64,000 nt of DNA, taken from positions 141,825-205,824 of the forward strand of contig JAETNY010000002.1 in assembly GCA_021771915.1 (NCBI GenBank), in the 5' to 3' direction. The DNA comes from Bacillota bacterium (lineage in GTDB: Bacteria; Bacillota; Dehalobacteriia; UBA4068; UBA4997). The translations under genes and the position numbers were made by a program. Below the pieces are notes generated by a model that had not been told where the DNA came from, made no database searches, and saw nothing but the letters and a program-made list of their open reading frames with translations. Below, in pieces: positions 1 to 64,000 of this stretch; position 1 is the first letter of the stretch, and every line of letters starts with the position of its first letter.

Positions 1-495
1 TCACATAGTTATACCCACCCTTTTCAATAGCCGTAACCTGCTTGTCCACACCATTAAGCCGGATTTTAAGCTGTTTCTCCACTTCCTCACCTCCTAACCG
101 CTCTCTGATGAACGCCAGAGGGTCAATACTTGCCGGGTAGTGATACGTCCCCTTATGTACCTCCAAATGCAGGTGCTTGCCGGTGACATTGCCGGTAGCC
201 CCTCCACACCCAGCGCCGTCTTTTCGTCAACCCTCATGCCCGGCTTAACATAAACTGTACGCATATGCGCATAAAGTGTCAGATAACCGTCAGAGTGCTG
301 CACATAAACACAGTTGCCATAACTGCCGCTGCTGGTTACTTTCAGCACATAACCCTCGTAAAGCGGATAAATCAAACCGTCACCGCCATAGTTTGCAGAA
401 AGAGAATCCAAACCGCTATGGAAGCCGCACTTCCAATATTTGCCCTTACTGCCATATTTGGTGCCAAGCTTGTATTTATTAAACGGATAACGCAT
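1..495 (-). pseudogene. M23-family peptidase at the endolysin position. 3' end runs off the window; apparent -1 frameshift
   Basis: N-terminal part has GFHSGLD and GSYGNCVYVQHSDGYLTLYAHM motifs (HxxxD plus the LYAHL-type M23 signature). The catalytic GATGNVTGKHLHLEVHKG continues in the -1 frame after a C4/G4 run at 198-201. The corrected frame has no stop before position 1. Confidence 0.55.
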
Positions 496-813
496 TTATT
501 TGCCCTCCACATAAGACTGCGCATAGCTGTTGCCGGCCAGCATTAAACGCATTCTCTCCAGCGCCTTGTCCACCATTTCAGCAAACATCTTAAACGGAAC
601 CAGAACTGACAGCAGCGGAAACTTTTCCAGAAACTTATCATAAACCTGCCGCAGTTTCAGCTGACCGGTGCCGCTGCCCAGTTGCTTCTCGGCTTCAGTT
701 ACCACGCCCAGCAGCCATTCCTGCACATCGGTCAGGCGCACATAAAACAGGGCGACACACAGAGCCAGCAGCCCAACAACAATATACCAATTTTCAACAA
801 TGTAATTCATCAT
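496..813 (-). CDS. Phage holin, LL-H-like family
   Basis: N-terminal TM segment followed by EKQLGSGTGQLKLRQVYDKF, which resembles the LL-H holin signature (ATEKLLGTTTGSEKKQY). Sits directly upstream of the peptidase gene. Confidence 0.5.
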   Translation of the reverse strand: MMNYIVENWYIVVGLLALCVALFYVRLTDVQEWLLGVVTEAEKQLGSGTGQLKLRQVYDKFLEKFPLLSVLVPFKMFAEMVDKALERMRLMLAGNSYAQSYVEGK

Positions 814-1066
814 TTGATACCTCGCTTTCGTAATTAAACGGATTACCATCCGCGTCCAAGCCGTGCTTATTCCGACTTAGCTTCTCGGTAGTGCTTTTGG
901 CCGCATATGTAACCAGATAGCCAATGCAACCGGTAAATATGGTAGTGGTTACATCACTGACCGACTGCTTGTCCAAAGCAGCCAGCGCATAGGACAAGGC
1001 CGCAGCCAAAGTAGCCACCACCACCGCCCAAGCTGCCAGCTTTTTACTAAACTCCCACTTTCGCAT
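794..1066 (-). CDS. Small two-TM membrane protein (holin-like or lysis accessory)
   Basis: 90 aa with two hydrophobic helices (AAWAVVVATLAAALSYALAAL, TIFTGCIGYLVTYAA) inside the lysis cassette. Confidence 0.35.
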   Translation of the reverse strand: MRKWEFSKKLAAWAVVVATLAAALSYALAALDKQSVSDVTTTIFTGCIGYLVTYAAKSTTEKLSRNKHGLDADGNPFNYESEVSNDELHC

Positions 1067-1075
1067 AAACCCCTC

Positions 1076-1396
1076 CTACACAATGCCGATATGTGCCAAC
1101 AAAACGCCGATAATACCGCCAACCACTGCCAGCAAAGCCCCCTCAACCAACCGTTCCTGCAAACGCCCCGGCCTGTCCTGCTGATGTTCCTGCCAGTCTA
1201 TGAGTTTGTCCAGCTTATCATTAATGGTTTTGTCTCGCTCTTCTTGCACGGCTGCCAGCTGTTCCAGTTCCCTTAACCGGCTGAAAATGTCCTGATGGTC
1301 AGCATTTTTTCGTTTTTGGAAATCCTTAAACTGGTCTTCAAGCGTTTTCACTCGCTGCCCAAGATAGCAATTTCGCTCGCCACATTTTTCTTCCAC
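1076..1396 (-). CDS. XhlA-like protein (coiled-coil N-terminus, C-terminal TM)
   Basis: Coiled-coil region plus terminal TM helix ALLAVVGGIIGVLLAHIGIV. Position matches xhlA in the PBSX lysis cassette. Confidence 0.4.
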   Translation of the reverse strand: MEEKCGERNCYLGQRVKTLEDQFKDFQKRKNADHQDIFSRLRELEQLAAVQEERDKTINDKLDKLIDWQEHQQDRPGRLQERLVEGALLAVVGGIIGVLLAHIGIV

Positions 1397-1589
1397 ACAA
1401 ATCAGTCCTCCTTTTTATTTTTGCTCGCCGGATTTACTTTCTCGTCAATTTCTTTTTCCAGCTGCTTATAATCCAACTGTTTCACCTCCCAAGATTTCAT
1501 TTGCCTGCTCCGCGGTTAACCAGCGCGGCGCAAAATTTCTGACCTGATTTTCGGTAATTTTGCCCATTTGATATTGCAACTTAATAAAA

Positions 1590-2003
1590 TCAAACAATTT
1601 CGTCATCTCCTAACACCATAGCCATTGTTAGCATGGCACTCTCCATGGCCGCAAGCCTTTCCTCATATGTTGGTATAGCCGGCTGTTTAGGCATTGCCGC
1701 CCTGTCTGCTTCAATCTCCGTTTCATCTCTGGCAATAACCTGCTGGCCGTCCCATTTATAAAGAGGTATGCCGTCCATTGTAAACAGGCTGGGGTTTTCC
1801 TCACCCTCCGGCCAAAGCCTGAACTGATAGCCGCCCTGTTTGTTGATAACAATGCTGTTTTCTGTGGCTGGAGCAAAAGCGTCAGACCAGCCTTTAACAA
1901 TTCTGTTTTGTTCGTCCACTTCGACAAAGTGCTGATTGGAAACCGGTTCAAAAGCAATTTCCTGCTCCTCGATTATGGTTTCTGCAAAATCTAATTCATT
2001 CAT
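1590..2003 (-). CDS. Hypothetical protein after the tail fibre (XkdW-position)
   Basis: 137-aa acidic protein immediately downstream of the fibre gene. Confidence 0.3.
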   Translation of the reverse strand: MNELDFAETIIEEQEIAFEPVSNQHFVEVDEQNRIVKGWSDAFAPATENSIVINKQGGYQFRLWPEGEENPSLFTMDGIPLYKWDGQQVIARDETEIEADRAAMPKQPAIPTYEERLAAMESAMLTMAMVLGDDEIV

Positions 2004-2015
2004 AGGTTACCTCCT

Positions 2016-3035
2016 TTATAAATTGTTATCAATACATAAAAAAGTAGAAACATTAGTTGTATCAACCATTCCAGTCATTCCTGCTGTTAGTCCCGGCGTT
2101 TCATATGTAATATAACAACAATTTTCTGACAAAAACACACTTTCAGGTTGTTGTGTTGAAGAAATCGTACCAACTGCTTTAATTTGATTAGCAATTTGAA
2201 CTAACCTAAGACTTCCAGAGCTTAAAATTTTTACAGCAGGAATGGATTTGCGCTGTGTAGTTGGTAAAGTTACTGCTATCCTTGTAAAAATTTTATTACC
2301 GCTCGTTCCTATTTCAAAAGTTCCTATATGCCTGTTGTTACCACCACCTACTACGAACTGATACTCCTGGCATTTTGCCAACTCCACACTTTTGACAGGC
2401 GGTGGGTCATTTAATACCCAAACATCGCCCTCTTTGTGTGCAAGTGTTTGAACGGGACCAAGTTCGAGTTTGGCGGCTATTATTTCAGTAAAGTTTGCAG
2501 GCTGTGCAGAAATAGTTACTGACAATACACCATTTTCATTTCGCATAAATATAGCACCTTTTGAATATAGTGTCTGCAAAAACTGAATTGTGCCATTTGG
2601 TATAGTTCCAGTTATAGTTGTAAATTCGTTATTTTGAAACAAAAATGAAAGAGAAACAATTTTACCAAATAAATACTCCGATAAATTTTCTGATAAAGTC
2701 TGTCTATAATAACCATTAGCATTATCTAACGCTGTTAATGTAATGTACCCGTTGTGTAAGGTTACACTTTCCACACCACTCCATATTCTCCACCTGTCAA
2801 TCGTATAACCACTAGCTGTATACTCGCTTTGCCCGTTCCTGTTTACCGGGTTTCTGAAGTCTGCATTGATTAGCAGGTTGGGGTTGCTCGGCCAAACGCC
2901 CGTCCTCTTTATATGATAATCCGATAAAACTGCAAACGGCACCAACCCCGTTCCCTGCGCCGCGCAATCCGCCAAAAGGCAGTCGCTATCCGCCAACTGC
3001 CCGGCGGCAATTTTCGGCAAATCTTTCGTTTTCAT
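2016..3035 (-). CDS. Tail fibre / receptor-binding protein
   Basis: 339 aa. Motif NLLINADFRNPVNRNGQ is typical of Firmicute myophage fibre proteins. Follows the tail-collar fibre gene. Confidence 0.5.
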   Translation of the reverse strand: MKTKDLPKIAAGQLADSDCLLADCAAQGTGLVPFAVLSDYHIKRTGVWPSNPNLLINADFRNPVNRNGQSEYTASGYTIDRWRIWSGVESVTLHNGYITLTALDNANGYYRQTLSENLSEYLFGKIVSLSFLFQNNEFTTITGTIPNGTIQFLQTLYSKGAIFMRNENGVLSVTISAQPANFTEIIAAKLELGPVQTLAHKEGDVWVLNDPPPVKSVELAKCQEYQFVVGGGNNRHIGTFEIGTSGNKIFTRIAVTLPTTQRKSIPAVKILSSGSLRLVQIANQIKAVGTISSTQQPESVFLSENCCYITYETPGLTAGMTGMVDTTNVSTFLCIDNNL

Positions 3036-3048
3036 TAATTAATTCCTC

Positions 3049-3666
3049 CTATCTTAATCTGGCGTAAGCCAAAATCTGCTCGCCGGAATTGGTCGTAAGC
3101 TTATTGCCGTTATTATCACTAAGCGAGGCCACAACCTCGCCGCTGATAATCTCTCCTGCCAGTTTGTCTATGGCCGCCGCCAATTCTTCCGACATCACCC
3201 AAGCCCCTGCCGGGTAATTCAAATTTACCTCCGGGTCTGCGGACAAAGCAATGCTCACCGGATACCTGCGCACGTCCACCGCGCTGCCGTTAAATGCCGA
3301 AACATACTGCGGATAATCCCCCAAAGTGGCATAATAAAGCAAAATTTCCTCGCCGTCCGCCTCTCTGGCATATACCCCGAACTCATTCAGCAAAAAGCCC
3401 TCGGTAAGGCCGCCATTTAAGTCACTGCGGTACTCCACAATGAAACTGACCTGCTCATTCTCCACCTGCGGCACGGTTGAAGTCGCCAAAGCTACTGGCT
3501 GTACCAACTCCGTTATTTCTGACGGATTAACACCATCCGGCACTTTACCGCTGCCCACCATAACTTTAGTTATTTTCAGCTGGCTGCCAGTCAGCAGTTC
3601 AGCCAACAACCTCCAGCCCTGTTTGGTTATTGTAAAACCATAATCCATTTTCAGACCACCTCCCAT
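3049..3666 (-). CDS. Phage tail-collar fibre protein (DUF3751-like N-domain)
   Basis: N-terminus YGFTITKQGWRLLAELLTGSQLKITKVMVGSGK resembles tail-collar fibre proteins. Confidence 0.45.
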   Translation of the reverse strand: MGGGLKMDYGFTITKQGWRLLAELLTGSQLKITKVMVGSGKVPDGVNPSEITELVQPVALATSTVPQVENEQVSFIVEYRSDLNGGLTEGFLLNEFGVYAREADGEEILLYYATLGDYPQYVSAFNGSAVDVRRYPVSIALSADPEVNLNYPAGAWVMSEELAAAIDKLAGEIISGEVVASLSDNNGNKLTTNSGEQILAYARLR

Positions 3667-4400
3667 TTTCTATCTATAATATTGTTCATTGCACCAGCAC
3701 TGTGAATAACGGCTGTTAATTGTTGCTGCCATGGTATTGGCGACAATGCTGTTTCTGTCATATTCAAATTATCTGCTGCTGTATATACCAGCTGCTGCAT
3801 TGACTTCTCCCAAACCAACTGCGGCAAAACAGTGCTGCTCATACTGCCAGCTAACACTCCACCCAGATGCGCCTCCACCTGCTTTGGCGAGGACTGTAAA
3901 ACCGTTTCCAGCAGGATATGAGCCGGCCTGATTGGCCGCAAAATCGTCAAAATCTCACGCAACAGAACGCTCGGCTCAGGCACTCGGTCATGCTCCAGCA
4001 CAATACTAATCGTGTAATCCTGCACGTCAGCCCGGTAATTTCCAGCACCGCATATATTATCCAGCCAATTCCGCAGCCAGCGCAGAGTATAGGGCGGCTG
4101 CCGCTGCCAGGCTGCCTTGATGCGCGCCCGGCGCAGGCTTAAGCTTTCCGTGTCTTTAGCGAAAATGCCCAACTCACGCTCCCAAACCGCCAAACCACCG
4201 CCGTCCGCTTCCTCTAAAAACTGATTGCCCAGCACCCGGTTTAACCCCTGCCAAACCAGCCTGATTTCCGGCTCGTTGGCCGCGTTGATGGCCGCAAACT
4301 CCTCCACCTGTTGCAAAAAAGGCGGCAGATAATCCAACAAATGCCGCTCCGCGTTCTCCCGATTAAAGGCAATCGGCTCAAATTCAACCATTGACATCGC
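3651..4400 (-). CDS. XkdU-like (DUF2313/YmfQ family) baseplate protein
   Basis: Position after baseplate J. Likely start at MSMVEFEPIAF; the longer upstream start would overlap the J gene by 130 nt. Confidence 0.5.
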   Translation of the reverse strand, partial: AMSMVEFEPIAFNRENAERHLLDYLPPFLQQVEEFAAINAANEPEIRLVWQGLNRVLGNQFLEEADGGGLAVWERELGIFAKDTESLSLRRARIKAAWQRQPPYTLRWLRNWLDNICGAGNYRADVQDYTISIVLEHDRVPEPSVLLREILTILRPIRPAHILLETVLQSSPKQVEAHLGGVLAGSMSSTVLPQLVWEKSMQQLVYTAADNLNMTETALSPIPWQQQLTAVIHSAGAMNNIIDRKWEVV

Positions 4401-5580
4401 CCCTTTTCGGTATGCTGTCCGCTGCCAGCTGCAAATTGGCCTCCTGCCCGTTAATTCTGGTGCCGCCAATATCCGCCACCATAGCCGCGCAGCCGGCCAA
4501 AATACGGCTTTCAATCTGGGAAATACGCACAGTCAGAAAATCGCTTTCCGGCCAGCCGGCGGCCAACTCGGCAAAATATGCGTCCACCACCGCCAGAATG
4601 TAGCTTTGCGCGGCCGGCCAATCCCAGCCCGGCGCATAGGTCAGGTGCAATTCCACGTCCACCGGCTCCGCCTGCACCCCCACAACCTGCACCACATGGC
4701 CAATCGGCGCCAGCCCCAGCCCCTCGCCGGCGTTTTGCTCCGGGTCAATCAGCTCCTGCACCCGGTCAATTAATTCAGCCGTAGGAGCGCTGCCGTCGGC
4801 CGCCTGGATAACCAGCCTGACCACACCGCCCACCGTCAGCCATTTATCCGCCGCCGCATTGTAAACCGCTTGCAGCCAGCCGGCCACCTCTGCCGGCAGG
4901 CTGGCAATATTGGCCGCATACCACGATTGCACTGCCGCATTAGGGATAAACTTCGCCGGGCGCAGACCGCCGTTCCACACCGGGTAAACCTTAACGCCGC
5001 CCACCCCGGAGATTGCCAGAACCTGCGCCCGATAATCCGCCTGGTTGCCGCCGAAAGCCTGTGCCTGCAAGCTGTCCAGCACTCGCTGGCGAAAAGTTTC
5101 CGTTTCCTCCTCATCATCGCCGGGAATAAGCAGTTCCACCAACTCCGCCCGGGTCAGGCCGTTGATATAGTCAATAGGTATTAACTGCCCGGCATAGCTG
5201 TTAGCCAGACTGCCCGGCGTTTCACAAATCACCTGCCAGCCGTCCGCCAATTTGGTGGTTACTACAAAATTCAAATCTCGGCAGGAAAAACGGCTGCCAA
5301 CTGGAACTTCCACGTCAAACTCCGCCCGGAATACCGCCTCGCTGGCCGGCTTAGGCGTAAGACCTCGCTCCGCCGCTCTTTTAATCAGATACTCCCGGGG
5401 CGCGCTGGAAATGTAAGTGGCCTGCAAAACAAAATCCAGACCCAGATACAGCAGCGCCAACTCCGCCATGGCCGGCGCAATCCCGTCCCAGAGCATGGAG
5501 CCCTCGCGCTTGTCCATATCGGCCGGAAGTCTGGCAAGGGCGCTTTGCATTAACACCGAATAACTCTTATCCTCAAACAT
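4384..5580 (-). CDS. Baseplate J-like protein (XkdT-like)
   Basis: 398 aa. N-terminal region SVLMQSALARLPADMDKREGSMLWDGIAPAMAEL is typical of the baseplate J family. Conserved position between XkdS-like and XkdU-like genes. Confidence 0.65.
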   Translation of the reverse strand: MFEDKSYSVLMQSALARLPADMDKREGSMLWDGIAPAMAELALLYLGLDFVLQATYISSAPREYLIKRAAERGLTPKPASEAVFRAEFDVEVPVGSRFSCRDLNFVVTTKLADGWQVICETPGSLANSYAGQLIPIDYINGLTRAELVELLIPGDDEEETETFRQRVLDSLQAQAFGGNQADYRAQVLAISGVGGVKVYPVWNGGLRPAKFIPNAAVQSWYAANIASLPAEVAGWLQAVYNAAADKWLTVGGVVRLVIQAADGSAPTAELIDRVQELIDPEQNAGEGLGLAPIGHVVQVVGVQAEPVDVELHLTYAPGWDWPAAQSYILAVVDAYFAELAAGWPESDFLTVRISQIESRILAGCAAMVADIGGTRINGQEANLQLAADSIPKRGDVNG

Positions 5581-5996
5581 CAGAAATTAACCTCCTTTTG
5601 GGCAATCAGGCTGCCGAAAATAGTCTGCACTTCAAAGCTGACCTGCACCACGCCTTTGCGCAGCAAATTGAAATCAAAGCCGCCCACCCCGGTTATGCGG
5701 CTGTCGGCCAGCAGGGCTTCGGTGATGCGCCGCTCAATCTCCGGACAGACGAAAGAAACCGGCCGGCCGAACAAATCACCCAGCTCCACGCCATAATCGT
5801 AAGAATAAATCAGATAACGGTAACGCTCGGTGTTGATGATTTTGTAAACCGCCTGCCGCATGGCGGCCAGACCGTCCACCCGGCCACGCACCCGGTTCGC
5901 TCCCTCCGGCAAATTCAGCCCCCTGGTCAGCGTCGGCTGCTCCACAATCTGCAAATCGCTGTTCAGCAGCGGCGTTATGCTCGGTATCATTGCCAA
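5580..5996 (-). CDS. XkdS-like (DUF2634) baseplate protein
   Basis: 138 aa with motif YSYDYGVELGDLFGRP. Confidence 0.5.
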   Translation of the reverse strand: MAMIPSITPLLNSDLQIVEQPTLTRGLNLPEGANRVRGRVDGLAAMRQAVYKIINTERYRYLIYSYDYGVELGDLFGRPVSFVCPEIERRITEALLADSRITGVGGFDFNLLRKGVVQVSFEVQTIFGSLIAQKEVNF

Positions 5997-6469
5997 TCCC
6001 CTTTCACAATAGCTTCGGACACTCTGTCCAGCACCAGATATTTCTGGCCGCCCGGCCAGCGCAGCAGCAAAACCCTTTCGCCAACTTGCAGACCGTTATA
6101 AATCCGCAGCTGCTTGCGCCCCTTAATCGCGTGCTTATGCGTGGTGTTCAGATTGCCTTCGTCGCATGAGCCGCCGCCGGTGTAGGTGTCGCTTATGGCG
6201 TGGGTGTGCCGGCCGTTCAGGAAACTGTCGTTCTCGGTGTGGGTGCAGATTTCCACGTCAACCAGAATGTCCTGCACCGCGCTCGTCAATTCCAGCTGCT
6301 CCGCCTCCAGCAACAGCTTCTGCTCGGCCATAATTTGCAGCGGCTCCACCGCCATAACCGTACCATAGCAAAATGCCGCCGGTTTGCCGGCTGCCACCGC
6401 CTCCACCGCGGCGCGTTTCATTACCTGTAAAAATTCCGTATAATCCGCCATTTTTTCACCTCCTGCCAA
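5987..6469 (-). CDS. XkdR-position baseplate protein with a His/Cys-rich insertion
   Basis: 160 aa. The central segment ICTHTENDSFLNGRHTHAISDTYTGGGSCDEGNLNTTHKH is rich in His and Cys. Confidence 0.35.
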   Translation of the reverse strand: MAGGEKMADYTEFLQVMKRAAVEAVAAGKPAAFCYGTVMAVEPLQIMAEQKLLLEAEQLELTSAVQDILVDVEICTHTENDSFLNGRHTHAISDTYTGGGSCDEGNLNTTHKHAIKGRKQLRIYNGLQVGERVLLLRWPGGQKYLVLDRVSEAIVKGDWQ

Positions 6470-7444
6470 TCAGGCAATAAATTCGCCGCCGCGCAGCGTT
6501 AAATCCATAAAACGCTCGCTCTCCCGAAACGTGTGGCAAACATTTTCCACCAGCATATAAGTGTTGGCAATAATATCGCCCAAATCCAGCGCCACGCCCA
6601 GCAGGCAGCCGGCGCGCACTCTCGCGTCCCCCAGAGCGTTCTTAATCTTCAGCCGCCGCGTTTTGCTGTTATACAATTTCAACAGCGCGTCCGCTTTGGC
6701 CTGACCATTTTCCTCGGCCTGCACAGTGTCGAAATATTGCAGCAACCCCCACTGGTTAATATGCTCGCCGTCTTTAGCAATATAGCTTTCCCATTTGCCG
6801 CTTTCCCGGTTGGGATATGACAATTTGACCTGATTATACGTCTGCTCGTCAATGCTGCTGGTATAGTCAAAATCCCCGGCTGCCGACGCGTTGATGAGTA
6901 TATCCAGCCGCATACTGGCAATGTTTTTCAGCGTCAGGCTGCCAAAATCGTCATAGAGAACGAACATCTGCCCCTTGTGCGTCAGCTCCAAATCCAGCGC
7001 CGTTTCAATCATATCCAGCAGCGTCACATTTCCCTCGCTGCGGAACGGTATCACGTATGAGGTCGGCTCAATCTCGCCCAAATGCAGCTTTTTATCAGCG
7101 GCAATCAGCTGCACCACCTCCGCCGCCGTGCTGTTTTTATATGTCAGAATATCCTTGTTTTTCAGGTACCTAATCTGGTCGTATGCCGTGCACTCAATCG
7201 CCCCGGCCTTATCCCGGCGCTTAACAAAGATATATCCAAAAAACAGCGGCTTGTCGTCCACCTGCAATGTCACTGATGAACCCTCGGCAAAACCACCGAT
7301 TTCGCCCATGGCTTCGTCTTTAAGCACCGTAAATTTCAGCGTCCCGGGGGAACCGCGCCTGCTGGTGGTAAGCGTGACGCCCTCCGCCGTCGGCGGAAAA
7401 AAACTTAAACCTTTCTCATTGGTAATCATCAATGTTACTGCCAC
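6470..7444 (-). CDS. XkdQ-like / late control D-like tail protein
   Basis: 324 aa, conserved position after the tape measure. Confidence 0.5.
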   Translation of the reverse strand: MAVTLMITNEKGLSFFPPTAEGVTLTTSRRGSPGTLKFTVLKDEAMGEIGGFAEGSSVTLQVDDKPLFFGYIFVKRRDKAGAIECTAYDQIRYLKNKDILTYKNSTAAEVVQLIAADKKLHLGEIEPTSYVIPFRSEGNVTLLDMIETALDLELTHKGQMFVLYDDFGSLTLKNIASMRLDILINASAAGDFDYTSSIDEQTYNQVKLSYPNRESGKWESYIAKDGEHINQWGLLQYFDTVQAEENGQAKADALLKLYNSKTRRLKIKNALGDARVRAGCLLGVALDLGDIIANTYMLVENVCHTFRESERFMDLTLRGGEFIA

Positions 7445-7977
7445 ATTGCCCTCCTTTGTCCGTCCGGCTCCGGCGCGCTATCCGCCGCCCGGCTGGAACT
7501 AACCCCCATTAATGTTTCGCCACTCTCATTCTGGCTTAGCTGCACCGTCTGGGTGCCATAATCCCGGTATTGTTTCAGTCGGATTTTCACCATAATGTCA
7601 AAGCCGTTTTGGGCTTCTTCGGTTATGGTATAGTCCTCCAGACTGACTTTGATATTGTTGCTGAAAAGCACCCGACCATTGGGCATTGCCCTTGCCACAA
7701 TGAACTGAAACGGTTTGCGGTTGACTTTCAGCTGCTCAAAATGCGCCAGAAAGTAAGCGGCCGGCTTAAAGCCGTCCTCATAAACCGCAAAGGGATATTG
7801 CTGCTGCGGCAACCGGCATTCAAACTCAACCTCGGTCAGCCCGGCACGCTTCAGCAGATTTATTTCCCCCAAATCAATTAAAACGTAAGTGCTGTTCTGG
7901 TTGGCAATGCTCATTTTCATTTGCTCCGGCGCCACCGGCAGCAGCAGACCGTCTAAATAAAAATCGTATTGGCTCAT
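7435..7977 (-). CDS. Tail protein at the XkdP position (no LysM seen)
   Basis: 180 aa ORF translationally coupled to the tape-measure gene. Confidence 0.3.
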   Translation of the reverse strand: MSQYDFYLDGLLLPVAPEQMKMSIANQNSTYVLIDLGEINLLKRAGLTEVEFECRLPQQQYPFAVYEDGFKPAAYFLAHFEQLKVNRKPFQFIVARAMPNGRVLFSNNIKVSLEDYTITEEAQNGFDIMVKIRLKQYRDYGTQTVQLSQNESGETLMGVSSSRAADSAPEPDGQRRAMWQ

Positions 7978-10760
7978 ATATGCAACCCCTCCGACGCAAT
8001 CTCGACAGCTTCATTCACGCCGTCCACGATGTGCGTTATGATACCGTCCAAATCGTCCATTTTGCTGACATTATTTGTAATGCCGCCCATATTGAGAACT
8101 ATTTCCGCCGTGGTGTAGCGGTTCACCGTGTCGCGCTCGGCAATATCCCGCAAATACTTCAAATCTTCGTCCGTCATTGCCAAGGAATTAGCCATAGCTC
8201 CGGCGCTGTTAGCTATATCATTAAGACTGCCGCCAATTTCACCGTTTGCCAGACTGTTCGCAAAATCTTCCGGCGATGGAATATTGCCCACATTAAACAG
8301 GTTTAGGTTATCGCCCCAGTTATAACCTGCATTAAAAGCGTCCGCATAACCAAAACGATAATCGGAAAGAAAATCCGCCGTATTAAATTTGCCCATAATC
8401 TCAACCTGCGCGCCAAATTTATCATCAACCCAAACGCTCAAATTATCACGCCAGCCCTGCACTTTATCCGCCAGCCCAGCGCCGAAAATTATATCAATAG
8501 CAGAGGCAAGACTTTGCAGCATTGACAAAATATTATCCACCAAATCAAAAAACAAATGCGCAACCGCAGACACAGGGTCATTAAATACGTTACCAAAGAA
8601 ATTAGCAAACATGGCAACCGTATTATAAAGAGTAGCAAAAACGCCCAATATCAGCTCTAACCCGGCCATAAAGATATTGCCGATAAACGCCCCGGCCGCA
8701 GCAATCGCGCCGCAGATAAGACCGGTCGCAGATATGCTTGTTCCGGCAAAATGATTTACTGCCGCTATCGCCAGATAGAAAACAGCAACAAGCGCAACAA
8801 TACCGGTAACAATCCAAAAAACAGGGCATGACAATATCGCAGTATTAAGCCTATATTGTGCCGCCGTTTCCGCATCTGTTGCACTTACCGCAGCGCCTGT
8901 TGCGGCTGCCTGAGCGTATGAAGCTAAACAGTGCCCAATTTTTGCTGCTATGCTTGCCAATTCCAAGCCCTTGGTTAACGCCAAAGCAGCCCCATAAACA
9001 GCCAAAGCCCCGGCAGCACCATAAATAAGCGGAGCCAGCAAATCCCAATTTTCCGCAATGCCGCCGCCAACAGCAAGCGCCGCCTGCAAAAGCCAGTTCA
9101 GCACGCCCAGCATAAACTGAAAACCGCCTGTAATAATCTGCACAATGTTGGCAATAGTCGGCCAATTTGCGTTTATCGTATCGACAAAAAGCAAAACATA
9201 AGGATAAAGCTGGCCGCCGATTACCTCCTGCATTTCGCCCCAGGTATGCAGCATTTGTACAATCTGACCATCCGGCGTTGCACTCATGGTTTCATAAAGC
9301 CCAGCCCAATATTCGTCAATAACCTGCGTAATCACAGCTGCAGTCTGCATATCCGCGCTCATATTGGCATATTCCGCACCCAATTGCGCCATAACCTGCG
9401 TCTGGCTGGCAGTTCCGTCAATAATCGCCCTCTGAACATCAGAAAACACAAATCCTTTTTTGCTCATAGCGTCATAGGCGCCGCCCGTTATTTTGCCCAG
9501 GTTGGTGGCATAATCAACCATTGTCGACGCGTCAACCTCACTCACACCGTTTTCCATACCCATAGCGTAATTGCTTAACGTGTCCATCATCATTTCCACC
9601 GCGTCCGTATCGCTGAAATAGGTCGAAAACTCGGCGGCCGCGGCAATCATGACTTCATCGCCGTAAATACCACGACTTTGAATTTCCGCCGCCTTATCCG
9701 TGATTTGTGTAAACGCCGCATCTAAGGCCATAGTTTCAGCAGAAACAGGAACAACCAACTCACCAGCACTATTTTGAATCGTATTAATCTCTCTGATTGC
9801 CCCTGTGACATCAGCTGAGGTTTCGATTTCAAACTGCGCCACATAATCGTTATCAAGCCCATTGGCCAGCACGCTCATCAGCTGCGTTTCCGCGTTTAGC
9901 TGGGTGTTAAAGGCCTGCGCACAATCCTCTATAAAACCAACAGTCTTACGAATAGCCGCAACGCCTAAAAAGGTGCGAAAAGCACCGGCAATAACCCCCT
10001 GCAGATTGTCTGCCGCACCAACGCCATCTTCAATAGCCTCGTTAAAATCACCCTGTGCGTTGATATTATCTCTGATATAACCCTCAATATTGCTAACTGT
10101 ATCGGCTAATTGCAAATAAGCCTGATTAGCAGCCTGTACGTCCATATCGTCAACAGCGCTATTTAAACTCTCCTGCTGCTGCACTGCCCGATCCAGCTGC
10201 CAACGCAGACGCTCCAGTTCCCGATTAGCCACGTCTGAGCCAAAATTCAACGGATTACTGCCTATCTGAACAATCTGCTGCCAAATAGACTGTAAGCGGT
10301 TTTGCATATTATCCACATCAGCAACAGCATTATCCGGAAATACATCTAAATTAGCGGCCGCAGCTGTAATCCGAGCCTGTGTGTTATATAGCGTATTCAG
10401 CATATAATTAGCGCTTTGGATTTCCTGCGTAAAACGTTCAACACCAGTATTGGTGAATACATCAACACCGGCTGACTGCCAGCTGATAGGAATTTCAACA
10501 GTTTCAGGCTGCACCAAGACAGGCGTTGATATATCCGACGGCGCAATGTTTTGCAAAGCAACGTCCAACTCCTGAACCGCCATTGTTGCCTGGTTAGCAT
10601 AATCACGCAAACCATCCAATACCGCAGGTTTAACAGGACTGTTAATAGTTGACTGCATTTCGCTCATAACGGAAACCGTCATGTTCACTGCATTTACAAT
10701 GTTGTTTAAGATGTTGCTGAAATGGTCTTCCAACTCAATCGCCGTTCTGATTGTCGCCAC
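7974..10760 (-). CDS. Tail tape measure protein
   Basis: 928 aa, alpha-helical, with a central hydrophobic Gly/Ala-rich segment. Lies downstream of the chaperone frameshift pair. Confidence 0.8.
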   Translation of the reverse strand: MATIRTAIELEDHFSNILNNIVNAVNMTVSVMSEMQSTINSPVKPAVLDGLRDYANQATMAVQELDVALQNIAPSDISTPVLVQPETVEIPISWQSAGVDVFTNTGVERFTQEIQSANYMLNTLYNTQARITAAAANLDVFPDNAVADVDNMQNRLQSIWQQIVQIGSNPLNFGSDVANRELERLRWQLDRAVQQQESLNSAVDDMDVQAANQAYLQLADTVSNIEGYIRDNINAQGDFNEAIEDGVGAADNLQGVIAGAFRTFLGVAAIRKTVGFIEDCAQAFNTQLNAETQLMSVLANGLDNDYVAQFEIETSADVTGAIREINTIQNSAGELVVPVSAETMALDAAFTQITDKAAEIQSRGIYGDEVMIAAAAEFSTYFSDTDAVEMMMDTLSNYAMGMENGVSEVDASTMVDYATNLGKITGGAYDAMSKKGFVFSDVQRAIIDGTASQTQVMAQLGAEYANMSADMQTAAVITQVIDEYWAGLYETMSATPDGQIVQMLHTWGEMQEVIGGQLYPYVLLFVDTINANWPTIANIVQIITGGFQFMLGVLNWLLQAALAVGGGIAENWDLLAPLIYGAAGALAVYGAALALTKGLELASIAAKIGHCLASYAQAAATGAAVSATDAETAAQYRLNTAILSCPVFWIVTGIVALVAVFYLAIAAVNHFAGTSISATGLICGAIAAAGAFIGNIFMAGLELILGVFATLYNTVAMFANFFGNVFNDPVSAVAHLFFDLVDNILSMLQSLASAIDIIFGAGLADKVQGWRDNLSVWVDDKFGAQVEIMGKFNTADFLSDYRFGYADAFNAGYNWGDNLNLFNVGNIPSPEDFANSLANGEIGGSLNDIANSAGAMANSLAMTDEDLKYLRDIAERDTVNRYTTAEIVLNMGGITNNVSKMDDLDGIITHIVDGVNEAVEIASEGLHI

Positions 10761-10847
10761 TATTCAGCACCTCCCTTTCTCCCCAATTTTGGGCAAAATA
10801 ATACCGCTGCCCATATAAGCAACGGTATTATATTTAATTATTAAAAC

Positions 10848-11357
10848 TTACAATTCCACCACAGGGGCCGCGCCGGGAGCAGGGCAAGCCGTCAAAGGTC
10901 TGTATTTTTCAATAAGCTTTTCCGCTTTTATAACCACCACCTCCCATTTCTCTTCTCTTAATTGAAAATGCAAATTCTCTAGGGCATTATCTTTTTTATA
11001 CGTTATAACAAGAAAATATTCCACAGTTATAACCTTTTTCTTTTTGGCTCTGCCGCCAAGCATAGCCCCCGGCGCACCCATAAGCAACGCCCCGGCAATA
11101 GCGCCCCCGGGATTGCTTACCATAGTGTTTTCCTCATTCTTCTTAAAAGAAAGTTGAAAATCAGTAATCTTATTATAAGCCAGACTAAATTGTTTGCGGT
11201 ATTCGTCCTCGGTCATAATTGTAAGGCCGTATTCTTCAAAAATAATCCGGCAATATGAACTGTCAGGCAAAGGCAGGCCTGAAAGGTGCAAAGCAGGCAA
11301 AGAACGCTTTTGCAGCTCTTTTCTTGCTGCTTTTTGCTCCCGTGTTTCTCCAAACAT
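10848..11357 (-). CDS. Hypothetical protein with glycine-zipper segment and poly-Lys tract
   Basis: 169 aa, contains NPGGAIAGALLMGAPGAMLGGRAKKKK. Inserted between the chaperone frameshift extension and the tape measure. Confidence 0.3.
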   Translation of the reverse strand: MFGETREQKAARKELQKRSLPALHLSGLPLPDSSYCRIIFEEYGLTIMTEDEYRKQFSLAYNKITDFQLSFKKNEENTMVSNPGGAIAGALLMGAPGAMLGGRAKKKKVITVEYFLVITYKKDNALENLHFQLREEKWEVVVIKAEKLIEKYRPLTACPAPGAAPVVEL

Positions 11358-11419
11358 CTTAAATCAACCCCTCTCTGCCTACATATTACAACCTCCAGTC
11401 AATTCCGTCAAGCCTAAAA

Positions 11420-11619
11420 TTATCTGCCTTTCCGTCTGGCCTTTACCTGTTTAAGTTTCTTTTCGTTTTTCCTGTCATTTTCCGTTTTTACCTGAATAGC
11501 GGCCACCGTAAAAGCCTTATCTTCCTCGGCCATATCCAGAAACACCGAGGGTAAAATGTGCAGTTTAAGGAGGGCATAGTAGGCGAAATTAGCCTCCCAG
11601 TCCCCCTCCTCAATCAGTT
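11420..11619 (-). CDS. -1 programmed-frameshift extension of the tail assembly chaperone (gpGT-like)
   Basis: Slippery heptamer A_AAA_AAC lies immediately before the XkdN-like stop (plus coords 11617-11623). The -1 frame stays open for 65 codons (LIEEGDWEANFAYYALLKLHILPSVFLDMAEEDKAF...) and ends at TAA at 11420-11422. Confidence 0.5.
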
Positions 11620-12045
11620 TTTTGCCTCGGCCACCTTTTCATCAAAGGAAATATTAAAACCCTGGAATTTTTGCACAAAATTCGCCAAATCATTATACTC
11701 GCCAGGGTCGTCCACCATGGCCAGCAGCAAATCCTCCGGCGTAGCCACGCCATAGCTGTCTTGCAACTCCTTGTCGAACAAATCCGGCTCCACCACGGAG
11801 GCCGCAATCATCTTGCGGATATATTCGCTGCTTTTCAGTTTAGGGCGGAACATACCCGGCTTGCCATGCACCGCCACATCTTTGGTGCTGTCCTCGCGAA
11901 TAACCTCGTTTTGGGCAGAACTGATGTGCTTAAACTCCCAAAGCAGCGGCACGCCTGCCTCATCGCAAAGCGACTTGGTGGCCGCAAAGAAACCGTTCTC
12001 CTGTACTTTTTTGTTCGCTTTCATAAATTTTGCAAATTTAGACAT
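11614..12045 (-). CDS. Tail assembly chaperone, XkdN-like
   Basis: 143 aa between the tube and tape-measure genes. Ends in a slippery site. Confidence 0.6.
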   Translation of the reverse strand: MSKFAKFMKANKKVQENGFFAATKSLCDEAGVPLLWEFKHISSAQNEVIREDSTKDVAVHGKPGMFRPKLKSSEYIRKMIAASVVEPDLFDKELQDSYGVATPEDLLLAMVDDPGEYNDLANFVQKFQGFNISFDEKVAEAKN

Positions 12046-12091
12046 CTTAAATCTTCCTTTCTGTTTTATAAATTATTTTAGAAACAAACCT

Positions 12092-12574
12092 TTAATTAGT
12101 GAGAAAACCCTCCAAATCCTTAAAGGACTCCGGCATTTTAAAATCCTCAAAGGTGAAGTCCATATCCTCGTCCAAATACTCGCCGTCCGCATCAAACTTG
12201 GCCAAAATGCCGCCGTCAATGTTGCAGTCCATTAAAATCATGGTCTGCCGGCCAGCCGCCGACGTTGGGTCTTCATTGGAAATCTGAATTTCAAAATAAA
12301 TATCCTCGCCGGTTTCCTTATACTGCAACATCATCTGGCGAAAAACGGACGTGTTATAATGGAAAGTCGCCGAGCCGGTGCCTTTCCAGCCGGAAGCCTT
12401 ATTACCTTTACCGGTTTTGCCCAAAATGGGAATTTCCGTCTTGTTTTTCTCAAATTTTGCCTCCAGATTAATCGCCTGCATAAAATTATAACGGCGCGTG
12501 CCAATAGTTACAAAACACTCTGCCAGGCTGGCAAAAACCGCGTCCTTGCCGCGCATAACCACATTACCGTTCAT
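12092..12574 (-). CDS. Tail tube protein (XkdM-like)
   Basis: 160 aa immediately after the sheath gene. Confidence 0.65.
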   Translation of the reverse strand: MNGNVVMRGKDAVFASLAECFVTIGTRRYNFMQAINLEAKFEKNKTEIPILGKTGKGNKASGWKGTGSATFHYNTSVFRQMMLQYKETGEDIYFEIQISNEDPTSAAGRQTMILMDCNIDGGILAKFDADGEYLDEDMDFTFEDFKMPESFKDLEGFLTN

Positions 12575-12588
12575 TTATTTAACCTCCT

Positions 12589-13896
12589 TTAAGCCACCGT
12601 AACGGTCATATAAAGCTTGCTCATCGCGTTTACCACCGTCACCAAATCTTTTACAACCACCGACTTTTTGCTGCTGCCCGGCTCCACCGTCACGTCAGCG
12701 TCAGAAAAATTTTCAATCGCCCGAATTTCTTGCAACTGTTCATGGTGTTTAACAATATCTGACCAAAGAGATATGCGCCCGGCCGCATCGTTGGGCACCA
12801 CCCCCAGATATTTGGTGTTGAACAAAACCGCAATATCATTGCCAATCTGGTCAATCACGCGCACCGTCTGGTTTTCCTGAAAAATCTCGCCCTGCGTATC
12901 GGAAGTTGTCACCATACTGTTAATATCCGCCAAAACCCGAATATCCGCGCCCACCTTATGCAGGGTGAACTCGCCAGCCTTAATCGCCTTTTTCAATTCG
13001 TTTTGCGTGTAATCCGCCGCCACAGTGAACTCACCGTCATATTTGCGGTTCTGGCAGCTTCTGTTAACCTCGCAGCCGGCAGAAGCCCCGGTCACCCAAT
13101 AAACCAGACTGGCCTGGCTCCAACCCTCGTCCAGAACGTCATTTTTGACGTTAATCGTCCCCGGATAATCCGCCGCCAGATTATGCAGCACCAGCTGAAA
13201 CTTTATGCCCATTTCATCGCGCAGCCGCTTCACAAAAGCCGCGTAAAGCCCCTTGGTTACTGCGTCCTCAACCACCACGCCCATGGTATTATAGGTATAG
13301 GCCTCGATTTTATCCAGATAATTCTGGTGGCTCAAGCCGCTAACCTCGCCGTTTGTACCGCCGGTCAGGTTCATTCCGGCCGTGGCTGTCAGCGTAGCCG
13401 CCGACTTAAACTTCACAAAATCATTATCCTGCAAATCCGCCGCAGCAGCCGCCGTCTGCTCGTCCACCAGCGCCACGCCCAGATAAGTCTGCACGTCAAA
13501 CAAGTTTTCATTATCCGCATTAACCTGCACCACAATCCGCAGGTCATTGCCCCTCACGCCGCAATAGCGCGCCTCGGCCAAATCGTTGGCCGCCTTTTGG
13601 CCGCCGGAAGTCAGCTTATAGGCATAAAGAGTTTGCGCGTTTAAAAACAAATCGCGCAGGCCTTTCAGTTTCTCATGCGTATAATCATAACCAAAAATCC
13701 GCAAACTGTTCTTCTGAAAATCACCGTTAGTCACTTCAAAAATCTCGCCGTCCACGCCCCAGTCCAAATCCAGCGGCATGGTGGCAATGCCGCGCTCCGA
13801 AAGCGCTGCGTTAGCCGCCTGCGCCGAAACAAAATTGATATACGCGCCCGGCAATTCCTTGTTCTGTACCAAAAAGGTACCGCCGCCCAAAGCCAT
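12589..13896 (-). CDS. Contractile tail sheath protein (XkdK-like)
   Basis: 435 aa. N-terminus GGGTFLVQNKELPGAYINF has the sheath-family start motif. Confidence 0.8.
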   Translation of the reverse strand: MALGGGTFLVQNKELPGAYINFVSAQAANAALSERGIATMPLDLDWGVDGEIFEVTNGDFQKNSLRIFGYDYTHEKLKGLRDLFLNAQTLYAYKLTSGGQKAANDLAEARYCGVRGNDLRIVVQVNADNENLFDVQTYLGVALVDEQTAAAAADLQDNDFVKFKSAATLTATAGMNLTGGTNGEVSGLSHQNYLDKIEAYTYNTMGVVVEDAVTKGLYAAFVKRLRDEMGIKFQLVLHNLAADYPGTINVKNDVLDEGWSQASLVYWVTGASAGCEVNRSCQNRKYDGEFTVAADYTQNELKKAIKAGEFTLHKVGADIRVLADINSMVTTSDTQGEIFQENQTVRVIDQIGNDIAVLFNTKYLGVVPNDAAGRISLWSDIVKHHEQLQEIRAIENFSDADVTVEPGSSKKSVVVKDLVTVVNAMSKLYMTVTVA

Positions 13897-13897
13897 A

Positions 13898-14095
13898 TTA
13901 CTTCACCCGTCCTTCCATATAATCTGTAATCATTCTCTCAACCGCCGCAATCGTGTACTGCTTATCAGATTGCAAAAGCGCGTTGATAATATCTCGCCTG
14001 TTCTGGAAACGCGCAGAAGTCAGCAGCTGCTCCTTATTAAACAAACCGCCTGCTTTTTCCGTTGTTTCCGCCTTATCCATTTTCTTAACTGCCAT
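13898..14095 (-). CDS. Small hypothetical protein
   Basis: 65-aa ORF tightly packed before the sheath gene. Confidence 0.3.
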   Translation of the reverse strand: MAVKKMDKAETTEKAGGLFNKEQLLTSARFQNRRDIINALLQSDKQYTIAAVERMITDYMEGRVK

Positions 14096-14105
14096 TCACA
14101 TCACC

Positions 14106-14531
14106 TTATCCTTTCACGCTCACATTTTCCGTCAGCTCGCTCATCGCCGGCGTATTGTCCAGACGATAAACGAACATATCATAATTAACAAAAAAATGCA
14201 GCACATTGTCAATAACCTCATAGCGCATTTGCGTGCCGCGCGTCAAATCGCCGGCCACGCTAATCCATTCCAAACACCAGTAAAGCCGCTCGGCCACCGC
14301 ATTACATTCCTCTCTGGCGCGGTTTATATCAGCCGGGAAATATTGCAGGCAAAACTGATTGCTCCGAAAATACCGCCTGTTCAGAAAAAGCCGGCTGGTC
14401 GGATTTATGCAGGCAATAAAAAAGCAAGGCTCCTGCAAGCCCTGCGCGACGTCTTCCGCATAAATGGCATAATCATCGCCAAACTCCGTGTCTAAGGCCT
14501 GGCTGATTGCCGTAATTATTGAGTTTATCAC
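14106..14531 (-). CDS. XkdJ-position tail completion/terminator-like protein
   Basis: 141 aa between the gp10-like and sheath genes. Overlaps its upstream neighbour by 4 nt. Confidence 0.35.
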   Translation of the reverse strand: MINSIITAISQALDTEFGDDYAIYAEDVAQGLQEPCFFIACINPTSRLFLNRRYFRSNQFCLQYFPADINRAREECNAVAERLYWCLEWISVAGDLTRGTQMRYEVIDNVLHFFVNYDMFVYRLDNTPAMSELTENVSVKG

Positions 14532-15106
14532 TTAAAACACTCCCCCAGAAACTGCCTGATTTTGGCTTGAAGTAGTCCCGGCGCTATCTTCTGAATTTCC
14601 TGCTCGGAAATGGTCAGCATAAAATGCCCCGGCGCCCAACCCCTGCCGTTAGCGGTGCGGTGACCGTATTCCACATAGGACGCATATTCCACCGGGTTTT
14701 CTATTGTAATAACATATTCGTTATCACGTTTTTCAATCTGTAAATTGTTGACATAATCCCTCACATTTTCTGTTTTCCCCTTAAACAAAGCCGCATACAT
14801 GGCGCTTCTGTCGTTTTCTGCCGTCCAACCGCGGCGCAGCGTATCGCCCATTTTGCCGCTGGGATTTATGCGTTTTTTGTAAACATCGCCCTTTTTGTGA
14901 TATTTAGAATTACGTTTAGCCATCACCTCCACTTCATGCGCACAATCGCCCACCGGCGTGCGCTTAATCACCAATGCCAGCAAACGCGCGGCCAATTCTT
15001 TAGCGCAGGCCTCCACAAACTTCTGCGCTTCTTTGTCCTGCATTTTTTCCAGCTGCTTTTGCAGCTTCTTCATATCACCAAATGAAAAACTGCCCATTTT
15101 GGCCAT
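14528..15106 (-). CDS. HK97 gp10-family neck / tail-attachment protein (XkdI-like)
   Basis: C-terminal motif NPVEYASYVEYGHRTANGRGWAPGHFM matches the HK97 gp10-family signature. Confidence 0.55.
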   Translation of the reverse strand: MAKMGSFSFGDMKKLQKQLEKMQDKEAQKFVEACAKELAARLLALVIKRTPVGDCAHEVEVMAKRNSKYHKKGDVYKKRINPSGKMGDTLRRGWTAENDRSAMYAALFKGKTENVRDYVNNLQIEKRDNEYVITIENPVEYASYVEYGHRTANGRGWAPGHFMLTISEQEIQKIAPGLLQAKIRQFLGECFK

Positions 15107-15918
15107 ATCAAGCCCACCCCCTCCACAAACTCAAAACAACCTCCTGATGTGTGCCATAAACCGCCATACTCAATAACCGTACAAACCCTGGTATATAACC
15201 GTTCAATCGCCCGTCTGACCCTGTCCATTTTTCTCACCACCTCATCTTTCGATAACAGGAATTTTTTCCACTTTTTCGTCCCCCTGTTCTGCCCATTTTA
15301 ACGCTGGCACTTTCTTCACCACCTGCCGCAGTCCCTCCGGCACTTCGGGCAGATTGCAGTCGTTTTTAATGCTGCTGCCAACCTTTTCCCAAACCATAGC
15401 CAGCAAACAAAATTTCCAAACTCTGCCGGGTGCGGATTTTCAGCGTCTCCAGCCGGGAAATGGCCCATTTCAAATCGCTATACACCGAATCGCGCAGCGT
15501 ATTGGAATAACGGCGCACGCATAGCCCGTTACTTTCCGGATAGATCAGCAGGCAATAAATCAGGTTAAGTGCGGCAGTTTTGTTTTGCTTTTCTTGCTGG
15601 CGCGGCTGCCCTTGCATACGCGATAGCGTTTATGGGTCTGCCAAAAATCCGCGTAATTCCGGCCCACAACTCCCGGCTCTGTCCAGAATATCTTTAGCCG
15701 CCATTAAACGCGCCGATTCACTACGGGCTTTTAACCTCTTTCATACTGTTTTTCAGAGCAAGGGGGATACTCTGCCATAAATTCATCGCTCTTTTTCCAG
15801 TTGCAAATTGTTGCTTCTGTAACGTGCAGGCTGCCGGCAATTTCCTTTGATTAAATCTTTGCAATTATACTATACCACAAACTTAAAGCGAACGTCAACG
15901 AACACCAGCGAACAACTT
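15107..15918 (-). other. Decayed spacer where terminase, portal and capsid genes would sit
   Basis: Only an 83-aa ORF (15366-15617, weak similarity to the ArpU C-terminus) and frame-broken fragments lie between the late activator and the first tail gene. Confidence 0.35.
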
Positions 15919-16347
15919 TTATTTTGCCAGATGTCTTTTACAAATCATTCTCACCCCAGCCGCCGTATTTCTGCGGCCGATAATCTCCGCCACCTCCTGC
16001 CATGTCAGGCAATGCAAAAAGCGCAAACGGAAAATCAGGCGCGTTTGTTCATCATCTATGCTGTTTATGTAAGCCTCAACCTTTGCCCTCTCCTGCTCTG
16101 CGGCCTGTTTAAGCTCCTCAATCAGCTGCTGCATATCCACAATTTCCGCCGTAAAATCACCAAGCTTATCCTTAACCCCCGGCGCAGCCGGCATACCGGT
16201 CGGCTTTTGAGCGCCGGGACAGACGGCGCTTTGCGGGCCGGCCAGAATATCCTCCGCCCGATATATGCGCTGCAACAAATTGTAATACTTAGATAATTCC
16301 TGCAAAGTCCATTCGCCTAGCGGTTTGTTTAACAATTCATTGTTCAT
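15919..16347 (-). CDS. ArpU-family phage late-gene transcriptional activator
   Basis: TGMPAAPGVKDKLGDFTAEIVDMQQ resembles the ArpU core. C-terminal sigma-region-4-like segment LTWQEVAEIIGRRNTAAGVRMICKRHL. Confidence 0.5.
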   Translation of the reverse strand: MNNELLNKPLGEWTLQELSKYYNLLQRIYRAEDILAGPQSAVCPGAQKPTGMPAAPGVKDKLGDFTAEIVDMQQLIEELKQAAEQERAKVEAYINSIDDEQTRLIFRLRFLHCLTWQEVAEIIGRRNTAAGVRMICKRHLAK

Positions 16348-16350
16348 TTT

Positions 16351-16533
16351 TCAATCCTCCAAACATTTTATCTCAACTTCAAGTCGTGGCTGCTGGCTGT
16401 AATACTTAACCAAACTGACCGTAACTATATCCGCATCGTCACGATAGGCCGCCTGATTTAAGCTGTCCGCCACCACTTTAATTATGTTATCCGCGTCCGG
16501 CTTTTTCACCGGCCTGATTAAACCTGCCTCCAT
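16351..16533 (-). CDS. Small hypothetical phage protein
   Basis: 60-aa ORF in the operon. Confidence 0.25.
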   Translation of the reverse strand: MEAGLIRPVKKPDADNIIKVVADSLNQAAYRDDADIVTVSLVKYYSQQPRLEVEIKCLED

Positions 16534-16852
16534 AGCCGCCTGCCGCTGGCAGGTATGCTGTAATAGGCGCTGATATGCATTGTCAACGGTTCTTTATTTG
16601 GAAACCTACGGCTGGGGCATTGCCGCAGGTATTCAGTACGAATAAGGTTTTCATATACAACTGTTTTGTCCAGCATGTATGTTCGACCGTTTTGCCAACA
16701 GAAATGTAGCCGCTCTTTACCTCGTTTTCTGGCGGAAAAAATCTACTATTTCTTGTGGTTTCACCTGAAGAATTTCCAGAATTTTATACGCCGTTTCCAA
16801 TTTAATAGGCGTTTCATCTGAAATAATTCTAAAAAACTGTTTATTACAATCC

Positions 16853-17464
16853 TCAAAATGGTAAATCATCAAAGGCAGACTTAAGACTTTGCTGCCCAAC
16901 CGGCTCTGCAAATACTGCCGGTTCTTTCCGATCATACTCTTTAAGCCGCCCAAACAACCTCTCATGCTTCAGCCACATTTCCAGATAACCGCTTTTAAGC
17001 CGACGCGTTATCTTCAAACCCTGCCGCAAGGCTGGAGTTTCCCCGGCCCTCTGGCAGGGGCATCTTATGCCCAAATCCACATAATGACCATAAAATAATG
17101 CCTCCGGCCGAGCTTGCACCAGAACCTGCTTAAAACCATGACACAGCGGACATTTGCCGCCAAAATCCAAACCCTGCCGCCGCTGCCGCTCCTCCAGAAT
17201 ATTATCACAAATTTGCCGCAGTTCGCCGGCCTTGGGTAATCTCGCATAAACGCGTGTGTCATTAGCTATGTATTCGGTTAGCGCCTGGTCTAACAATTCA
17301 GCATTATAAACGCCCAAAACTTTCAGCCATTCATTGACCAAATCGCTCATTTCCTCTTTGGTGCGCTTACCGCCCAGGCCAACCGTTTCGCATCTCTGCA
17401 AAAGCCTGCCAATATCACTGATTACCGCCAAATCTCTGCACCTCCTTACGCAACGTCCGCTCAA
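16853..17464 (-). CDS. Cys-rich hypothetical protein (putative zinc-binding) in the replication module
   Basis: Motifs CPLCHG and CPCQ. Likely true start at MSDLVNEWL. Confidence 0.3.
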   Translation of the reverse strand: MSGRCVRRCRDLAVISDIGRLLQRCETVGLGGKRTKEEMSDLVNEWLKVLGVYNAELLDQALTEYIANDTRVYARLPKAGELRQICDNILEERQRRQGLDFGGKCPLCHGFKQVLVQARPEALFYGHYVDLGIRCPCQRAGETPALRQGLKITRRLKSGYLEMWLKHERLFGRLKEYDRKEPAVFAEPVGQQSLKSAFDDLPF

Positions 17465-18394
17465 TTATAGTGCTTTTGGCATTGTACTGCCGCCGCTCGC
17501 ATCTCTTTTGGCTTCAGCCATTTGCTCAATCTGCGCCCAGCGGTCAACATTACTCTCCGGCGCCGGCTTTTGCGCCTTTGGCTTATAGCCCAGCCCCCAG
17601 CCGTTTCTGCTGCATTTGCGCACTACCAAATTCCAGTCTTTCCAGTGGTTTTTATTGCCGTTGCTTTGCGCGCTCTCGTCAATGTAAGTAATGCAGCGCT
17701 GCACTTCCTCCTCACCAAAATCTGCCAGCAGGCGCGCATATTGCTCATCAGTCAGCAGAACCCAGCCATATTCGCCATGTTTATGTTTGATTGGTTTTTC
17801 CTTGGTGAGAGCGGCCGGCGGCAAGCCGGGCACACTCTCTTTTTTACTATACTTTTCTTTACTTTTCTTTACTTTTCTTTGTGAATTAATCGACTGATTT
17901 ACTTCATTAATCGGCTGATTTACCGGGTTAATTGGTTGATTATGTGTTTTCAGGTAATAGCAATGCTTCACGGATAACTCGGCCATATCCGCGTCCGTCA
18001 GCAGCCAGATGCTGCCGTCTATGTCAACGGTCTTCCGGGTCACAGTCGCGCTATAAAATGTGCGCTGCGCCCGTTTGGAGGAGATAATCTCACGTTGGAA
18101 AAGGTCGTCGCTAAATAGTCCACACGCCACCAACGCCGTAATAACCTCCGCAACCGTTTCAGGGTTTGGGCAGTACTTGCCCTGCAAATCACCTAATACA
18201 TACCAAATAATCGCGTCCTTATCGCTGTAATCAATGTAATAGCCCTTATCCCGATAAAGCAGGCTTAACAGCGATATATAGACCATTGGCGCCAAATAAC
18301 CATACTGCATTTTAGGCCGCCGCAGTTTTGGGTCGTTCAGCAAATCTACCGAAAACGAGAAGTAATCTAGCCCCTTTTTGCCTGGAGCCGCCAT
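17465..18394 (-). CDS. Phage replisome organiser / replication initiator (Lin1244/DUF4373-like N-terminus)
   Basis: N-terminus KKGLDYFSFSVDLLNDPKLRR is the DUF4373 hallmark. The central linker encodes VNQPIN x3 from internal DNA repeats. Confidence 0.6.
   Translation of the reverse strand: MAAPGKKGLDYFSFSVDLLNDPKLRRPKMQYGYLAPMVYISLLSLLYRDKGYYIDYSDKDAIIWYVLGDLQGKYCPNPETVAEVITALVACGLFSDDLFQREIISSKRAQRTFYSATVTRKTVDIDGSIWLLTDADMAELSVKHCYYLKTHNQPINPVNQPINEVNQSINSQRKVKKSKEKYSKKESVPGLPPAALTKEKPIKHKHGEYGWVLLTDEQYARLLADFGEEEVQRCITYIDESAQSNGNKNHWKDWNLVVRKCSRNGWGLGYKPKAQKPAPESNVDRWAQIEQMAEAKRDASGGSTMPKAL
17851..17943. repeat. Iteron-like tandem repeats inside the replisome organiser gene (candidate phage ori)
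   Basis: ACTTTTCTTT x3 perfect tandem copies at 17851-17880, then three ~20-bp copies of TTAATYGRYTGATTTAC at 17884-17943. Confidence 0.5.
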
Positions 18395-18736
18395 TTTATT
18401 CCCTCTCTTTGGTGCGTTTCTTTAACATATATGTTACTGTTATGATAACACACAACCTATCGGACATAACAGGACGTCTTTTAATGAGCGCAGTCAAAGC
18501 CGCTCCGCGAACTAATCCATTTGTCGACAAGTTGTCGATAGGCAAATGGAATCCTTACTCATTGCCTTTCAGGTCAATGTTAAAAACATTTCTGATATAG
18601 GCAGCAATATCATAGCTAGACACATTTTTAACGATGTTCAGCAGCATATCCCTCTGAATTTTCGCCTGCAAAAGCTCCTCATACAAGTCTGCACTAATTG
18701 TAATCATTAAATCTTTATCCATTATTCAGACCTCCC

Positions 18737-19264
18737 TTAAATTCTTTCATATCCGGCCAGCCGGCTCAATTCGTTCGGCGGCAGGGTTTCAATGCCCAGC
18801 GCTTTAGCGTCCTGAACAAGCTGGTCTATTAAAGCGCTCATTTGCCGTGTATCATAGGTTGATGAACCAAAATACAGCACCACATTGGAGCAGCCCTCCA
18901 GCTTGCTGGGCATAACATCAGCCTGCCAGCCCAAACCATGCGCCGCCCAGCTGCTGCAAAGCCTGTCCACCGCCGCTGCCTGCACGCACACAGTTTCCGA
19001 AACACCGCCGATGTTGCGGATAGCCTCCTGATAAACCTGCTTTTTCTCAATTCGCATAACTTTGGCAATTTTGTCTATCAGCACCCAGGCATAGGCGTTA
19101 GCGTCCAGAGAGCGTTTTTGGCGGTACTTCTTAATTTCAATATCCAAATCCGCTTCGTGCAGATTATCGAACTCTTGCCGGAAGTCGCCGTCAATCTCCA
19201 AAGTCAGCCGCTGCTTGCGATTAAGCCCCACGCTTAAATCCAACAGACGGCCTTTCATAACCAA
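18737..19264 (-). CDS. ninB: NinB/Orf-family recombination mediator
   Basis: KRSLDANAYAWVLIDKIAKVM and GSSTYDTRQMSALIDQLVQDAKALGIE align with the lambda NinB segments NRSLDQNRKLWACLGDVSRQV and GQSTSRMRVGEFAELLELIQAFG. Confidence 0.55.
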   Translation of the reverse strand: MVMKGRLLDLSVGLNRKQRLTLEIDGDFRQEFDNLHEADLDIEIKKYRQKRSLDANAYAWVLIDKIAKVMRIEKKQVYQEAIRNIGGVSETVCVQAAAVDRLCSSWAAHGLGWQADVMPSKLEGCSNVVLYFGSSTYDTRQMSALIDQLVQDAKALGIETLPPNELSRLAGYERI

Positions 19265-19329
19265 TTCCTCCCGAATATCTTCATGCTCAAAACACTTCCC
19301 ACTTATGGGATAATATAATTATATATTTA

Positions 19330-19444
19330 AATACATTTTCTGCCAACCCTGTTTTGGGAAATGATCACAATTTTTTTATTTTCATATTGCATTTTTGGGA
19401 AAAATATATTAAAATATGATTATAATAAACAAAGGAGGCTCTTT
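19330..19444 (+). promoter_or_regulatory. Divergent lysogeny-switch region with a candidate repressor-gene promoter and repeated TTTTGGGAAA boxes
   Basis: TTGCAT, 17 nt, TAAAAT/TATAAT. Two copies of TTTTGGGAAA(A/T) at ~19343 and ~19393. RBS AGGAGG lies before ATG 19445. Confidence 0.35.
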
Positions 19445-20086
19445 ATGTCTACTATTGCAGATAGAATAAATAATGCAATACAATCTACAGGTTTAACATA
19501 TGAAGAAATAGCCAAAAAAACAGGCATATCGAAATCTGCATTACAACGCTATGCAACAGGCGAAACAAAAAAAATTCCCCTTGATAGAATAGAAAAAATA
19601 GCAGAATTTACAAAAATTTCTGCTGCCAGCCTATTAGGCTGGAAAGATGATTCACAGGACATAGATGTATTAAAAATTGATAACATTCTGCCCATAGAAA
19701 CAAAAAGAATACCATTGCTTGGAGATATTGCTTGCGGAATACCTATATTTGCCGATGAGGATTTTTCAACTTTTGTCGAAGCAGCAAGTTCCATTAATGC
19801 TGATTTTTGTTTGCGTGCTAAAGGCGACAGCATGATTGGCGCACGAATTTTTGACGGTGATATTGTTTTTATACACAAACAACCTACCGTTGAAAATGGT
19901 CAAATTGCTGCTGTTATTATTGATGATGAAGCAACATTAAAAAGGGTTTCCTATTTTCCTGAAAAACAAATGCTGATATTAAAACCAGAAAACCCTGCTT
20001 ATCAAGACTTTGTTTATGTTGGCGGAGAACTTAATAACATTCTCATCTTGGGCAAGGCCGTTGCTTTCCAAAGCCTGGTAAAATAA
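19445..20086 (+). CDS. CI/LexA-like phage repressor (XRE HTH plus S24 peptidase)
   Basis: N-terminal HTH (TYEEIAKKTGISKSALQRYATGE). C-terminal S24 domain with GDSM and a downstream Lys (ATLKRV). Confidence 0.75.
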   Translation: MSTIADRINNAIQSTGLTYEEIAKKTGISKSALQRYATGETKKIPLDRIEKIAEFTKISAASLLGWKDDSQDIDVLKIDNILPIETKRIPLLGDIACGIPIFADEDFSTFVEAASSINADFCLRAKGDSMIGARIFDGDIVFIHKQPTVENGQIAAVIIDDEATLKRVSYFPEKQMLILKPENPAYQDFVYVGGELNNILILGKAVAFQSLVK

Positions 20087-20104
20087 CCAAAGGAGTATAT
20101 AATT

Positions 20105-21262
20105 ATGACTATTGAAGAATTGAAAACTTTCTCACAAAGAGTATCACAATTAAAAGAACATGTATCCACAGAAGAAGCAACTAAAATGTCACTTGTAGCT
20201 CCATTTTTTCAGCTTTTGGGCTATGATATTTTTAATCCCTCTGAATTTTGTCCAGAATATACCGCTGATGTTGGCATAAAAAAGGGCGAAAAAGTGGATT
20301 ATGCTATATTAATTAACGGCAATCCAATAATACTAATAGAAGTAAAATCAATCAACAAAAATCTGGACAAGCATAGTTCGCAATTATTTAGATACTTTGC
20401 GACAACCAACGCTCGCTTTGCCATTCTTACAAACGGCATAACCTACCGCTTTTATTCTGACCTAACCGAAAAAAATAAAATGGACAAAGACCCATTCTAT
20501 GAATTTAACATTTTAAATCTTTCGCAAGAAGACTATAATGAAATAACCAAGTTTTCCAAAGACTGTTTTAACGTTTCATCAGTTACCGACAATGCCTCAA
20601 TTTTAATGTATTCTAATCAATTTACAGACTATATAAAAGCCCAGCTGCAAAATCCCAATGATGATTTTGTACGCCTTTTTCTTAAAGACTCTTATTCAGG
20701 CGTAAAAACCCAAAATGTTATAGATAGATTTAGACCAATATTGCGAAAATCCTTAAATGATTTTATTGACAAGCTGGTAAAAGAAAGAATGACCAATCTG
20801 GTCAATAACTCAACCTACACGTCAAATGATGAAACGCCAGGCAAGCCGGAAACGACTACTACTGAACTGGCCTTTTATAATATGGTTCAAAACATACTGG
20901 CTTCATTGGTTAATCCTGATGAAATAACATATAAGAGAACCGAATCTTATTTTGCTGTTCTTTATACAAATAATGTCAGAAAATGGATAGCAAGAATAAT
21001 AATCTCAAGTGCTCAAATGACTTTAATTATTCCTGATGAAAACAAAAACGAAATACGTTATAAAATATCCTCTCTTGATGATATTAATAACTATAGCCAG
21101 CAAATTCAACAAGCCCTGCATTTATATATATCGAATAGTCTGCCACAACTCTATGACAACAAAAAATATTTACATACCAAGTGGGGTATATACGAAAAAC
21201 CAATTCCTTATAAAATCCAAATACCATATGGTGAGAGAATTGATACAAAGCGAGTTGTATAA
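20105..21262 (+). CDS. Orphan HsdR-N-terminal-domain (PD-(D/E)xK nuclease fold) protein; candidate prophage defence gene
   Basis: N-terminal 130 aa match the type I R-subunit N-domain pattern (PFFQLLGY, GEKVDYAILINGNPIILIEVKS, QLFRY, ILTNGITYRFYSD). The remaining ~250 aa have no recognisable motif. AT-rich. Confidence 0.5.
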   Translation: MTIEELKTFSQRVSQLKEHVSTEEATKMSLVAPFFQLLGYDIFNPSEFCPEYTADVGIKKGEKVDYAILINGNPIILIEVKSINKNLDKHSSQLFRYFATTNARFAILTNGITYRFYSDLTEKNKMDKDPFYEFNILNLSQEDYNEITKFSKDCFNVSSVTDNASILMYSNQFTDYIKAQLQNPNDDFVRLFLKDSYSGVKTQNVIDRFRPILRKSLNDFIDKLVKERMTNLVNNSTYTSNDETPGKPETTTTELAFYNMVQNILASLVNPDEITYKRTESYFAVLYTNNVRKWIARIIISSAQMTLIIPDENKNEIRYKISSLDDINNYSQQIQQALHLYISNSLPQLYDNKKYLHTKWGIYEKPIPYKIQIPYGERIDTKRVV

Positions 21263-21313
21263 AGTTAGAATAACAAAAGAAAGGAATTTATATACAAACG
21301 CTGGGAATTTTAA

Positions 21314-21505
21314 TTGAGGGATTGCCGGTTCTTCCCAATACAACCATTACAGTTGAATTGCAAACAGATAAATTCATACTCAAAGTTCTTAGACGAAAAA
21401 AAACAAATTGTTTTAGACGTTAGCAATAACATAAAAGATAGTGAAAATATTGTAAAACACTTTAGAGAATTAAAACCAAACACAAATAATGTTATTCAAT
21501 TATAA
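21314..21505 (+). CDS. Small hypothetical protein
   Basis: 63-aa ORF following the nuclease-domain gene. Confidence 0.2.
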   Translation: MRDCRFFPIQPLQLNCKQINSYSKFLDEKKQIVLDVSNNIKDSENIVKHFRELKPNTNNVIQL

Positions 21506-21627
21506 CAAAAAAAGCCTCTACTCTGTTTGCACCAGAGTAGAGAGCCAATAAAGGAATGAATATGATATACTCACACCCGACAGTAAAGGCAAATTTGACG
21601 CGGAAAAGCAGGCCGATAAATGACTGA

Positions 21628-22410
21628 AAGGCAGTTTTGAAAACCCAACAATGCGTTTCAGCAATCGCAGGCAAAGAGCGCCCACTGTCGACTAAATCGT
21701 TAAAAAACATTCGCGCCTCCATGACGGCAGTTTATGTCTATACCATACGGCACAATATTCTGCTGCTTAAGCCGGAATACCTGCAAATACCCAAGTCTGC
21801 GCCAGTCAATCAGCGCAAAATCTTAACACTGGAGGATATTAAAAGGCTGTTTGATGATAGAATTGAGTCATTTTGGTATATTCATTACGTACATTTTCTG
21901 CTGATAACCGGCCTGCGCCCCGGCCAAGCCGCCGGCATACGCACTGATGAAGATATTCAGAACGACACATTAAAAATCAAACGCAGCATAAACAATATCG
22001 GCAAAATAACTGACGGTAAAAACACCAACGCGCTGCGCTCTCAATATCTGCCAGAAATTGCCCAGAAAATAATTGCCGACCAGCGACAGTTGCTCAAACA
22101 AAACAGTATTATATCACCTTAGCTTTTTCCCAATCCACAGGGCGATATTTCAAGCCCTCACTACATTTATAAAACTTGGGTTCAATTCCGCGACAAAAAC
22201 CAAATTACACCCTGCTCCCTTTATGAGCTGCGCCACACAATGGTTTCCATAACTAAAAACGGCGTGCCAACTCACCTGCTGAAAATGGTTTTAGGTCACA
22301 CCGAAGCCATGGATACATACGGTGTTTACGGTCACGAATTTGCTGGCGATTTACAGAATGTAGCAAATTCAACACAAAATATATTTGAGCAAATTTTGAA
22401 ACAAAAATAA
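21628..22410 (+). pseudogene. int: Tyrosine integrase remnant: 5'-truncated, with in-frame TAG at 22120-22122
   Basis: The same frame continues past the TAG as LFPNPQGDISSPHY...LRHTMVSITKNGVPTHLLKMVLGHTEAMDTYGVYGHE (R-H-R-Y catalytic region). There is no N-terminal arm/core domain; an in-frame TGA sits at 21625. Confidence 0.6.
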
Positions 22411-22537
22411 AAAAATGAAGCTATCTTCAAAAACGAAAATAACCTCATTTTTTAATGCCGATTTTGCAAAACGTGTTATAAATTGTGTTATTGAAAAATA
22501 AAACTTTTTATAATACACACTACAAATGGCTTTTCTC

Positions 22538-22614
22538 TGGTTGCGGAGGCAGGACTTGAACCTACGGCCTTCGGGTTATGAGCCCGACGAGCTACCAACT
22601 GCTCCACTCCGCGT
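22538..22614 (-). tRNA. Initiator tRNA-fMet (anticodon CAT)
   Basis: 77 nt: CGCGGAGTGGAGCAGTTGGTAGCTCGTCGGGCTCATAACCCGAAGGCCGTAGGTTCAAGTCCTGCCTCCGCAACCA. C1:A72 mismatch, three G-C pairs in the anticodon stem, encoded CCA. Confidence 0.8.
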
Positions 22615-22690
22615 CAACAATAACTGAATACTTTAATAGTATATTATATCAGGCAGAAAATGTCAACACAATTTGCTCGACAAATTAATA

Positions 22691-22730
22691 CAAATTTTCA
22701 GGTCTGACGCCCTACCACACGACGTCAGAC
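22691..22730. terminator. GC-rich hairpin, probable terminator of the ABC operon
   Basis: GGTCTGACG-N11-CGTCAGACC stem flanked by T/A-rich runs on both strands. Confidence 0.4.
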
Positions 22731-22795
22731 CCTTTTACTAATCTAAATCACACAAACTCACACAATTTTTAGGCTTTTTTCAACCACTTTTATAA

Positions 22796-23623
22796 TTATT
22801 CCAAATTTAATTTATTTTTCATAATCCAGTTGGTAGCAATAAACATAACAAACAAAACAACCATATAAAAAGCTATTGTTCCCAACATCAAAGTATGAAT
22901 ACCAACAATTTGCTGGTGCATAAAGCCGTTAAAAATGGCGTCAATCGTATCCAAAAGCCAATCCCAGCTAACAATTACACGTCCAAGCAGCTGACCAAGC
23001 ATATAGCAGACAATTTGCAAACCGATATAAGCGCCCACTGAGCAGGCAATCTTTCGATTGTTTGCCATATGACCAATACTCAAGGCCAGATAAACCTCCA
23101 CAATGCTAGTGCCCAGCATCAACAACAAAACCGCCAGACATTCCAGCGCAAACAATGGCCAATGTATACCAAAAGCGATATTCAAATCGTGAATTAAATC
23201 AAATAGACCGCTCCAGAACATTTGCCAGGCATGCCAGTCCATATTCATCAGCATAACGGAAAACGACGCCATAAACAGGCTGGCCACCGACCAGATTACA
23301 GCGCAAATCAGCTTGGAGGCAATATTTTGCGCGGAACTTACCGGCAGTGTATGCATCAAATAGCCCTCGTCACGCAGCAGATTTTTGTAAAAACGCTGCA
23401 CTAGCAAAACCACCGTAATAATGCAGACCGCGCTGACCACACAACTATAAGCAAAAATCAGCAGGGTCATAAAGAAATCGCCCAGATTACCGGAATTGTT
23501 AAAACTAAAACTAAATCCATCGCCCACATTCAGCAGCAATGCCAGCACCAGCAGCGCCCCATAGATTGGCAACAGCGTGCGCCCAGTAAACTTAAATTCA
23601 TATTTCAAAAGTTTAATTAGCAT
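22796..23623 (-). CDS. ABC-2-type transporter permease
   Basis: 275 aa, ~6 TM helices, translationally coupled to the ATPase gene. Confidence 0.55.
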   Translation of the reverse strand: MLIKLLKYEFKFTGRTLLPIYGALLVLALLLNVGDGFSFSFNNSGNLGDFFMTLLIFAYSCVVSAVCIITVVLLVQRFYKNLLRDEGYLMHTLPVSSAQNIASKLICAVIWSVASLFMASFSVMLMNMDWHAWQMFWSGLFDLIHDLNIAFGIHWPLFALECLAVLLLMLGTSIVEVYLALSIGHMANNRKIACSVGAYIGLQIVCYMLGQLLGRVIVSWDWLLDTIDAIFNGFMHQQIVGIHTLMLGTIAFYMVVLFVMFIATNWIMKNKLNLE

Positions 23624-24318
23624 CTAAACACCTCCCGGAAAAGTGCGTCCACACTCATCTTGTTTTCAAAGCGAATATCGTCAACCGATTTATGCAGCAG
23701 AACCTGCCCGTCTTTAATAAAAATAGCTTCGTCCAAAACCTGCTCAATATCCGTAATTAAATGTGTGGAAATCAGCACGCTGGCCTCTGGATTATAGTTA
23801 TTAATAATTGTACGCAGAATATAATCACGCGCAGCCGGGTCAACGCCGGCAATCGGCTCATCAAGACAATACAAACGCGCCGCCCGGCTCATCACCAGAA
23901 TAAGCTGCACCTTTTCCTTATTACCTTTAGAAAGTGTTTTCAGACGCGCATTGCTGTCAATATTCAAACTATTCAACATCTCATCAGCGCGCGTTATATC
24001 AAAATCCGCATAAAAATCAGCAAAAAAACGCAGTGCATCACGTACACGCCAGGTATCGTTCAAATAAGTTCTCTCTGGCAGAAAAGAAACAATTTTTTTG
24101 CTTTCAATGCCCGGCGCATGGCCGTCAATCAGCAGACTGCCGGCGGTTGGCGTCAGCAAACCATTAATCAATTTAAGCAGCGTGGTCTTGCCGCTGCCGT
24201 TCGGCCCCAGCAAGCCAATAATTTTGCCGGACGGCAGTTTAAGGTCAACGCCGTTCAGCGCCTGCTTATGCCCATATGACTTGCGCAGACCGGAACATTC
24301 CAAAATATAACTTTCCAC
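23617..24318 (-). CDS. ABC transporter ATP-binding protein
   Basis: Walker A GPNGSGKTTLLK, signature LSKGNKEKV, Walker B LYCLDEP. Confidence 0.8.
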   Translation of the reverse strand: MESYILECSGLRKSYGHKQALNGVDLKLPSGKIIGLLGPNGSGKTTLLKLINGLLTPTAGSLLIDGHAPGIESKKIVSFLPERTYLNDTWRVRDALRFFADFYADFDITRADEMLNSLNIDSNARLKTLSKGNKEKVQLILVMSRAARLYCLDEPIAGVDPAARDYILRTIINNYNPEASVLISTHLITDIEQVLDEAIFIKDGQVLLHKSVDDIRFENKMSVDALFREVFRC

Positions 24319-24353
24319 TATTACTCACCCTCTTATCGCATTTTTTCAGCATT

Positions 24354-24743
24354 TTAATCTGCTAATTTATCAATAACTTTATCATTTTGCAGATAATCCA
24401 GCAGCAAATCAACTGCCTGCTGAGAATTAAAGCCCAGCTTTTGCATATGCTCAATATAATTGGTCATTTCCTGTTGCGCGCTTTGATAGCGCAGATTTTT
24501 CAGCAGCAGCGTATTATCCGTAATAAATCGCCCACTGGTGCGCTGGCTGTATACCAAACCCAGGCGTTCCAACTCTGCAAGAGCTTTCTGCATAGTGTTG
24601 GGATTTACTGAAGCTTCTGCCGCCAGTTCTCGCACAGAAAGCAACCGCTCGCCCGGCGGATACTCACCGTTAATAATCTTAAGCTTGATATTTTCCACTA
24701 TCTGCAAATACAGCGGTTTATCAAGGTCAAAACTCCAAGCCAT
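24354..24743 (-). CDS. GntR-family (YtrA-like) transcriptional regulator
   Basis: 129 aa with winged HTH (LLSVRELAAEASVNPNTMQKALAELERLGLV). Confidence 0.75.
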   Translation of the reverse strand: MAWSFDLDKPLYLQIVENIKLKIINGEYPPGERLLSVRELAAEASVNPNTMQKALAELERLGLVYSQRTSGRFITDNTLLLKNLRYQSAQQEMTNYIEHMQKLGFNSQQAVDLLLDYLQNDKVIDKLAD

Positions 24744-24782
24744 TATTTTCCCCCTTTGTATAAATGTTAGTGCATTTAGGCA

Positions 24783-24828
24783 CCAACTGTATAATTGTAT
24801 TAATCAACTAATACAATTATACAGTTGG
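24783..24828. promoter_or_regulatory. Perfect 20-bp inverted repeat upstream of the GntR gene (candidate operator)
   Basis: CCAACTGTATAATTGTATTA-ATCAAC-TAATACAATTATACAGTTGG, which also contains TATAAT. Confidence 0.5.
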
Positions 24829-25020
24829 ATACCAAATTTGTCAAGTCCTTTTTTCATAGTTTACCACAAATTTTTTTATCAGTGATATTTTACAAGAATT
24901 TTATCTCGGATAAAATTTTCTACTTAAATATATTTTACAAGAATTTTACAAGAATTTGAGCGCGGATTTTACTTTAGGCAATTAAAATAGAGATAACTTA
25001 TTGATAAATGGAGAGTTAAT

Positions 25021-26793
25021 ATGAGTTTTTTCGATTGGTTAAACATGTTTGGCGGCCTAGCTTTCTTCCTTTACGGCATGAGCGTTATGGGCGAGGGATT
25101 GGAAAAGCAGTCTGGCGGCAGTTTAACAACCCTTTTAGGTAAAATGACCTCTAACCCGATTAAGGGCGTGGCTTTGGGTGCCGCCGTAACAGCGGTTATT
25201 CAATCTTCGTCTGCCACCACCGTTATGGTCGTTGGTTTTGTAAATTCCGGTATTATGCAGCTGCGTCAGGCCTTGAGCATTATTATGGGCGCTAACGTCG
25301 GCACCACCATTACCGCCTGGTTTTTAAGTTTAGTTGGCATTGAAAGCGATAACTTCTTTATTAATATGCTGAAGCCCTCCTCTTTCTCGCCGATTATCGC
25401 TTTAATTGGTATCTGCCTGCTGATGTTCAGCAAAAGCACTCGCAAAAAGGACGTTGGCAGTATCTTTCTTGGCTTTGCCCTGTTAATGTATGGCATGCTT
25501 ATCATGTCCAATGCCGCCGCACCGCTGGCCGATATGCCAGAATTCGCCAATCTGCTGATATTATTCCAAAATCCGCTGCTTGGTTTGCTGATGGGTCTGT
25601 TGATGACCGCCGTTCTGCAAAGTTCCGCCGCTTCCGTTGGTATTTTGCAGGCCGTCACCATTTCCGGTCTGGTCACATACAGCGCGGCCGTGCCGATTAT
25701 TTTGGGACAGAACATCGGCACCTGTGTAACAGCCATGCTTTCTTCAATCGGCACCAGTAAAAACGCTCGCCGCGCCGCTCTGGGTCACCTTTATTTCAAC
25801 ATCATCGGCGCTATAATTTTCCTGGCCGGCTTCTATGGACTGCATGCCTTAATCAATTTCAGCTTCTTTGATGAACCAGTGGCCGCCTGGGACGTGGCCG
25901 TACTGCACAGCTTATTTAACGTCACCTGCACGCTGGTGCTGCTGCCTTTCACCAAACAGCTTGAACGTCTGGTTTGCTTCTCTATCAAAGATAAGGAAGC
26001 GCAAACCGGCTCCAGCCTGCCGGAAATTCTGGACGAACGTCTGCTGGTAACCCCCGGCGTGGCTATCGACGCAGCCGACAAGGCAACTCTGGAAATGGGT
26101 ATTCTTGGCCGGGAAAATTTGGATTTGGCTTTTGGCGTTATGCAAAAATATGATATTAAAAAAGCTAATATAATGGAAGAAAACGAGGACAGAATTGACA
26201 GTTATGAGGACAAGCTGGGAACTTATTTAATCCGCCTTTCTGAGCGCAGTCTGGCGCAGCAGGACAACCGCCAGATTTCCAAGCTGCTGCATACTATTAC
26301 CGATTTTGAACGTATTGGCGACCATACCTGCAATCTGCTCAACTCCGCAACTGAATTATATGAAAAGAAAATTAGCTTTTCTGAACCGGCCATGCAGGAT
26401 TTAAAGGTTATGCATACCGCAATCGAGGAAATTATGGATTTAACCCTGAACTGCTTTGCCACTGAGGAATTGGCCGATGCAATCAGAGTTGAGCCTCTGG
26501 AGGAAGTCATTGACGAGCTTTGTAATGATGTTAAAAACCGGCATATTGAGCGTATGCAAAAAGGGCTTTGTTCCCTGGAAAAAGGCTTTGTTTTCCAAGA
26601 CGTTTTAACCAATCTGGAGCGTATCTCTGACCACTGCTCTAACGTGGCCGCCTGCATTATTGAATTGCAGCATGACAGTTTTGATACGCATAAATATCTG
26701 AATAATCTGCGAAACAACGGCAACCAGTCCTATAATAATCTGCGTCGCTTTTACCGTGAGGCTTATCAGCTAAACAAGTCACCAGAACAGTAA
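25021..26793 (+). CDS. Na/Pi cotransporter-family protein with PhoU-like C-terminal domain
   Basis: Duplicated Na/Pi-cotransporter motifs (QSSSATT / LQSSAASVG) followed by a cytoplasmic PhoU-like repeat region. Confidence 0.75.
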   Translation: MSFFDWLNMFGGLAFFLYGMSVMGEGLEKQSGGSLTTLLGKMTSNPIKGVALGAAVTAVIQSSSATTVMVVGFVNSGIMQLRQALSIIMGANVGTTITAWFLSLVGIESDNFFINMLKPSSFSPIIALIGICLLMFSKSTRKKDVGSIFLGFALLMYGMLIMSNAAAPLADMPEFANLLILFQNPLLGLLMGLLMTAVLQSSAASVGILQAVTISGLVTYSAAVPIILGQNIGTCVTAMLSSIGTSKNARRAALGHLYFNIIGAIIFLAGFYGLHALINFSFFDEPVAAWDVAVLHSLFNVTCTLVLLPFTKQLERLVCFSIKDKEAQTGSSLPEILDERLLVTPGVAIDAADKATLEMGILGRENLDLAFGVMQKYDIKKANIMEENEDRIDSYEDKLGTYLIRLSERSLAQQDNRQISKLLHTITDFERIGDHTCNLLNSATELYEKKISFSEPAMQDLKVMHTAIEEIMDLTLNCFATEELADAIRVEPLEEVIDELCNDVKNRHIERMQKGLCSLEKGFVFQDVLTNLERISDHCSNVAACIIELQHDSFDTHKYLNNLRNNGNQSYNNLRRFYREAYQLNKSPEQ

Positions 26794-26803
26794 TAAAATC
26801 AAC

Positions 26804-26845
26804 GAGCCGCCATTTTGAAATAAATGACGGCTCATTGATTGTTAA
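26804..26845 (+). terminator. Rho-independent terminator candidate
   Basis: GAGCCGCCATT/AATGACGGCTC stem followed by a T-rich tract after the transporter stop. Confidence 0.4.
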
Positions 26846-27028
26846 TAACCTAAATATTTACCAAAACCACTGGACTCTAAAATTATATCCAATACATTAT
26901 TAACACCTCCTCTACGTTGCGCACCACCATAATTATAGTAATGGGCGCGCTACATATTAATACTAATTTAAAAATTGGATTGCACTTTTTTTACTCATAT
27001 GGTATAATTAGCGTGGAGGATTTTTGTT

Positions 27029-27691
27029 ATGCTTTATATTGTGGAAGATGATGTAAATATCCGCCAGATGGAAAGCTATGCCCTGAAAAACAGTGGCTTT
27101 GAAGTGGCGGAGTTTGCAGACGCAGCCGGGTTCTGGCAGGCCTGCGCCCAGCAGCTGCCGGAACTGCTGCTTTTAGACATCATGCTGCCCGGTGAGGACG
27201 GCTACACACTTTTGCAGAAACTGCGCAGTCAACAGCGCACCAAAGATATTCCCGTAATTATAGTAACCGCCAAAAGCACCGAAATCGACGCGGTGCGTGG
27301 GCTGGAAAACGGCGCTGACGATTACATCACCAAACCCTTTGGCATAATCGAACTGGTGGCCCGGGTTAAGGTGGTTTTGCGCCGCGCGCATAAGCCGCAG
27401 AACTCGCTGCTGCAAACCGGCCAGATACTGCTGGACGACGAAAAACGCCAGGTTCTGGTGGGCGGCCAAACTTGCAGCCTGACATTCAAGGAATATGAAC
27501 TCTTAAAGCTGCTGCTGCTGAATACCGGCATTGTTTTAAGCCGGGAACGTATCATGGACAAGGTTTGGGGCACCGACTTTGAGGGCGAGAGCCGCACGGT
27601 AGATATGCATATTAAAACCCTGCGCCAAAAGCTGGGCGAAAGCGGCAGTTGTATTAAAACCGTGCGCAATGTGGGATACAAGATAGAATGA
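27029..27691 (+). CDS. OmpR/PhoB-family response regulator
   Basis: Receiver domain (LLLDIMLPGEDG, D-K pattern) plus winged-helix C-terminus. Confidence 0.85.
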   Translation: MLYIVEDDVNIRQMESYALKNSGFEVAEFADAAGFWQACAQQLPELLLLDIMLPGEDGYTLLQKLRSQQRTKDIPVIIVTAKSTEIDAVRGLENGADDYITKPFGIIELVARVKVVLRRAHKPQNSLLQTGQILLDDEKRQVLVGGQTCSLTFKEYELLKLLLLNTGIVLSRERIMDKVWGTDFEGESRTVDMHIKTLRQKLGESGSCIKTVRNVGYKIE

Positions 27692-27753
27692 TTGTTAAAA
27701 TTATTCTATCGCAATCCAGCCGTGCTGGGTAAGATTGAATAAGGAGGCGCTTT

Positions 27754-28746
27754 ATGGGACGCAGACTGCGCCAGCTTTTTGTTATAAACGGCCTTTTGCT
27801 GGCCGGCCTGGCCGTTATTCTGCTGGCTATCGGCCAACACATGGCGGAACATTCCGCACTGGGTCTGGCCGCGCTGTTCATACTCTGGTTAGCCCTGCTG
27901 TTCTGGCTGGCCTGGCGTTCGGCCGATTTGGTTTTGCACCCACTTTTAGAGTTTGCCGCCCAACCGCCGGAAAAATGGAACAGTCAGGCGCCCTATCCGG
28001 AATTGCTGCCCTTTATCACAGCTTTGCAGCAGCGTCAGGTGCAGAAAGAAGAAAATATTCGTCAGCGCCAGGAATTTTCCGCCAATGTTTCGCATGAATT
28101 GAAAACACCGCTAACTTCGATATCCGGTTATGCGGAGATGATTGAAACCGGCATGGCGCAGCAGGAGGATATCAAGGAATTTGCCGGCAAAATTCATGCT
28201 GAAGCCGGCCGCCTGATTGATTTAATTCGTGATATTTTAAAACTGTCCGAGTTGGACGAACCGCAGACCGCCGCCGAGTTGGACTGGCTGGATTTACTGC
28301 CGATTGCTCAGGATACTGCCGGGCTGCTGGCCTTTAACGCGCAGCGCGCCGGCATAGATTTGCGCGTCAGCGGCTGTTACAGCCAGGTTTTCGCGCAACG
28401 AGATTTATTGGAAGAATTAATCTATAACCTTTGCGATAACGCTATCCGCTATAATCACCGCGGCGGTTGGGTGCGCGTGTCGGTGGAGGATACGGAAAAT
28501 GAGGTTGTGCTGACCGTCAGCGATAACGGCATCGGCATACCGCCGGAGCATCAGGAGCGTATTTTTGAGCGCTTTTACCGGGCGGACAAAAGCCGCAGCA
28601 AAGCCAGTGGCGGCACCGGCCTGGGGCTGGCTATCGTTAAACACATTGTTTTGCAGCTGGACGCCAGACTGAACCTGCAAAGCGATGTTGGCCAGGGTAC
28701 GGCTATCAGCATTTATTTTAAGAGTAAACCAGACACTGCCAAATAA
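27754..28746 (+). CDS. Sensor histidine kinase (PhoR-like)
   Basis: Two TM helices, H-box HELKTPLTSISGY, HATPase motifs DNGIGIP and GGTGLGLAIV. Confidence 0.8.
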   Translation: MGRRLRQLFVINGLLLAGLAVILLAIGQHMAEHSALGLAALFILWLALLFWLAWRSADLVLHPLLEFAAQPPEKWNSQAPYPELLPFITALQQRQVQKEENIRQRQEFSANVSHELKTPLTSISGYAEMIETGMAQQEDIKEFAGKIHAEAGRLIDLIRDILKLSELDEPQTAAELDWLDLLPIAQDTAGLLAFNAQRAGIDLRVSGCYSQVFAQRDLLEELIYNLCDNAIRYNHRGGWVRVSVEDTENEVVLTVSDNGIGIPPEHQERIFERFYRADKSRSKASGGTGLGLAIVKHIVLQLDARLNLQSDVGQGTAISIYFKSKPDTAK

Positions 28747-28889
28747 TGCCAGCTAAATATTAAGTTGATTTTACGGCACAGGCAGGAAAAAAAATATAAT
28801 TATCGAATACATTAGCGAATATATTACTAACAGACCATTAATATCGGTTTGTTGAAAGTATGAAGCTAAGATGTTTAGGGAGAGAGTCC

Positions 28890-30137
28890 GTGAACCATAT
28901 TATAATTGAAGGCGGCCACCGCCTTAGCGGAACCGTGCATATCAGCGGCGCCAAAAATGCAGTTTTGCCGCTGATTGCCGCAGCTTTGCTGCCAGACGGA
29001 GTTTCGGAAATTGAGGAAACGCCCTGGCTGACCGACGTCTGCTATATGTGTGACGTGCTTAACTATTTAGGCGCCCAAACTCATTATGAGAACGGCACCC
29101 TGCAAATAAATTCCACCGGCCTAACCGATTGCACCGCCCCATTTGAGGAGGTGCAGAAGATGCGCGCCTCTTTTTTGGTAATGGGACCGCTATTGGCGCG
29201 GCTTGGCGCGGCCAAAATTCCGTTGCCCGGCGGTTGTGCTATTGGCGCGCGGCCGATTGATTTACATTTGAAAGGCTTTGAGGCCATGGGCGCACGCGTC
29301 ACAATCGGTCAGCGTTATATTGAAGCGCAGGTTAACCATTTGCACGGCGCGCGTATTTATCTGGATTTTCCCAGCGTGGGCGCTACGGAAAACATCATGA
29401 TGGCTGCCTCGCTGGCCGAGGGCACAACAATTATTGAAAACGCCGCCAAGGAGCCGGAAATTGTCGATTTGGCTAACTTCCTGGGCGCTATGGGTGCGCG
29501 TATTAAAGGCGCCGGTACTGACGTGGTGCGGATTGTTGGCGTTAGTTCCCTGCACCCGGCGCGTCATACCACCATACCAGACCGCATTGAAGCCGGCAGT
29601 TTTATGTTAATGGCCGCCATTACCGGCAGTGAATTGTTTTTGGAAAATGTAATTACCAGCCATTTACAGCCAATGATTGCCAAAATGAATGACGCCGGCG
29701 TGCGCATTATTGATGACATCGACGGTCTGCGCGTTCTGCCCTCCGGCCCTATTATGCCGGTGGAGATTAAAACCCTGCCCTATCCCGGCTTTCCCACGGA
29801 TATGCAGGCGCAATTTATGGCCTATCTGGCTTTAGCCGCCGGCAGCAGCACAATCAGAGAAACCGTTTTTGAAAACCGCTTTATGCATGTAGCCGAACTG
29901 GCCAAAATGGGCGCGGATATTACCGTTAAGGGGCATACGGCGCTGATTAAGGGCGTGCCAATGCTCAAAGGCGCTTATGTTGAAGCCACGGATTTGCGCG
30001 CCGGCGCAGCCATGATTGTGGCGGCACTGGCGGCCGAGGGCGAAACGGTTATCGGTCAGGTTGACCATATTTATCGCGGTTATGAAAATATTGTCGGAAA
30101 ACTCATTGATGTTGGCGCTAAAATCCGTGAGGAATAA
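28890..30137 (+). CDS. murA: UDP-N-acetylglucosamine 1-carboxyvinyltransferase
   Basis: HIIIEGGHRLSGTVHISGAKNAVLPLIAAALL and KMRASFLVMGPLLARLGAAKIPLPGGCAIGARPIDLHLKGFEAMGA match MurA. GTG start at 28890 with upstream RBS. Confidence 0.85.
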   Translation: MNHIIIEGGHRLSGTVHISGAKNAVLPLIAAALLPDGVSEIEETPWLTDVCYMCDVLNYLGAQTHYENGTLQINSTGLTDCTAPFEEVQKMRASFLVMGPLLARLGAAKIPLPGGCAIGARPIDLHLKGFEAMGARVTIGQRYIEAQVNHLHGARIYLDFPSVGATENIMMAASLAEGTTIIENAAKEPEIVDLANFLGAMGARIKGAGTDVVRIVGVSSLHPARHTTIPDRIEAGSFMLMAAITGSELFLENVITSHLQPMIAKMNDAGVRIIDDIDGLRVLPSGPIMPVEIKTLPYPGFPTDMQAQFMAYLALAAGSSTIRETVFENRFMHVAELAKMGADITVKGHTALIKGVPMLKGAYVEATDLRAGAAMIVAALAAEGETVIGQVDHIYRGYENIVGKLIDVGAKIREE

Positions 30138-30173
30138 TATATTAATTTTGGCTTAAATTTGAAAGGAGTATAA

Positions 30174-31013
30174 ATGAGTTTACTGGAATTTCTCAAAGTA
30201 ATATGTTTAGGCGTGGTGGAAGGCATTACAGAATGGCTGCCGATTTCCAGCACCGGACATTTGATTTTGTTTGATACCCTGCTGCATCTGGACGTTAGCG
30301 AAGAATTTTGGAATATGTTCATGGTGGTTATTCAGCTGGGCGCCATTTTATCTGTTGTTTATCTTTATTTCGACAAGCTGAATTTATTTTCGGCACGCAA
30401 AACTTTTTCTGAAAAGCGCGCTTCTGCGGTGCTTTGGGCCAAGGTTATTGTGGCCTGCCTGCCGGCCGGCGTTCTGGGTATTCTGTTCGACGACTGGATG
30501 GACGAACACCTGCGCGGCTATAATGTGGTGGCCTGGGCGCTGATTATTTATGGTATTTTCTTTATTTTGCTGGAAAAATATAACGCTCACCGCAACCGGG
30601 AATTCAGAATTCAGGAATTATCCGAAATCTCTTATATGCTGGCATTTGGCATTGGCTGTTTTCAGGTGCTGTCCCTGGTGCCGGGTACATCGCGCAGCGG
30701 CGCAACCATTTTGGGCGCAATGATTTTAGGCGTTAACCGCCGCGACGCCGCAGAATTTTCTTTCTTTCTGGCTATCCCGGTAATGTTTGGCGCCAGCTTC
30801 TTAAAACTGCTTAAATTTGGCTTAAGCTTTACCACCAACGAAATTTTAATTCTTTTAACCGGCATGCTGGTTTCTTTTGTGGTGGCGGTTTTGGCTATTA
30901 AATTCCTGATGGCCTACATAAAGGAACACGATTTTCAGGTTTTCGGCTGGTATCGCATCGCACTTGGCATTGTCGTTTTAATTGCCGGGTTTATGGGGCT
31001 GATTACCGCCTAA
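30174..31013 (+). CDS. uppP: Undecaprenyl-diphosphatase
   Basis: [20 protein letters not shown] and [17 protein letters not shown] motifs. Confidence 0.85.
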
Positions 31014-31041
31014 GGCTTAAATAGAAATATGGAGATAAATT

Positions 31042-32307
31042 ATGGATATTGTTTTGGAAAATAATACCGTGAACAATTTGGGGCGGCAGGCCAAGGCCGC
31101 CTCGCTTGTTTTAGCGGCAGCGCCCTCGGAACAAAAAAATCAGGCGCTGCACCAAATGGCGGCAGCGCTGTTGGATAACGAAGCCGCTATTTTAAACGCC
31201 AACCAGCTTGATTTACAAAGCGCCCAGCGTATGGGCATGTCGCCGGCTTTTATGGATAGATTAAAGCTAGACGATAAACGACTGCGCGAAATGGCCGGCG
31301 GTCTTTTGGCGCTTTGTGAACTGCCCGACCCTGTTGGTCAGGAAATGGCGCGCTGGCAGGCCAACGCCGGCATTGAAATTGTGCAGAAACGCGTGCCGCT
31401 GGGCGTTATCGGCCTGATTTATGAAGCACGCCCCAACGTCACCTCCGACGCGGCCGGTATCTGCCTGAAAACCGGCAATGCGGTGCTGCTGCGCGGTGGC
31501 AGTGACGCGCTGCAATCCAATCAGGCAATCACTCAGGCATTGCGTCAGGGCGTGCAGGCGACAGGCTTGCCGGCAGACGCAGTACAACTTTTAACCGATA
31601 CATCGCGTGAGGCCGCCAAAGCCATGATGCAGCTGAACCAATACATAGACGTGCTTATTCCGCGCGGCGGCGCCGGCTTAATCCAAAGCGTTTTGCAGCA
31701 GGCCACTGTGCCGGTGATTGAAACAGGCTCCGGCAACTGCCATATTTACGTGGAAGCCTCCGCTCAGCCGCAAATGGCCATAGATATTATTCTGAACGCC
31801 AAGGTGCAGCGGCCGGCTGTTTGCAACGCAGCTGAAACATTGCTGATTGACGCGGCCTGCGCGCCGCAGCTTTTACCGCAAATTGCCGTTGCTCTGCAAA
31901 AGGCCAGTGTGGAAATACGCGGCTGCCAGCGTACTCAGGAAATCATTAAGGACTGCGTGCCGGCCACAGACAAAGATTGGAGCACGGAATACGGCGCTTT
32001 AACGCTGGCCTGCCGGGTAGTGGAGAATTATCAGGAAGCGGTTGCGCATATCAATACCTATAACACGCGCCATTCTGAAGCGATTATCACCGAGAATCCG
32101 GAGGCTGCTGCATATTTTCAGCAGCATGTAGACGCTTCTGCGGTTTATGTTAATGCATCGACACGTTTTACGGACGGTTTTCAGTTCGGTTTTGGCGCAG
32201 AAATTGGTATCAGCACCCAAAAGCTGCATGCACGCGGCCCGATGGGCTTGCTGGCCATGACTTCTTACAAATATTTAATCAACGGCACTGGTCAAATCAG
32301 AAATTGA
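31042..32307 (+). CDS. proA: Glutamate-5-semialdehyde dehydrogenase
   Basis: 421 aa. GLIYEARPNVTSDAAGICLKTGNAVLLRGGS and catalytic-Cys region CNAAETLLI. Confidence 0.85.
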   Translation: MDIVLENNTVNNLGRQAKAASLVLAAAPSEQKNQALHQMAAALLDNEAAILNANQLDLQSAQRMGMSPAFMDRLKLDDKRLREMAGGLLALCELPDPVGQEMARWQANAGIEIVQKRVPLGVIGLIYEARPNVTSDAAGICLKTGNAVLLRGGSDALQSNQAITQALRQGVQATGLPADAVQLLTDTSREAAKAMMQLNQYIDVLIPRGGAGLIQSVLQQATVPVIETGSGNCHIYVEASAQPQMAIDIILNAKVQRPAVCNAAETLLIDAACAPQLLPQIAVALQKASVEIRGCQRTQEIIKDCVPATDKDWSTEYGALTLACRVVENYQEAVAHINTYNTRHSEAIITENPEAAAYFQQHVDASAVYVNASTRFTDGFQFGFGAEIGISTQKLHARGPMGLLAMTSYKYLINGTGQIRN

Positions 32308-32376
32308 TTATTGGAACCAGGCGACATTATATTAATAAAATAGATGTGTATAATTTGTGTTTAAAGGGGTTTTTAT

Positions 32377-32943
32377 ATGGGTGATTTAATTTTAGGCATA
32401 ATTTTGCTGATTGCCCTGTTGGACGGTTGGCGACGCGGTATTATCAAGATTTTAGGCTCATACGGCGGCATTATTGTGGGTGTTTTTCTGGCCAGACGGC
32501 TTACTCCCCTGCTTCTACCCATGCTGTTGCCACAGCTGGAGAAACATTTAGGTCAGACAACGGGCATTTCGCCAGATAGCGTTCTGCTGGCGGAATGGTT
32601 TTTTACCGACTCCGCGCTGGGGCGGCTGCTGGAACTTGTTATCTTTATCGTACTGACCTCGGCCATTACCTGGCTGGTGCGCTTTGCTACTGGTGCATTC
32701 GGCTCCGTGATTAATTTCACGCCGCTGATTGGCCATGTCAGCCGCAGCCTGGGTGCATGTTTGCAGCTGCTTATCTACATCATGTTGCTCTATCTTATTT
32801 ATGTCTGGATTTTGCCCTGGCTTATCAGCCTTTTGCCGGATTTGGCTGTGGTTAATACTATTTTTACATCTTCCAAACTGGTTTTACAATTTATTCTGGA
32901 AATCGGCAGCCTGATTTGGTATTCCGCTCTTTCCATTATGTAA
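32377..32943 (+). CDS. CvpA-family membrane protein
   Basis: 188 aa, 4 TM helices; N-terminus LILGIILLIALLDGWRRGIIKIL. Confidence 0.55.
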   Translation: MGDLILGIILLIALLDGWRRGIIKILGSYGGIIVGVFLARRLTPLLLPMLLPQLEKHLGQTTGISPDSVLLAEWFFTDSALGRLLELVIFIVLTSAITWLVRFATGAFGSVINFTPLIGHVSRSLGACLQLLIYIMLLYLIYVWILPWLISLLPDLAVVNTIFTSSKLVLQFILEIGSLIWYSALSIM

Positions 32944-32985
32944 ATATAAATTTTAATAATAACATCAAAATAGCGAGGTGGTTTA

Positions 32986-33867
32986 ATGTTGTTTGGCAGC
33001 GCTAAATTTACGCCCTCAGTTTTGCGTAAGTGGCAGGCTAAACAGCCCAAAGCGGCTAAACTTTTGCAGTTTTGGCCCAACATGAATGAACAGGAAAAAG
33101 CCGATGTGGCACGCCTGGCGGACGTGGCCAAATGGCCGCAGACTTATCTGGCACAACTGCCGGACGCTGAAGCACAGGCCGCTTTTACAGCGCTTTGGCC
33201 ACATTTGCCGGCGCCTTTTCAGGAGACTCTGCTGAAAAGCCTGATTAGCCTGTTATTGGACAAAACAGAACCGATTAAGGAGGCCGCCGCCGGCCTGCTG
33301 TTACAAATGGCTGATGAGCGCATGATTTCACCACTGATTGTGGCTGCGCTGAAAGATGAAAGCTATGACGTGGCGCTGGTTAGCCGCGTTTTGGCTGAAT
33401 TTACCGAAAAAGCCGGACGTATTTTGGTAATGGTTTATCCCAGCCTGACGCTTATCGAGAAGAAACGCATTTTACAGCTTATCGGTCAGCTGCGCCCAAC
33501 TACATCTACCGAAATTTTACAATACGCCATTTTAGAACCAGAAGCGGAATTGCGAATTTTGGCCGCTAAAACCTGCGCTTTGGTGCCACCGCCGGATTTA
33601 CTGAATTTTCTGGCGCCGCTGGTACAGGACGAGGAAAACGGCGTGCGCGCTGCCGCATGTGAAACGCTGGGACGTTGTGGCGGCACGGCGGCTGTACCGA
33701 TTTTACAGGCGGCTTTTGATAGAGACGACGCCTGGACGGTAAAATCCATGTGCGCCTCCTTTTTAAGCAAATGGGAGGAACAGCTGGCGCAGCAGATTAT
33801 GCTGGACGAAGGTGAAATGCACAGCGGTCTGGTGGAAAAAATTGAAAACGAAAGGGTTGGTTCCTGA
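32986..33867 (+). CDS. HEAT-repeat protein
   Basis: Repeated helical units with EAAAGLL / VRAAACETLG. Confidence 0.4.
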   Translation: MLFGSAKFTPSVLRKWQAKQPKAAKLLQFWPNMNEQEKADVARLADVAKWPQTYLAQLPDAEAQAAFTALWPHLPAPFQETLLKSLISLLLDKTEPIKEAAAGLLLQMADERMISPLIVAALKDESYDVALVSRVLAEFTEKAGRILVMVYPSLTLIEKKRILQLIGQLRPTTSTEILQYAILEPEAELRILAAKTCALVPPPDLLNFLAPLVQDEENGVRAAACETLGRCGGTAAVPILQAAFDRDDAWTVKSMCASFLSKWEEQLAQQIMLDEGEMHSGLVEKIENERVGS

Positions 33868-34067
33868 TGATTCCCCTGCCCTGGCAGCCCGGCGATATGG
33901 CTCGGCTGAAAAAGCCCCATGCCTGCGGCGCTACTGACTGGCTGGTATTGCGTATGGGTATGGACGTTTATTTGCAGTGTTCAGGCTGTGGTCGGGAACT
34001 AAAACTCAAGCGTCATGATTTTGAAAAACGCCTGCAAAAGCGCTTGCCCCAACCACCGCAAAATTAA
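33867..34067 (+). CDS. DUF951-like small Cys-cluster protein
   Basis: 66 aa with CGATDW...CSGCGRE. Start overlaps the upstream stop (ATGA). Confidence 0.45.
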   Translation: MIPLPWQPGDMARLKKPHACGATDWLVLRMGMDVYLQCSGCGRELKLKRHDFEKRLQKRLPQPPQN

Positions 34068-34221
34068 CCAAAATTAACCGCAAAAAATGACTAAAATGGC
34101 AAAATTATCCTAATAATCGGATATTATAAAAAAAATTGGCCAAGCTTGCAGATATTTGCCTTAATAACTTGACTGTTTTGCTCAAATTCGTTATAATGAA
34201 GTAAGATAGAGGTGAAAGCTG

Positions 34222-34872
34222 ATGAAGCTTGGTATTGCCGGCACTCCCCTGCCGGATTATGATAATATGACCGACGAAGCCATTGTTGAAATTGCTCGCA
34301 CTGGCGATGTTGATGCACAGGAATATTTGATTAATAAATATAAAAACTATGTGCGTGCCAAAGCGCGGACTTATTTTTTACTTGGCGGTGACAAAGAAGA
34401 TTTAATTCAGGAAGGCATGATTGGCATGTATAAGGCCATTCGTGATTTCCGTAGTGACAAGCTATCCTCTTTCCGCGCCTTTGCGGAACTTTGTATAACG
34501 CGTCAGATTATTACGGCCATTAAGACGGCCACGCGCCAGAAACATATACCGCTGAACTCTTATGTAAGCCTGAACAAGCCAATTTATGACGAGGACTCTG
34601 ACCGGACGCTGTTGGACGTGATAACCGGCAATAAGGTGACCGATCCGGAAGAACTGATTATCAGCCGGGAGGAGTTTACGGAAATTGAAGAAAAAATGGG
34701 GGAACTTTTAAGTTCGCTGGAATGGAAAGTTTTGATGTATTACCTGGAGGGCAAATCTTATCAGGAGATTGCCGAGGATTTGGGACGGCATGTAAAGTCG
34801 ATTGATAACGCTTTGCAGCGTGTTAAGCGCAAGTTGGAAAAATATCTGTCAGACCGCGAGGATTACAAATAG
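34222..34872 (+). CDS. sigH: Sporulation sigma factor SigH
   Basis: Near-identity to Bacillus SigH over YLINKYKNYVRAKARTYFLLGGDKEDLIQEGMIGMYKAIRDF and AFAELCITRQIITAIKTATRQKHIPLNSY. Confidence 0.8.
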   Translation: MKLGIAGTPLPDYDNMTDEAIVEIARTGDVDAQEYLINKYKNYVRAKARTYFLLGGDKEDLIQEGMIGMYKAIRDFRSDKLSSFRAFAELCITRQIITAIKTATRQKHIPLNSYVSLNKPIYDEDSDRTLLDVITGNKVTDPEELIISREEFTEIEEKMGELLSSLEWKVLMYYLEGKSYQEIAEDLGRHVKSIDNALQRVKRKLEKYLSDREDYK

Positions 34873-34942
34873 GCCTACATAAGCGTGCCAATTTCAGCCC
34901 AAACATTAAGAAAATTTATTGAGCGAAAGATTGGAGTATATA

Positions 34943-35743
34943 ATGAAGTTAATTTCAAATAGAATAATAGTCAAAGTAGGAACCTCCACCCTAACTAATG
35001 AACTTGGTAAAAGCAATTTGCGCTCTTTTGACCGCCTGGCCTGCGTTCTGTCCGACGTTCAGAATATGGGCTATGAGGTTATTCTTGTATCCTCCGGCGC
35101 GATTGCCGTTGGCGCCAATAAATTGAATATGGCCTCTCGACCCACGGAAATGCGCTTTAAGCAGGCCGCTGCCGCGGTTGGTCAATGCAGCAATATGTAT
35201 TTATACGACAAATTTTTCAGCGGCTATGATAAAACTATCGGTCAGATTTTATTGAATGCCGAAGATATTGAACAGGAAGAAAAGCGAGAGAATCTGACCA
35301 ACACCTTTAATGCCATGCTGGAAATGGGCGTTATTCCGATTGTAAATGAGAATGATTCGGTCAGCTATACGGAAATTGAGTCAGAAGAGCGACTCTTTGG
35401 CGATAATGATAAACTTTCCGCCGTGGTGGCCGTTTTGTGTCGAGCCAGTCTGCTGGTTATTTTCTCCGATATCGACGGGCTTTATGATAGTGACCCCCGT
35501 CTGCACCCGGACGCCAAACTGATTGAGCGTATAGACCATTTAGATGAAAACGTCTATAAGCTGGCCGGTGGCGCTGGTTCCCGGCGCGGCACGGGCGGCA
35601 TGCGCACCAAGCTGCAAGCCGCAGAACTGGCCACAGTTCAGGGTATTGATGTGGTTATTACCAATGGCCAGCGCCCAGACGACCTCTATAAACTGCTGGA
35701 GGGCAGCAGTGTTGGCACCAGATTTATCGGCGCCGGACGTTAA
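34943..35743 (+). CDS. proB: Glutamate 5-kinase (no PUA domain)
   Basis: RIIVKVGTSTL, VILVSSGAIAVG, IPIVNENDSV motifs. GGAG RBS 8 nt before ATG 34943. Confidence 0.8.
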   Translation: MKLISNRIIVKVGTSTLTNELGKSNLRSFDRLACVLSDVQNMGYEVILVSSGAIAVGANKLNMASRPTEMRFKQAAAAVGQCSNMYLYDKFFSGYDKTIGQILLNAEDIEQEEKRENLTNTFNAMLEMGVIPIVNENDSVSYTEIESEERLFGDNDKLSAVVAVLCRASLLVIFSDIDGLYDSDPRLHPDAKLIERIDHLDENVYKLAGGAGSRRGTGGMRTKLQAAELATVQGIDVVITNGQRPDDLYKLLEGSSVGTRFIGAGR

Positions 35744-35765
35744 AACAACATATTAAGCATATCAA

Positions 35766-35799
35766 AACCGGGTCAAAATCTTGCCCGGTTGATTTTTGT
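35766..35799 (+). terminator. proB terminator
   Basis: AACCGGG-N11-CCCGGTT hairpin followed by GATTTTTGT. Confidence 0.5.
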
Positions 35800-35809
35800 A
35801 TGAAACAAC

Positions 35810-35843
35810 AAATGCCGCCGTTTCCCTTGAAAACGGCGGCATT
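35810..35843 (-). terminator. Terminator hairpin downstream of the spoVT fragment (minus strand)
   Basis: Perfect 13-bp stem AAATGCCGCCGTTT / AACGGCGGCATTT. Confidence 0.5.
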
Positions 35844-35864
35844 TGTTATAAATTTCAGCCATAT

Positions 35865-36317
35865 TCAATTTGATAGTTGTCGCCCCAAAAAGCCGGCCAC
35901 CGTCTGCGCCAGTTTATATTCAACCTCGCTACTTTCCGGCGCTTCCGAATCGCTTAAAAAGATAACGCCCCCCAAAACATCGCCCTCCGCAATAATTGGA
36001 GCCGCCAGTGCCAGCTTATACTTATCTTCTCCTGCCGCCACCGGCACCAGCTTGCCGCCTTTTTGATACTGATAAATCTGCCGGTCTTCCATCAAACGCT
36101 CCAGTTCATTGCTGATGCGTTTCTCACTCAATTCACGGCTTGGCGCACCAGAAACCGCAATAATGGAATCCCTGTCCGCCACCGCAGAAATATAACCCGT
36201 AGTGCGGTTCAGCGTTTCGCACATATGCGCCGCACAGTTGGAAAATTCCCCCATCGGCGAATATTTTTTGAAAATAACCTCGCCGTCTTTGGCAGTAAAA
36301 ATTTCCAGTGGGTCGCC
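35865..36317 (-). pseudogene. spoVT: 3' portion of spoVT: C-terminal GAF-like domain, N-terminal AbrB-type domain missing
   Basis: 150 aa. GDPLEIFTAKDGEVIFKKYSP...AVSG...EYKLAQTVAGFLGRQL aligns residue-by-residue with B. subtilis SpoVT from REGDPLEIF to the end. Fused in frame to the upstream recombinase ORF. Confidence 0.7.
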
Positions 36318-38045
36318 GCTGTTGACAACATTGACAGTAAAGACCTTGTCCGGTCTGTGTGCTGATGACTGGACTATTTTATTTTTTAAGCTATCCTTAC
36401 TGCCTTGCTTAAAATTTACGCTGTTTTCGCCCTCCTCGCTATCCTCAACAGTTCCACAACTCAACAATGTGTCAATATCTGCTTTTAACTGAATATCAAG
36501 ATGGTCTTCATAAACAGTAATCTGCTCAATAATCAGCGCCAAATCGCTTTTATTCAATTTAGGTTTATGCAGAATATCATCAAATACGTCTAATACCGTT
36601 TTAGCGGCTCGATTAACCTGCAACATCTGGTTACGGTCAACAATGTTTCGGTCAATTTGTTTTTCCAGATTTTTTATTCTGTTTAACAGTTCGTTTTCCA
36701 GATCTACATAACTGGCCTCAATAATTTGCTGTTGATCATTCGGCACTTTCATACTGTCTACAATTTTGCGTTTTAACAGAACTTTAAGCTGCTCTTTGCT
36801 CTCTGTCAACTGACTCTCTAGCAAATCAATAGCTTGACCAATATTTTCTTCCTTTTTATCTTGGTCTTTAATAGCGTTATTAAGCTGTTCAATCATTGAT
36901 GCAGAATTTTCTTTCACCAGCTTAATATACCGTTTCAAAAGCTCGTCCAACTTGTCCACACGAGTATGGTGCGAAGTACAGCCCTTTAAGCCTCTCCGAT
37001 GATAAGTGCCGCAGATATAAGCTGGCGCTAAATCCGGCCGGGACATTGAAAACATCGGGCTGCCACAATCACCGCAAACCAAAAAACCCGAATAAGAAGT
37101 TTCATACTTCTTTTCACCGCGATAATTACTTTTGCTGCGCATTTTAAGCTGCTCCTGCGCAACTGTAAAAGTACGATTATCAATAATTGGCGTATGCGCA
37201 TTCTCTAAAACTATATGTTCATCTTCGGCCAAACGCTTATCTTTACCATTAATCCGTTCTCTGGTATATTTTTTTTGACGCAAAGTACCGATATAAAAAT
37301 CATTGGTTATAATTTTAGAAACTGTTATTATGCTCCATTCACGCTTAGATTTTATTTTCGTACTCTGACCATTTAATTCTTTATAGGCAATCTCGTTGGC
37401 TCTTGGAGTTGGCACGCCTTTATCTGTAAGATAGTTGGCAATCTTTTTATATCCCCAGCCATTATTATACAATCTGAAAATCTCTCGCACAACCTCTGCG
37501 GCCGGCGGATCAATCTCATAGGTCATTTCTTTTGTGTTAATAATACGATAGCCATAAGGAACGGCACAAACCCATTTACCATTTTGTTGTCGATTTTTGA
37601 TAACCGTTTTAATTTTTTTGCTTGTATCGGTTACTGGCATTTCATTCATCAAAAACTTGAACTGAATCAACATCCAATCATCTCTGGTTGGATAATCAAT
37701 ACCATCGCCAATAGCAATAATACGAACGTTGGCATCACGAAGCGTTTCCAGCTCATATAAACCCAAACTGTTACGTCTGGAAAAACGGGAAAAATCCTTA
37801 ACAATCAAAATTTTATATGTTCCGTCCATCAATTTAGGACGCAGCCGCTGGTAACCCTCGCGTTGTTCAAACGTATAACCGGAACGATCTCTGTCAATAA
37901 AGAAATCCAGTCTAGCATTTGGAAAATTGCTTTCAACATATTTTTGAATAATCTCTCGCTGATTTTCAATACTTGTATTATCTCTATCCAATTCGGTATC
38001 AACTGAAATTCTGGCATAGGCCGCTATCGTTAAAGCGTCAAACAA
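36318..38045 (-). CDS. Large serine recombinase (ICE integrase). ORF has no own stop and reads through into the spoVT fragment
   Basis: N-terminal resolvase domain (AAYARISVD...SIENQ). Recombinase domain. Zinc ribbon CGDCGSPM...CGTYHRRGLKGC. Coiled-coil. Confidence 0.8.
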
Positions 38046-38116
38046 TATTATTCACTCCTAAACAATATAGTATATATAATATTGTAACATATTATATATA
38101 CTTTGGCAAGAGTTAA

Positions 38117-38347
38117 TTATATATTATTTACCAGCAATGCCGATGTACAATCTAACAAGTTGTGTGTTCCTGAACAAAAAATTGCAACCGTATATTTTTT
38201 AGTTTTATAATTTTTGATAATATCTTTAATAGAATTATCTCTTTCACCTTTCATCAACCAAACTTCTACAACAAATTTTTCGTCATCAACCACAACTTTC
38301 ATTTTGCCACCTCCTTCTATAATTATTGCCCATAACTTGTTAATCAA
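38117..38347 (-). CDS. Small hypothetical protein
   Basis: 76-aa ORF, AT-rich. Confidence 0.2.
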   Translation of the reverse strand: MINKLWAIIIEGGGKMKVVVDDEKFVVEVWLMKGERDNSIKDIIKNYKTKKYTVAIFCSGTHNLLDCTSALLVNNI

Positions 38348-38379
38348 AACTCATACCTAAAATTTTTCCTTAAACAGGA

Positions 38380-38760
38380 TTATATTGTCCTGATTCGGGG
38401 ATTATATCGCCCTCATACGAGGGTTTATACTATCCCCTTTCGGGGAATATATTGCAGGCCGCCCCTGGCGAGGCTGTCATAACTCCGCACTGCCGTATTT
38501 TCGAACAGCGCAGGGTTCTACCGCAAGTCTGTGGGTAGGCGTGAGCAAGTATCATTGTTAGCACTACACTGTTATGGCGGTCAGTTTGCCAAACTGATTT
38601 CCATAGTTTACGCTTATTGCTCGTTCTGATAATAGAAGTCTTGGCGGCGCACTATGCTTCGCTCTGGTGCAGCTTTTGTGCCTGCAATATAAGTTATGAA
38701 GTTGTCAAAGAACTGTTTTATTACATAAGATTTTTATCAGGAAATTTATTCCTCTATAAA
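38380..38760 (-). ncRNA. ORF-free structured leader region, related to the two shorter leader elements
   Basis: GC-enriched compared with its flanks. Nested hairpins (GGGGAT...ATCCCC, CCCTC-ATAC-GAGGG, CCCC-TTTC-GGGG). Shares TTAGCACTACA and CTTCGCT-TGTGCAG with the elements at 44205 and 40684. Confidence 0.3.
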
Positions 38761-38781
38761 TAGCATCTGTTTCTGGCTATT

Positions 38782-39255
38782 TCACACCCTGCTACTAAAA
38801 AATTGTTTTAATTTCTTTACCGATGATCTAATAGATTTAGAAACATTTTGTTGAGCTATTCCCTCAATATCTGCTATCTGCTGTTCTGTCTTGTCCTCAA
38901 CATAATACAGCCACAATCGCCTAAATTGCTTTTCAGTCAAGACGGATTTAATCTTTTCTATAAGTACCTTTCTTTCACCAGCAACCAGATCGCTTAACAA
39001 AATCTGCTCCACAGACGGAGAGAAAGCGTTATCATCTATCTGTTTTTGTAGTTTATTTTTTAAGCGTTTATAACTTTGTTCAGCGTTATATTCCAAACGG
39101 TATTCATTGTCAGACCATTCTTTCCAACGAGCAAATTCTTCCTCACTGGCAAATTCTTCTTTAGTCAGCTTAATATATTCACCAACTGCATTTCTACTTA
39201 CAATAGCCTCTTTATTCTTGTTATTCAAATCGTAATTGCTCTTTTTGTTATACAT
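38782..39255 (-). CDS. Sigma-70 region-4-only DNA-binding protein
   Basis: C-terminus LTEKQFRRLWLYYVEDKTEQQIADIEGIAQQNVSKSIRSSVKKLK is a region-4 HTH. No region 2. Confidence 0.4.
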   Translation of the reverse strand: MYNKKSNYDLNNKNKEAIVSRNAVGEYIKLTKEEFASEEEFARWKEWSDNEYRLEYNAEQSYKRLKNKLQKQIDDNAFSPSVEQILLSDLVAGERKVLIEKIKSVLTEKQFRRLWLYYVEDKTEQQIADIEGIAQQNVSKSIRSSVKKLKQFFSSRV

Positions 39256-39390
39256 AAAAAAATCTCCTTAATCTCAAAATTTCTTATAAATTAGAAACCT
39301 TGAAAATAAGGAGGCGAACGACAGCTCACATAAATACGAAACTGCATAAAGAAAACGAACCCAAATCTTCTGATATTACGATTTGGGCTC

Positions 39391-39579
39391 TTAGATTTTA
39401 CTCATTTGTGATTTTATTATATTGATTATTTTTTCCGTTTGACATTTTAAGCAATAAACAGAAAAGAACACCAGCATAGTTTGTGGATAAATCCCAATAT
39501 TGGTTTTAGCGCCACAGTTTGGGCAACAAAGCCAGTGTAAATTTTTAATTTTATTGCTTTCTTTCAATGGTATAGGCAT
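39391..39579 (-). CDS. Small zinc-ribbon protein
   Basis: 62 aa with CCPNCGAKT...CLKCQ. Confidence 0.25.
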   Translation of the reverse strand: MPIPLKESNKIKNLHWLCCPNCGAKTNIGIYPQTMLVFFSVYCLKCQTEKIINIIKSQMSKI

Positions 39580-39730
39580 TTTTATTTCCTTTCCGGAAGT
39601 ATAATATCAACCCTGCTTTCTCTGTCTGGCCTTTTATAATACTGCTTATTTTTGTTATTCAGAAATGATTTTTGGCCGATGGGAATGGTTGGCTAAAGTA
39701 TATAAACATTCCCATCGACTGGGCAAGCTA

Positions 39731-40075
39731 TTACACAATAAGTTTGCCCAATATATTTGCCAGTGTACTGGTTATTAAACTTGGCATATATTTTTTTAAC
39801 AGGCCTTTTATGTTATAATTTGATTGCTGCATATCGGCCTGCATTCTTTGCAGCATTTGATATTCCGGATCTTCACTATTCAACCGTTGTTGCTGCTCAA
39901 GTAAGGCATTAAGAATATCCTTGGCCTCCGTATCTGTTATATCATTCAGCATTTTAACAGCATTATCAATCTTAACACCATCAAGTTCAACAGCCAAATT
40001 TTGGCCTTTAACACGATTTAATACTTCACTGTTTCCACTAATTGAAGAATTTTTAACTGTAATTTTAACAGCCAT
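39731..40075 (-). CDS. Hypothetical protein sharing an N-terminal motif with the C-terminus of its upstream neighbour
   Basis: VKITVKNSSISGNSEVLNRV resembles KINIKNSQISGNAQILNDLVF of the 40096-40569 product. Confidence 0.3.
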   Translation of the reverse strand: MAVKITVKNSSISGNSEVLNRVKGQNLAVELDGVKIDNAVKMLNDITDTEAKDILNALLEQQQRLNSEDPEYQMLQRMQADMQQSNYNIKGLLKKYMPSLITSTLANILGKLIV

Positions 40076-40095
40076 TTTAATTGCTCCCTTCTATA

Positions 40096-40569
40096 TCAAA
40101 AAACCAAATCATTCAAAATCTGAGCATTACCGCTTATTTGACTGTTTTTAATATTAATCTTAATATTTTGTCCGGCTCTACGGTTCTCAGCCATAGAAGA
40201 AATTAAAACTGCGTAAACTTTATCAAGGAACTCTAAGTCCCTAAATATAAAACTATATGTAACACCAGCATTTGTTAAAATAATCAATTTTCTTTGGCTT
40301 TGAGCTTCATTATTTTCAAAAAACCAACCAGCAATACCCATACCACCCAATAATAATAGACCAAAACCAATTAACGTAAATTTAAATAAACAGATTAAAC
40401 CTATTATGAAAATAGCAAGAGCCCACATAGGAAACGGTATAGATTCTAAAGGAATTGTTGAAATGCTGGAAATATTTGATAGAAAAATTACAGAGTTTTT
40501 CCAAGCCATTGCATTACCAACAATGGATAACTCTGGTGTATTAATTGTTGCTTCTTTTTTCATCATCAA
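40096..40569 (-). CDS. Membrane protein (2 TM) with C-terminal KNSxISGN motif
   Basis: 157 aa; hydrophobic segments plus a motif shared with the adjacent gene. Confidence 0.3.
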   Translation of the reverse strand: MMMKKEATINTPELSIVGNAMAWKNSVIFLSNISSISTIPLESIPFPMWALAIFIIGLICLFKFTLIGFGLLLLGGMGIAGWFFENNEAQSQRKLIILTNAGVTYSFIFRDLEFLDKVYAVLISSMAENRRAGQNIKINIKNSQISGNAQILNDLVF

Positions 40570-40683
40570 TCACTCCTTCTTAGTAATAAACAGCTCAGTG
40601 GCCGGCAGGAATGGTTGGCAAACGGAAATGAATATTTCCACCGGCCTAAAGCCGTTTATATATCATGTTATTCTCGTCTGGTA

Positions 40684-40800
40684 AATAACAGGAGGCGGAA
40701 TTACCAGCGACAGAAACCATATTATACAAGATATGACTTTTGCACAGCTTCGCTTGTGCAGATACAAAGGCTTAAACACCGTTTATTAAACATAAATCGT
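40684..40800 (-). ncRNA. Conserved leader element, copy 1
   Basis: Shares GGCGGAATT..C.GCGA.AG.AACC...TATGACTTTTGCACA...AAAGGCT.AAACA with 44205-44340. Lies ~110 nt upstream of the 40569 start. Confidence 0.35.
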
Positions 40801-40813
40801 TGAATGGTAAAAT

Positions 40814-41317
40814 TTACTTTATAGACAAATTCTGTAATCGTATTATGAATATAACTAATACAATGCATAGTGGTAGCAATAGGAAATACAATTCAGATTC
40901 TGTATCATTAATAATATTAAGGAAATATTGTATCAAAAATCTCTCAGGCAAAGAATGAACTACTGATTCTAATCCATATACATTTAGTAGCACTTCATAT
41001 AGCCATTCAAATAGTACATTTTTAAGTTTTATATAACCGATGAAACATACTATAAAAACTATTATTGACAATTCTCCATAATCCAATGAAAAACTTTTTA
41101 TTGCACCATTAAAACAAGCTTTTATAAAACATACAATAAAATGCATTATTGTTAAGCCAAAAGGCAAAAAGAGTATAATTGCTTGAATTATTATTGTAAA
41201 ATAACTATGCGTATTTGTTATTTCAAAGATAGTTGAAAAAAATTTTACCAGTAATAGCCATACTAAAAAAAATAATATTTTTTTTGCATAACCTTTTTTT
41301 CTGAACGACTTAAACAT
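40814..41317 (-). CDS. Polytopic membrane protein
   Basis: 167 aa, 4-5 TM helices. Confidence 0.3.
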   Translation of the reverse strand: MFKSFRKKGYAKKILFFLVWLLLVKFFSTIFEITNTHSYFTIIIQAIILFLPFGLTIMHFIVCFIKACFNGAIKSFSLDYGELSIIVFIVCFIGYIKLKNVLFEWLYEVLLNVYGLESVVHSLPERFLIQYFLNIINDTESELYFLLLPLCIVLVIFIIRLQNLSIK

Positions 41318-41326
41318 AATATCGAC

Positions 41327-41974
41327 TTAGTCTAAAATTCCTGGTTTGACTTTAACATTAAGCGTTCCTTCATAAGTACCACCAGGTTGTTTTATCGTTA
41401 CCATATAATTAGCTTGAACTGTACCATAAGGCGCATCGCTTGTATAATCTATATTCTCATCAAATGTTAGACCTACTGATTTTCTATGGGGAGCATCTAT
41501 TGGTGCGCTATAATCGCCACCCCAACATAATGTAGCAGATTTATATGTCCCTGCTGCAATTGTGGCATAACCAGACAAATTGGTAATTGAATTATTCGTA
41601 CCTTTACCATCGATCCACGTCATTGTCATCGAAGCTGCAGCAGAAATACCATCTTTTCTATATGTTGAATCTCCTGTTTTAACTTTAACATTAGCGGTAT
41701 ACAAAACAGGGATATCATCATTTATTACATTATTATATAAATTGGCATATAAAGCTGGAACAGGTAACTTAACTACACTGATACTTTCTATTTCCAATGC
41801 AGTTTGTTCACCGTTGTCAGAAATCATATAGGCTTCAATGCCTTGAGCAACTTTTTGTTCAAGTTGCTCTGTTGTTAAATTATTATCAGCAGCCAAAGCT
41901 GGAACACTAACCAGCATACACAAACACAAAATGCAACAAAAAGTTATTACTTTTTTTATACTTAAAGTTTTCAT
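41327..41974 (-). CDS. Secreted/lipoprotein paralogue A
   Basis: Signal peptide MKTLSIKKVITFCCILCLCMLVSVPALA. Shares ASMTMTWIDGxGxNNxITNLxG with its neighbour. Confidence 0.4.
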   Translation of the reverse strand: MKTLSIKKVITFCCILCLCMLVSVPALAADNNLTTEQLEQKVAQGIEAYMISDNGEQTALEIESISVVKLPVPALYANLYNNVINDDIPVLYTANVKVKTGDSTYRKDGISAAASMTMTWIDGKGTNNSITNLSGYATIAAGTYKSATLCWGGDYSAPIDAPHRKSVGLTFDENIDYTSDAPYGTVQANYMVTIKQPGGTYEGTLNVKVKPGILD

Positions 41975-42020
41975 TTTAATTCTCCTTTTTATTTGTACTT
42001 TTTTTCAATTAAAACATTAT

Positions 42021-42647
42021 TTAACTAAAAATTCCCGGTTGAACCTTAACCCTCATAAAATATACAGAACCCTGAGCATTCTCAACACCTACATAATAAT
42101 CAGCTCTTACAGTACCCCAAAGTTCTTTATCACTCGTATAATTAACATCTTTATTAAAGCTTTTACCTACATTCGCTTTATATGGGGCAAGTGAAGTGTC
42201 TTCATAATCAGAACCCCAATATATCCAACCAGAATGGAAACTGCCTTTTGCAACAGTCGTCAGACCGGTTAGATTAGTAATAGTGTTATTAGAACCATTA
42301 CCATCAATCCATGTCATTGTCATTGATGCAGATGCTACAATATTGCAGCAATTAAGTTGCTTATCATTAGTTTTAGTTTTCACAGTAGCAGCATAAATAG
42401 CATATTCTTCATCACCAACCAATCCATACAAACTTGGTATAGGAAGTTTTACAACATCAATACTTTCTATGTCCAATTCAATTTCATCGCCATTTTCCGA
42501 AATCAAATATGCCTCAATATTTTCTTCAATATTTTGTTTAATTTGTTCTGTTTTAGAATCATAATCCACCGCTAAAGCTGGCATAGCCATAGCAAAACAT
42601 AAGCAGAATGCTAACAACCAAGACAACATATTGTGCTTTTTCATCAT
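42021..42647 (-). CDS. Secreted paralogue B
   Basis: Signal peptide ...AMAMPALA. Shares the block ASASMTMTWIDGNGSNNTITNLTG. Confidence 0.4.
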   Translation of the reverse strand: MMKKHNMLSWLLAFCLCFAMAMPALAVDYDSKTEQIKQNIEENIEAYLISENGDEIELDIESIDVVKLPIPSLYGLVGDEEYAIYAATVKTKTNDKQLNCCNIVASASMTMTWIDGNGSNNTITNLTGLTTVAKGSFHSGWIYWGSDYEDTSLAPYKANVGKSFNKDVNYTSDKELWGTVRADYYVGVENAQGSVYFMRVKVQPGIFS

Positions 42648-42804
42648 AGAAAAACACCTCTTTCATAATTTGTTTTTGAGAAGTAAATTCCAATTAATTC
42701 CCCAATCATAACGGCTAAACGCCCCCTATCCTCCCTCCGGCTATAAATTTTCAATCTGTACATGAACAGCTTGCCGTTCTTGATAAATATTTGGTAATTC
42801 TTCC

Positions 42805-42845
42805 CTCTATTATATACACGTAACGAAAAGACCAAAATGTTACAT
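42805..42845 (-). promoter_or_regulatory. Conserved promoter/operator motif, copy A
   Basis: Minus sense: ATGTAACATTTT-N13-GTTACGTGTATATAATAGAG. GTAAC/GTTAC inverted repeat flanks a TATAAT box. Lies ~150 nt upstream of 42647. Confidence 0.45.
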
Positions 42846-42936
42846 AAAAAGTAAAAATTTTTATCTTTTTCATAAAAATATACTTAGCAGAAGATTGTAT
42901 CTACTAAGTATATTTTTTTAGAATGTTTACTGTATG

Positions 42937-44103
42937 TTACTTTATTATAATTGGCACATTTTGTCTAACTGTATATGTTTTAGTTTCATTTTCTGAATTA
43001 TCTCTAATATCAATCAACCATTCAATTTGTAATATATTTTCTTTTAGTAATTCATTCTCTTCATCTGGTTTGTTAAAGTAATCACTATATTTACTAATTA
43101 TGTTAATGAATTGGCCAGGTTGTTTTAGAATAAATTTTTTATTTGGCTCTACTTGAAAACTACGCGCATACTTAATATTAGATTGTATATAGTTTTGTCC
43201 ATATATGGTTGTATTTACATTATCGTATTCTTCAGGAATATCAATAGTATCTAATAAATCATCCATACAATAAGCATATTCAATATAAGTTTTTTTTAAA
43301 TAACTGTTTACCTTAGTATAATTCCAAGCAGTACAAGAACGAGATGTTTGACGCAATTTCAAGCCTGCAACGTAGTAATCTTGTGGATTTGTTGTGTTTA
43401 CGAGTGTAACTAAACAATTCATATTTGCACGATGACCATAAAATAAATCAGAATAATCGATATCAAATTGCAATAATAGAGTATCGCTGTTTTTATTAGT
43501 AATATTTTTATGTTCACTATTAAAGTAACGACAAGCTAATTCTTCTCCGTTACTTCCTACAAGAACATATTTACCAACAGGAGGCTTTTTCCAAATACAC
43601 ATAAATACATCATCAGCAATATTAAACTGCTGTTGTAATTTATAAATATCGATTACTTCTGTCCAGACTTCCAATTTTTTTACATCATCACGACAGCCTA
43701 ATATAATGTAATATGATTGCAGTAATTCTTGTCTATTATTTTTTGTTGTAAAACTACACGCATTTACGTCGGAAGAAAAAATGTCCAACATATTGGTTTG
43801 ATTACAATATAATTTATAAGTATCTTGTGTTTCATCTAAAACAAACTGTAAGTAACCAAAAAGCTTCATTGAGTATTCTTCGCCAACAGCATAGCCCACA
43901 ATAATAGAATCGTCTACTTTTTGTATACCGGCTATCTGAACAGGCATATCTTCTTCCATTTCTCGCCGCACAATTTCAATACACAAATCTTCGGTTATTT
44001 CGTTTTCGGCATATTTAGGTTCATAATTCCAAACAAAATAGCTTATGAGCAGCGCAATTAATACAAATATCATTGCTAAAAACATAAGTTTTTTTCTATT
44101 CAT
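42937..44103 (-). CDS. N-terminally membrane-anchored hypothetical protein
   Basis: 388 aa with one N-terminal TM helix; Cys/Tyr/Asn-rich. Confidence 0.35.
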   Translation of the reverse strand: MNRKKLMFLAMIFVLIALLISYFVWNYEPKYAENEITEDLCIEIVRREMEEDMPVQIAGIQKVDDSIIVGYAVGEEYSMKLFGYLQFVLDETQDTYKLYCNQTNMLDIFSSDVNACSFTTKNNRQELLQSYYIILGCRDDVKKLEVWTEVIDIYKLQQQFNIADDVFMCIWKKPPVGKYVLVGSNGEELACRYFNSEHKNITNKNSDTLLLQFDIDYSDLFYGHRANMNCLVTLVNTTNPQDYYVAGLKLRQTSRSCTAWNYTKVNSYLKKTYIEYAYCMDDLLDTIDIPEEYDNVNTTIYGQNYIQSNIKYARSFQVEPNKKFILKQPGQFINIISKYSDYFNKPDEENELLKENILQIEWLIDIRDNSENETKTYTVRQNVPIIIK

Positions 44104-44204
44104 AATAAACCTCCATTAGTTCTTTTATGTAATTATATATAATTCCAACAACAAAATCAACTTTCACCAACTTTTAATATTGAACTCAAGTACATTGAAT
44201 AATG

Positions 44205-44340
44205 AAAGGCGGAATTGCCTGCGATAGGAACCGTACATAAAAATTTATGACTTTTGCACACTCCGCCTATGTAACAAAAGGCTCAAAACATAAATGTTTT
44301 AGCACTACAAACTGAGCCTATCGCAGGTAAGTTTTGCATA
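44205..44340 (-). ncRNA. Conserved leader element, copy 2, bracketed by an 11-bp inverted repeat
   Basis: CCTGCGATAGG ... CCTATCGCAGG closes a ~110-nt stem. Lies between promoter copy B and the 44103 start. Confidence 0.35.
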
Positions 44341-44388
44341 ACACCAACTTTATAAGTAAAATTTGGGAAAGCAAAAATATATTGTTTC

Positions 44389-44429
44389 TCTATTATATAC
44401 ACGTAACCAAAAATCGAAAATGTTACATA
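44389..44429 (-). promoter_or_regulatory. Conserved promoter/operator motif, copy B
   Basis: ATGTAACATTTT-N13-GTTACGTGTATATAATAGAG. Confidence 0.45.
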
Positions 44430-44560
44430 TAAATTAAAAATATTTTATATTCCTAAAATTTATTTTCAAATCACCACCAGAATAAAAAGATTGCACTTTA
44501 CAGACAAATATCTGCAAAGTGCAATAATAAAATTTCATCATTATCTCATTAATATTTTAC

Positions 44561-44986
44561 TTAAACAGAAAGAGTAATAAACTCTCTGGTATCATAGCCG
44601 CCTTTTTCAGCATAAAAATACACCTTAGCGCGATATTCACAATCACTTTTAGCATTATAATAATTTACACTAGATTTGTAATAACGAGTGTTACTTGATA
44701 ACATATTAGAATAACTAGAAGAACTGTATGTTGCAACAGTACTCCAGGTAGTAGAACCTGACGTTTTCTCCTGGATAAGAATAGTCTGCGCACCAATTAC
44801 GTCCATACTATTCTTTCCATTTATATCAAAGGTTACCGTTACTTTACTATCAGACCTCCTTATTTGCGCAAAACAATCCTCAATATATTCACTAGCCCTT
44901 ACAGTAGCTCCGGCAACATCAGCCATACAAAAAATAACAATCAACAATAAAGCTATTAAAGATATTCTTTTTTTCATAAATTTCAC
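44561..44986 (-). CDS. Small secreted protein
   Basis: 141 aa with signal peptide. Overlaps the anti-sigma stop by 4 nt. Confidence 0.3.
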   Translation of the reverse strand: MKFMKKRISLIALLLIVIFCMADVAGATVRASEYIEDCFAQIRRSDSKVTVTFDINGKNSMDVIGAQTILIQEKTSGSTTWSTVATYSSSSYSNMLSSNTRYYKSSVNYYNAKSDCEYRAKVYFYAEKGGYDTREFITLSV

Positions 44987-45879
44987 TCTCCATAAATTGA
45001 ATTTATCATTTGTTTAGCCTCTTCTAAAGAGAATTTGCCCGTAATAGAACCTTCATAAATTCCGCTACGCCATATTACCTTTTTAATACCCAAATTCTCC
45101 ATAATATAGTATGTTGTACCATACATTTCATATTCTTCAACACCTAAAGTATCCTTTTCATAAAGCGGTTTTTCCTTTCCAGTTAAAGGAAATCTATAAT
45201 TTATGTCTATCGTATTAATACCATTATCTGTTTCTTTATAAAAAGCAGCATATATACTGCCAAAAGAATTATCAGTTGGCTCTGATACTTCAACAGTATT
45301 GGATACATATCCATATGGTATCCACTCAGGAACAAGACTAAGTTCTCCAGCATATTCCGCAACCTTATCTGACAATTCAGTGGTTACATAAACAGGTTCA
45401 ATCCAAAATTGGTCATCGTTCCATCTACCAACTAACTTAACAGGATTATAACCTAAAGCATACGCTGTAACAGTACCAGCACATATCAATAAAACAAGAA
45501 CCGCCGCGACACTGGCAAATCTGCGCCAATATTTTTTCAATTTATGCAATACAATAATTTTGGCATTATCTAATTTCGGAACAACATTATCATCACCAAA
45601 ATCATTATAAAAATCGTAAACATCTTGGGCTTCATCAATGTAAGGCAAACAATTCTCCTTAAATTCAGCCACAGCGTTGGCTTTTTTTTGCTCCCAATCA
45701 ATTTGATTATCTTTTTGGCGTTCCGATAACAACTCAATAATATAAGATATTGCCTCCGGCTCCATCTGTTTACCCTCCGGGGCGTTCAAATCGGCTCGCA
45801 GATAGGCCTCCAAAATGTCGCTGTCAATATTGTCGAATTTGCTATAATCTACACGCCCCTTATCTTCGACTTTCGACAT
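44983..45879 (-). CDS. Anti-sigma-factor-like membrane protein (DUF4367-like extracytoplasmic domain)
   Basis: Cytoplasmic N-domain, single TM (RRFASVAAVLVLLICAGTVTAYALG), ~150-aa outside domain. Immediately downstream of the sigma gene. Confidence 0.45.
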   Translation of the reverse strand: MSKVEDKGRVDYSKFDNIDSDILEAYLRADLNAPEGKQMEPEAISYIIELLSERQKDNQIDWEQKKANAVAEFKENCLPYIDEAQDVYDFYNDFGDDNVVPKLDNAKIIVLHKLKKYWRRFASVAAVLVLLICAGTVTAYALGYNPVKLVGRWNDDQFWIEPVYVTTELSDKVAEYAGELSLVPEWIPYGYVSNTVEVSEPTDNSFGSIYAAFYKETDNGINTIDINYRFPLTGKEKPLYEKDTLGVEEYEMYGTTYYIMENLGIKKVIWRSGIYEGSITGKFSLEEAKQMINSIYGE

Positions 45880-45886
45880 AGCTAAA

Positions 45887-45930
45887 CCTCCTCTCTATAT
45901 TATATACACGTAACGAGAAATGCAAAATGT
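45887..45930 (-). promoter_or_regulatory. Conserved promoter/operator motif, copy C
   Basis: Same motif, ending directly at GAGAGGAGGT (RBS) and ATG 45879. Confidence 0.45.
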
Positions 45931-45950
45931 TACATAAAATTTTAAGTTTT

Positions 45951-46478
45951 TTATTTAATTGTTCTTTCATCTATCAACTTTTGCAATGCTATCTTTGCTC
46001 TACGCATTCTTTGTCTGCAAGTATTATGACTAATACCATATTCATCTGCTATTTCTTTTTGTGAATAACCATCAACGGCAAATTTTTTAAGCATTTCATA
46101 TTCTTTAGTTTTCGCTAAATCACCATATAACAAATCAAGGTCATCCTCAGAAAATTTAGTATCAGGATAATTATTTATCCAGTCTTCGATCGGAATATTC
46201 ACAAGAAATTTACTTAAGTTATCTCTAACGCGCCAATAATTATATATGTTTTTTCGTAAAATATTTATAAGGAAAGCGCCTGGTTTAGGGTGCTTAATTA
46301 ATTCATCAATTTTCCTACAAGCGATTATAAGCGTATCCTGTACCAAATCTTCTGCTGCCAAAGAACCCTTCATCATCTTGTCAGCATATTTACATAAATT
46401 TTCATATTCCATTTTATACAATGCCAATATAAAATTTTGCTCATCAAGTGTAAGTTTTCTTGATTCATCTTTTTTCAT
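45951..46478 (-). CDS. Sigma-70-family (ECF-like) sigma factor
   Basis: Region 2 (DLVQDTLIIACRKIDEL...NIYNYWR) and region 4 (GYSQKEIADEYGISHNTCRQRMRRA). Confidence 0.6.
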   Translation of the reverse strand: MKKDESRKLTLDEQNFILALYKMEYENLCKYADKMMKGSLAAEDLVQDTLIIACRKIDELIKHPKPGAFLINILRKNIYNYWRVRDNLSKFLVNIPIEDWINNYPDTKFSEDDLDLLYGDLAKTKEYEMLKKFAVDGYSQKEIADEYGISHNTCRQRMRRAKIALQKLIDERTIK

Positions 46479-46521
46479 AATAGCAACCCATTACTTCATT
46501 TTTTATTTTTTAGCTGCTTGT

Positions 46522-46872
46522 CTATATTTTAGCACGTTTCCGTTGCTTTGCCAACTCTTTCAACATACATCTAACCATATTCTTGATAATTTCCAAATCT
46601 TGCTCTGGAGCTTTATTTAACATAGCAACAATATCATTAATATCACTGGCCTGATTTTTTTCTTCACTAAGCAAATTATTAATATTAACGCCTAAGCCGT
46701 TTATCAGTTTGTACAAGCTTTCTAAACTCATTGCTTTATTGCCACACTCAACATTTGCATAAAAAGATGTAGATACTTGAAGTTTTGATGCTAATTCTTC
46801 CTGCGTAAGCCCACATTTTTTGCGATACTTACGCAAGTTTTTACCAAATAACTTATTAAGTTCTTTAGACAT
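46522..46872 (-). CDS. XRE-family HTH regulator
   Basis: LRKYRKKCGLTQEELASKLQVSTSFYANVECGNKAMSLESLYKLINGL. Confidence 0.6.
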   Translation of the reverse strand: MSKELNKLFGKNLRKYRKKCGLTQEELASKLQVSTSFYANVECGNKAMSLESLYKLINGLGVNINNLLSEEKNQASDINDIVAMLNKAPEQDLEIIKNMVRCMLKELAKQRKRAKI

Positions 46873-47121
46873 TGCAATATCACTCCAAATACTTTATCTA
46901 TTAGAATATATTATACACTTCTTAAGAAATAATTTGAATTATCTAAAAGAATTGCTTTTATTTCTATTAGGATATACATTGATATTTATAATATCTTGAC
47001 AGAAAAAATTTAATTTTATGTGTTTGTATGTTGCCTTATTTTATAGTAGACTTTACCATAAACAATCAAAAAATATATAGACTTTTTGCCAACCTTGTGC
47101 TAAAATAATTTTAGAGGAGAA

Positions 47122-48126
47122 ATGCTAATGAAAGTTGAATCGCCAATCGCTCAAATTATCCGTACCGCAACAGAACAAAATATAAGTAATGCAGACGAGA
47201 GCGAAGCTAATGATAATCAGAAAACACTTTTCGACTCTTCCTGCAAAAGAATATTATCTATTAAAATTTTTCTGGCTTGGATAATGAAAGCTTGTATGGA
47301 AGAATACAAAGACTGTGATGTAAACGATATTGCCGAAAAATATATTGAGGGAGAGCCGGAAATAAGCACAACTCCGGTATTGCCAGACGAAAATATCCTC
47401 ATAAATGGCACAGCCAATGAAGATACCTCAACCAAAGAGGGAACTATTGTGTATGATATTCGTTTCTATGCGGCAGCTCCTAAAAGAGATGGCTTAACCA
47501 GACTGATTGTCAATGTGGAGGCTCAATCACAATGGAATCCCGGCTATCCTCTGATTATGCGAGGACTGTTCTATTGCTGCCGGATGATTTCAGCGCAATA
47601 CAACCGGGAATTTAATAAATCACATTACGAAAAGATAAAAAAAGTTGTAAGCATTTGGGTTTGTAAAAATCCAACAGCAGAACGCCGCAATACCATAAAT
47701 CAGTATTATATAGCAGAAAAAAATCTGGTTGGCAGCGCCAAAGAAGAGCGTGCTCATTATGATTTACTGTCGGTTTTCATAATCGGGCTTGGCCGCAAAG
47801 AAGATAAAAATTATGAAGGTATTTTAGAATTGTTGGAGGTTATCCTCTCTACCAAAATAGAAAACGAAGAAAGAGAAAGAATATTACAGAAAAAATTCGG
47901 CATTATTATGAGTGAGGAAATGAAAGGAGAGTTTGAAATTATGTGTAATCTCAGTCAGGCAATAGAAGATAAAGGCATTGAAAAAGGTAAATTTGAAGCA
48001 ACACTTTCTAATCTTCAAAGTCTAATAAACACATTAAGTTTATCTACTGAAAAAGCAATGGACGTTCTTAATATTCCACAAGATGAAAGAACCAAATATA
48101 CCCCCCATATTAAACACGTTAACTAA
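47122..48126 (+). CDS. Rpn/YhgA-like PD-(D/E)xK recombination-promoting nuclease (putative transposase)
   Basis: YDIRFY...RLIVNVEAQSQW matches the Rpn-family D...(I/V)E(I/A)Q core. Confidence 0.55.
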   Translation: MLMKVESPIAQIIRTATEQNISNADESEANDNQKTLFDSSCKRILSIKIFLAWIMKACMEEYKDCDVNDIAEKYIEGEPEISTTPVLPDENILINGTANEDTSTKEGTIVYDIRFYAAAPKRDGLTRLIVNVEAQSQWNPGYPLIMRGLFYCCRMISAQYNREFNKSHYEKIKKVVSIWVCKNPTAERRNTINQYYIAEKNLVGSAKEERAHYDLLSVFIIGLGRKEDKNYEGILELLEVILSTKIENEERERILQKKFGIIMSEEMKGEFEIMCNLSQAIEDKGIEKGKFEATLSNLQSLINTLSLSTEKAMDVLNIPQDERTKYTPHIKHVN

Positions 48127-48192
48127 AATATTATTTAATTATTCAAATTAAGTAAATTAGCCAAGAATCTACGTTTTTAACAATATCTATTA

Positions 48193-48238
48193 AAAAGAAA
48201 GTATTAAGAAGCAAAAATCTTAATACTTTCTTTTTTAT
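48193..48238 (+). terminator. Strong Rho-independent terminator
   Basis: Perfect 16-bp stem AAAGAAAGTATTAAGA / TCTTAATACTTTCTTT followed by TTTT. Confidence 0.7.
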
Positions 48239-48367
48239 TAAATAACAAAAAACTATTGGTTTTTTTTATTTTATATACTAAAATGTAGATATAATGGATA
48301 TTATTACCAAAATGAAATAATAATATCGAATTATAGTATAGTTTATATAAAAGGATATTAAGATGAT

Positions 48368-49075
48368 ATGAGTCAGCCACAACCTGAACAAAACGAAAAA
48401 AAATTAAACTGTCTTAAAGAATTAATTACAATAATAATAACACTAATAGTATTTAGTTATTCTAATATTTTTGCAGTTCCTCAAATTAAATTTTACCAAG
48501 AAAATGATAATGATGTTTACAAGGATGTTTACTTGGTAAAAAATCTTGTAGGTACAGACTTTGCCGGTGTATCAATGATAACACATCCACAAATTTTAAT
48601 AACGTATAAAGATAATGTTATTCTAATTGCACATTTAAATAATTATTATGAAACAGAATATTTAATTTTTGATTCTGATAATAAAGCTATTGGTGTTAAA
48701 ACAAATCAGGAGTATTGCACGGCTTTAATACAATATATCCGAACGCAAATACTAGAGCAGATAGGTAATAGCTTGGGTAAACAAATTCAACAAAATATTG
48801 AATCAGATTTTAGAATATATGATAGTATCCTTGCTGGAATACAATATAAAAATATGCTAATTTCTGAAAGAAAAAAAATGTGTATTATTGAAGATGGTGG
48901 AATTGCAATAGGATATACTGATATAAAAAATAAAATAATTTCTAATAGATTGTATGAAATGGAAATAGATTTGGCAAATGATGAACAAGTTATCTATATA
49001 GATTCGAAGGTTTCCCAAATAATAAATACGGTATCTAATGAAATATTAAAATTATATAAAGAAACAAAAGAATAA
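48368..49075 (+). CDS. Membrane-anchored hypothetical protein
   Basis: 235 aa, one N-terminal TM. Extremely AT-rich. Confidence 0.3.
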   Translation: MSQPQPEQNEKKLNCLKELITIIITLIVFSYSNIFAVPQIKFYQENDNDVYKDVYLVKNLVGTDFAGVSMITHPQILITYKDNVILIAHLNNYYETEYLIFDSDNKAIGVKTNQEYCTALIQYIRTQILEQIGNSLGKQIQQNIESDFRIYDSILAGIQYKNMLISERKKMCIIEDGGIAIGYTDIKNKIISNRLYEMEIDLANDEQVIYIDSKVSQIINTVSNEILKLYKETKE

Positions 49076-49098
49076 GTTTTGAAGGTTGGTATATTATT

Positions 49099-50172
49099 AT
49101 GATAAATAATCATACACACCATTCTGACCAGCATCGCCGTCGTCGTTTAACACCATTTGGAAAAGTAATAAAATTTTTTTTAATAGTAGTTAGTTTATGG
49201 TTTTTGCTTTTTATTATTCTTAAAGTAAAAAATGCATTTGCTAACGATGATTATAACTATTTAAAAACAGAAATTGCATCACAAACAGATATCAATGAGC
49301 TGTTTAAAAGGCGAGAAAAAAATAATAGTAATAGTGATCCTGATATAACTATTTTGTACAAACTTCATATTTCTGAAGATGTTGTCCTTTCTAATACAAC
49401 ACTCAATGATAATAAACAGTTTTTTTCAAGTATATATGCTGATGGTAAATACAAAAGCCTTGAACCAAAGATAACAGACAGCAACTACTACTTTATATTT
49501 AATACACCACATCTTAAAAAAGCATCAGATAGAAAAAATAAGTATAATGAAAATCAAAATATTCCCAACTACTATTTTTATGGAAACGAACTCAACAATG
49601 AAATTTTAAAAGAACCAAAAAATGAAGATCCTAAATTGCCATTTAATGTTCGTATGAAAATCGCTGCTGATGGAGTACACACCTTTGAATTATTTTTAGA
49701 AAACATTGATCGCAACATAAATAATTCATCTTCGCCGGTGATAATTAACACTGATTATATTTGCCTTATTAACGGAAAAGTATACTGGAAGTTTGCTAAT
49801 GATTTCTTGTATGGAGGAGAAGAAGAAGTACAACCATATCTGAATAGTTTCCTTATTAACGCTTATACCTGTTTTGAAATTGGTTTGGAATATATTGAAG
49901 AAACAGATAAATATGCAAATAAGTATTATGCTTTGTTTTTGTATTATAAAGCAAATACAGCTGAAAGAATATTAAAAATAATGGATGAAGAAAAAATGAA
50001 TGGAATAAATATAGACGAAGCCTTATTTCAAAAGCTAGGAGAAACTTCGCTTTCTTGTTACTCGGAAGCTCAACAATTATTTTTTAACGATTTCTACGAA
50101 AAAGAAGATTATATTCAAAGTAATATACAAAATGGACTTAAAACTATTAATGGATATGGATTTAGCAATTAG
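49099..50172 (+). CDS. Membrane-anchored hypothetical protein
   Basis: 357 aa. N-terminal His/Arg-rich tail then one TM. Extremely AT-rich. Confidence 0.3.
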   Translation: MINNHTHHSDQHRRRRLTPFGKVIKFFLIVVSLWFLLFIILKVKNAFANDDYNYLKTEIASQTDINELFKRREKNNSNSDPDITILYKLHISEDVVLSNTTLNDNKQFFSSIYADGKYKSLEPKITDSNYYFIFNTPHLKKASDRKNKYNENQNIPNYYFYGNELNNEILKEPKNEDPKLPFNVRMKIAADGVHTFELFLENIDRNINNSSSPVIINTDYICLINGKVYWKFANDFLYGGEEEVQPYLNSFLINAYTCFEIGLEYIEETDKYANKYYALFLYYKANTAERILKIMDEEKMNGINIDEALFQKLGETSLSCYSEAQQLFFNDFYEKEDYIQSNIQNGLKTINGYGFSN

Positions 50173-50289
50173 CTATATTGATAAAATTATAATTGACCAG
50201 TCAAGCAAGGTAAATAATAAATCTAATTTTTTTGAGAGAAATTAATGAAGATTTTTTAAGTTTTCAGCTTTATAATTACACGACTAACA

Positions 50290-51700
50290 GCCCCAGTAGA
50301 TGAATTAAACTGGGGCTATATTATTATTGCCGTGATTTCTGATTTACTCAAATTAAGCCGCTGCCGCCATACCCAGTCTTATAGCGTGTTCTTTAGCTGT
50401 GCGTAATTCAAATGGTTTCCTATCCCTCAAAACAGCAAAAATAATATTTACAAGCTTTCGCATAACTGCACACATAGCTACTTTTTGTAGCTTCGTTTTA
50501 CATTTATTTCTATAATATTCCGCCAAAACAGGATTGCCAACTGTCCGTCTTGTCTGCAAACTAATAGCATTAACCGCAGCCATATGCAGCGCTGCCCTAG
50601 CCTGGCCGGATCCTCGCTTGGACATTTTATTCTTTGTTCCTCTAAATGTGCCGGACTGCCTTTCTCCCGGATCAAGACCAAAATAAGCAACCAATTCCTT
50701 GGGTTTCTTAAATAATGCAAAATCACCAATTTCTGAAAGTATAACCAACGAAGAATGAATACCTATCCCCGGTATTGTACGCAGCAATAACAGATTATTC
50801 CGTATGTATTCTTCCTGCAAAAACAATTCCTCCAATTTGCTCTCAATCTGACGTAAACTTTCCAGTACAGTTAAATCCGCTTTAATCATAAGATCGCTAC
50901 CCAGAGTTTCAAAAGAGCTTTCCTTTGCTGCCTGCGCTGCACAAATAAGCTGTTCTGCCTTTTTACGGCTGAAGCTAAATCCCCGGTTTGGCGCTGCTGC
51001 ATTAATTATAGCGTCAACATTTTCCGTACCCTTCAAAACCACCAGTTCCGGAGTTGGACATTCCCGTAAAACAGCACGAGAACTCACACCGCCTATATCG
51101 CAAAATACCGTATCATATCCGGGAAAGACCTGCTCCAAATAAACCCTTAAACGATTTTTATAGCGAGCCGCATCCACAAGAAGTTCCGAACGCTGCCGGC
51201 AAAGCATACGCATACACCGCAGATTACCCTGCGGAATTTGCGCCGGGCGAAGTATTTTCAATCTGTACAGCAGGGCTATTTTATGAGCGTCTACCTTATC
51301 ATTTTTTACTTTGCGAATATTAAGATTTCTCAGCGCACCACTCTGAACCGGGTTTACCACTATAACCTCAAAACCTGCTTTTTGAAAAAACTGATATGGA
51401 ATTAAGTGATAATGCGATGTTGATTCCATAACAACGACAACAGGAACATTGTATTCCTTTTCAATATTATGTAATTGGGTTATGACTTTTGTAAAATCAG
51501 ACACATTATGATAAATCTTCATTTGTGCTATAACCTCATTATCCGGAGCAAGTATACACATTTCACTAAAATTTTTACTAACATCAATACCAACAACAAC
51601 ATTTTTATTCATAAATTCAGCTCCTTTGTTTGGGATTGTTTCATCTTAAAAAAGATTTATCAGGCGCATTTTAAATTCGGGTAAGCATATAAGATTGCAC
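50290..51700 (-). mobile_element. IS110-family insertion sequence (approximate ends)
   Basis: Single transposase ORF. GC content differs from the flanks. Hairpin at 50294-50322. Confidence 0.45.
50353..51612 (-). CDS. IS110-family transposase
   Basis: N-terminus VVVGIDVSKNFSEMCIL (DEDD motif I) and C-terminal IS116/IS110/IS902 region (YFGLDPGERQSGTFRG). Confidence 0.8.
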   Translation of the reverse strand: MNKNVVVGIDVSKNFSEMCILAPDNEVIAQMKIYHNVSDFTKVITQLHNIEKEYNVPVVVVMESTSHYHLIPYQFFQKAGFEVIVVNPVQSGALRNLNIRKVKNDKVDAHKIALLYRLKILRPAQIPQGNLRCMRMLCRQRSELLVDAARYKNRLRVYLEQVFPGYDTVFCDIGGVSSRAVLRECPTPELVVLKGTENVDAIINAAAPNRGFSFSRKKAEQLICAAQAAKESSFETLGSDLMIKADLTVLESLRQIESKLEELFLQEEYIRNNLLLLRTIPGIGIHSSLVILSEIGDFALFKKPKELVAYFGLDPGERQSGTFRGTKNKMSKRGSGQARAALHMAAVNAISLQTRRTVGNPVLAEYYRNKCKTKLQKVAMCAVMRKLVNIIFAVLRDRKPFELRTAKEHAIRLGMAAAA

Positions 51701-51943
51701 CCATCCAGTCAAATGATATATACTTTTACGGACTGTCAACGCTTAGAGTAATTCCGGAGGAAACCCAGCAAGCTGGTGTGCCACTTTCTATCCCTTTTAG
51801 TATAATCTTAATACGACTTGCCGATAAGTGCAATCTCCTATACTCTTTTTGTCAGAAACATTTTTAATAACTTATTCTGACTATAATAATTATATCATAA
51901 TTATACCTGCAAGCTGGGCGTCTGGGTACCCAAACGCAAAAAT

Positions 51944-51975
51944 GGCCTATTCGGTTAATTCCGAATAGGTCATTT
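51944..51975 (-). terminator. Terminator of the mob operon
   Basis: Minus sense: CCTATTCGG-AATTAA-CCGAATAGG followed by CCATTTTTG. Confidence 0.45.
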
Positions 51976-52114
51976 CACTTATCAGGGGCGGCAGCCCCCG
52001 AACCCCCCTTTAACCTCCAAACTTCGTTTGGAGGGCTACGCATTTCAGCCTGCGGCTGAAACGCTTATATCTGAATTGCGCCAGACCAGAAATCGGTATT
52101 GCTTCGCTAACAAT

Positions 52115-53529
52115 TCAGCGGATCGCCTTTGGCTCTCTTTGATTTGTTTTTTCTTTATTCCTGCCGTCTTCAATCTCCAGCAAATTATCAACATTAGCTT
52201 TAACAGTTAAAAACTCTTTCATTTCCTCTCTGGCCTGCCGGTATTCTCCATAAGCCGCTTTCTTTTCCCGCAGCAGCTTGGAATATTCAGCCTGCAAACT
52301 TTTAACAGTAGGCAGCTTTTTCAAACCGGCTTCATCAAAAAACTGCTTCGCCGCCTTATGAAGCAGCAAAGCGCTTTCGTGTTCGGCGGCAAACTTTTTA
52401 GAATAGCCAGCCTTTCTATAAGCCACATAAACCTCCCTGGTTTTGGCGTAGTTTATAATGTGCGTTTTCAAAACTGCAATCTCCGCCATTCGCTTTTCCG
52501 CGGACTTAATCCGACCGGATAATTCCTCAAAACGCTGACTTGCCGCCGCAGTTTTGGCAGCCAATTCTTCATACGATAACAAATTATTTTCATTCAGATA
52601 GTTATAGGTTTTTGCCATCTGCTTTAGGTTGAAAACACCAGCCCAACGGGAGTAACCGCCGCCTTTTCCCTCTGCCAATTTCTGCTGAACGTCTATCAAA
52701 AGATTTATTTTATCCTTTGCTTTAGGCATTTTACCAGAGGTTAAAGCCGCCTTTAATTCCGCTTCGGAATAGCCCTCGCCCAAACTATCCAGCCTGGCAG
52801 ACTGTTTCCAACCAGCGGCCTTTAAGCGCCAGCTTTTGCCTCGCTTATCAATCTCAATATTATCAGCTTGCAGCAGTTCAATCAATGTTTCAAAATCCAT
52901 TGGCTTTTGAGATAAAGCCTTATCTATGGCCTGCCGCAGCACATCTCTATGCGATGGCTTGTCCGCAATCCCCTGCTGCTCCTGCCACCGGTTATAACTT
53001 AAACCCCGGCGGCGTTTTGGCTCCTCAATAACCGAATAGCCATTTTCAATGCAAATTGTATCGCTTAACCTGCGCACCGCCTTACCGCTGCCAAGAAAAT
53101 CACGAAACTTTTTCGTGCAGTCTAAATTGGTAGAATTGAAAATAACGTGGCTGTGAATATGGCGGCGGTCAATGTGAGTACAAACTACAAAGGCGTGCTG
53201 CCCTTTGGTAAACCGCATACCCAACTCATAACCCAACCGGTTAGCTTCCTCCGCAGTTATCTCGCCTGGCTTAAAAGACTGCCGGATTTGGTAGGCGATA
53301 ACGTCATTTTCTTTTTGCTCCCGTCCGCTTTTGGTTTGGTAAATTCTTTGAGATAGAGCAAATTCAACGTCAGCAAGTCTGCTGTCGCACTTATAACTGC
53401 TGATGAGTTTGCCGTTATTCGTCTTTTCCGGGTTTTCCACATAATCAATAATATCGCTTATGGCTTTACCTGCTTTTCTGCCCTTGCCTATGTACAGCGG
53501 AATAAATCTTGTCGTTGCCGTTTATTCAT
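52115..53529 (-). CDS. MobA/VirD2-type relaxase; apparent 1-nt deletion near codon 3-4
   Basis: HxH motif HIDRRHIHSHVIFN. Conserved N-terminus TATTRFIPLYIGKG continues upstream of the first in-frame start, with an in-frame TAA before it. An ATG at 53527-53529 (8 nt after the mobC stop) falls into frame if one A is added to the AAA run at 53521-53523. Confidence 0.6.
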
Positions 53530-53539
53530 CACCACCAAT

Positions 53540-53881
53540 TTACTTTATTTTTGCCAGCCCCTTTAACAGCTTATCCGCCATATCCCAAAGGCGGTCAAAG
53601 TTTTGCCGCAAATCCTCTAAATCTTCAGCATAAAAACGCCCGGTTTTGTGAACCCTTTTCGTCAGCTGATTTAGATTATTAGAGGAGCGCCGGAGCAGAG
53701 AGATTAAATCCCGCAACTCCGGCACTTCCAGATTAATAATATATCCGTCAATAGCCATTTTCCGCAAATAGGCCGCCATATTAGAAGTTCCCAGCAGCGC
53801 CATCTTCCGCTCAATAATTTGCCGCTCCTCTGGCGTTACCCGGAATTTAAGCTGTACTTCACGCTCTCTTTTTTCAAACAT
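53540..53881 (-). CDS. mobC: MobC-like relaxosome accessory protein
   Basis: 113 aa, ribbon-helix-helix-like N-terminus (KFRVTPEERQIIERKMALLG), directly upstream of the relaxase. Confidence 0.55.
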   Translation of the reverse strand: MFEKREREVQLKFRVTPEERQIIERKMALLGTSNMAAYLRKMAIDGYIINLEVPELRDLISLLRRSSNNLNQLTKRVHKTGRFYAEDLEDLRQNFDRLWDMADKLLKGLAKIK

Positions 53882-53884
53882 AAA

Positions 53885-54703
53885 TTATCGCTCCGGCCCC
53901 TTATGCTTTTCCACAGATGTAGATTTAGACGGCTGTTTGGGCTGGTGCAGCTGTGCCAAAATGGAGGGCCGGGCTTTTGTCTGTTCTCGCTTACATTCCG
54001 GCTCCAACTTTCTAACGCCGTCCGCAAACAAATTCAGCAAATCGGGGTGAACGCTAAAAGCAACAAATTTTCGACTGCGCTCCTCATCTACCGGAGCCGG
54101 AACACTTTTAACCCACTCCCTGTTCTGCGCAGATATTCTGCCGTCCCAGGCCAGATTGCGTACCATATTAGCCAGCACAAAGTTTAGCCGCTCCATACCA
54201 AAACGAGGCAGAACCTCCTGGATTGCTTTGTTTGTATCCAAAGAATTGCCCGAATAATTCTTATTTATAGCCGTTTCTATGGCATTGCTGCAGGCAACGT
54301 CCTCATTATGCGATTTCATACACAAATCGCATTCATTATGCTCTTTAGCATAGCTATAAGTCTGATTATATACCGGTAAACTGGCAAACTGTATAGGTTT
54401 CTCCTGCTCCTGTTGAATAAAAATATTGGCTCTTTCCTCAACCGTATCTCGAATATCCTGCATATGGCCGGTTTCCTGCTTTTCCAAATCCTTATAAATA
54501 TCATCTAAAGTACAAGAATTTTGCAGCAGCGCTTTAACCTGGGCTAAAGATAAATCGTTATCGGATAAGGCTATTAAAATATCCTCCCTGACAATATACT
54601 CATAAGCGTGCTGCAAAGCCTCCGCCGACAGCTTTTCATACAAAGCAGCGTTCAATTCCTCTTTAGTCATATTTTCAAATTCGTTAATATTTTTTTCTTC
54701 CAT
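53885..54703 (-). CDS. Hypothetical conjugative-element protein
   Basis: 272-aa acidic protein between the polyvalent protein gene and mobC. Confidence 0.3.
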   Translation of the reverse strand: MEEKNINEFENMTKEELNAALYEKLSAEALQHAYEYIVREDILIALSDNDLSLAQVKALLQNSCTLDDIYKDLEKQETGHMQDIRDTVEERANIFIQQEQEKPIQFASLPVYNQTYSYAKEHNECDLCMKSHNEDVACSNAIETAINKNYSGNSLDTNKAIQEVLPRFGMERLNFVLANMVRNLAWDGRISAQNREWVKSVPAPVDEERSRKFVAFSVHPDLLNLFADGVRKLEPECKREQTKARPSILAQLHQPKQPSKSTSVEKHKGPER

Positions 54704-54718
54704 ATATTATCCCCCTCC

Positions 54719-57700
54719 CTATAACTCCACAGCATAACTTTTGGACTTAACAGCTTTATCTGCAATCTCCGACCGGGGCGGCAGGGGCCGGCGCAGCTTT
54801 TCCAAAACCGACTCCCTGGCCCTCTCAGCCAAACCCGGTTTAATATCTTCTTCTGGAGCAATTTCTTCCTCAACCGGCTCTGCCTGCTCCACCTCCTCCG
54901 ACTGCATATCCATATTAAGTTCCATATCCAATTCAATCAGGCGGGCGTTCTTTTGCGCCAATTCTCCCTCAAATTCAAATGGCTTGCCCACCTCGATTTT
55001 GGCAGCTTCTACCTGCTGATGAAGATTATCCAAAGTATTTTCAATATCAGCAATGCGTTTATCTATCTGACCTAAAGCGTTATCTATGCGAATCAAATTC
55101 CCACGAATATCCCCACCCAACTCAACCTTATGCTCCAGCGCGCCTTTGAGGGTTAAGGTTAAATTCTGCTGAAATCCCTCTCTGGACAAATACATATTAA
55201 ATCCCCGATAACTGCCGATTTTGGCTGCCTCCAGGTTGACATAACTTTTGGCTTTTTCCAGCAAAGCAGCCCCGGCTTTATCTTTTTCGTGATAAACTGC
55301 TCCGTCAATTTCCATACCAATAAAGCCATCTTTGGGCTGCCGGTTATTTTCCGCAACTGCCTTATCCGCCTGCAAAGCAGCTAAAACCGCTTCTTTAGCC
55401 GCAATCTGCTCCGGGAAATATTTAATAATCCTGTCTTGCAGACGATACTGCTGACTCTGGTGGCTGGCTTTCATAATTTTAAGCTTATTTACCTCCACAT
55501 CTAACTCCATTCGCTCCTTAATGCGAGGGTCGCCGGCGCACAAAGCCTTAATCTCGGCATAGGAAAGAGCGGCCTCGTCCACATCTTCACAGCTGCGCAC
55601 CGGACTTTTGGAAGTCATAATCTGGGATATAAATTTCTGCTTATTCTCAATGGTTTGCCACAGATATGCGTCAAATGTGGCCTCGGTTACATAACGGCAG
55701 ACGTGAACCTGCTTATTCATATTGCCCTGCCTGCGGATACGCCCCTCACGCTGAATTAAATCCCTGGGCCGCCAGGGACAATCTAAATCGTGGCTGGCAA
55801 TCAGCCTGTCCTGCACATTTGTGCCGGCTCCCATTTTAGCAGTGCTGCCGATTAAAACTCTGACCTGGCCGGAGCGCACTTTAGCAAACAATTCTTTCTT
55901 CTGCAAGTCTGTTTTGGCCTCGTGGATAAAAGCCACCTGCTGCGGCTCCATACCCCCGGCCACCAGCTTTTGCTTAATATCCGCATAAACATTGCTAAAG
56001 CCCTCCTGCTCCTTGACTTCGGCCTGCGGCGTAGATATATCGCAGAAAACCAGCTGCGTCAGCCTGTCCTTTTCACCCTCGCGCCAGTATTTCAGCACAT
56101 TTGCTACGCACATATTAACCTTGGTATTTTCCTCATCAGGCAAAGTTGAGTTAATCAGCCGCTGGTCTAAGCCCAGTTTTCTGCCGTCGGAGGTTACTTT
56201 AAGCATATTATCTATCTCCGGCTCCACCGCTCCCTTATGGATTGCTTCTGCTCGCTCGGATAATTCCTTAACCATAATTTGCTGATGTTCCGTTGGTTTA
56301 GCGGCCAGCGTATGGTACTCAACCTCCGGGGTAGGCAGATTTAGCTGGTCAGCCGTTTTAATATCCGCCACTTCACGGAATATTGCCATCAACTCCGGCA
56401 GATTGAAGAACTTGGCAAATCGTGTCCTTGCCCTATACCCCGTACCCTCCGGGGCTAACTCCAAACTGGTTGTAGTTTCACCAAATCTTGAAGCCCAGCA
56501 GTCAAAATGCCCCATACCCATTTCCTGCAAGCGGTCATATTGCAGATACCGCTGAATAGTATACATCTCCGTCATACTATTGCTGATTGGAGTGCCGGTG
56601 GCAAAGATAACTCCCTTACCGCCGGTTAACTCGTCCAAATAGCGGCATTTGGCAAACATATCCGAGGATTTTTGAGCGTCAGTGGTGGACAGCCCGGCCA
56701 CATTGCGCATTTTAGTGTAAAGAAAGAGGTTTTTGTAGTTGTCGCTCTCGTCCACAAACATTCGGTCAACGCCCAACTCCTCAAAGCAGATTACACTATC
56801 CTTGCGAGAGCCGGCCTGCGCCTGCATTTTCTCCAATCGCTCAATCAGCCTTTTTTTGGTTATTTCCATTTGCTTAATATTGAAACGCTCGCCGTTATTG
56901 GCTTTCAACTCGGCGATACCTGCGGTTATTTCGTCAATCTGCTCATACAGCAGCCGCTCCTGCCGCTCCGGGCTGATTGGTATTTTCTCAAATTGACTTT
57001 GGCCGATAATAACACAGTCATAATCGCCGGTGGCAATTCTGGCGCAGAACTTTTTGCGGTTGCTTTTTTCAAAATCCTTTTTGGTAGTTACCAGCACGTT
57101 GGCCGCCGGATAAAGCCGCAAAATCTCCGCCGACCATTGCTCCACCAGATGGTTCGGAACCACAAAAAGGCTCTTATGGCACAGCCCAAGACGCTTGCTC
57201 TCCATTGCGGCGGCAATCATCTCAAAGGTTTTGCCGGCTCCCACCTCGTGGGCCAGCAGAGTATTGCCGCCGTAAATTACTCTGGCGACAGCGTTTATCT
57301 GGTGTTCCCTAAGCCTGATTTCCGGGTTCATACCCACAAATTTAATATGACTGCCGTCGTATTCTCTGGGCCTGAAACAATTCATTTCTTCGTTGTACTG
57401 CCGCACCAGCTTATCCCGGCGCTCCGGTTCTCGCCAAATCCAATCCTTGAAAGCCTCCCTTAAAGCCTGCTGTTTTTGAGCGGCCAGCGTGGTTTCTTTG
57501 GCGTTAAATACTCGCTTTTTGCTGCCGTCAGCCTCCTCCACTGTATCGTAAATCCGCACGTCACGCAGATTAAGGCTGTCCTCCAATATCTTGTAGGCGT
57601 TGGCTCTGTCTGTGCCATAGGTACTGTACGCCGCCACATCGCTGTTAGATACGGAATTTTTGCTGTTAATATGCCACTCCGCCGTATGCGCCGAATAGTC

Positions 57701-60700
57701 TATGGTTATCTTATCTTGCAAATATCCCGGTGTTTCCAGAACCTCCCACATAAACTGCTGAAAATACTCCTTATCTATCCAGGTGGCGCCCAGACGCACT
57801 TCAATCTCCTGCGCCTCCAAATCCTTGGGCTGTACCTGCCGCAAAGCCTCCACATTGACAGTAAATGCCGGATTACCCTCGGCGGCAAACTCGGCAATTT
57901 TTAATTTTTTGCGCACATTGCCGGATAAATATTCATCGGCAGTCTGCCATAAATTATTTGTTGGATCCTTAAAAATTACTCCCTGCAAATCTGAGATCAA
58001 CTCATCTGCCCCTTTGCCGGAAAGTTTGCTCATATATGCCAAATCCACGCAGGCTTTTTCAGCGATAGAAACAGCCAGAGCCTCCGCCGCCGTATCCACC
58101 CGCTCCGGCGCTTTATATGGCTGAATAGTGCGTTTGCTGAACATATCTGCCTTGCGTTTAAGCTTGTTTTCATCGTCCAGAATTTCCAAAGCACAAAGCA
58201 GATAATATGAACTGTCCTCGGAGAATGCCAGACGGTTGGCTCTATCGTTAATTAAACCAAACCTTTTAGAAAAACTATCATACAAACGGTTTAATTCCGC
58301 CTGCTGGTTTTGGATAGGCGTATCCGGCATATCCTCGTTCATCTGCATTGAGATAAGCTGCTGAGTACAATCTCTTAATTCAACCAACGCCTTAATCCGT
58401 TCTTTAGCTGCATTTCCCAAATCCCGCTTAACCAAATTATCATTAAGACAGTAGAATACCTCATTATTAGCGACAACAAAGGAATAGTTTTTAGGCTGCA
58501 TTTCTGCCAAATCCACACTTTCATTTATTGCCGCCTCAACCTCAATATCCTGTTCGGCAGGAATATACTTACCTTGAATATTCGCCAAGGCTGCCGGCAG
58601 CTGTTCCGCCAAAAATACGCCGGGCAGAGGATTAAGCGTATAGTCCAGCCGGCCATATTGAGTGCTGACCGCTGCTGTTTCACCTAAAACCTGCTCCGAG
58701 TGATTGATGAAATACTGATTTATCTTGAAACCCTGTTCATTCTCGCCAACCTCCACCCATTCCGGCGTTTCTTCAGATAAATCCCGCAGCTGCTCCCGCT
58801 TTTGCAGGAAAATAATATCTGATACAATCTCTGTTCCGGCGTTTTTCTTAAAAGCATTGTTAGGCAGCCGGACTGCCCCCAGCAAATCCGCCCGCTCCGC
58901 CAGATAACGCCTAACTCTGCTGTCTTTAGCGTCCATAGTATAGCGGCTGGTTACAAGAGCCAGCACGCCGCCTGGGTGAATTTTATCCAGCGCTTTGGCG
59001 AAAAAATAGTTGTGAATACTAAAGCCCAGCTTATTGTAATCCTTGTCATTGACCTGGTAATTGCCAAAAGGCACATTGCCGATTGCCACATCAAAGCTGT
59101 TATCCTGAAAATTGGTTTGCTCAAAACCCTTAATCTGGATATTGGCATTTGGGTAAAGCTGCCTGGCAATTCTGCCGGTTAAGCTGTCCAGTTCCACACC
59201 GTAAAGCTGGCTTTGCTGCATTTTCTCCGGCAACAGGCCAAAAAAATTACCCACCCCACAGGCAGGCTCCAGTATCTTACCATTTGCAAACCCCAATTTT
59301 GCCAAACCGCTGTAAATGGCGTTAATAACCGTTGGGCTGGTGTAATGAGCGTTCAAAACACTGCCCCTGGCGGCTATATATTCAGCGTCCGTCAGCAGGC
59401 TTTTCAATTCGGCGTATTCGGCCTGCCAGTTTTCTTTTGTACTGTCGAAAACCTCCGGCAATGCGCCCCAGCCCACATATTGGCTCAATATTTCCTGCTC
59501 CTCCGGCGTGGTCTGCCGCTTTTCCGCCTCAATCTGCTTTAAGGTTTTAATCGCCGCCACATTCATTGCATACTTGGCTTTGGCTCCGCCGGAACCTAAA
59601 TCATTGTTCCAGATAGCATAGTTTTGTGGAGATAAAACCTCAACTTCCGGCTCCACAGCTTCAACAGCTTCAATATCTTTGTTTTCCAAAACAGTTTCTT
59701 CTATATTATTAATTTCCGGCGTTTGCACAGCCTCCGGCACAGTTTTGGTCTGTTCAGCCCATTTAGCCAGTTCTTCGGCAGTTATATAGCGTTCCTCGGC
59801 AATAAGCCGGTCAATACGCTTAACCACATTAGGCCAATTAAGCATAACGTCCGGGCAATTCGGCTTGCTATACTTAATCCCTTTGACATCGTGCCACTCG
59901 TCAGACAAAAAACTGCCCGGCAAAGCGTTGCTGCGTCCGCCTGTACCAAATTCATTTTTCAGAAAGTCCGCTTTTTCTTTAGCGGTATGCTGCTCCTTAA
60001 AAAAGCTGTATATACGGTATTTGCCATTTTCAAAACCGCTGCCATAGCTTAAAGACGCCGCAATCTCATCTTCCGTAATAAACTGACCAACCGCCGGCAT
60101 TTCCTGCATTTGGCTGGTATATTCCAATCTTGGCAGCTTTAAGTCTGCCAGCCGGACGGCCAACCCCTCCGCTGCATAAGGCTTGAAACGCATAACCTCT
60201 CTGTTTTGGGCATAGGCCGCTTGAAAAGCCCCATATTCAGCAATAATTTGGGATAGCTGCTCATCTTCAGCCAGCATTTGCGCAACCTTTGCCACCTGCT
60301 CCGGAAAGCCGCCCATACCAACAGCATAAGCTTCTGCACGAATATGAGAAAACAAACCTTGCTTTTTGCCCTCATCGCTTAAATCTCTGGCAATATACCA
60401 TAAATCTTCCGCAACTCTTTCACGCTCATAATCTAAAGCCTTGGCAATTTCCCATTCACTGGCAAATTCTCCTGCGTTCAGCAGTTTGTCTATCCGCTCC
60501 GCCGCCTGCTCCCAGCTTACAATCTGCGCATTTTGGGCATATCTGGCATTGCTCCTTCGGCTAATTCTAATGCCCTCGTCGGCGAACCAAACAGAAATAT
60601 TGCCCGCGTCGTTCAAAAAGCCGCTGCCGCCCTCAAATAAATTTTGCAGATAAGCCGCCTTTTCTCCCAGGGACTTTTGCTTGCTGAACTCGGCTGCAAT

Positions 60701-62110
60701 CTCCATTCTGGCTTTATTTTTATTGCAGCCAAAGCGCAAAACATTGTCTATTTCCTCATCACCAAATTTTTGCTTAACAAACGCCGCCGTTTTCAACGGG
60801 AACGGCGGCGCACTGTTGCTTCGCTTAAAAACAAAGGGAGCGGCCTTTTCAATGGCCGCTCTCTGTTCTTGCTCGCTGGGGATAGCAATTTCAAATAGAT
60901 TTAGTTGTACCGTTTGCGGCACAACTTCCGCCGGCCAATCGTTCTTGAACTCTTGGGGCGTCAGTTGTACACTACTTCCTGGAGAATTATCTCCTCCACC
61001 TGCTGATGCAGGCTGTTCATCAACCCCGCCCAGCGCAGAGGATTTTCGGACTTGAGATTTTCCGTTATCCCGGCTGACTTCGCCATTTCGCTCATCATCT
61101 GCTCCTGTCTGCGGCTGGCCGCCTCCTCTATCTCCAGCAGGTGGCTGTGCAGCCTGCCGTTCACCGAAAGCGCCGTCCACAGAACCGGCCTGTTCTCCCG
61201 CAGATAATCCTTCCGCAGCAGAGCGTATTTGCCCAGTGGTCTGACCGTTTCCAACTCGTCCATACTCAATTCCGGCAACAGATAATCGCCCGTCTGCCGG
61301 TATGTCAGTTTTTCCATTTTCCTTAATCCTTTCTGAGATATGTTCTCTTTCATAATTCTTTACCACAACCTCAATCTGCCGCAAAACCTGCTCGCTGCAA
61401 TCGCTCACCGCAGCGCCTAACGCAGAAACAGTAGCCGGTGTGTTGAAGTCAAAGATACTCAAAAATTCTTCGTGTTCAAAGTAAATATTCGGATTTAAGC
61501 CGCAACGCGAAAGCAGCGTATAGGCAATGCTGACCTCCGCCGCCTCCAGATAACTGGCTCCAATATCTTCTTGGGGCAGTCGGGACAGGGCGCTGCCATA
61601 CACTTCCCCCAATATATCCTCCTGATTTTGCCGCCAATATTCCTCCGCCATAAAAGCGGCAATGCTCCGCAGCTGTTCAGCCAGGCCGTTTCCACTGTCT
61701 GCTCCGTATTCTTCTGCCAAAGCCGCCGTTACCACATCTTGATGTTTAGCCTCATCATATTGCCACAGATATGGTTTGCGTCGGCCCCCAGTATCCGCTA
61801 CATCAAAAACATATTTCAAGCGCGGCTGACTTCCGCTTTCGTCAATTAGAGCAATGCCCTTGGAGCCGCGCCGCACATACCGCTGCATTCGGCTGTTCCA
61901 GAAGTCATACTCGGCGCAGGCTTCGGCCTCCGGCCTTTGCGCATAGATGAGCAACTGCTCCCCAAAAGGGTATTTATACAGCCTGCCGGCCAGCCGCAGA
62001 AAATCCGTCCACTGTTCCCGGCTGGACGTTATCTGTCGGGCCGTATCCCCGGACAAAATCGCATAGCTTTGAACCTTATTTAGCATAAACTTTTCACCTC
62101 CAAAAGTCAA
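54719..62110 (-). CDS. Giant polyvalent protein: N6-adenine DNA methyltransferase plus SNF2/DEAD-like helicase plus extra N- and C-terminal domains
   Basis: 2463 aa. MTase motif I ILEPACGVGNFFG and motif IV GNVPFG. Helicase motif I LAHEVGAGKTFE, motif II MFVDESDNY, motif VI LIQREGRIRRQGN. C-terminal coiled-coil. Confidence 0.7.
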   Translation of the reverse strand: MTFGGEKFMLNKVQSYAILSGDTARQITSSREQWTDFLRLAGRLYKYPFGEQLLIYAQRPEAEACAEYDFWNSRMQRYVRRGSKGIALIDESGSQPRLKYVFDVADTGGRRKPYLWQYDEAKHQDVVTAALAEEYGADSGNGLAEQLRSIAAFMAEEYWRQNQEDILGEVYGSALSRLPQEDIGASYLEAAEVSIAYTLLSRCGLNPNIYFEHEEFLSIFDFNTPATVSALGAAVSDCSEQVLRQIEVVVKNYEREHISERIKENGKTDIPADGRLSVAGIEYGRVGNGQTTGQIRSAAEGLSAGEQAGSVDGAFGERQAAQPPAGDRGGGQPQTGADDERNGEVSRDNGKSQVRKSSALGGVDEQPASAGGGDNSPGSSVQLTPQEFKNDWPAEVVPQTVQLNLFEIAIPSEQEQRAAIEKAAPFVFKRSNSAPPFPLKTAAFVKQKFGDEEIDNVLRFGCNKNKARMEIAAEFSKQKSLGEKAAYLQNLFEGGSGFLNDAGNISVWFADEGIRISRRSNARYAQNAQIVSWEQAAERIDKLLNAGEFASEWEIAKALDYERERVAEDLWYIARDLSDEGKKQGLFSHIRAEAYAVGMGGFPEQVAKVAQMLAEDEQLSQIIAEYGAFQAAYAQNREVMRFKPYAAEGLAVRLADLKLPRLEYTSQMQEMPAVGQFITEDEIAASLSYGSGFENGKYRIYSFFKEQHTAKEKADFLKNEFGTGGRSNALPGSFLSDEWHDVKGIKYSKPNCPDVMLNWPNVVKRIDRLIAEERYITAEELAKWAEQTKTVPEAVQTPEINNIEETVLENKDIEAVEAVEPEVEVLSPQNYAIWNNDLGSGGAKAKYAMNVAAIKTLKQIEAEKRQTTPEEQEILSQYVGWGALPEVFDSTKENWQAEYAELKSLLTDAEYIAARGSVLNAHYTSPTVINAIYSGLAKLGFANGKILEPACGVGNFFGLLPEKMQQSQLYGVELDSLTGRIARQLYPNANIQIKGFEQTNFQDNSFDVAIGNVPFGNYQVNDKDYNKLGFSIHNYFFAKALDKIHPGGVLALVTSRYTMDAKDSRVRRYLAERADLLGAVRLPNNAFKKNAGTEIVSDIIFLQKREQLRDLSEETPEWVEVGENEQGFKINQYFINHSEQVLGETAAVSTQYGRLDYTLNPLPGVFLAEQLPAALANIQGKYIPAEQDIEVEAAINESVDLAEMQPKNYSFVVANNEVFYCLNDNLVKRDLGNAAKERIKALVELRDCTQQLISMQMNEDMPDTPIQNQQAELNRLYDSFSKRFGLINDRANRLAFSEDSSYYLLCALEILDDENKLKRKADMFSKRTIQPYKAPERVDTAAEALAVSIAEKACVDLAYMSKLSGKGADELISDLQGVIFKDPTNNLWQTADEYLSGNVRKKLKIAEFAAEGNPAFTVNVEALRQVQPKDLEAQEIEVRLGATWIDKEYFQQFMWEVLETPGYLQDKITIDYSAHTAEWHINSKNSVSNSDVAAYSTYGTDRANAYKILEDSLNLRDVRIYDTVEEADGSKKRVFNAKETTLAAQKQQALREAFKDWIWREPERRDKLVRQYNEEMNCFRPREYDGSHIKFVGMNPEIRLREHQINAVARVIYGGNTLLAHEVGAGKTFEMIAAAMESKRLGLCHKSLFVVPNHLVEQWSAEILRLYPAANVLVTTKKDFEKSNRKKFCARIATGDYDCVIIGQSQFEKIPISPERQERLLYEQIDEITAGIAELKANNGERFNIKQMEITKKRLIERLEKMQAQAGSRKDSVICFEELGVDRMFVDESDNYKNLFLYTKMRNVAGLSTTDAQKSSDMFAKCRYLDELTGGKGVIFATGTPISNSMTEMYTIQRYLQYDRLQEMGMGHFDCWASRFGETTTSLELAPEGTGYRARTRFAKFFNLPELMAIFREVADIKTADQLNLPTPEVEYHTLAAKPTEHQQIMVKELSERAEAIHKGAVEPEIDNMLKVTSDGRKLGLDQRLINSTLPDEENTKVNMCVANVLKYWREGEKDRLTQLVFCDISTPQAEVKEQEGFSNVYADIKQKLVAGGMEPQQVAFIHEAKTDLQKKELFAKVRSGQVRVLIGSTAKMGAGTNVQDRLIASHDLDCPWRPRDLIQREGRIRRQGNMNKQVHVCRYVTEATFDAYLWQTIENKQKFISQIMTSKSPVRSCEDVDEAALSYAEIKALCAGDPRIKERMELDVEVNKLKIMKASHQSQQYRLQDRIIKYFPEQIAAKEAVLAALQADKAVAENNRQPKDGFIGMEIDGAVYHEKDKAGAALLEKAKSYVNLEAAKIGSYRGFNMYLSREGFQQNLTLTLKGALEHKVELGGDIRGNLIRIDNALGQIDKRIADIENTLDNLHQQVEAAKIEVGKPFEFEGELAQKNARLIELDMELNMDMQSEEVEQAEPVEEEIAPEEDIKPGLAERARESVLEKLRRPLPPRSEIADKAVKSKSYAVEL

Positions 62111-62155
62111 GTTCGTTAATTAGATAATTAGAAAAAGTAACCCTCATTTAATATT

Positions 62156-63946
62156 TCAGCCATTCTTTGCTATCCTTTTAACAGGCGGAAACAGGACTTC
62201 CCCACCGGGAACCGCCTGGCAATCCCGCACCAAACCGCTCACCAAATCCTCAATACCCCGCATAAATTCTTCCTCGGATAAGCTGCCGTTTTCAACTTCC
62301 AATAATCTTTGCTCCCATTCCGCGGTAAGCCAGGGGGATTGCAATTCCTCCGGCAGAATGGTAATTAAAGCCCTGCCCAGCTGGGTGGGCAGCAATTTAG
62401 CCGCCTTTTTGCTCTTTTTGCGCTCCAGCAGCCCCACGTTCACCAGCTTTTCCAAAATACCGGCTCTGGTGGCAGGCGTGCCAATACCTTTGCGTTGTAT
62501 ATCTTGCGGCATATCTCTACCTCCAGCCTGCTCCATTGCCGCTAAAATTGTATCCTCGGTAAAGTGAGTTTTAGGTTCCGTTTTGCCCCGTTTAATGTTT
62601 GCTGCCGTAATTCTTAATTGTTCGCCCTCGGCTAAATCAGCGGTAATTTTATCTGACGCTTTATCTTTAGGGCAATATTGCTGCCAGCCGTAATCTGTAA
62701 CCTCTTTGCAGCTTGCAGAAAAGATTTGCTCGCCGCACTCGGCGATAACTTTAGTCTGCACATAACGGCAGGGAGCCGCCACAGCCCGCAGCAGTCCCAA
62801 ACAGACCAATCCCAGAACCGCGTTTTCACCCTTGGGCAAATCCCCAGCTTTATCTGCGGTCAGAGTTTTGGTCGGCACAACAGCGTGGTGGTCGCTTACT
62901 TTAGCGTTATTGCAAACCTGCGCAGCCATAATTTCCGCCGGAGCAATAAGACCACAAATTTCCGAAGCGGTTTGCACCAAATCCGGCACAACAGCCGCCA
63001 TATCTTCTGTCAGATAACGGCTGTCCGTCCGGGGATATGTTACTAACCGTTTTTCGTAAAGAGCTTGCAGATAATCCAGCGTTTGCTGGGCGGTATAACC
63101 TAATCTGCGGTTGGCTTCTCTCTGAAGGGCGGTTAAATCGTAAAGCAGGGGCGGCTTTTCCACTTTCTCCTGCCGTTCAATGGATTTTATGGTTAAATTA
63201 TCTTGCTGGCAAACCGCTGCCAAATCTGCCGCCACCTTTTTATCTGCCATTCTTTCGCTGCTTAATTTCAAATCGCCGCACTGGATTTCCACGCTGTAAA
63301 ATGTTTCCGGCTGAAAGGCGGTAATTTCCGCTTCTCTCGCCACCGCCATTGCCAGCGTTGGGGACATTACCCGGCCAATATGCAAAGTACAGCCATAGAG
63401 CAGGGAAAACAGACGAGTGGCGTTAATGCCCACCAGCCAATCCGCTTTCGCCCGACACAGCGCCGCCCGGTACAATCCCGCAAAATCCTCGCCTGCTCTA
63501 AGGTTCGCAAAACCCTCCCGTATAGCGGCCTCCTCCATACTGCTTATCCAAAGCCGCTTAATAGGCTTGCTGCACCCGGCCAGATGATAAACGCTCCGGA
63601 ATATTAACTCGCCCTCACGCCCGGCGTCGCAGGCGTTTACTACTTCGCTTACGTCGCTTCGGCGCAGCAGCTTTTTAAGGATTTCAAACTGCCCTCTGGT
63701 GTTTTCCGCAACCGTCATTCGCCAGCTGCTGCCAGGCAGTATTGGCAAATCCTCCCTGCGCCATTTGGCATAGTTTTTATTATATACCTCCGGCGCAGCC
63801 AACCCAGCCAAGTGACCAACGCACCAGCTAACCAGCCAACCAGCCCCCTCAAGATAGCCGTCTTTTCTGCTGTCTGCCCCCAGCGCTTTCGCTAAATTCA
63901 TTGCCACGCTGGGCTTTTCGGCAATCACCAGTTTCAATGTTTCTTT
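62156..63946 (-). CDS. topB: DNA topoisomerase III (type IA), conjugative-element type
   Basis: TOPRIM domain (KLVIAEKPSVA, ACDAGREGE) and topo IA core. Likely TTG start with GAGGAGG RBS. Confidence 0.8.
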   Translation of the reverse strand, partial: KETLKLVIAEKPSVAMNLAKALGADSRKDGYLEGAGWLVSWCVGHLAGLAAPEVYNKNYAKWRREDLPILPGSSWRMTVAENTRGQFEILKKLLRRSDVSEVVNACDAGREGELIFRSVYHLAGCSKPIKRLWISSMEEAAIREGFANLRAGEDFAGLYRAALCRAKADWLVGINATRLFSLLYGCTLHIGRVMSPTLAMAVAREAEITAFQPETFYSVEIQCGDLKLSSERMADKKVAADLAAVCQQDNLTIKSIERQEKVEKPPLLYDLTALQREANRRLGYTAQQTLDYLQALYEKRLVTYPRTDSRYLTEDMAAVVPDLVQTASEICGLIAPAEIMAAQVCNNAKVSDHHAVVPTKTLTADKAGDLPKGENAVLGLVCLGLLRAVAAPCRYVQTKVIAECGEQIFSASCKEVTDYGWQQYCPKDKASDKITADLAEGEQLRITAANIKRGKTEPKTHFTEDTILAAMEQAGGRDMPQDIQRKGIGTPATRAGILEKLVNVGLLERKKSKKAAKLLPTQLGRALITILPEELQSPWLTAEWEQRLLEVENGSLSEEEFMRGIEDLVSGLVRDCQAVPGGEVLFPPVKRIAKNG

Positions 63947-64000
63947 CAAATAAATTCCTCCTCGCATATAGATTAAATGCCGCCCTGCGTTTAATTCGCA

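Follow-up and report, generated by a model that had tools for sequence, protein, structure and literature searches.

The window, a stretch of 64,000 nucleotides analysed as a whole, contains a tRNA-Met-linked prophage that runs on the minus strand from beyond its left edge (<1) to about position 22,600. Read from the tRNA end, the element consists of a dead integrase, a CI-S24 repressor, a NinB/Orf-like gene, a replisome organiser with iterons, a split RusA gene, a small activator and a 0.8-kb gap and, beyond the gap, 23 genes of PBSX type for neck, tail and lysis. The sequence-only reading had described an activator at the ArpU position, a spacer of about 0.8 kb and then a gp10-like gene followed by contractile-tail and lysis genes, and this order is seen on the minus strand; its placement of the element's end at 18400 is not upheld, given that the element extends up to a tRNA-Met gene (22538-22613, minus strand, ARAGORN) that adjoins the integrase remnant. 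This tRNA is the presumed integration site, at which further elements are inserted in other strains; a search for an att repeat at the far end of the element found none. A contig that is 100% identical to the window (L013) reaches host genes (MatE, PadR, MFS and purL) just past the left edge.

The tyrosine integrase pseudogene (21500-22410, plus strand; Pfam Phage_integrase) retains only its C-terminal catalytic domain (229 aa in L001), its N-terminal region being interrupted by stops in all strains; the window copy has an additional TGG-to-TGA stop at 22121. It is followed by an HSDR_N/PD-(D/E)XK endonuclease-like accessory gene (20105-21262, plus strand; Pfam HSDR_N, 3.8e-17; phrog_4225 endonuclease, 5e-117), a candidate moron with a weak PADLOC match, and by an intact CI-like repressor (19361-20086, plus strand) with HTH_3 and Peptidase_S24 domains, the latter of LexA-like autocleavage type. 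All 8 loci covering the repressor carry an intact copy, and most strains have kept both it and the nuclease-like gene undamaged. On the minus strand, the interval 19285-19346 holds a PR-like early promoter (19346-19318; 11 of 12 in the promoter scan) and a junction left by the deletion of 707 bp, which took out cro and a 97-aa ORF. This segment, Cro-like HTH gene included, is present in L001, L004 and L186 and absent from the window, L005, L011, L185, L187 and L190.

The early genes on the minus strand encode a NinB/Orf-like recombination mediator (18737-19258; phrog_72, 1.1e-15; Pfam NinB below cut-off) and a replisome organiser or replication initiator (17465-18394; Pfam Lin1244_N, 4.6e-15; phrog_2562, 2e-37), which contains iterons (17885-17941, 2.7 copies of a 21-bp repeat) and is frameshifted in L187. 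The RusA resolvase gene (16351-16676, minus strand) is a pseudogene split into a 52-aa ORF, weakly matching RusA positions 24-65, and a 60-aa ORF matching positions 77-124 of 124, a state that is identical in all strains. Next to it, a small sigma-70 region-4-like protein (15919-16347, minus strand; phrog_36 transcriptional regulator, 1.6e-13; sigma70-ECF superfamily, 1.4e-6), intact in 14 of 14 loci, is the putative late transcription activator. The dead integrase, the retained CI repressor and NinB, and the replisome organiser with iterons were all correctly recognised in the sequence-only reading, but its ArpU label for the activator is not borne out: the protein has no match to NCBIfam phage_arpU, and its Sigma70_r4 matches are below threshold.

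Neck, tail and lysis genes

All genes of this module lie on the minus strand. It begins with an intact HK97-gp10-like neck or tail-completion protein (14528-15106; Pfam, 2.4e-12; phrog_5), which matches relatives end to end and is intact in 14 of 14 loci, and a tail terminator (14106-14531; Pfam Phage_tail_terminator_8, 1.3e-39). A conserved 65-aa ORF (13898-14095; phrog_966), present in 150 related loci, separates the terminator from the contractile sheath (12589-13896; four sheath Pfam domains), and the tail tube follows (12092-12574; Pfam DUF2001, 2e-54). The XkdN-type tail assembly chaperone (11420-12045; Pfam Phage_TAC_5, 4e-40) consists of an ORF at 11614-12045 with a slippery A_AAA_AAC at 11623-11617 and, by frame analysis, a 65-codon extension in the -1 frame. 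Between it and the tape measure lies a 169-aa ORF with a Gly-zipper-like segment (10848-11357; phrog_17658), which has counterparts in only 8 related loci and one allele of which weakly matches PH_gly_zipper. The 928-aa tape measure protein (7974-10760; phrog_1068, 4e-96) matches that of L058 end to end; other strains have alleles that reach only 83% identity or are cut short by a restriction-modification (R-M) cassette.

The baseplate genes (3651-7977; Pfam and PHROG matches) are all intact in the window and comprise XkdP-like (7435-7977), YQBQ/XkdQ (6470-7444), DUF2577/XkdR (5987-6451), sheath initiator/XkdS (5580-5990), Baseplate J/XkdT (4384-5580) and Mu gp48-like/XkdU (3651-4391) genes, the last aligning with relatives over residues 1-238 of 246. 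The fibre region (1466-3648) encodes a tail-fibre N-terminal protein (3049-3648; phrog_7037, 2.8e-48), a 339-aa putative receptor-binding protein (2016-3035) and a 137-aa ORF (1590-2003), the latter two yielding no family match, and an XkdX-like 43-aa ORF (1466-1597) with weak Phage_XkdX and phrog_134 matches. Some 20 tail genes are thus intact in the window copy: those from gp10 through the XkdT-like gene match relatives end to end, and the genes after these, as far as the XhlA-like ORF, are uninterrupted and of full length; multiple frameshifts, which would have spoken against a preserved tail, do not occur.

The lysis accessory genes (496-1396) encode an XhlA-like protein (1076-1396; phrog_937 hemolysin/XhlA, 3.7e-9), a 90-aa membrane protein that is a holin candidate (794-1066) and a 104-aa membrane protein (496-810), both with TM-like segments. 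The same lysis cassette is found in a different, apparently complete prophage of the species (L193, L200). An M23 peptidase gene had been proposed as the end of the cluster; the gene is present (1-495, ORF 94-495, passing the left window edge by about 80 bp), but it is a pseudogene, in which a one-nucleotide deletion (G5 to G4) in the G run at 199-202 puts the KHLHLEVH segment, with its HxH motif, out of frame. The intact 191-aa allele of L194, L197, L198, L199 and L193 reads GAGGGGGCT, whereas the window allele reads GAGGGGCT, and the Pfam M23 match drops from 2-90 to 2-72 of 96.

The head-module scar

The element contains no terminase, portal, scaffold or capsid ORF, and tblastn of relatives' head proteins against the whole 64 kb returns only short remnants, all of them inside the spacer between activator and neck. 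The left-edge flank, as seen in the identical contig that enters host genes, likewise holds no head genes, and for these two regions the proposal that a head-morphogenesis module is missing thus stands. The spacer itself had been taken for anonymous decayed DNA; the gap of about 0.8 kb is real, but its 812 non-coding base pairs (15107-15918, minus strand) are a scar of the head module. Blastx and tblastn against relatives place in it, on the minus strand and in the original order, an HTH ORF at the TerS position (15847-15672), the TerL N-terminus (about 15724-15450, frameshifted near 15585), a Mu-F fragment (15462-15402), a connector-1 fragment (15409-15290) and connector-2 fragments (15258-15111), and Pfam Terminase_3 matches an ORF inside the spacer (4.8e-7). 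An intact relative, L207, holds TerS-TerL-portal-MuF-scaffold-MCP-connectors-gp10 at the matching place and is 93% identical in nucleotides to the window from gp10 to the chaperone; the scar aligns with it in five collinear blocks of 89-97% identity. The comparison shows that a head module of TerS, TerL, SPP1-type portal, Mu-F, scaffold, capsid and two connectors has been lost in four or more separate deletions, with a net loss of about 7.1 kb. The promoter scan places a late-promoter-like site within the scar (15898-15869, minus strand); on the coding (minus) strand it detects nothing resembling a terminator from the late activator to the first neck gene.

Variation among strains

At least 21 contigs, assembled independently by several assemblers from 15 or more metagenome samples, contain the scar; 12 other full-length copies are 99.0-99.75% identical to that of the window, and a thirteenth (L005) is identical. 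Strains sharing the scar have had their tail genes knocked out in different ways. The sheath of L185 carries a stop at Y202; in L001, L002, L014, L015, L197, L203 and L204 a type II R-M cassette replaces five tail genes, from the C-terminal part of the tape measure to the N-terminal part of XkdS; L196 and L003 have a serine-recombinase insertion in DUF2577 together with BpJ and gp48 stops; and L197 has a stop in XhlA. In L194, L198, L199 and L201 every gene from tape measure to lysin is intact. Several strains can do without the tail module.

Isolated SNPs are near-neutral in the early genes (8 synonymous, 21 non-synonymous; omega 0.72, not significant), while omega is about 0.32 in the tail genes (39 and 43; p 5e-7) and about 0.11 in the lysis genes (11 and 4; p 4e-5), and the tail and lysis pattern differs from that of the early genes (Fisher p 0.03). 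This departure would fit selection on both modules after head loss. It is also explicable by imports from functional phages, because strains differ by at most 1% in the scar but by 14-17% in their tape-measure and M23 alleles. Related phages recombine very extensively with the element: tracts of the sheath, tube, tape-measure and lysin genes have been exchanged in mosaic fashion with at least two other lineages, and the divergent sheath and tube tracts come from a source other than the L207 lineage. About 19 of 101 related loci are compact, lack a head module and belong to the same tail lineage, their repressor and activator genes lying immediately upstream. These compact tail-only relatives come from other Lachnospiraceae.

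Probable decay or possible domestication

PBSX of Bacillus subtilis is itself defective, with SOS-type repressor logic, and retains terminase, portal and capsid genes, packaging host DNA in small heads. The element resembles PBSX and the skin element (YqbQ-type) in its tail and lysis families and their order, sharing the XkdN-type chaperone with its frameshift, tape measure, XkdP, XkdQ (YQBQ), XkdR, XkdS, XkdT, XkdU-like, XkdX, XhlA and small membrane proteins. It differs in having lost the terminase, portal and capsid genes, in an M23 peptidase as lysin, frameshifted here, and in a sigma-r4-like activator that lacks a phage_arpU match. With the R-type diffocin of Clostridioides difficile and the R-type pyocins it has in common a contractile-tail cluster without capsid genes and an upstream repressor and small activator. 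Those bacteriocins are described as SOS-induced and released by lysis (PMC6088184; PMC10538166). Their loci are streamlined and conserved, with demonstrated killing activity, whereas the present element still contains a replication module, integrase debris, remnants of head genes and a neck protein; it has been inactivated in several strains, and its lysin is broken in this copy. The myovirus-type 'tailocin-R' prophages of solventogenic clostridia yield mainly head-less contracted tails on induction, are ordered as regulatory, head, tail and lysis modules, and retain the capsid module in Gram-positive hosts (PMC10538166), which in our element is physically deleted. As far as they are described where cited (Bobay et al. 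2014, in PMC10538166), cryptic prophages under deletional decay show no essential difference from the element: a dead integrase, pseudogenes and deletions, lesions that vary by strain, other mobile genes inserted in the remnant, and partial purifying-selection signatures.

We therefore favour, with a probability of roughly 0.7, a defective, immobile prophage of PBSX/skin-element tail type that lies by a tRNA-Met gene in a gut Clostridia-like host, where it is eroding in place. On DNA damage the CI-like repressor would cleave itself and free the PR-like promoter, the early operon would supply the sigma-r4-like activator, and this would fire the late promoter at about 15898-15869; transcripts would run on across the scar to reach the tail and lysis genes, so that head-less contractile tails could assemble. 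Such an element would be able neither to package DNA nor to excise, and in the window strain particles would have to be released without a working endolysin. That the tail genes are still open may be due partly to recent and patchy decay and partly to overwriting by selected alleles through homologous recombination with phages of the same host.

It is possible, if rather unlikely, that the element is instead an incipient or functional R-type tailocin, whose SOS-inducible circuit, tail and lysis genes are kept for the killing of competing strains by released head-less tails; the window would then be a variant recently disabled by the lysin frameshift, and the knocked-out strains losers of a variable trait. 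The complete, undamaged tail set of the window and a distal half that is fully intact in L194, L198 and L199, 191-aa lysin included, fit this idea, but sheath, tape measure, baseplate, XhlA and lysin bear independent lesions across strains. Omega (about 0.3 in tail and 0.1 in lysis genes, against 0.7 in early genes) speaks for a tailocin, subject to the phage imports considered above; the presence of the lysis cassette in another prophage speaks against one. A replication module and a neck protein, for which a tailocin has no need, persist beside the features that would serve one, namely the uniformly intact repressor, activator and gp10 genes and the early and late promoter-like sites with no terminator-like site from activator to neck; the compact head-less relatives also favour a tailocin.

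We consider it improbable that the element serves as a tail-gene reservoir or helper-dependent element, maintained by putative recombination with, or complementation of, same-host phages or for accessory genes (CI immunity, the HSDR_N-like nuclease). The exchanged tracts, the lysis cassette found in a different prophage, the repressor and nuclease-like gene intact in most strains, and a site that draws further elements and an R-M cassette would be in keeping with this, yet in L188 a stop interrupts the HSDR_N gene, and in the window copy PADLOC recognises no known defence system. Absence of the head genes through mis-assembly or a collapsed region can be practically dismissed, since the same junctions recur across the independent assemblies and one contig is 100% identical over 12 kb.

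Of the two outcomes that the sequence-only reading had offered, a prophage in mid-decay agrees with the head deletions, the damaged integrase, RusA, cro and M23 genes and the independent tail knock-outs; a domesticated bacteriocin is less well supported, given a tail that is dispensable in several strains and a lysin that is broken here. Compact tail-only loci do exist elsewhere, and this tail type has therefore plausibly been domesticated elsewhere. The element described here is a new example of a decaying cryptic prophage in an uncultured or poorly described lineage of gut Clostridia.

Gene content and regulatory signals

The element is best explained as a defective prophage in multi-step decay, the tail module of which happens to survive intact in the window strain (probability about 0.7). 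Gene calls were named by Pfam, PHROG, and NCBIfam scans, which confirm the gene order proposed in the sequence-only reading. From high to low coordinates, a tRNA-Met (22538–22613) adjoins a plus-strand tyrosine-integrase remnant (~21500–22410), followed by an HSDR_N/PD-(D/E)XK endonuclease-like gene (20105–21262), a CI-like repressor with HTH and S24 domains (19361–20086), a NinB/Orf-like protein (18737–19258), a Lin1244_N-type replisome organizer (17465–18394) with 21-bp iterons at 17885–17941, a 192-aa ORF, a RusA gene split into ORFs of 52 and 60 aa (16351–16676), and a 142-aa sigma-70 region-4-like regulator (15919–16347). An 812-bp gap (15107–15918) separates this regulator from the neck, tail, and lysis genes, which lie on the minus strand and comprise an HK97-gp10-like neck gene, a tail terminator, a 65-aa ORF, sheath, tube, an XkdN-type chaperone, a 169-aa ORF, tape measure, baseplate genes of the XkdP, XkdQ (YQBQ), XkdR (DUF2577), XkdS (sheath initiator), XkdT (Baseplate J), and XkdU (Mu gp48-like) types, two fiber ORFs, a 137-aa ORF, XkdX-like and XhlA-like ORFs, two small membrane proteins, and an M23 peptidase. 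The Xkd-type families (XkdN chaperone, XkdQ/YQBQ, XkdR/DUF2577, XkdS, XkdT, XkdU, XkdX, and XhlA) stand in PBSX order, and Pfam, PHROG, and alignments together identify a complete contractile-tail set of terminator, sheath, tube, chaperone, tape measure, baseplate, and fiber in the window. The proteins from gp10 through the XkdT-like baseplate protein align end to end with those of relatives; the multiple tail-gene frameshifts that the sequence-only reading had set against its own proposal are absent from the window copy, in which these proteins are full length. At the stop of the chaperone gene there is a slippery A_AAA_AAC (11623–11617) and a 65-codon −1 extension.

The 142-aa regulator had been named ArpU, a name that we do not retain because it matches no ArpU model, including NCBIfam phage_arpU. 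Its matches are a sub-threshold Sigma70_r4 (Pfam), the sigma70-ECF superfamily below cut-off (NCBIfam), and PHROG 36, and its size and position fit a putative late activator. A strong PR-like promoter (19346–19318, 11/12 matches) nearly abuts the NinB-like gene following deletion of a cro-like gene, and a promoter-like site with an extended −10 (15898–15869) is present a short distance downstream of the activator. From the late activator to gp10, the coding (minus) strand has no terminator-like site. Given these retained promoter-like sites and the lack of a terminator-like site, it is plausible that the circuit of repressor, activator, and late operon would still work.

A megablast search of window positions 1–18400 against GenBank phages returned no match, so the element has no named close relative; the best match to the sheath in a search of genome contigs is 84% identical, and the host is a putative gut Clostridia/Lachnospiraceae-like bacterium. 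The 169-aa ORF (10848–11357), which is located after the chaperone extension and ahead of the tape measure and contains a Gly-zipper-like segment, GGAIAGALLMGAPGAMLGG, occurs in 8 of 160 related loci, is highly variable among strains (dN 0.064 versus the related locus L003), and may be a moron. A PADLOC scan of the accessory genes of the window copy identified no known defense system. Elsewhere in the window, positions 36000–50500 have a G+C content of 25–35%, versus ~48% in the remainder, contain numerous ORFs on the minus strand, and are a candidate horizontally acquired island; positions 54719–62110 hold a single minus-strand ORF of 2,463 aa.

The head-module scar

When the head proteins of relatives (TerL, portal, Mu-F, scaffold, capsid, and connector) were used as tblastn queries against the 64-kb window, short pieces were found in the 812-bp gap only. 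Beyond the left edge, metagenome contig L013, which matches the window at 100% identity for 12 kb, contains no head genes but the last 80 bp of the lysin frame, two small minus-strand genes, and a tRNA-Leu, with the host genes MatE, PadR, MFS, and purL further out. The earlier statement that head genes are missing is therefore confirmed for the window and for the DNA just past its left edge. The gap itself had been described as a decayed spacer of ~0.8 kb; it is decayed, and is more precisely a head-module scar with collinear remnants. An ORF within it matches Pfam Terminase_3 (E 4.8e-7), and blastx of the gap against ORFs from 160 related loci reveals remnants in the original order: an HTH ORF in the TerS position (15847–15672), TerL (residues ~13–83 at ~15724–15450, with a frameshift near 15585), Mu-F, and the two connectors located ahead of gp10 in relatives.

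The closest intact relative, L207, has a sheath in the same 90% cluster as that of the window and is 93% identical to it in nucleotide sequence from gp10 to the chaperone. Ahead of gp10, L207 encodes TerS, TerL, an SPP1-type portal, Mu-F, two small ORFs, a scaffold, a 374-aa capsid candidate, and two connectors. DNA alignment identifies five collinear blocks, pairing window 15613–15582 with L207 745–776 (TerL, 97%), 15462–15415 with 3686–3733 (Mu-F, 94%), 15389–15319 with 7675–7745 (connector 1, 92%), 15242–15158 with 7973–8056 (connector 1/2 boundary, 89%), and 15165 onward with 8288 onward (connector 2 end, then gp10, 93%). The interval spans 7,543 bp in L207 versus 448 bp in the window, and the five blocks imply at least four deletions that removed ~7.1 kb. 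This rules out a single clean deletion of the head module, which was lost by stepwise erosion rather than by excision of one module.

Exact-protein look-ups recovered contigs with the scar and the same host flanks from at least 15 independent metagenome samples. Identity across the scar is 99.0–99.75% in the 12 other full-length copies, and a 13th (L005) is identical to the window. The head loss is real rather than an assembly artifact, and it predates the divergence of the strains.

Strain-specific lesions, recombination, and selection

Pseudogenes and deletions affect several modules of the element and vary among strains, the mark of a defective prophage. The integrase adjoining tRNA-Met, the presumed att site, is inactivated by a degraded N-terminus and a stop; the N-terminal degradation is found in all strains, and the window copy has an additional TGG-to-TGA stop at 22121. 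A search of the distal end of the element, extended with L013, for a second att copy matching the 3′ end of tRNA-Met gave chance-level matches only. In L188, L191, and L192 a second integrative element lies between tRNA-Met and the old integrase remnant (L188:11176–17578, L191:11176–14106, L192:11176–13550) and encodes a 395-aa integrase, a YafQ/ParE-type toxin, an AAA_25/DnaG-Zn-ribbon primase, and a GP3_package-like small terminase; a phage satellite is one possible identity for this element. A different prophage occupies the tRNA-Met site in L183 and L184.

Among the early genes, the integrase of L187 is shortened further and its replisome organizer carries a 10-bp frameshift, and L188 has a stop in the HSDR_N gene. 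A 707-bp deletion (junction at window 19285–19289, counterpart L001:5115–5822) has removed a Cro-like HTH gene and a 97-aa ORF from the window, L005, L011, L185, L187, and L190; both are kept in L001, L004, L186, and L189, and the deletion is specific to the sub-lineage of the window. The tail genes are interrupted in several strains: codon 202 of the L185 sheath gene is a stop (TAT to TAG); DUF2577 of L196 and L003 contains an inserted serine-recombinase element, and both strains also have stops in Baseplate J and gp48; and in L001, L002, L014, L015, L197, L203, and L204 a type II R-M cassette (L014:1652–4842, L001:16451–17463, L203:15231–16840) replaces the tape measure from ~residue 628, XkdP, XkdQ, XkdR, and the start of XkdS (window ~9235–5816). 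The cassette encodes an HTH controller, a 291-aa putative endonuclease, an N6_N4 methyltransferase, and a D12-class methyltransferase, and the prophage remnant serves as a landing pad for such defense genes. L197 also has a stop in XhlA. In L194, L198, L199, and L201, all genes from the tape measure to the lysin are open.

The M23 endolysin of the lysis cassette, needed for release, is broken in the window and intact in some other strains, where 191-aa alleles (reading GAG GGG GCT ACC GGC ... AAG CAC CTG CAT) rule out a frameshift common to all strains. The window allele has one G fewer in a homopolymer at 199–202 (G5 to G4), which places the KHLHLEVH (HxH) metal site and a C-terminal wall-binding-like domain out of frame, and the Pfam match shrinks from positions 2–90 to 2–72 of 96. 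The G4 state also occurs on a second, divergent M23 allele (L014, L017), so the G-run may be a recurrent slippage hotspot or the lesion may have been moved by recombination.

Strain-to-strain differences are at most 1% in the neutral scar versus 14–17% between tape-measure and M23 alleles, a divergence so far above that of the scar that homologous recombination with related phages must have brought these tracts in. The sheath and tube tracts acquired in this way do not resemble L207, which implies more than one donor lineage. The lysis cassette (p137-XkdX-XhlA-holin-p104-M23) is 92–100% identical to that of a different prophage of the same species (L193:1–11147, L200:1–11144), which has DUF7841, DUF6711, Gp58, and collagen-like tail genes; the common cassette reflects module exchange between co-resident phages.

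Pairwise dN/dS against a 95% variant is 0.04 for the sheath and 0.01 for the tube, and dS is patchy (0 in gp10 and YQBQ, 0.1–0.2 in sheath and tube). Because this patchiness points to imported tracts, we dropped pairwise per-gene dN/dS as the sole test of selection and counted in its place isolated SNPs pooled across 42 loci. In this count, which imports from very close relatives can still enter, the early genes have 8 synonymous and 21 non-synonymous changes (omega 0.72, not significantly different from neutrality), the tail genes 39 and 43 (omega 0.32, p 5e-7 versus neutrality), and the lysis genes 11 and 4 (omega 0.11, p 4e-5 versus neutrality); the contrast between early genes and tail plus lysis genes has a Fisher p of 0.03.

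Decay, domestication, and compact tail-only loci

Among 101 related loci for which 9 kb or more is available ahead of the sheath gene, homologs of the head module were detected in 80 and none in 21, 19 of which have neither connector homologs nor head genes upstream. Most of the 19 carry a small DUF1492-, sigma-r4-, or RinA-like activator directly before the tail terminator and, beside it, a divergent repressor (XRE HTH plus ImmA/IrrE M78 peptidase, or HTH-S24); gp10 is also undetected in 17, and ordinary host genes lie further upstream in L025 and others. These loci, from other Lachnospiraceae and Clostridia genomes (L045:7449–20300, L041:7601–20000, L062:7200–20700, L077:7754–19400, L025:6743–17215, and ~14 more of L034–L144), comprise the terminator, sheath through XkdU, and one fiber gene, after which the cluster ends (~11 kb in all); replication genes are absent, and the DNA retrieved contains no obvious lysis cassette. 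They resemble streamlined, tail-only members of the same tail lineage, and it is possible that they are undescribed R-type tailocin loci. Head-less versions of this tail thus recur in Lachnospiraceae; the compact loci bear on the tail lineage and carry no evidence about the window element itself.

The sequence-only reading had offered two identities, a tailocin-like element or a prophage in mid-decay. The multi-step lesions support the latter. The former draws on a contractile-tail set that is complete in the window and on head and packaging genes reduced to short remnants, as in an R-type tailocin, but tailocin function is unlikely in the window copy because its lysin is dead. For the lineage as a whole, an incipient tailocin is possible although improbable: the low omega of tail and lysis genes is the best evidence for domestication, but it is not distinguishable from the effect of imports from very close functional relatives, and it occurs alongside several independent knock-outs and heavy recombination among strains. 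We regard as similarly doubtful a broader proposal that would make the lineage a natural intermediate in tailocin evolution, with stepwise head loss followed by selection on tail and lysis genes in situ, fully intact strains of the L194 type releasing SOS-inducible head-less killing particles, and the ~19 compact repressor–activator–tail loci of Lachnospiraceae as the streamlined end state. We therefore favor the defective prophage in multi-step decay.

PBSX-like defective phages, cryptic prophages, and R-type tailocins are already known (PMC6088184, PMC10538166), and the element is a new example within these well-known kinds. It differs from PBSX-like defective phages, which have head genes and small heads that package host DNA, in the deletion of its head module. 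Our literature search found nothing relevant on tailocins in Lachnospiraceae or on tailocins linked to ArpU.

Taken singly, the locus is an ordinary defective prophage. Its value is in the documented series of intact relative, common multi-deletion scar, strain-specific lesions, and streamlined tail-only loci, which shows the dismantling of a contractile-tail phage in a gut commensal, and how hard decay and domestication are to separate where a remnant is continually renewed by recombination with live phages. Should the intact variants prove active, they would rank among the earliest R-type tailocins reported from gut Lachnospiraceae-like bacteria; if the broader proposal of a tailocin-evolution intermediate were true, it would point to a class of R-type tailocins that is widespread in gut Lachnospiraceae and so far undescribed.

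Follow-up and report, generated by a model that had tools for sequence, protein, structure and literature searches.

The 64,000-nucleotide stretch of DNA analysed here (the window) contains a junction at which spoVT is split by an insertion and not joined to another gene by domain fusion, as shown by an empty site, a left junction (attL) and exact in silico reconstitution of the gene. The junction, at window position 36313-36314, is likely the attR, or right junction, formed when a large mobile element of conjugative type was inserted by its own large serine recombinase (LSR) in codon 32 of spoVT, although the activity of this recombinase is inferred from sequence alone. A first-pass annotation had proposed that spoVT is split by a serine-recombinase element whose ORF reads in frame into the SpoVT C-terminal domain, and that an insertion, not a natural domain fusion, produced the boundary. 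Both claims held, the first on the domains, the empty site, attL and the reconstitution, and the second on the empty site, attL and the exact reconstitution in the same species. The features of the locus are as follows.

35865..38045, minus strand: hybrid ORF at attR, 726 aa, TTG start
36315..38045, minus strand: element-derived part of the ORF, with catalytic, recombinase, zinc-ribbon and coiled-coil domains at about aa 1-530
36315..36338, minus strand: P arm of attP, ACTGTCAATGTTGTCAACAGCGGC, conserved in 87 junctions
36313..36314, minus strand: crossover dinucleotide GA, the first two bases of the spoVT Asp32 codon
35865..36312, minus strand: host spoVT 3′ part, with the B′ arm, the rest of the AbrB-type domain, the GAF-like SpoVT_C and the stop codon
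34222-34872, plus strand: sigma-70-family gene of the host flank
34919-35743, plus strand: glutamate 5-kinase gene of the host flank
38081..38109, minus strand: sigma-70-type promoter-like site (TTGCCA, 17 nt, TACAAT, with TG), a consensus match only
38117..38347, minus strand: small ORF of 76 aa directly upstream of the recombinase, no Pfam match
38046..64000, no strand assigned: inserted element body, running off the window end and including sigma/HTH regulators
50353-51612, within the element body: IS110 transposase
52115-53440, within the element body: relaxase
53540-53881, within the element body: NikA/MobC
53885-54703, within the element body: DUF3848/3849
54719-62110, within the element body: SNF2/methylase, 2463 aa
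62156-63967, within the element body: topoisomerase III

The hybrid ORF is composed of a complete LSR (residues 1-576), a shared G-D-P core and SpoVT residues 34-180; SpoVT residues 31-180 are in frame with the recombinase, and the stop codon is the native spoVT stop. Its Pfam domains are Resolvase (PF00239, 7-158), Recombinase (PF07508, 182-301), Zn_ribbon_recom (PF13408, 318-374) and SpoVT_C (600-724). Pfam and an AlphaFold model, which predicts long helices at residues 363-492 of the hybrid protein, together met the domain test for an LSR: an N-terminal resolvase catalytic domain, a recombinase domain and a zinc-ribbon domain with a coiled-coil insertion. The remainder of the element-derived part is a variable, low-confidence linker at about residues 531-565 followed by the P-arm-encoded DKVFTVNVVNSG, and relatives without this extension stop at the equivalent of about residue 530. 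In the model of the fusion, SpoVT_C (600-726) is confidently folded (pLDDT about 70-85) and the preceding segment, 529-596, has low confidence. Fold searches with the model were rejected because its mean pLDDT of 57.7 was too low.

As a SpoVT protein, the hybrid ORF is incomplete. It failed the full-length test, scoring 137 bits against the TIGR02851 (spore_V_T) cut-off of 235.9 and matching only profile positions 27-179 of 180, with positions 1-26 absent; residues 28-176 of B. subtilis SpoVT align by tblastn to window 36326-35874. The AbrB-type N-terminal exon was absent throughout the whole window, including in the tblastn search with B. subtilis SpoVT, which agrees with its placement outside the window by the first-pass annotation. 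At the junction the GC content drops from about 0.48 to about 0.30-0.38. The exact 726-aa protein is present on 11 independent public contigs (ENA, NCBI, Logan).

The comparison with an empty-site relative that had been proposed in the earlier annotation yielded an intact spoVT in the same species. Three empty-site contigs (L221-L223) carry an intact 180-aa spoVT and match window 36317..29865 at 99.7-99.8% identity in a gapless alignment of 6453 bp that starts at 36317; the left junction is on three further contigs of the species. Empty-site contigs have the genes of the host flank (34222..35743) in the same order downstream of their intact spoVT. An exact counterpart of the predicted intact allele exists, as P0391 (82 contigs) and P0392 (45 contigs). 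Among 21 same-species contigs carrying the upstream neighbour gene, 15 have an empty site and six have attL, and these six derive from three different elements. The far end of the window's own element lies outside the window, and only contigs of the same species without any DNA in common with the window stand in for it; when attL and attR were joined in silico, the product was exactly the empty-site SpoVT (P0391). Similarly, in silico excision of complete elements of 10.6 kb (L059) and 10.0 kb (L200) gave SpoVT proteins of 180 and 186 aa, respectively. The locus therefore meets the test for an intervening element, in which a sporulation ORF is interrupted and precise excision, here at GA and in silico, rebuilds it intact.

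Three other accounts of the insertion were rejected. First, it is not fixed in the species: an intact allele was found, masked in a cluster with an odd 357-aa representative. Second, the SpoVT_C part is not carried along by the element, as judged from its host-like dS and its 99.8% identity to the empty site; compared to a related locus (L021), the recombinase part has a dS of 0.81, and the SpoVT_C part has a dS of 1.69 with a dN of 0.006. Third, the element does not supply a replacement SpoVT C-part that keeps spoVT intact, as the reading frame at attL continues for a tail of about 25 aa before it stops.

The crossover point could be bounded on both sides. On the left, the window reads GGC/GA and the empty site GGG/GA; on the right, one attL (L231) reads GA/ACCG and attB reads GA/CCCA. 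The P arm at attR, with TGTCAATGTT of its half-site at window 36336-36327, mirrors the P′ arms found at attL, and the reconstructed attP, TGTCAATGTT(N9)GGC-GA-CCC(N9)AACATTGACA, is an imperfect palindrome whose symmetry centre coincides with the crossover GA. The att-site test for LSRs, namely an attP that is an imperfect inverted repeat and a central non-palindromic dinucleotide common to attP and attB, was met. The att core with a palindrome that had been assigned earlier to 36318-36345 did not hold: the core is GA at 36314-36313, and that interval is the P-arm half-site of attP. The SpoVT alignment had also been said to start at GDPLEIF, of which the G-D-P part belongs to the region common to both junctions.

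The reconstructed attP lies within the recombinase ORF. Only attL, attR and attB, i.e., the products of recombination, were observed in the sequence data. No excised (attP) form was found in the clade of the window recombinase, where none of 121 matches to an attL pattern was attP, and two attP patterns had no matches in IMG/VR; ORFs in the attP form are known among more distant relatives (P0243, P0251, P0255).

The earlier label of ICE for the element needs qualification. An ICE would combine an integrase, a relaxase and type IV secretion/coupling proteins in one excisable unit; a relaxase and NikA/MobC are present, and no type IV secretion genes were found in the 27.7 kb of element inside the window, beyond which the element continues. 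The relaxase and NikA/MobC alone do not settle the choice between an ICE and a mobilisable element, and neither label can be favoured. The promoter-like site at 38081..38109 is of housekeeping type and is situated upstream of the recombinase start. Homologues of the small ORF at 38117..38347 occupy the same position at 31 of 83 related loci; it could conceivably encode an accessory factor, a function that is inferred only. The loci share no universal gene on the element side of attL that could be a candidate directionality factor; the best-represented cluster, of a protein of about 122 aa, is present at 13 of 57 loci.

Related recombinases, about 50-92% identical, occupy the same spoVT site in at least 80 species, on elements that are ICE-like, mobilisable (10 kb) or prophage-flagged. 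In species-representative genomes, the best 80 of at least 589 matches are all fused at the identical residue, with alignments reaching query positions 723-726, and the four-domain architecture is found in all of the top 120 protein homologues. Many carriers are gut Clostridia, notably gut Oscillospiraceae and relatives, and isolate genomes of Flavonifractor, Dysosmobacter, Lawsonibacter and Intestinimonas have the same junction. Cultured carriers include Intestinimonas butyriciproducens (P0014), Flavonifractor sp. An100/An306, Dysosmobacter segnis BX15, Lawsonibacter celer NSJ-47 and Pseudoflavonifractor phocaeensis An858, and carrier contigs occur in metagenomes such as ERZ15043512, SRR17794294 and SRR13385228. 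The left junction is carried by at least 120 metagenome contigs. In 87 examples of attR and about 115 of attL, all junction ORFs remain intact and neither half of spoVT has decayed. Among relatives of the hybrid ORF, recombinase halves can be 94% identical while the SpoVT_C halves are only 47-52% identical. The first-pass annotation had stated that a conserved family of recombinase-GAF fusions with this exact boundary in unrelated genomes would refute its reading. Such a family literally exists, yet the reading stands, because the halves have discordant histories and matching left junctions are abundant; what is conserved is target specificity and not a fusion gene.

A search of IMG/VR with a single protein had no matches; with an alignment (A1) it returned eight prophage-flagged contigs, none with the left junction. 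An 18.3-kb contig ending exactly at the junction (L011/L020) has only further element DNA at its other end. No close plasmid relative was found in phage and plasmid collections, and two close "phage" records (MT839487 and MT836658) proved to be bacterial junction contigs.

The position of attP within the recombinase ORF means that the enzyme is encoded as two isoforms, one for each recombination state. The upstream LSR had been called complete, which held, and without a stop of its own, which did not: the stop codon follows the core by about 28 codons, sits at the element's far end and is therefore visible only in the excised configuration. The excised isoform would comprise the recombinase, GDP and a conserved tail of about 25 aa, with a total of 607 aa if a far end of the L232 type belongs to the window's element; the integrated isoform comprises the recombinase and SpoVT residues 34-180 (726 aa). 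Upon integration, the tail passes to the 33-codon spoVT N-exon, giving a product of 56-61 aa, and the recombinase gains SpoVT_C. In the integrated state the fused ORF is the only recombinase ORF, and it is inferred for that reason that the SpoVT_C-fused isoform must carry out excision and the tail-bearing one integration. At attL (at least 120 metagenome contigs) the tail has a modal length of 25 and conserved F11, A/G14, L18 and R21, and its DNA consensus shows codon-like periodicity. Codon-level constraint is weak overall and weakly informative (pN/pS 0.73). In-frame continuity had a prior chance of about one in three and would be inherited afterwards, so that alone it is no evidence of function.

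While integrated, the element would be expected to abolish SpoVT, an inference from the DNA-binding domain being cut in half. SpoVT is a forespore regulator, and a C. difficile spoVT mutant produces zero heat-resistant spores (PMC3789822); by analogy, formation of mature spores would fail in carriers. The insertion is inferred to be reversible, because serine recombinases exchange DNA conservatively and a mobile element can transfer only after excising. No expression or phenotype data exist for carriers, so these functional effects remain inference.

Compared to the known intervening elements, namely skin/SpoIVCA in sigK, SPbeta/SprA in spsM, vfbin in spoVFB, vrin in spoVR, gin in gerE and yin in yabG, the spoVT element is likewise an (ex-)mobile element with an LSR at one end that interrupts a sporulation coding sequence, and conservative recombination would rebuild the gene exactly. 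It differs in several respects. First, the described elements are all in mother-cell genes (PMC4191935), whereas spoVT is forespore-expressed, a contrast drawn in the earlier annotation that held (PMC3789822, PMC4191935). An element of the skin/SPbeta type would have a mother-cell target and be excised under developmental control in the terminally differentiating mother cell alone, and on the target gene this test fails. Second, there is no evidence of sporulation-timed control at spoVT. Third, it is carried by active-looking ICEs or mobilisable elements that only a minority of the population contains. Fourth, its attP is inside the recombinase ORF. The element is probably a variant of this class that is new in hitting a forespore regulator, with no data on the timing of excision.

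Other recombination systems provide partial parallels. The window recombinase is about 29% identical to TndX of Tn5397 over 88% of its length and, like the clostridial LSRs TndX and TnpX (Tn4451), belongs to a conjugative or mobilisable Firmicutes element; it shares the central GA crossover dinucleotide with TndX, which alone performs both integration and excision (PMC4430133). TnpX also uses GA. These are resemblances only: unlike TndX/TnpX, the window clade is strictly specific to one spoVT codon and has a C-terminal extension of about 75 aa that takes the ORF across attP. In the SSV-type ("suicidal") archaeal integrases, the recombination site is also in the recombinase's own ORF and integration splits it (PMC7253208), but those are tyrosine recombinases whose gene is left in two parts, whereas here only the last 25 or so codons are swapped and all conserved recombinase domains stay on one polypeptide. 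In mycobacteriophage BPs and relatives, the phage attachment site is tied to an integration-dependent immunity system (PMC4557955). The attP of BPs lies inside the repressor gene, and the integrated and free states give different C-termini. The BPs gene is a repressor and its integrase a tyrosine recombinase, whereas here the recombinase itself changes its C-terminus and the host gene contributes a whole folded domain. The Listeria phages A118/U153 in comK concern a different host process, and attP inside the integrase ORF is not reported for them; comK prophages excise reversibly ("active lysogeny"). No link between spoVT and a recombinase (serine recombinase, intervening/excision, prophage/attB) was found in the literature searched.

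The first-pass annotation had offered a heritable knock-out and a conditional gene interruption as alternatives, and the sequence data decide neither. A dead-end knock-out remains possible: sporulation would have been lost in gut lineages that no longer need spores, with the fused ORF and the tail as neutral by-products. For it are the halved AbrB-type domain of SpoVT, the many carriers among gut Oscillospiraceae and relatives, the tail pN/pS of 0.73 and the in-frame state, which may be inherited chance. Against it, relaxase-bearing elements occur in many species with differing cargo; they therefore move, and moving requires excision. Moreover, most sampled same-species contigs are empty and three different elements use the site, neither spoVT half shows decay in about 200 junctions, and the tail retains its length, four conserved positions and codon-like DNA periodicity.

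Programmed, compartment-specific excision is less probable and is considered unlikely. The element would leave in the forespore, spoVT would be rebuilt as its sigma-F/G promoter fires, and the circle would enter the spore and re-integrate at germination. In its favour, none of the 87 attR and about 115 attL cases shows decay of a junction ORF or of a spoVT half, and the exactness of excision follows from the construction. Transcription from the spoVT promoter runs into the P′ end and would yield the N-exon::tail product, and LSR-driven, sporulation-timed excision has precedents (PMC4191935). However, all known cases are in mother-cell genes, since excision there leaves the germ-line element in place. 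No gene conserved beyond attL (best, 13 of 57 loci) is available as a directionality factor under sporulation control, and the promoter-like site of the recombinase is of housekeeping type. The insertion is polymorphic, being present in 6 of 21 contigs, and its flanks are nearly identical, which is what a recent mobile insertion would show; the attP form was not found.

A stably inherited recombinase-GAF fusion gene without any insertion would account for all top 120 homologues and 80 species having the four domains with an identical boundary, but it is virtually ruled out by the empty site, attL and exact reconstitution in the same species, the independent phylogenies of the two halves, the break in GC composition, and a boundary that is a palindromic att site whose other half adjoins the spoVT N-exon in more than 120 contigs. 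An assembly chimera of a mobile element and spoVT can likewise be all but dismissed: metagenome contigs frequently break inside the element, but the identical 726-aa protein is on 11 independent contigs and isolate genomes have the same junction.

A role for the C-terminal swap in controlling direction or timing is conceivable. In its boldest form, which as a whole is very unlikely although not excluded, the swap would act as a state sensor or timer. Integration would be the task of the tail-bearing isoform, which only the circle encodes; the SpoVT_C-fused isoform, which only the integrated element encodes, would act as excisionase or be latent. Forespore expression of the N-exon::tail peptide (56-61 aa) from the sigma-F/G spoVT promoter would provide the tail in trans and set off excision in that compartment, so that spoVT would be rebuilt exactly when needed. 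The spore would then receive the element as a circle, which would re-integrate on germination. If true, this would be the first intervening element of the germ-line compartment, and no earlier serine recombinase would have its direction determined by the att configuration that encodes its C-terminus.

Taken as an insertion by a site-specific recombinase, the spoVT junction has several implications. A single recombinase clade targets one spoVT codon in at least 80 gut species (Oscillospiraceae and relatives) and in 6 of 21 same-species contigs, and the insertion breaks the rule that intervening elements occur only in mother-cell genes. The locus is a natural example of a serine recombinase whose encoded isoform differs between the integrated and the excised state, which is relevant to directionality control in genome-engineering recombinases, and its reconstructed attP/attB pair is well defined and directly testable. 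Use of the site across species suggests a common reversible on/off switch for sporulation in the gut microbiota. Such a switch would bear on transmission and persistence in this community, and may explain why isolates with complete sets of sporulation genes do not sporulate in culture.

In the window, a gene for a large serine recombinase runs in frame into the coding sequence of SpoVT, and an AGGAG motif lies 8 nt 5′ of its TTG start. The hybrid ORF and the domains assigned to it by Pfam are:

35865-38045, minus strand: hybrid recombinase–SpoVT_C ORF, 726 codons, TTG start
Residues 7-158 of the hybrid ORF: Resolvase domain
Residues 182-301: Recombinase domain
Residues 318-374: Zn_ribbon_recom domain
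Residues 600-724: SpoVT_C domain

The hybrid ORF covers only positions 27-179 of the 180 in the NCBIfam SpoVT equivalog profile and scores 137 bits, below the cut-off of 236, and residues 28-176 of B. subtilis SpoVT align by tblastn to 36326-35874. GC content falls at the junction, from ~0.48 in host DNA to 0.30-0.38 in element DNA. The Pfam, NCBIfam, tblastn, and GC results upheld the observation in the first-pass annotation that the recombinase ORF runs into the SpoVT C-domain. The 5′ part of spoVT (the N-exon, residues 1-33) was absent from the whole window in tblastn searches with B. subtilis SpoVT and in motif scans of six frames.

The empty site was found in the same species. A predicted intact allele was built by fusing the window C-part to the N-exon of the nearest intact SpoVT; looked up by exact sequence, it proved to be P0391, present on 82 contigs; P0392, which differs from the prediction by one or two residues, is on 45. 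Three contigs encoding P0391 (L221-L223) align gap-free with window 36317..29865 (6453 bp, 99.7-99.8% identity) and share with it the downstream genes for glutamate 5-kinase, a sigma factor, DUF951, and others. On its 5′ side, the empty site is flanked by type IV pilus genes and by the gene for a 179-aa protein (P0420). A look-up of P0420 gave 21 contigs, with an intact spoVT in 15; in the other 6, its place is taken by an ORF of 56-61 aa matching the AbrB/MazE domain family and then by element genes. The left-junction contigs L231, L232, and L233 represent three different elements, and an in-silico join at GA between the L232 left junction and the window right junction yields exactly P0391. 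These results show that the window junction is an insertion junction, with the empty site and the opposite junction both present in this species, and they support the earlier interpretation that spoVT is split by a recombinase-driven insertion.

The crossover can be placed by comparing the junctions. The empty site (attB) reads ...CATATTCGTGAGGGG-GA-CCCACTGGAAATT, the window right junction (attR) ...GTTGTCAACAGCGGC-GA-CCCACTGG, and the left junction (attL) of L231 ...GAGGGG-GA-ACCGTTATTG. Because attR and the empty site differ by G/C directly before GA, the exchange lies to the right of that difference, and the L231 sequence sets the other limit, left of the base that follows GA. Both junctions are present in two complete small elements, L059 (10,624 bp) and L200 (10,013 bp). 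The reconstructed site of the excised element (attP) is an imperfect palindrome centered on GA, TGTCAATGTT-N9-GGC-GA-CCC-N9-AACATTGACA. The corresponding window features are:

36314-36313, minus strand: crossover GA, from the attR/attL/attB comparison
36315-36338, minus strand: P arm of attP, with AACATTGACA at 36327-36336

The palindromic att core proposed earlier at 36318-36345 was not borne out, as that interval is the P arm and the core is the GA; the conserved "FTVNVIS" motif is P-arm DNA in translation. A central GA is a hallmark of TndX of Tn5397, to which the window recombinase is ~29% identical, and GA is also central in the att sites of the window element. TndX has been described as responsible for both integration and excision, and was termed "required and sufficient" in its defining paper (PMC4430133).

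The position of attP within the recombinase ORF has consequences for both genes. Non-extended relatives such as P0247 stop at a position corresponding to about residue 530, beyond which the window clade adds a variable linker, the P-arm codons with the G-D-P core, and a tail read across attP from the far end of the element. In a structure model, the linker region (529-596) is of low confidence (pLDDT <50) and the acquired SpoVT part is confidently a GAF-like domain (pLDDT 70-85). The description of the recombinase as having no stop of its own needs correction, since the attP-configuration reading supplies a tail and a stop; such ORFs are present in the more distant relatives P0243, P0251, and P0255. 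From the in-silico join, the excised-form enzyme of the window element is predicted to have 607 aa, provided that the far end of the element is like that of L232. Integration therefore swaps C-termini, the recombinase gaining SpoVT residues 34-180 and the spoVT N-exon gaining the tail. By logic, excision then has no recombinase ORF to draw on but the fused isoform, and the tail-bearing isoform is encoded by the excised circle only. In-frame continuity at the junction has a prior of ~1 in 3 by chance and is then inherited.

The modal tail length is 25 aa, with 87 of 120 tails at 24-27 aa. Conservation among 116 tails is centered on F11 (101), A/G14 (98), L18 (66), and R21 (104), and the tail DNA consensus has codon-like periodicity. 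At 30-65 nt from the crossover, the conserved positions fall beyond the bounds of a typical serine-recombinase att site, and this favors constraint on the peptide sequence. The overall pN/pS is only 0.73.

All of the top 120 protein homologues (61-92% identical, 655-741 aa) have the same four domains. A scan with one genome per species gave at least 589 relatives, the best 80 of which all align through query residues 723-726; their hosts include Oscillospiraceae, Acutalibacteraceae, Faecousia, Flavonifractor, Dysosmobacter, Lawsonibacter, Intestinimonas, and some Lachnospiraceae. At the junction, the peptide invariably reads ...FTVNV(I/V)xx-GDPLEI(F/Y). A conserved recombinase–SpoVT_C fusion gene was rejected because the two halves have different histories: recombinases 94% identical carry SpoVT_C parts only 47% (P0108 vs P0114) or 52% (P0048 vs P0056) identical, and dS between the window and its nearest relative, L021, is 0.81 in the recombinase part and 1.69 in the SpoVT_C part. 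The flanks of these two loci are 76% identical and their element interiors unrelated.

One scan of a metagenome collection matched the left-junction pattern in at least 120 contigs. The pattern misses P′-arm variants of the window's own species (AACATTGCCA), and therefore the true number is higher. About 115 of 121 matches are an intact N-exon, the few others being truncated or degenerate copies, and in all of them the reading frame continues into a short tail. A degenerate N-exon variant (M[SP]GTATGIVRRVDDLG...) fused to the tail recurs, sometimes with further substitutions, in L116, L137, L155, L166, L167, and L187, possibly as older, decaying left junctions. Two recombinase::SpoVT_C junction contigs binned as "Escherichia coli" (L061) and "Bacteroidaceae bacterium" (L091) are probably mis-binned Clostridial contigs.

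Other arrangements occur at spoVT. At codon 10-11 (...RRI | DDLGR...), spoVT is split by a second element, unrelated to the first, whose three serine recombinase genes stand in tandem (561, 569, and 518 aa; L016, 4826-9779, junction ~9950; also L017-L019, L118, L175, and L191); this leaves 155-aa "SpoVT" calls (P0131-P0133). In L118, L175, and L191 this junction occurs together with the codon-32 left junction; therefore both elements can occupy one spoVT, and the gene serves at least two recombinase lineages as a hotspot. Five contigs (L150, L167, L171, L176, and L208) carry a solo attL plus an intact spoVT (e.g., L171, 2014-2235 vs 2846-3073): a complete spoVT, apparently the native locus, lies 0.4-1.2 kb downstream of the N-exon, core, and tail. 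The spoVT 5′ region is duplicated at 72-93% identity, with a small cargo ORF between the copies, and a recombinase is absent; one possible origin is the Campbell-type insertion of a circle that bore a foreign attL. The 7.7-kb contig L182 has two left junctions on one strand, at 2984 and 7048 (~4 kb apart), the second preceded by a degenerate N-exon, perhaps a tandem or nested arrangement. P0168 (312 aa, 2304-bp contig) is an internally duplicated SpoVT, and its second copy starts exactly at LEIY, after the G-D-P core; an assembly artefact or aberrant recombination at the att core could be responsible.

The carrier elements are of several kinds. The window element has relaxase, NikA/MobC, DUF3848/3849, a 2463-aa SNF2/methylase, and topoisomerase III, and the earlier label of ICE needed correction to ICE-like only. 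L059 is mobilisable, and its 10.6 kb encode a relaxase, an AAA_25 protein, and an AbiE pair; eight contigs are flagged viral in IMG/VR. Two window genes are:

54719-62110, minus strand: 2463-aa protein with Eco57I-type methylase, SNF2/ResIII helicase, and Helicase_C, adjoining DUF3848/DUF3849, relaxase, and topoisomerase III
38117-38347, minus strand: small ORF of 76 aa directly upstream of the recombinase, no Pfam match

Of 83 related loci, 31 have a homologue of the 76-aa ORF (...VEVWL...Y.V..F.SG..L...T..L) in this position, some of them with recombinases only 50% identical; the product may be an accessory or directionality factor. In ~25 other related loci a conserved ~205-aa protein (MKNGRPFGKDYFDELLERIRE...) takes its place. 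A very low-GC block (0.24-0.36) at 38100-50200, followed by an IS110-family transposase (50353-51612), could be a secondary acquisition within the element. Its ORFs mostly lack a Pfam match; one, PD-(D/E)XK-like (47122-48126), is distantly similar to a far-end gene of a different spoVT-inserted element (L233).

The insertion breaks the middle of the AbrB-type DNA-binding domain of SpoVT, and a C. difficile spoVT mutant forms phase-dark immature spores and no heat-resistant spores (PMC3789822). By analogy, and without phenotype data, an integrated element would be predicted to impair mature spore formation in its carrier. The described intervening elements are all in mother-cell genes, where mother-cell-only excision leaves the spore genome with its copy of the element (PMC4191935); this logic is inapplicable to spoVT, a forespore regulator. 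No paper linking spoVT with a recombinase, attB site, or prophage was found in the literature searched.

Evidence on the timing of excision is thin. By sequence match, the recombinase has a housekeeping-type promoter-like site, and upstream of the empty-site spoVT a GCATA...GACTA arrangement resembles, by eye only, forespore sigma promoters. No gene universally conserved just inside attL was found, and two attP patterns recovered no excised form of the window clade from IMG/VR. Programmed excision in the forespore is unlikely and remains a minority possibility. The likely reading is an ordinary reversible mobile-element insertion, with excision and phenotype both inferred, which would act as a population-level on/off switch for sporulation. 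Elements driven by large serine recombinases that interrupt a sporulation gene are already known; what differs here is the forespore-regulator target, the very wide spread in gut Clostridia, and an attP embedded in the recombinase ORF, by which each of the two states encodes its own isoform.
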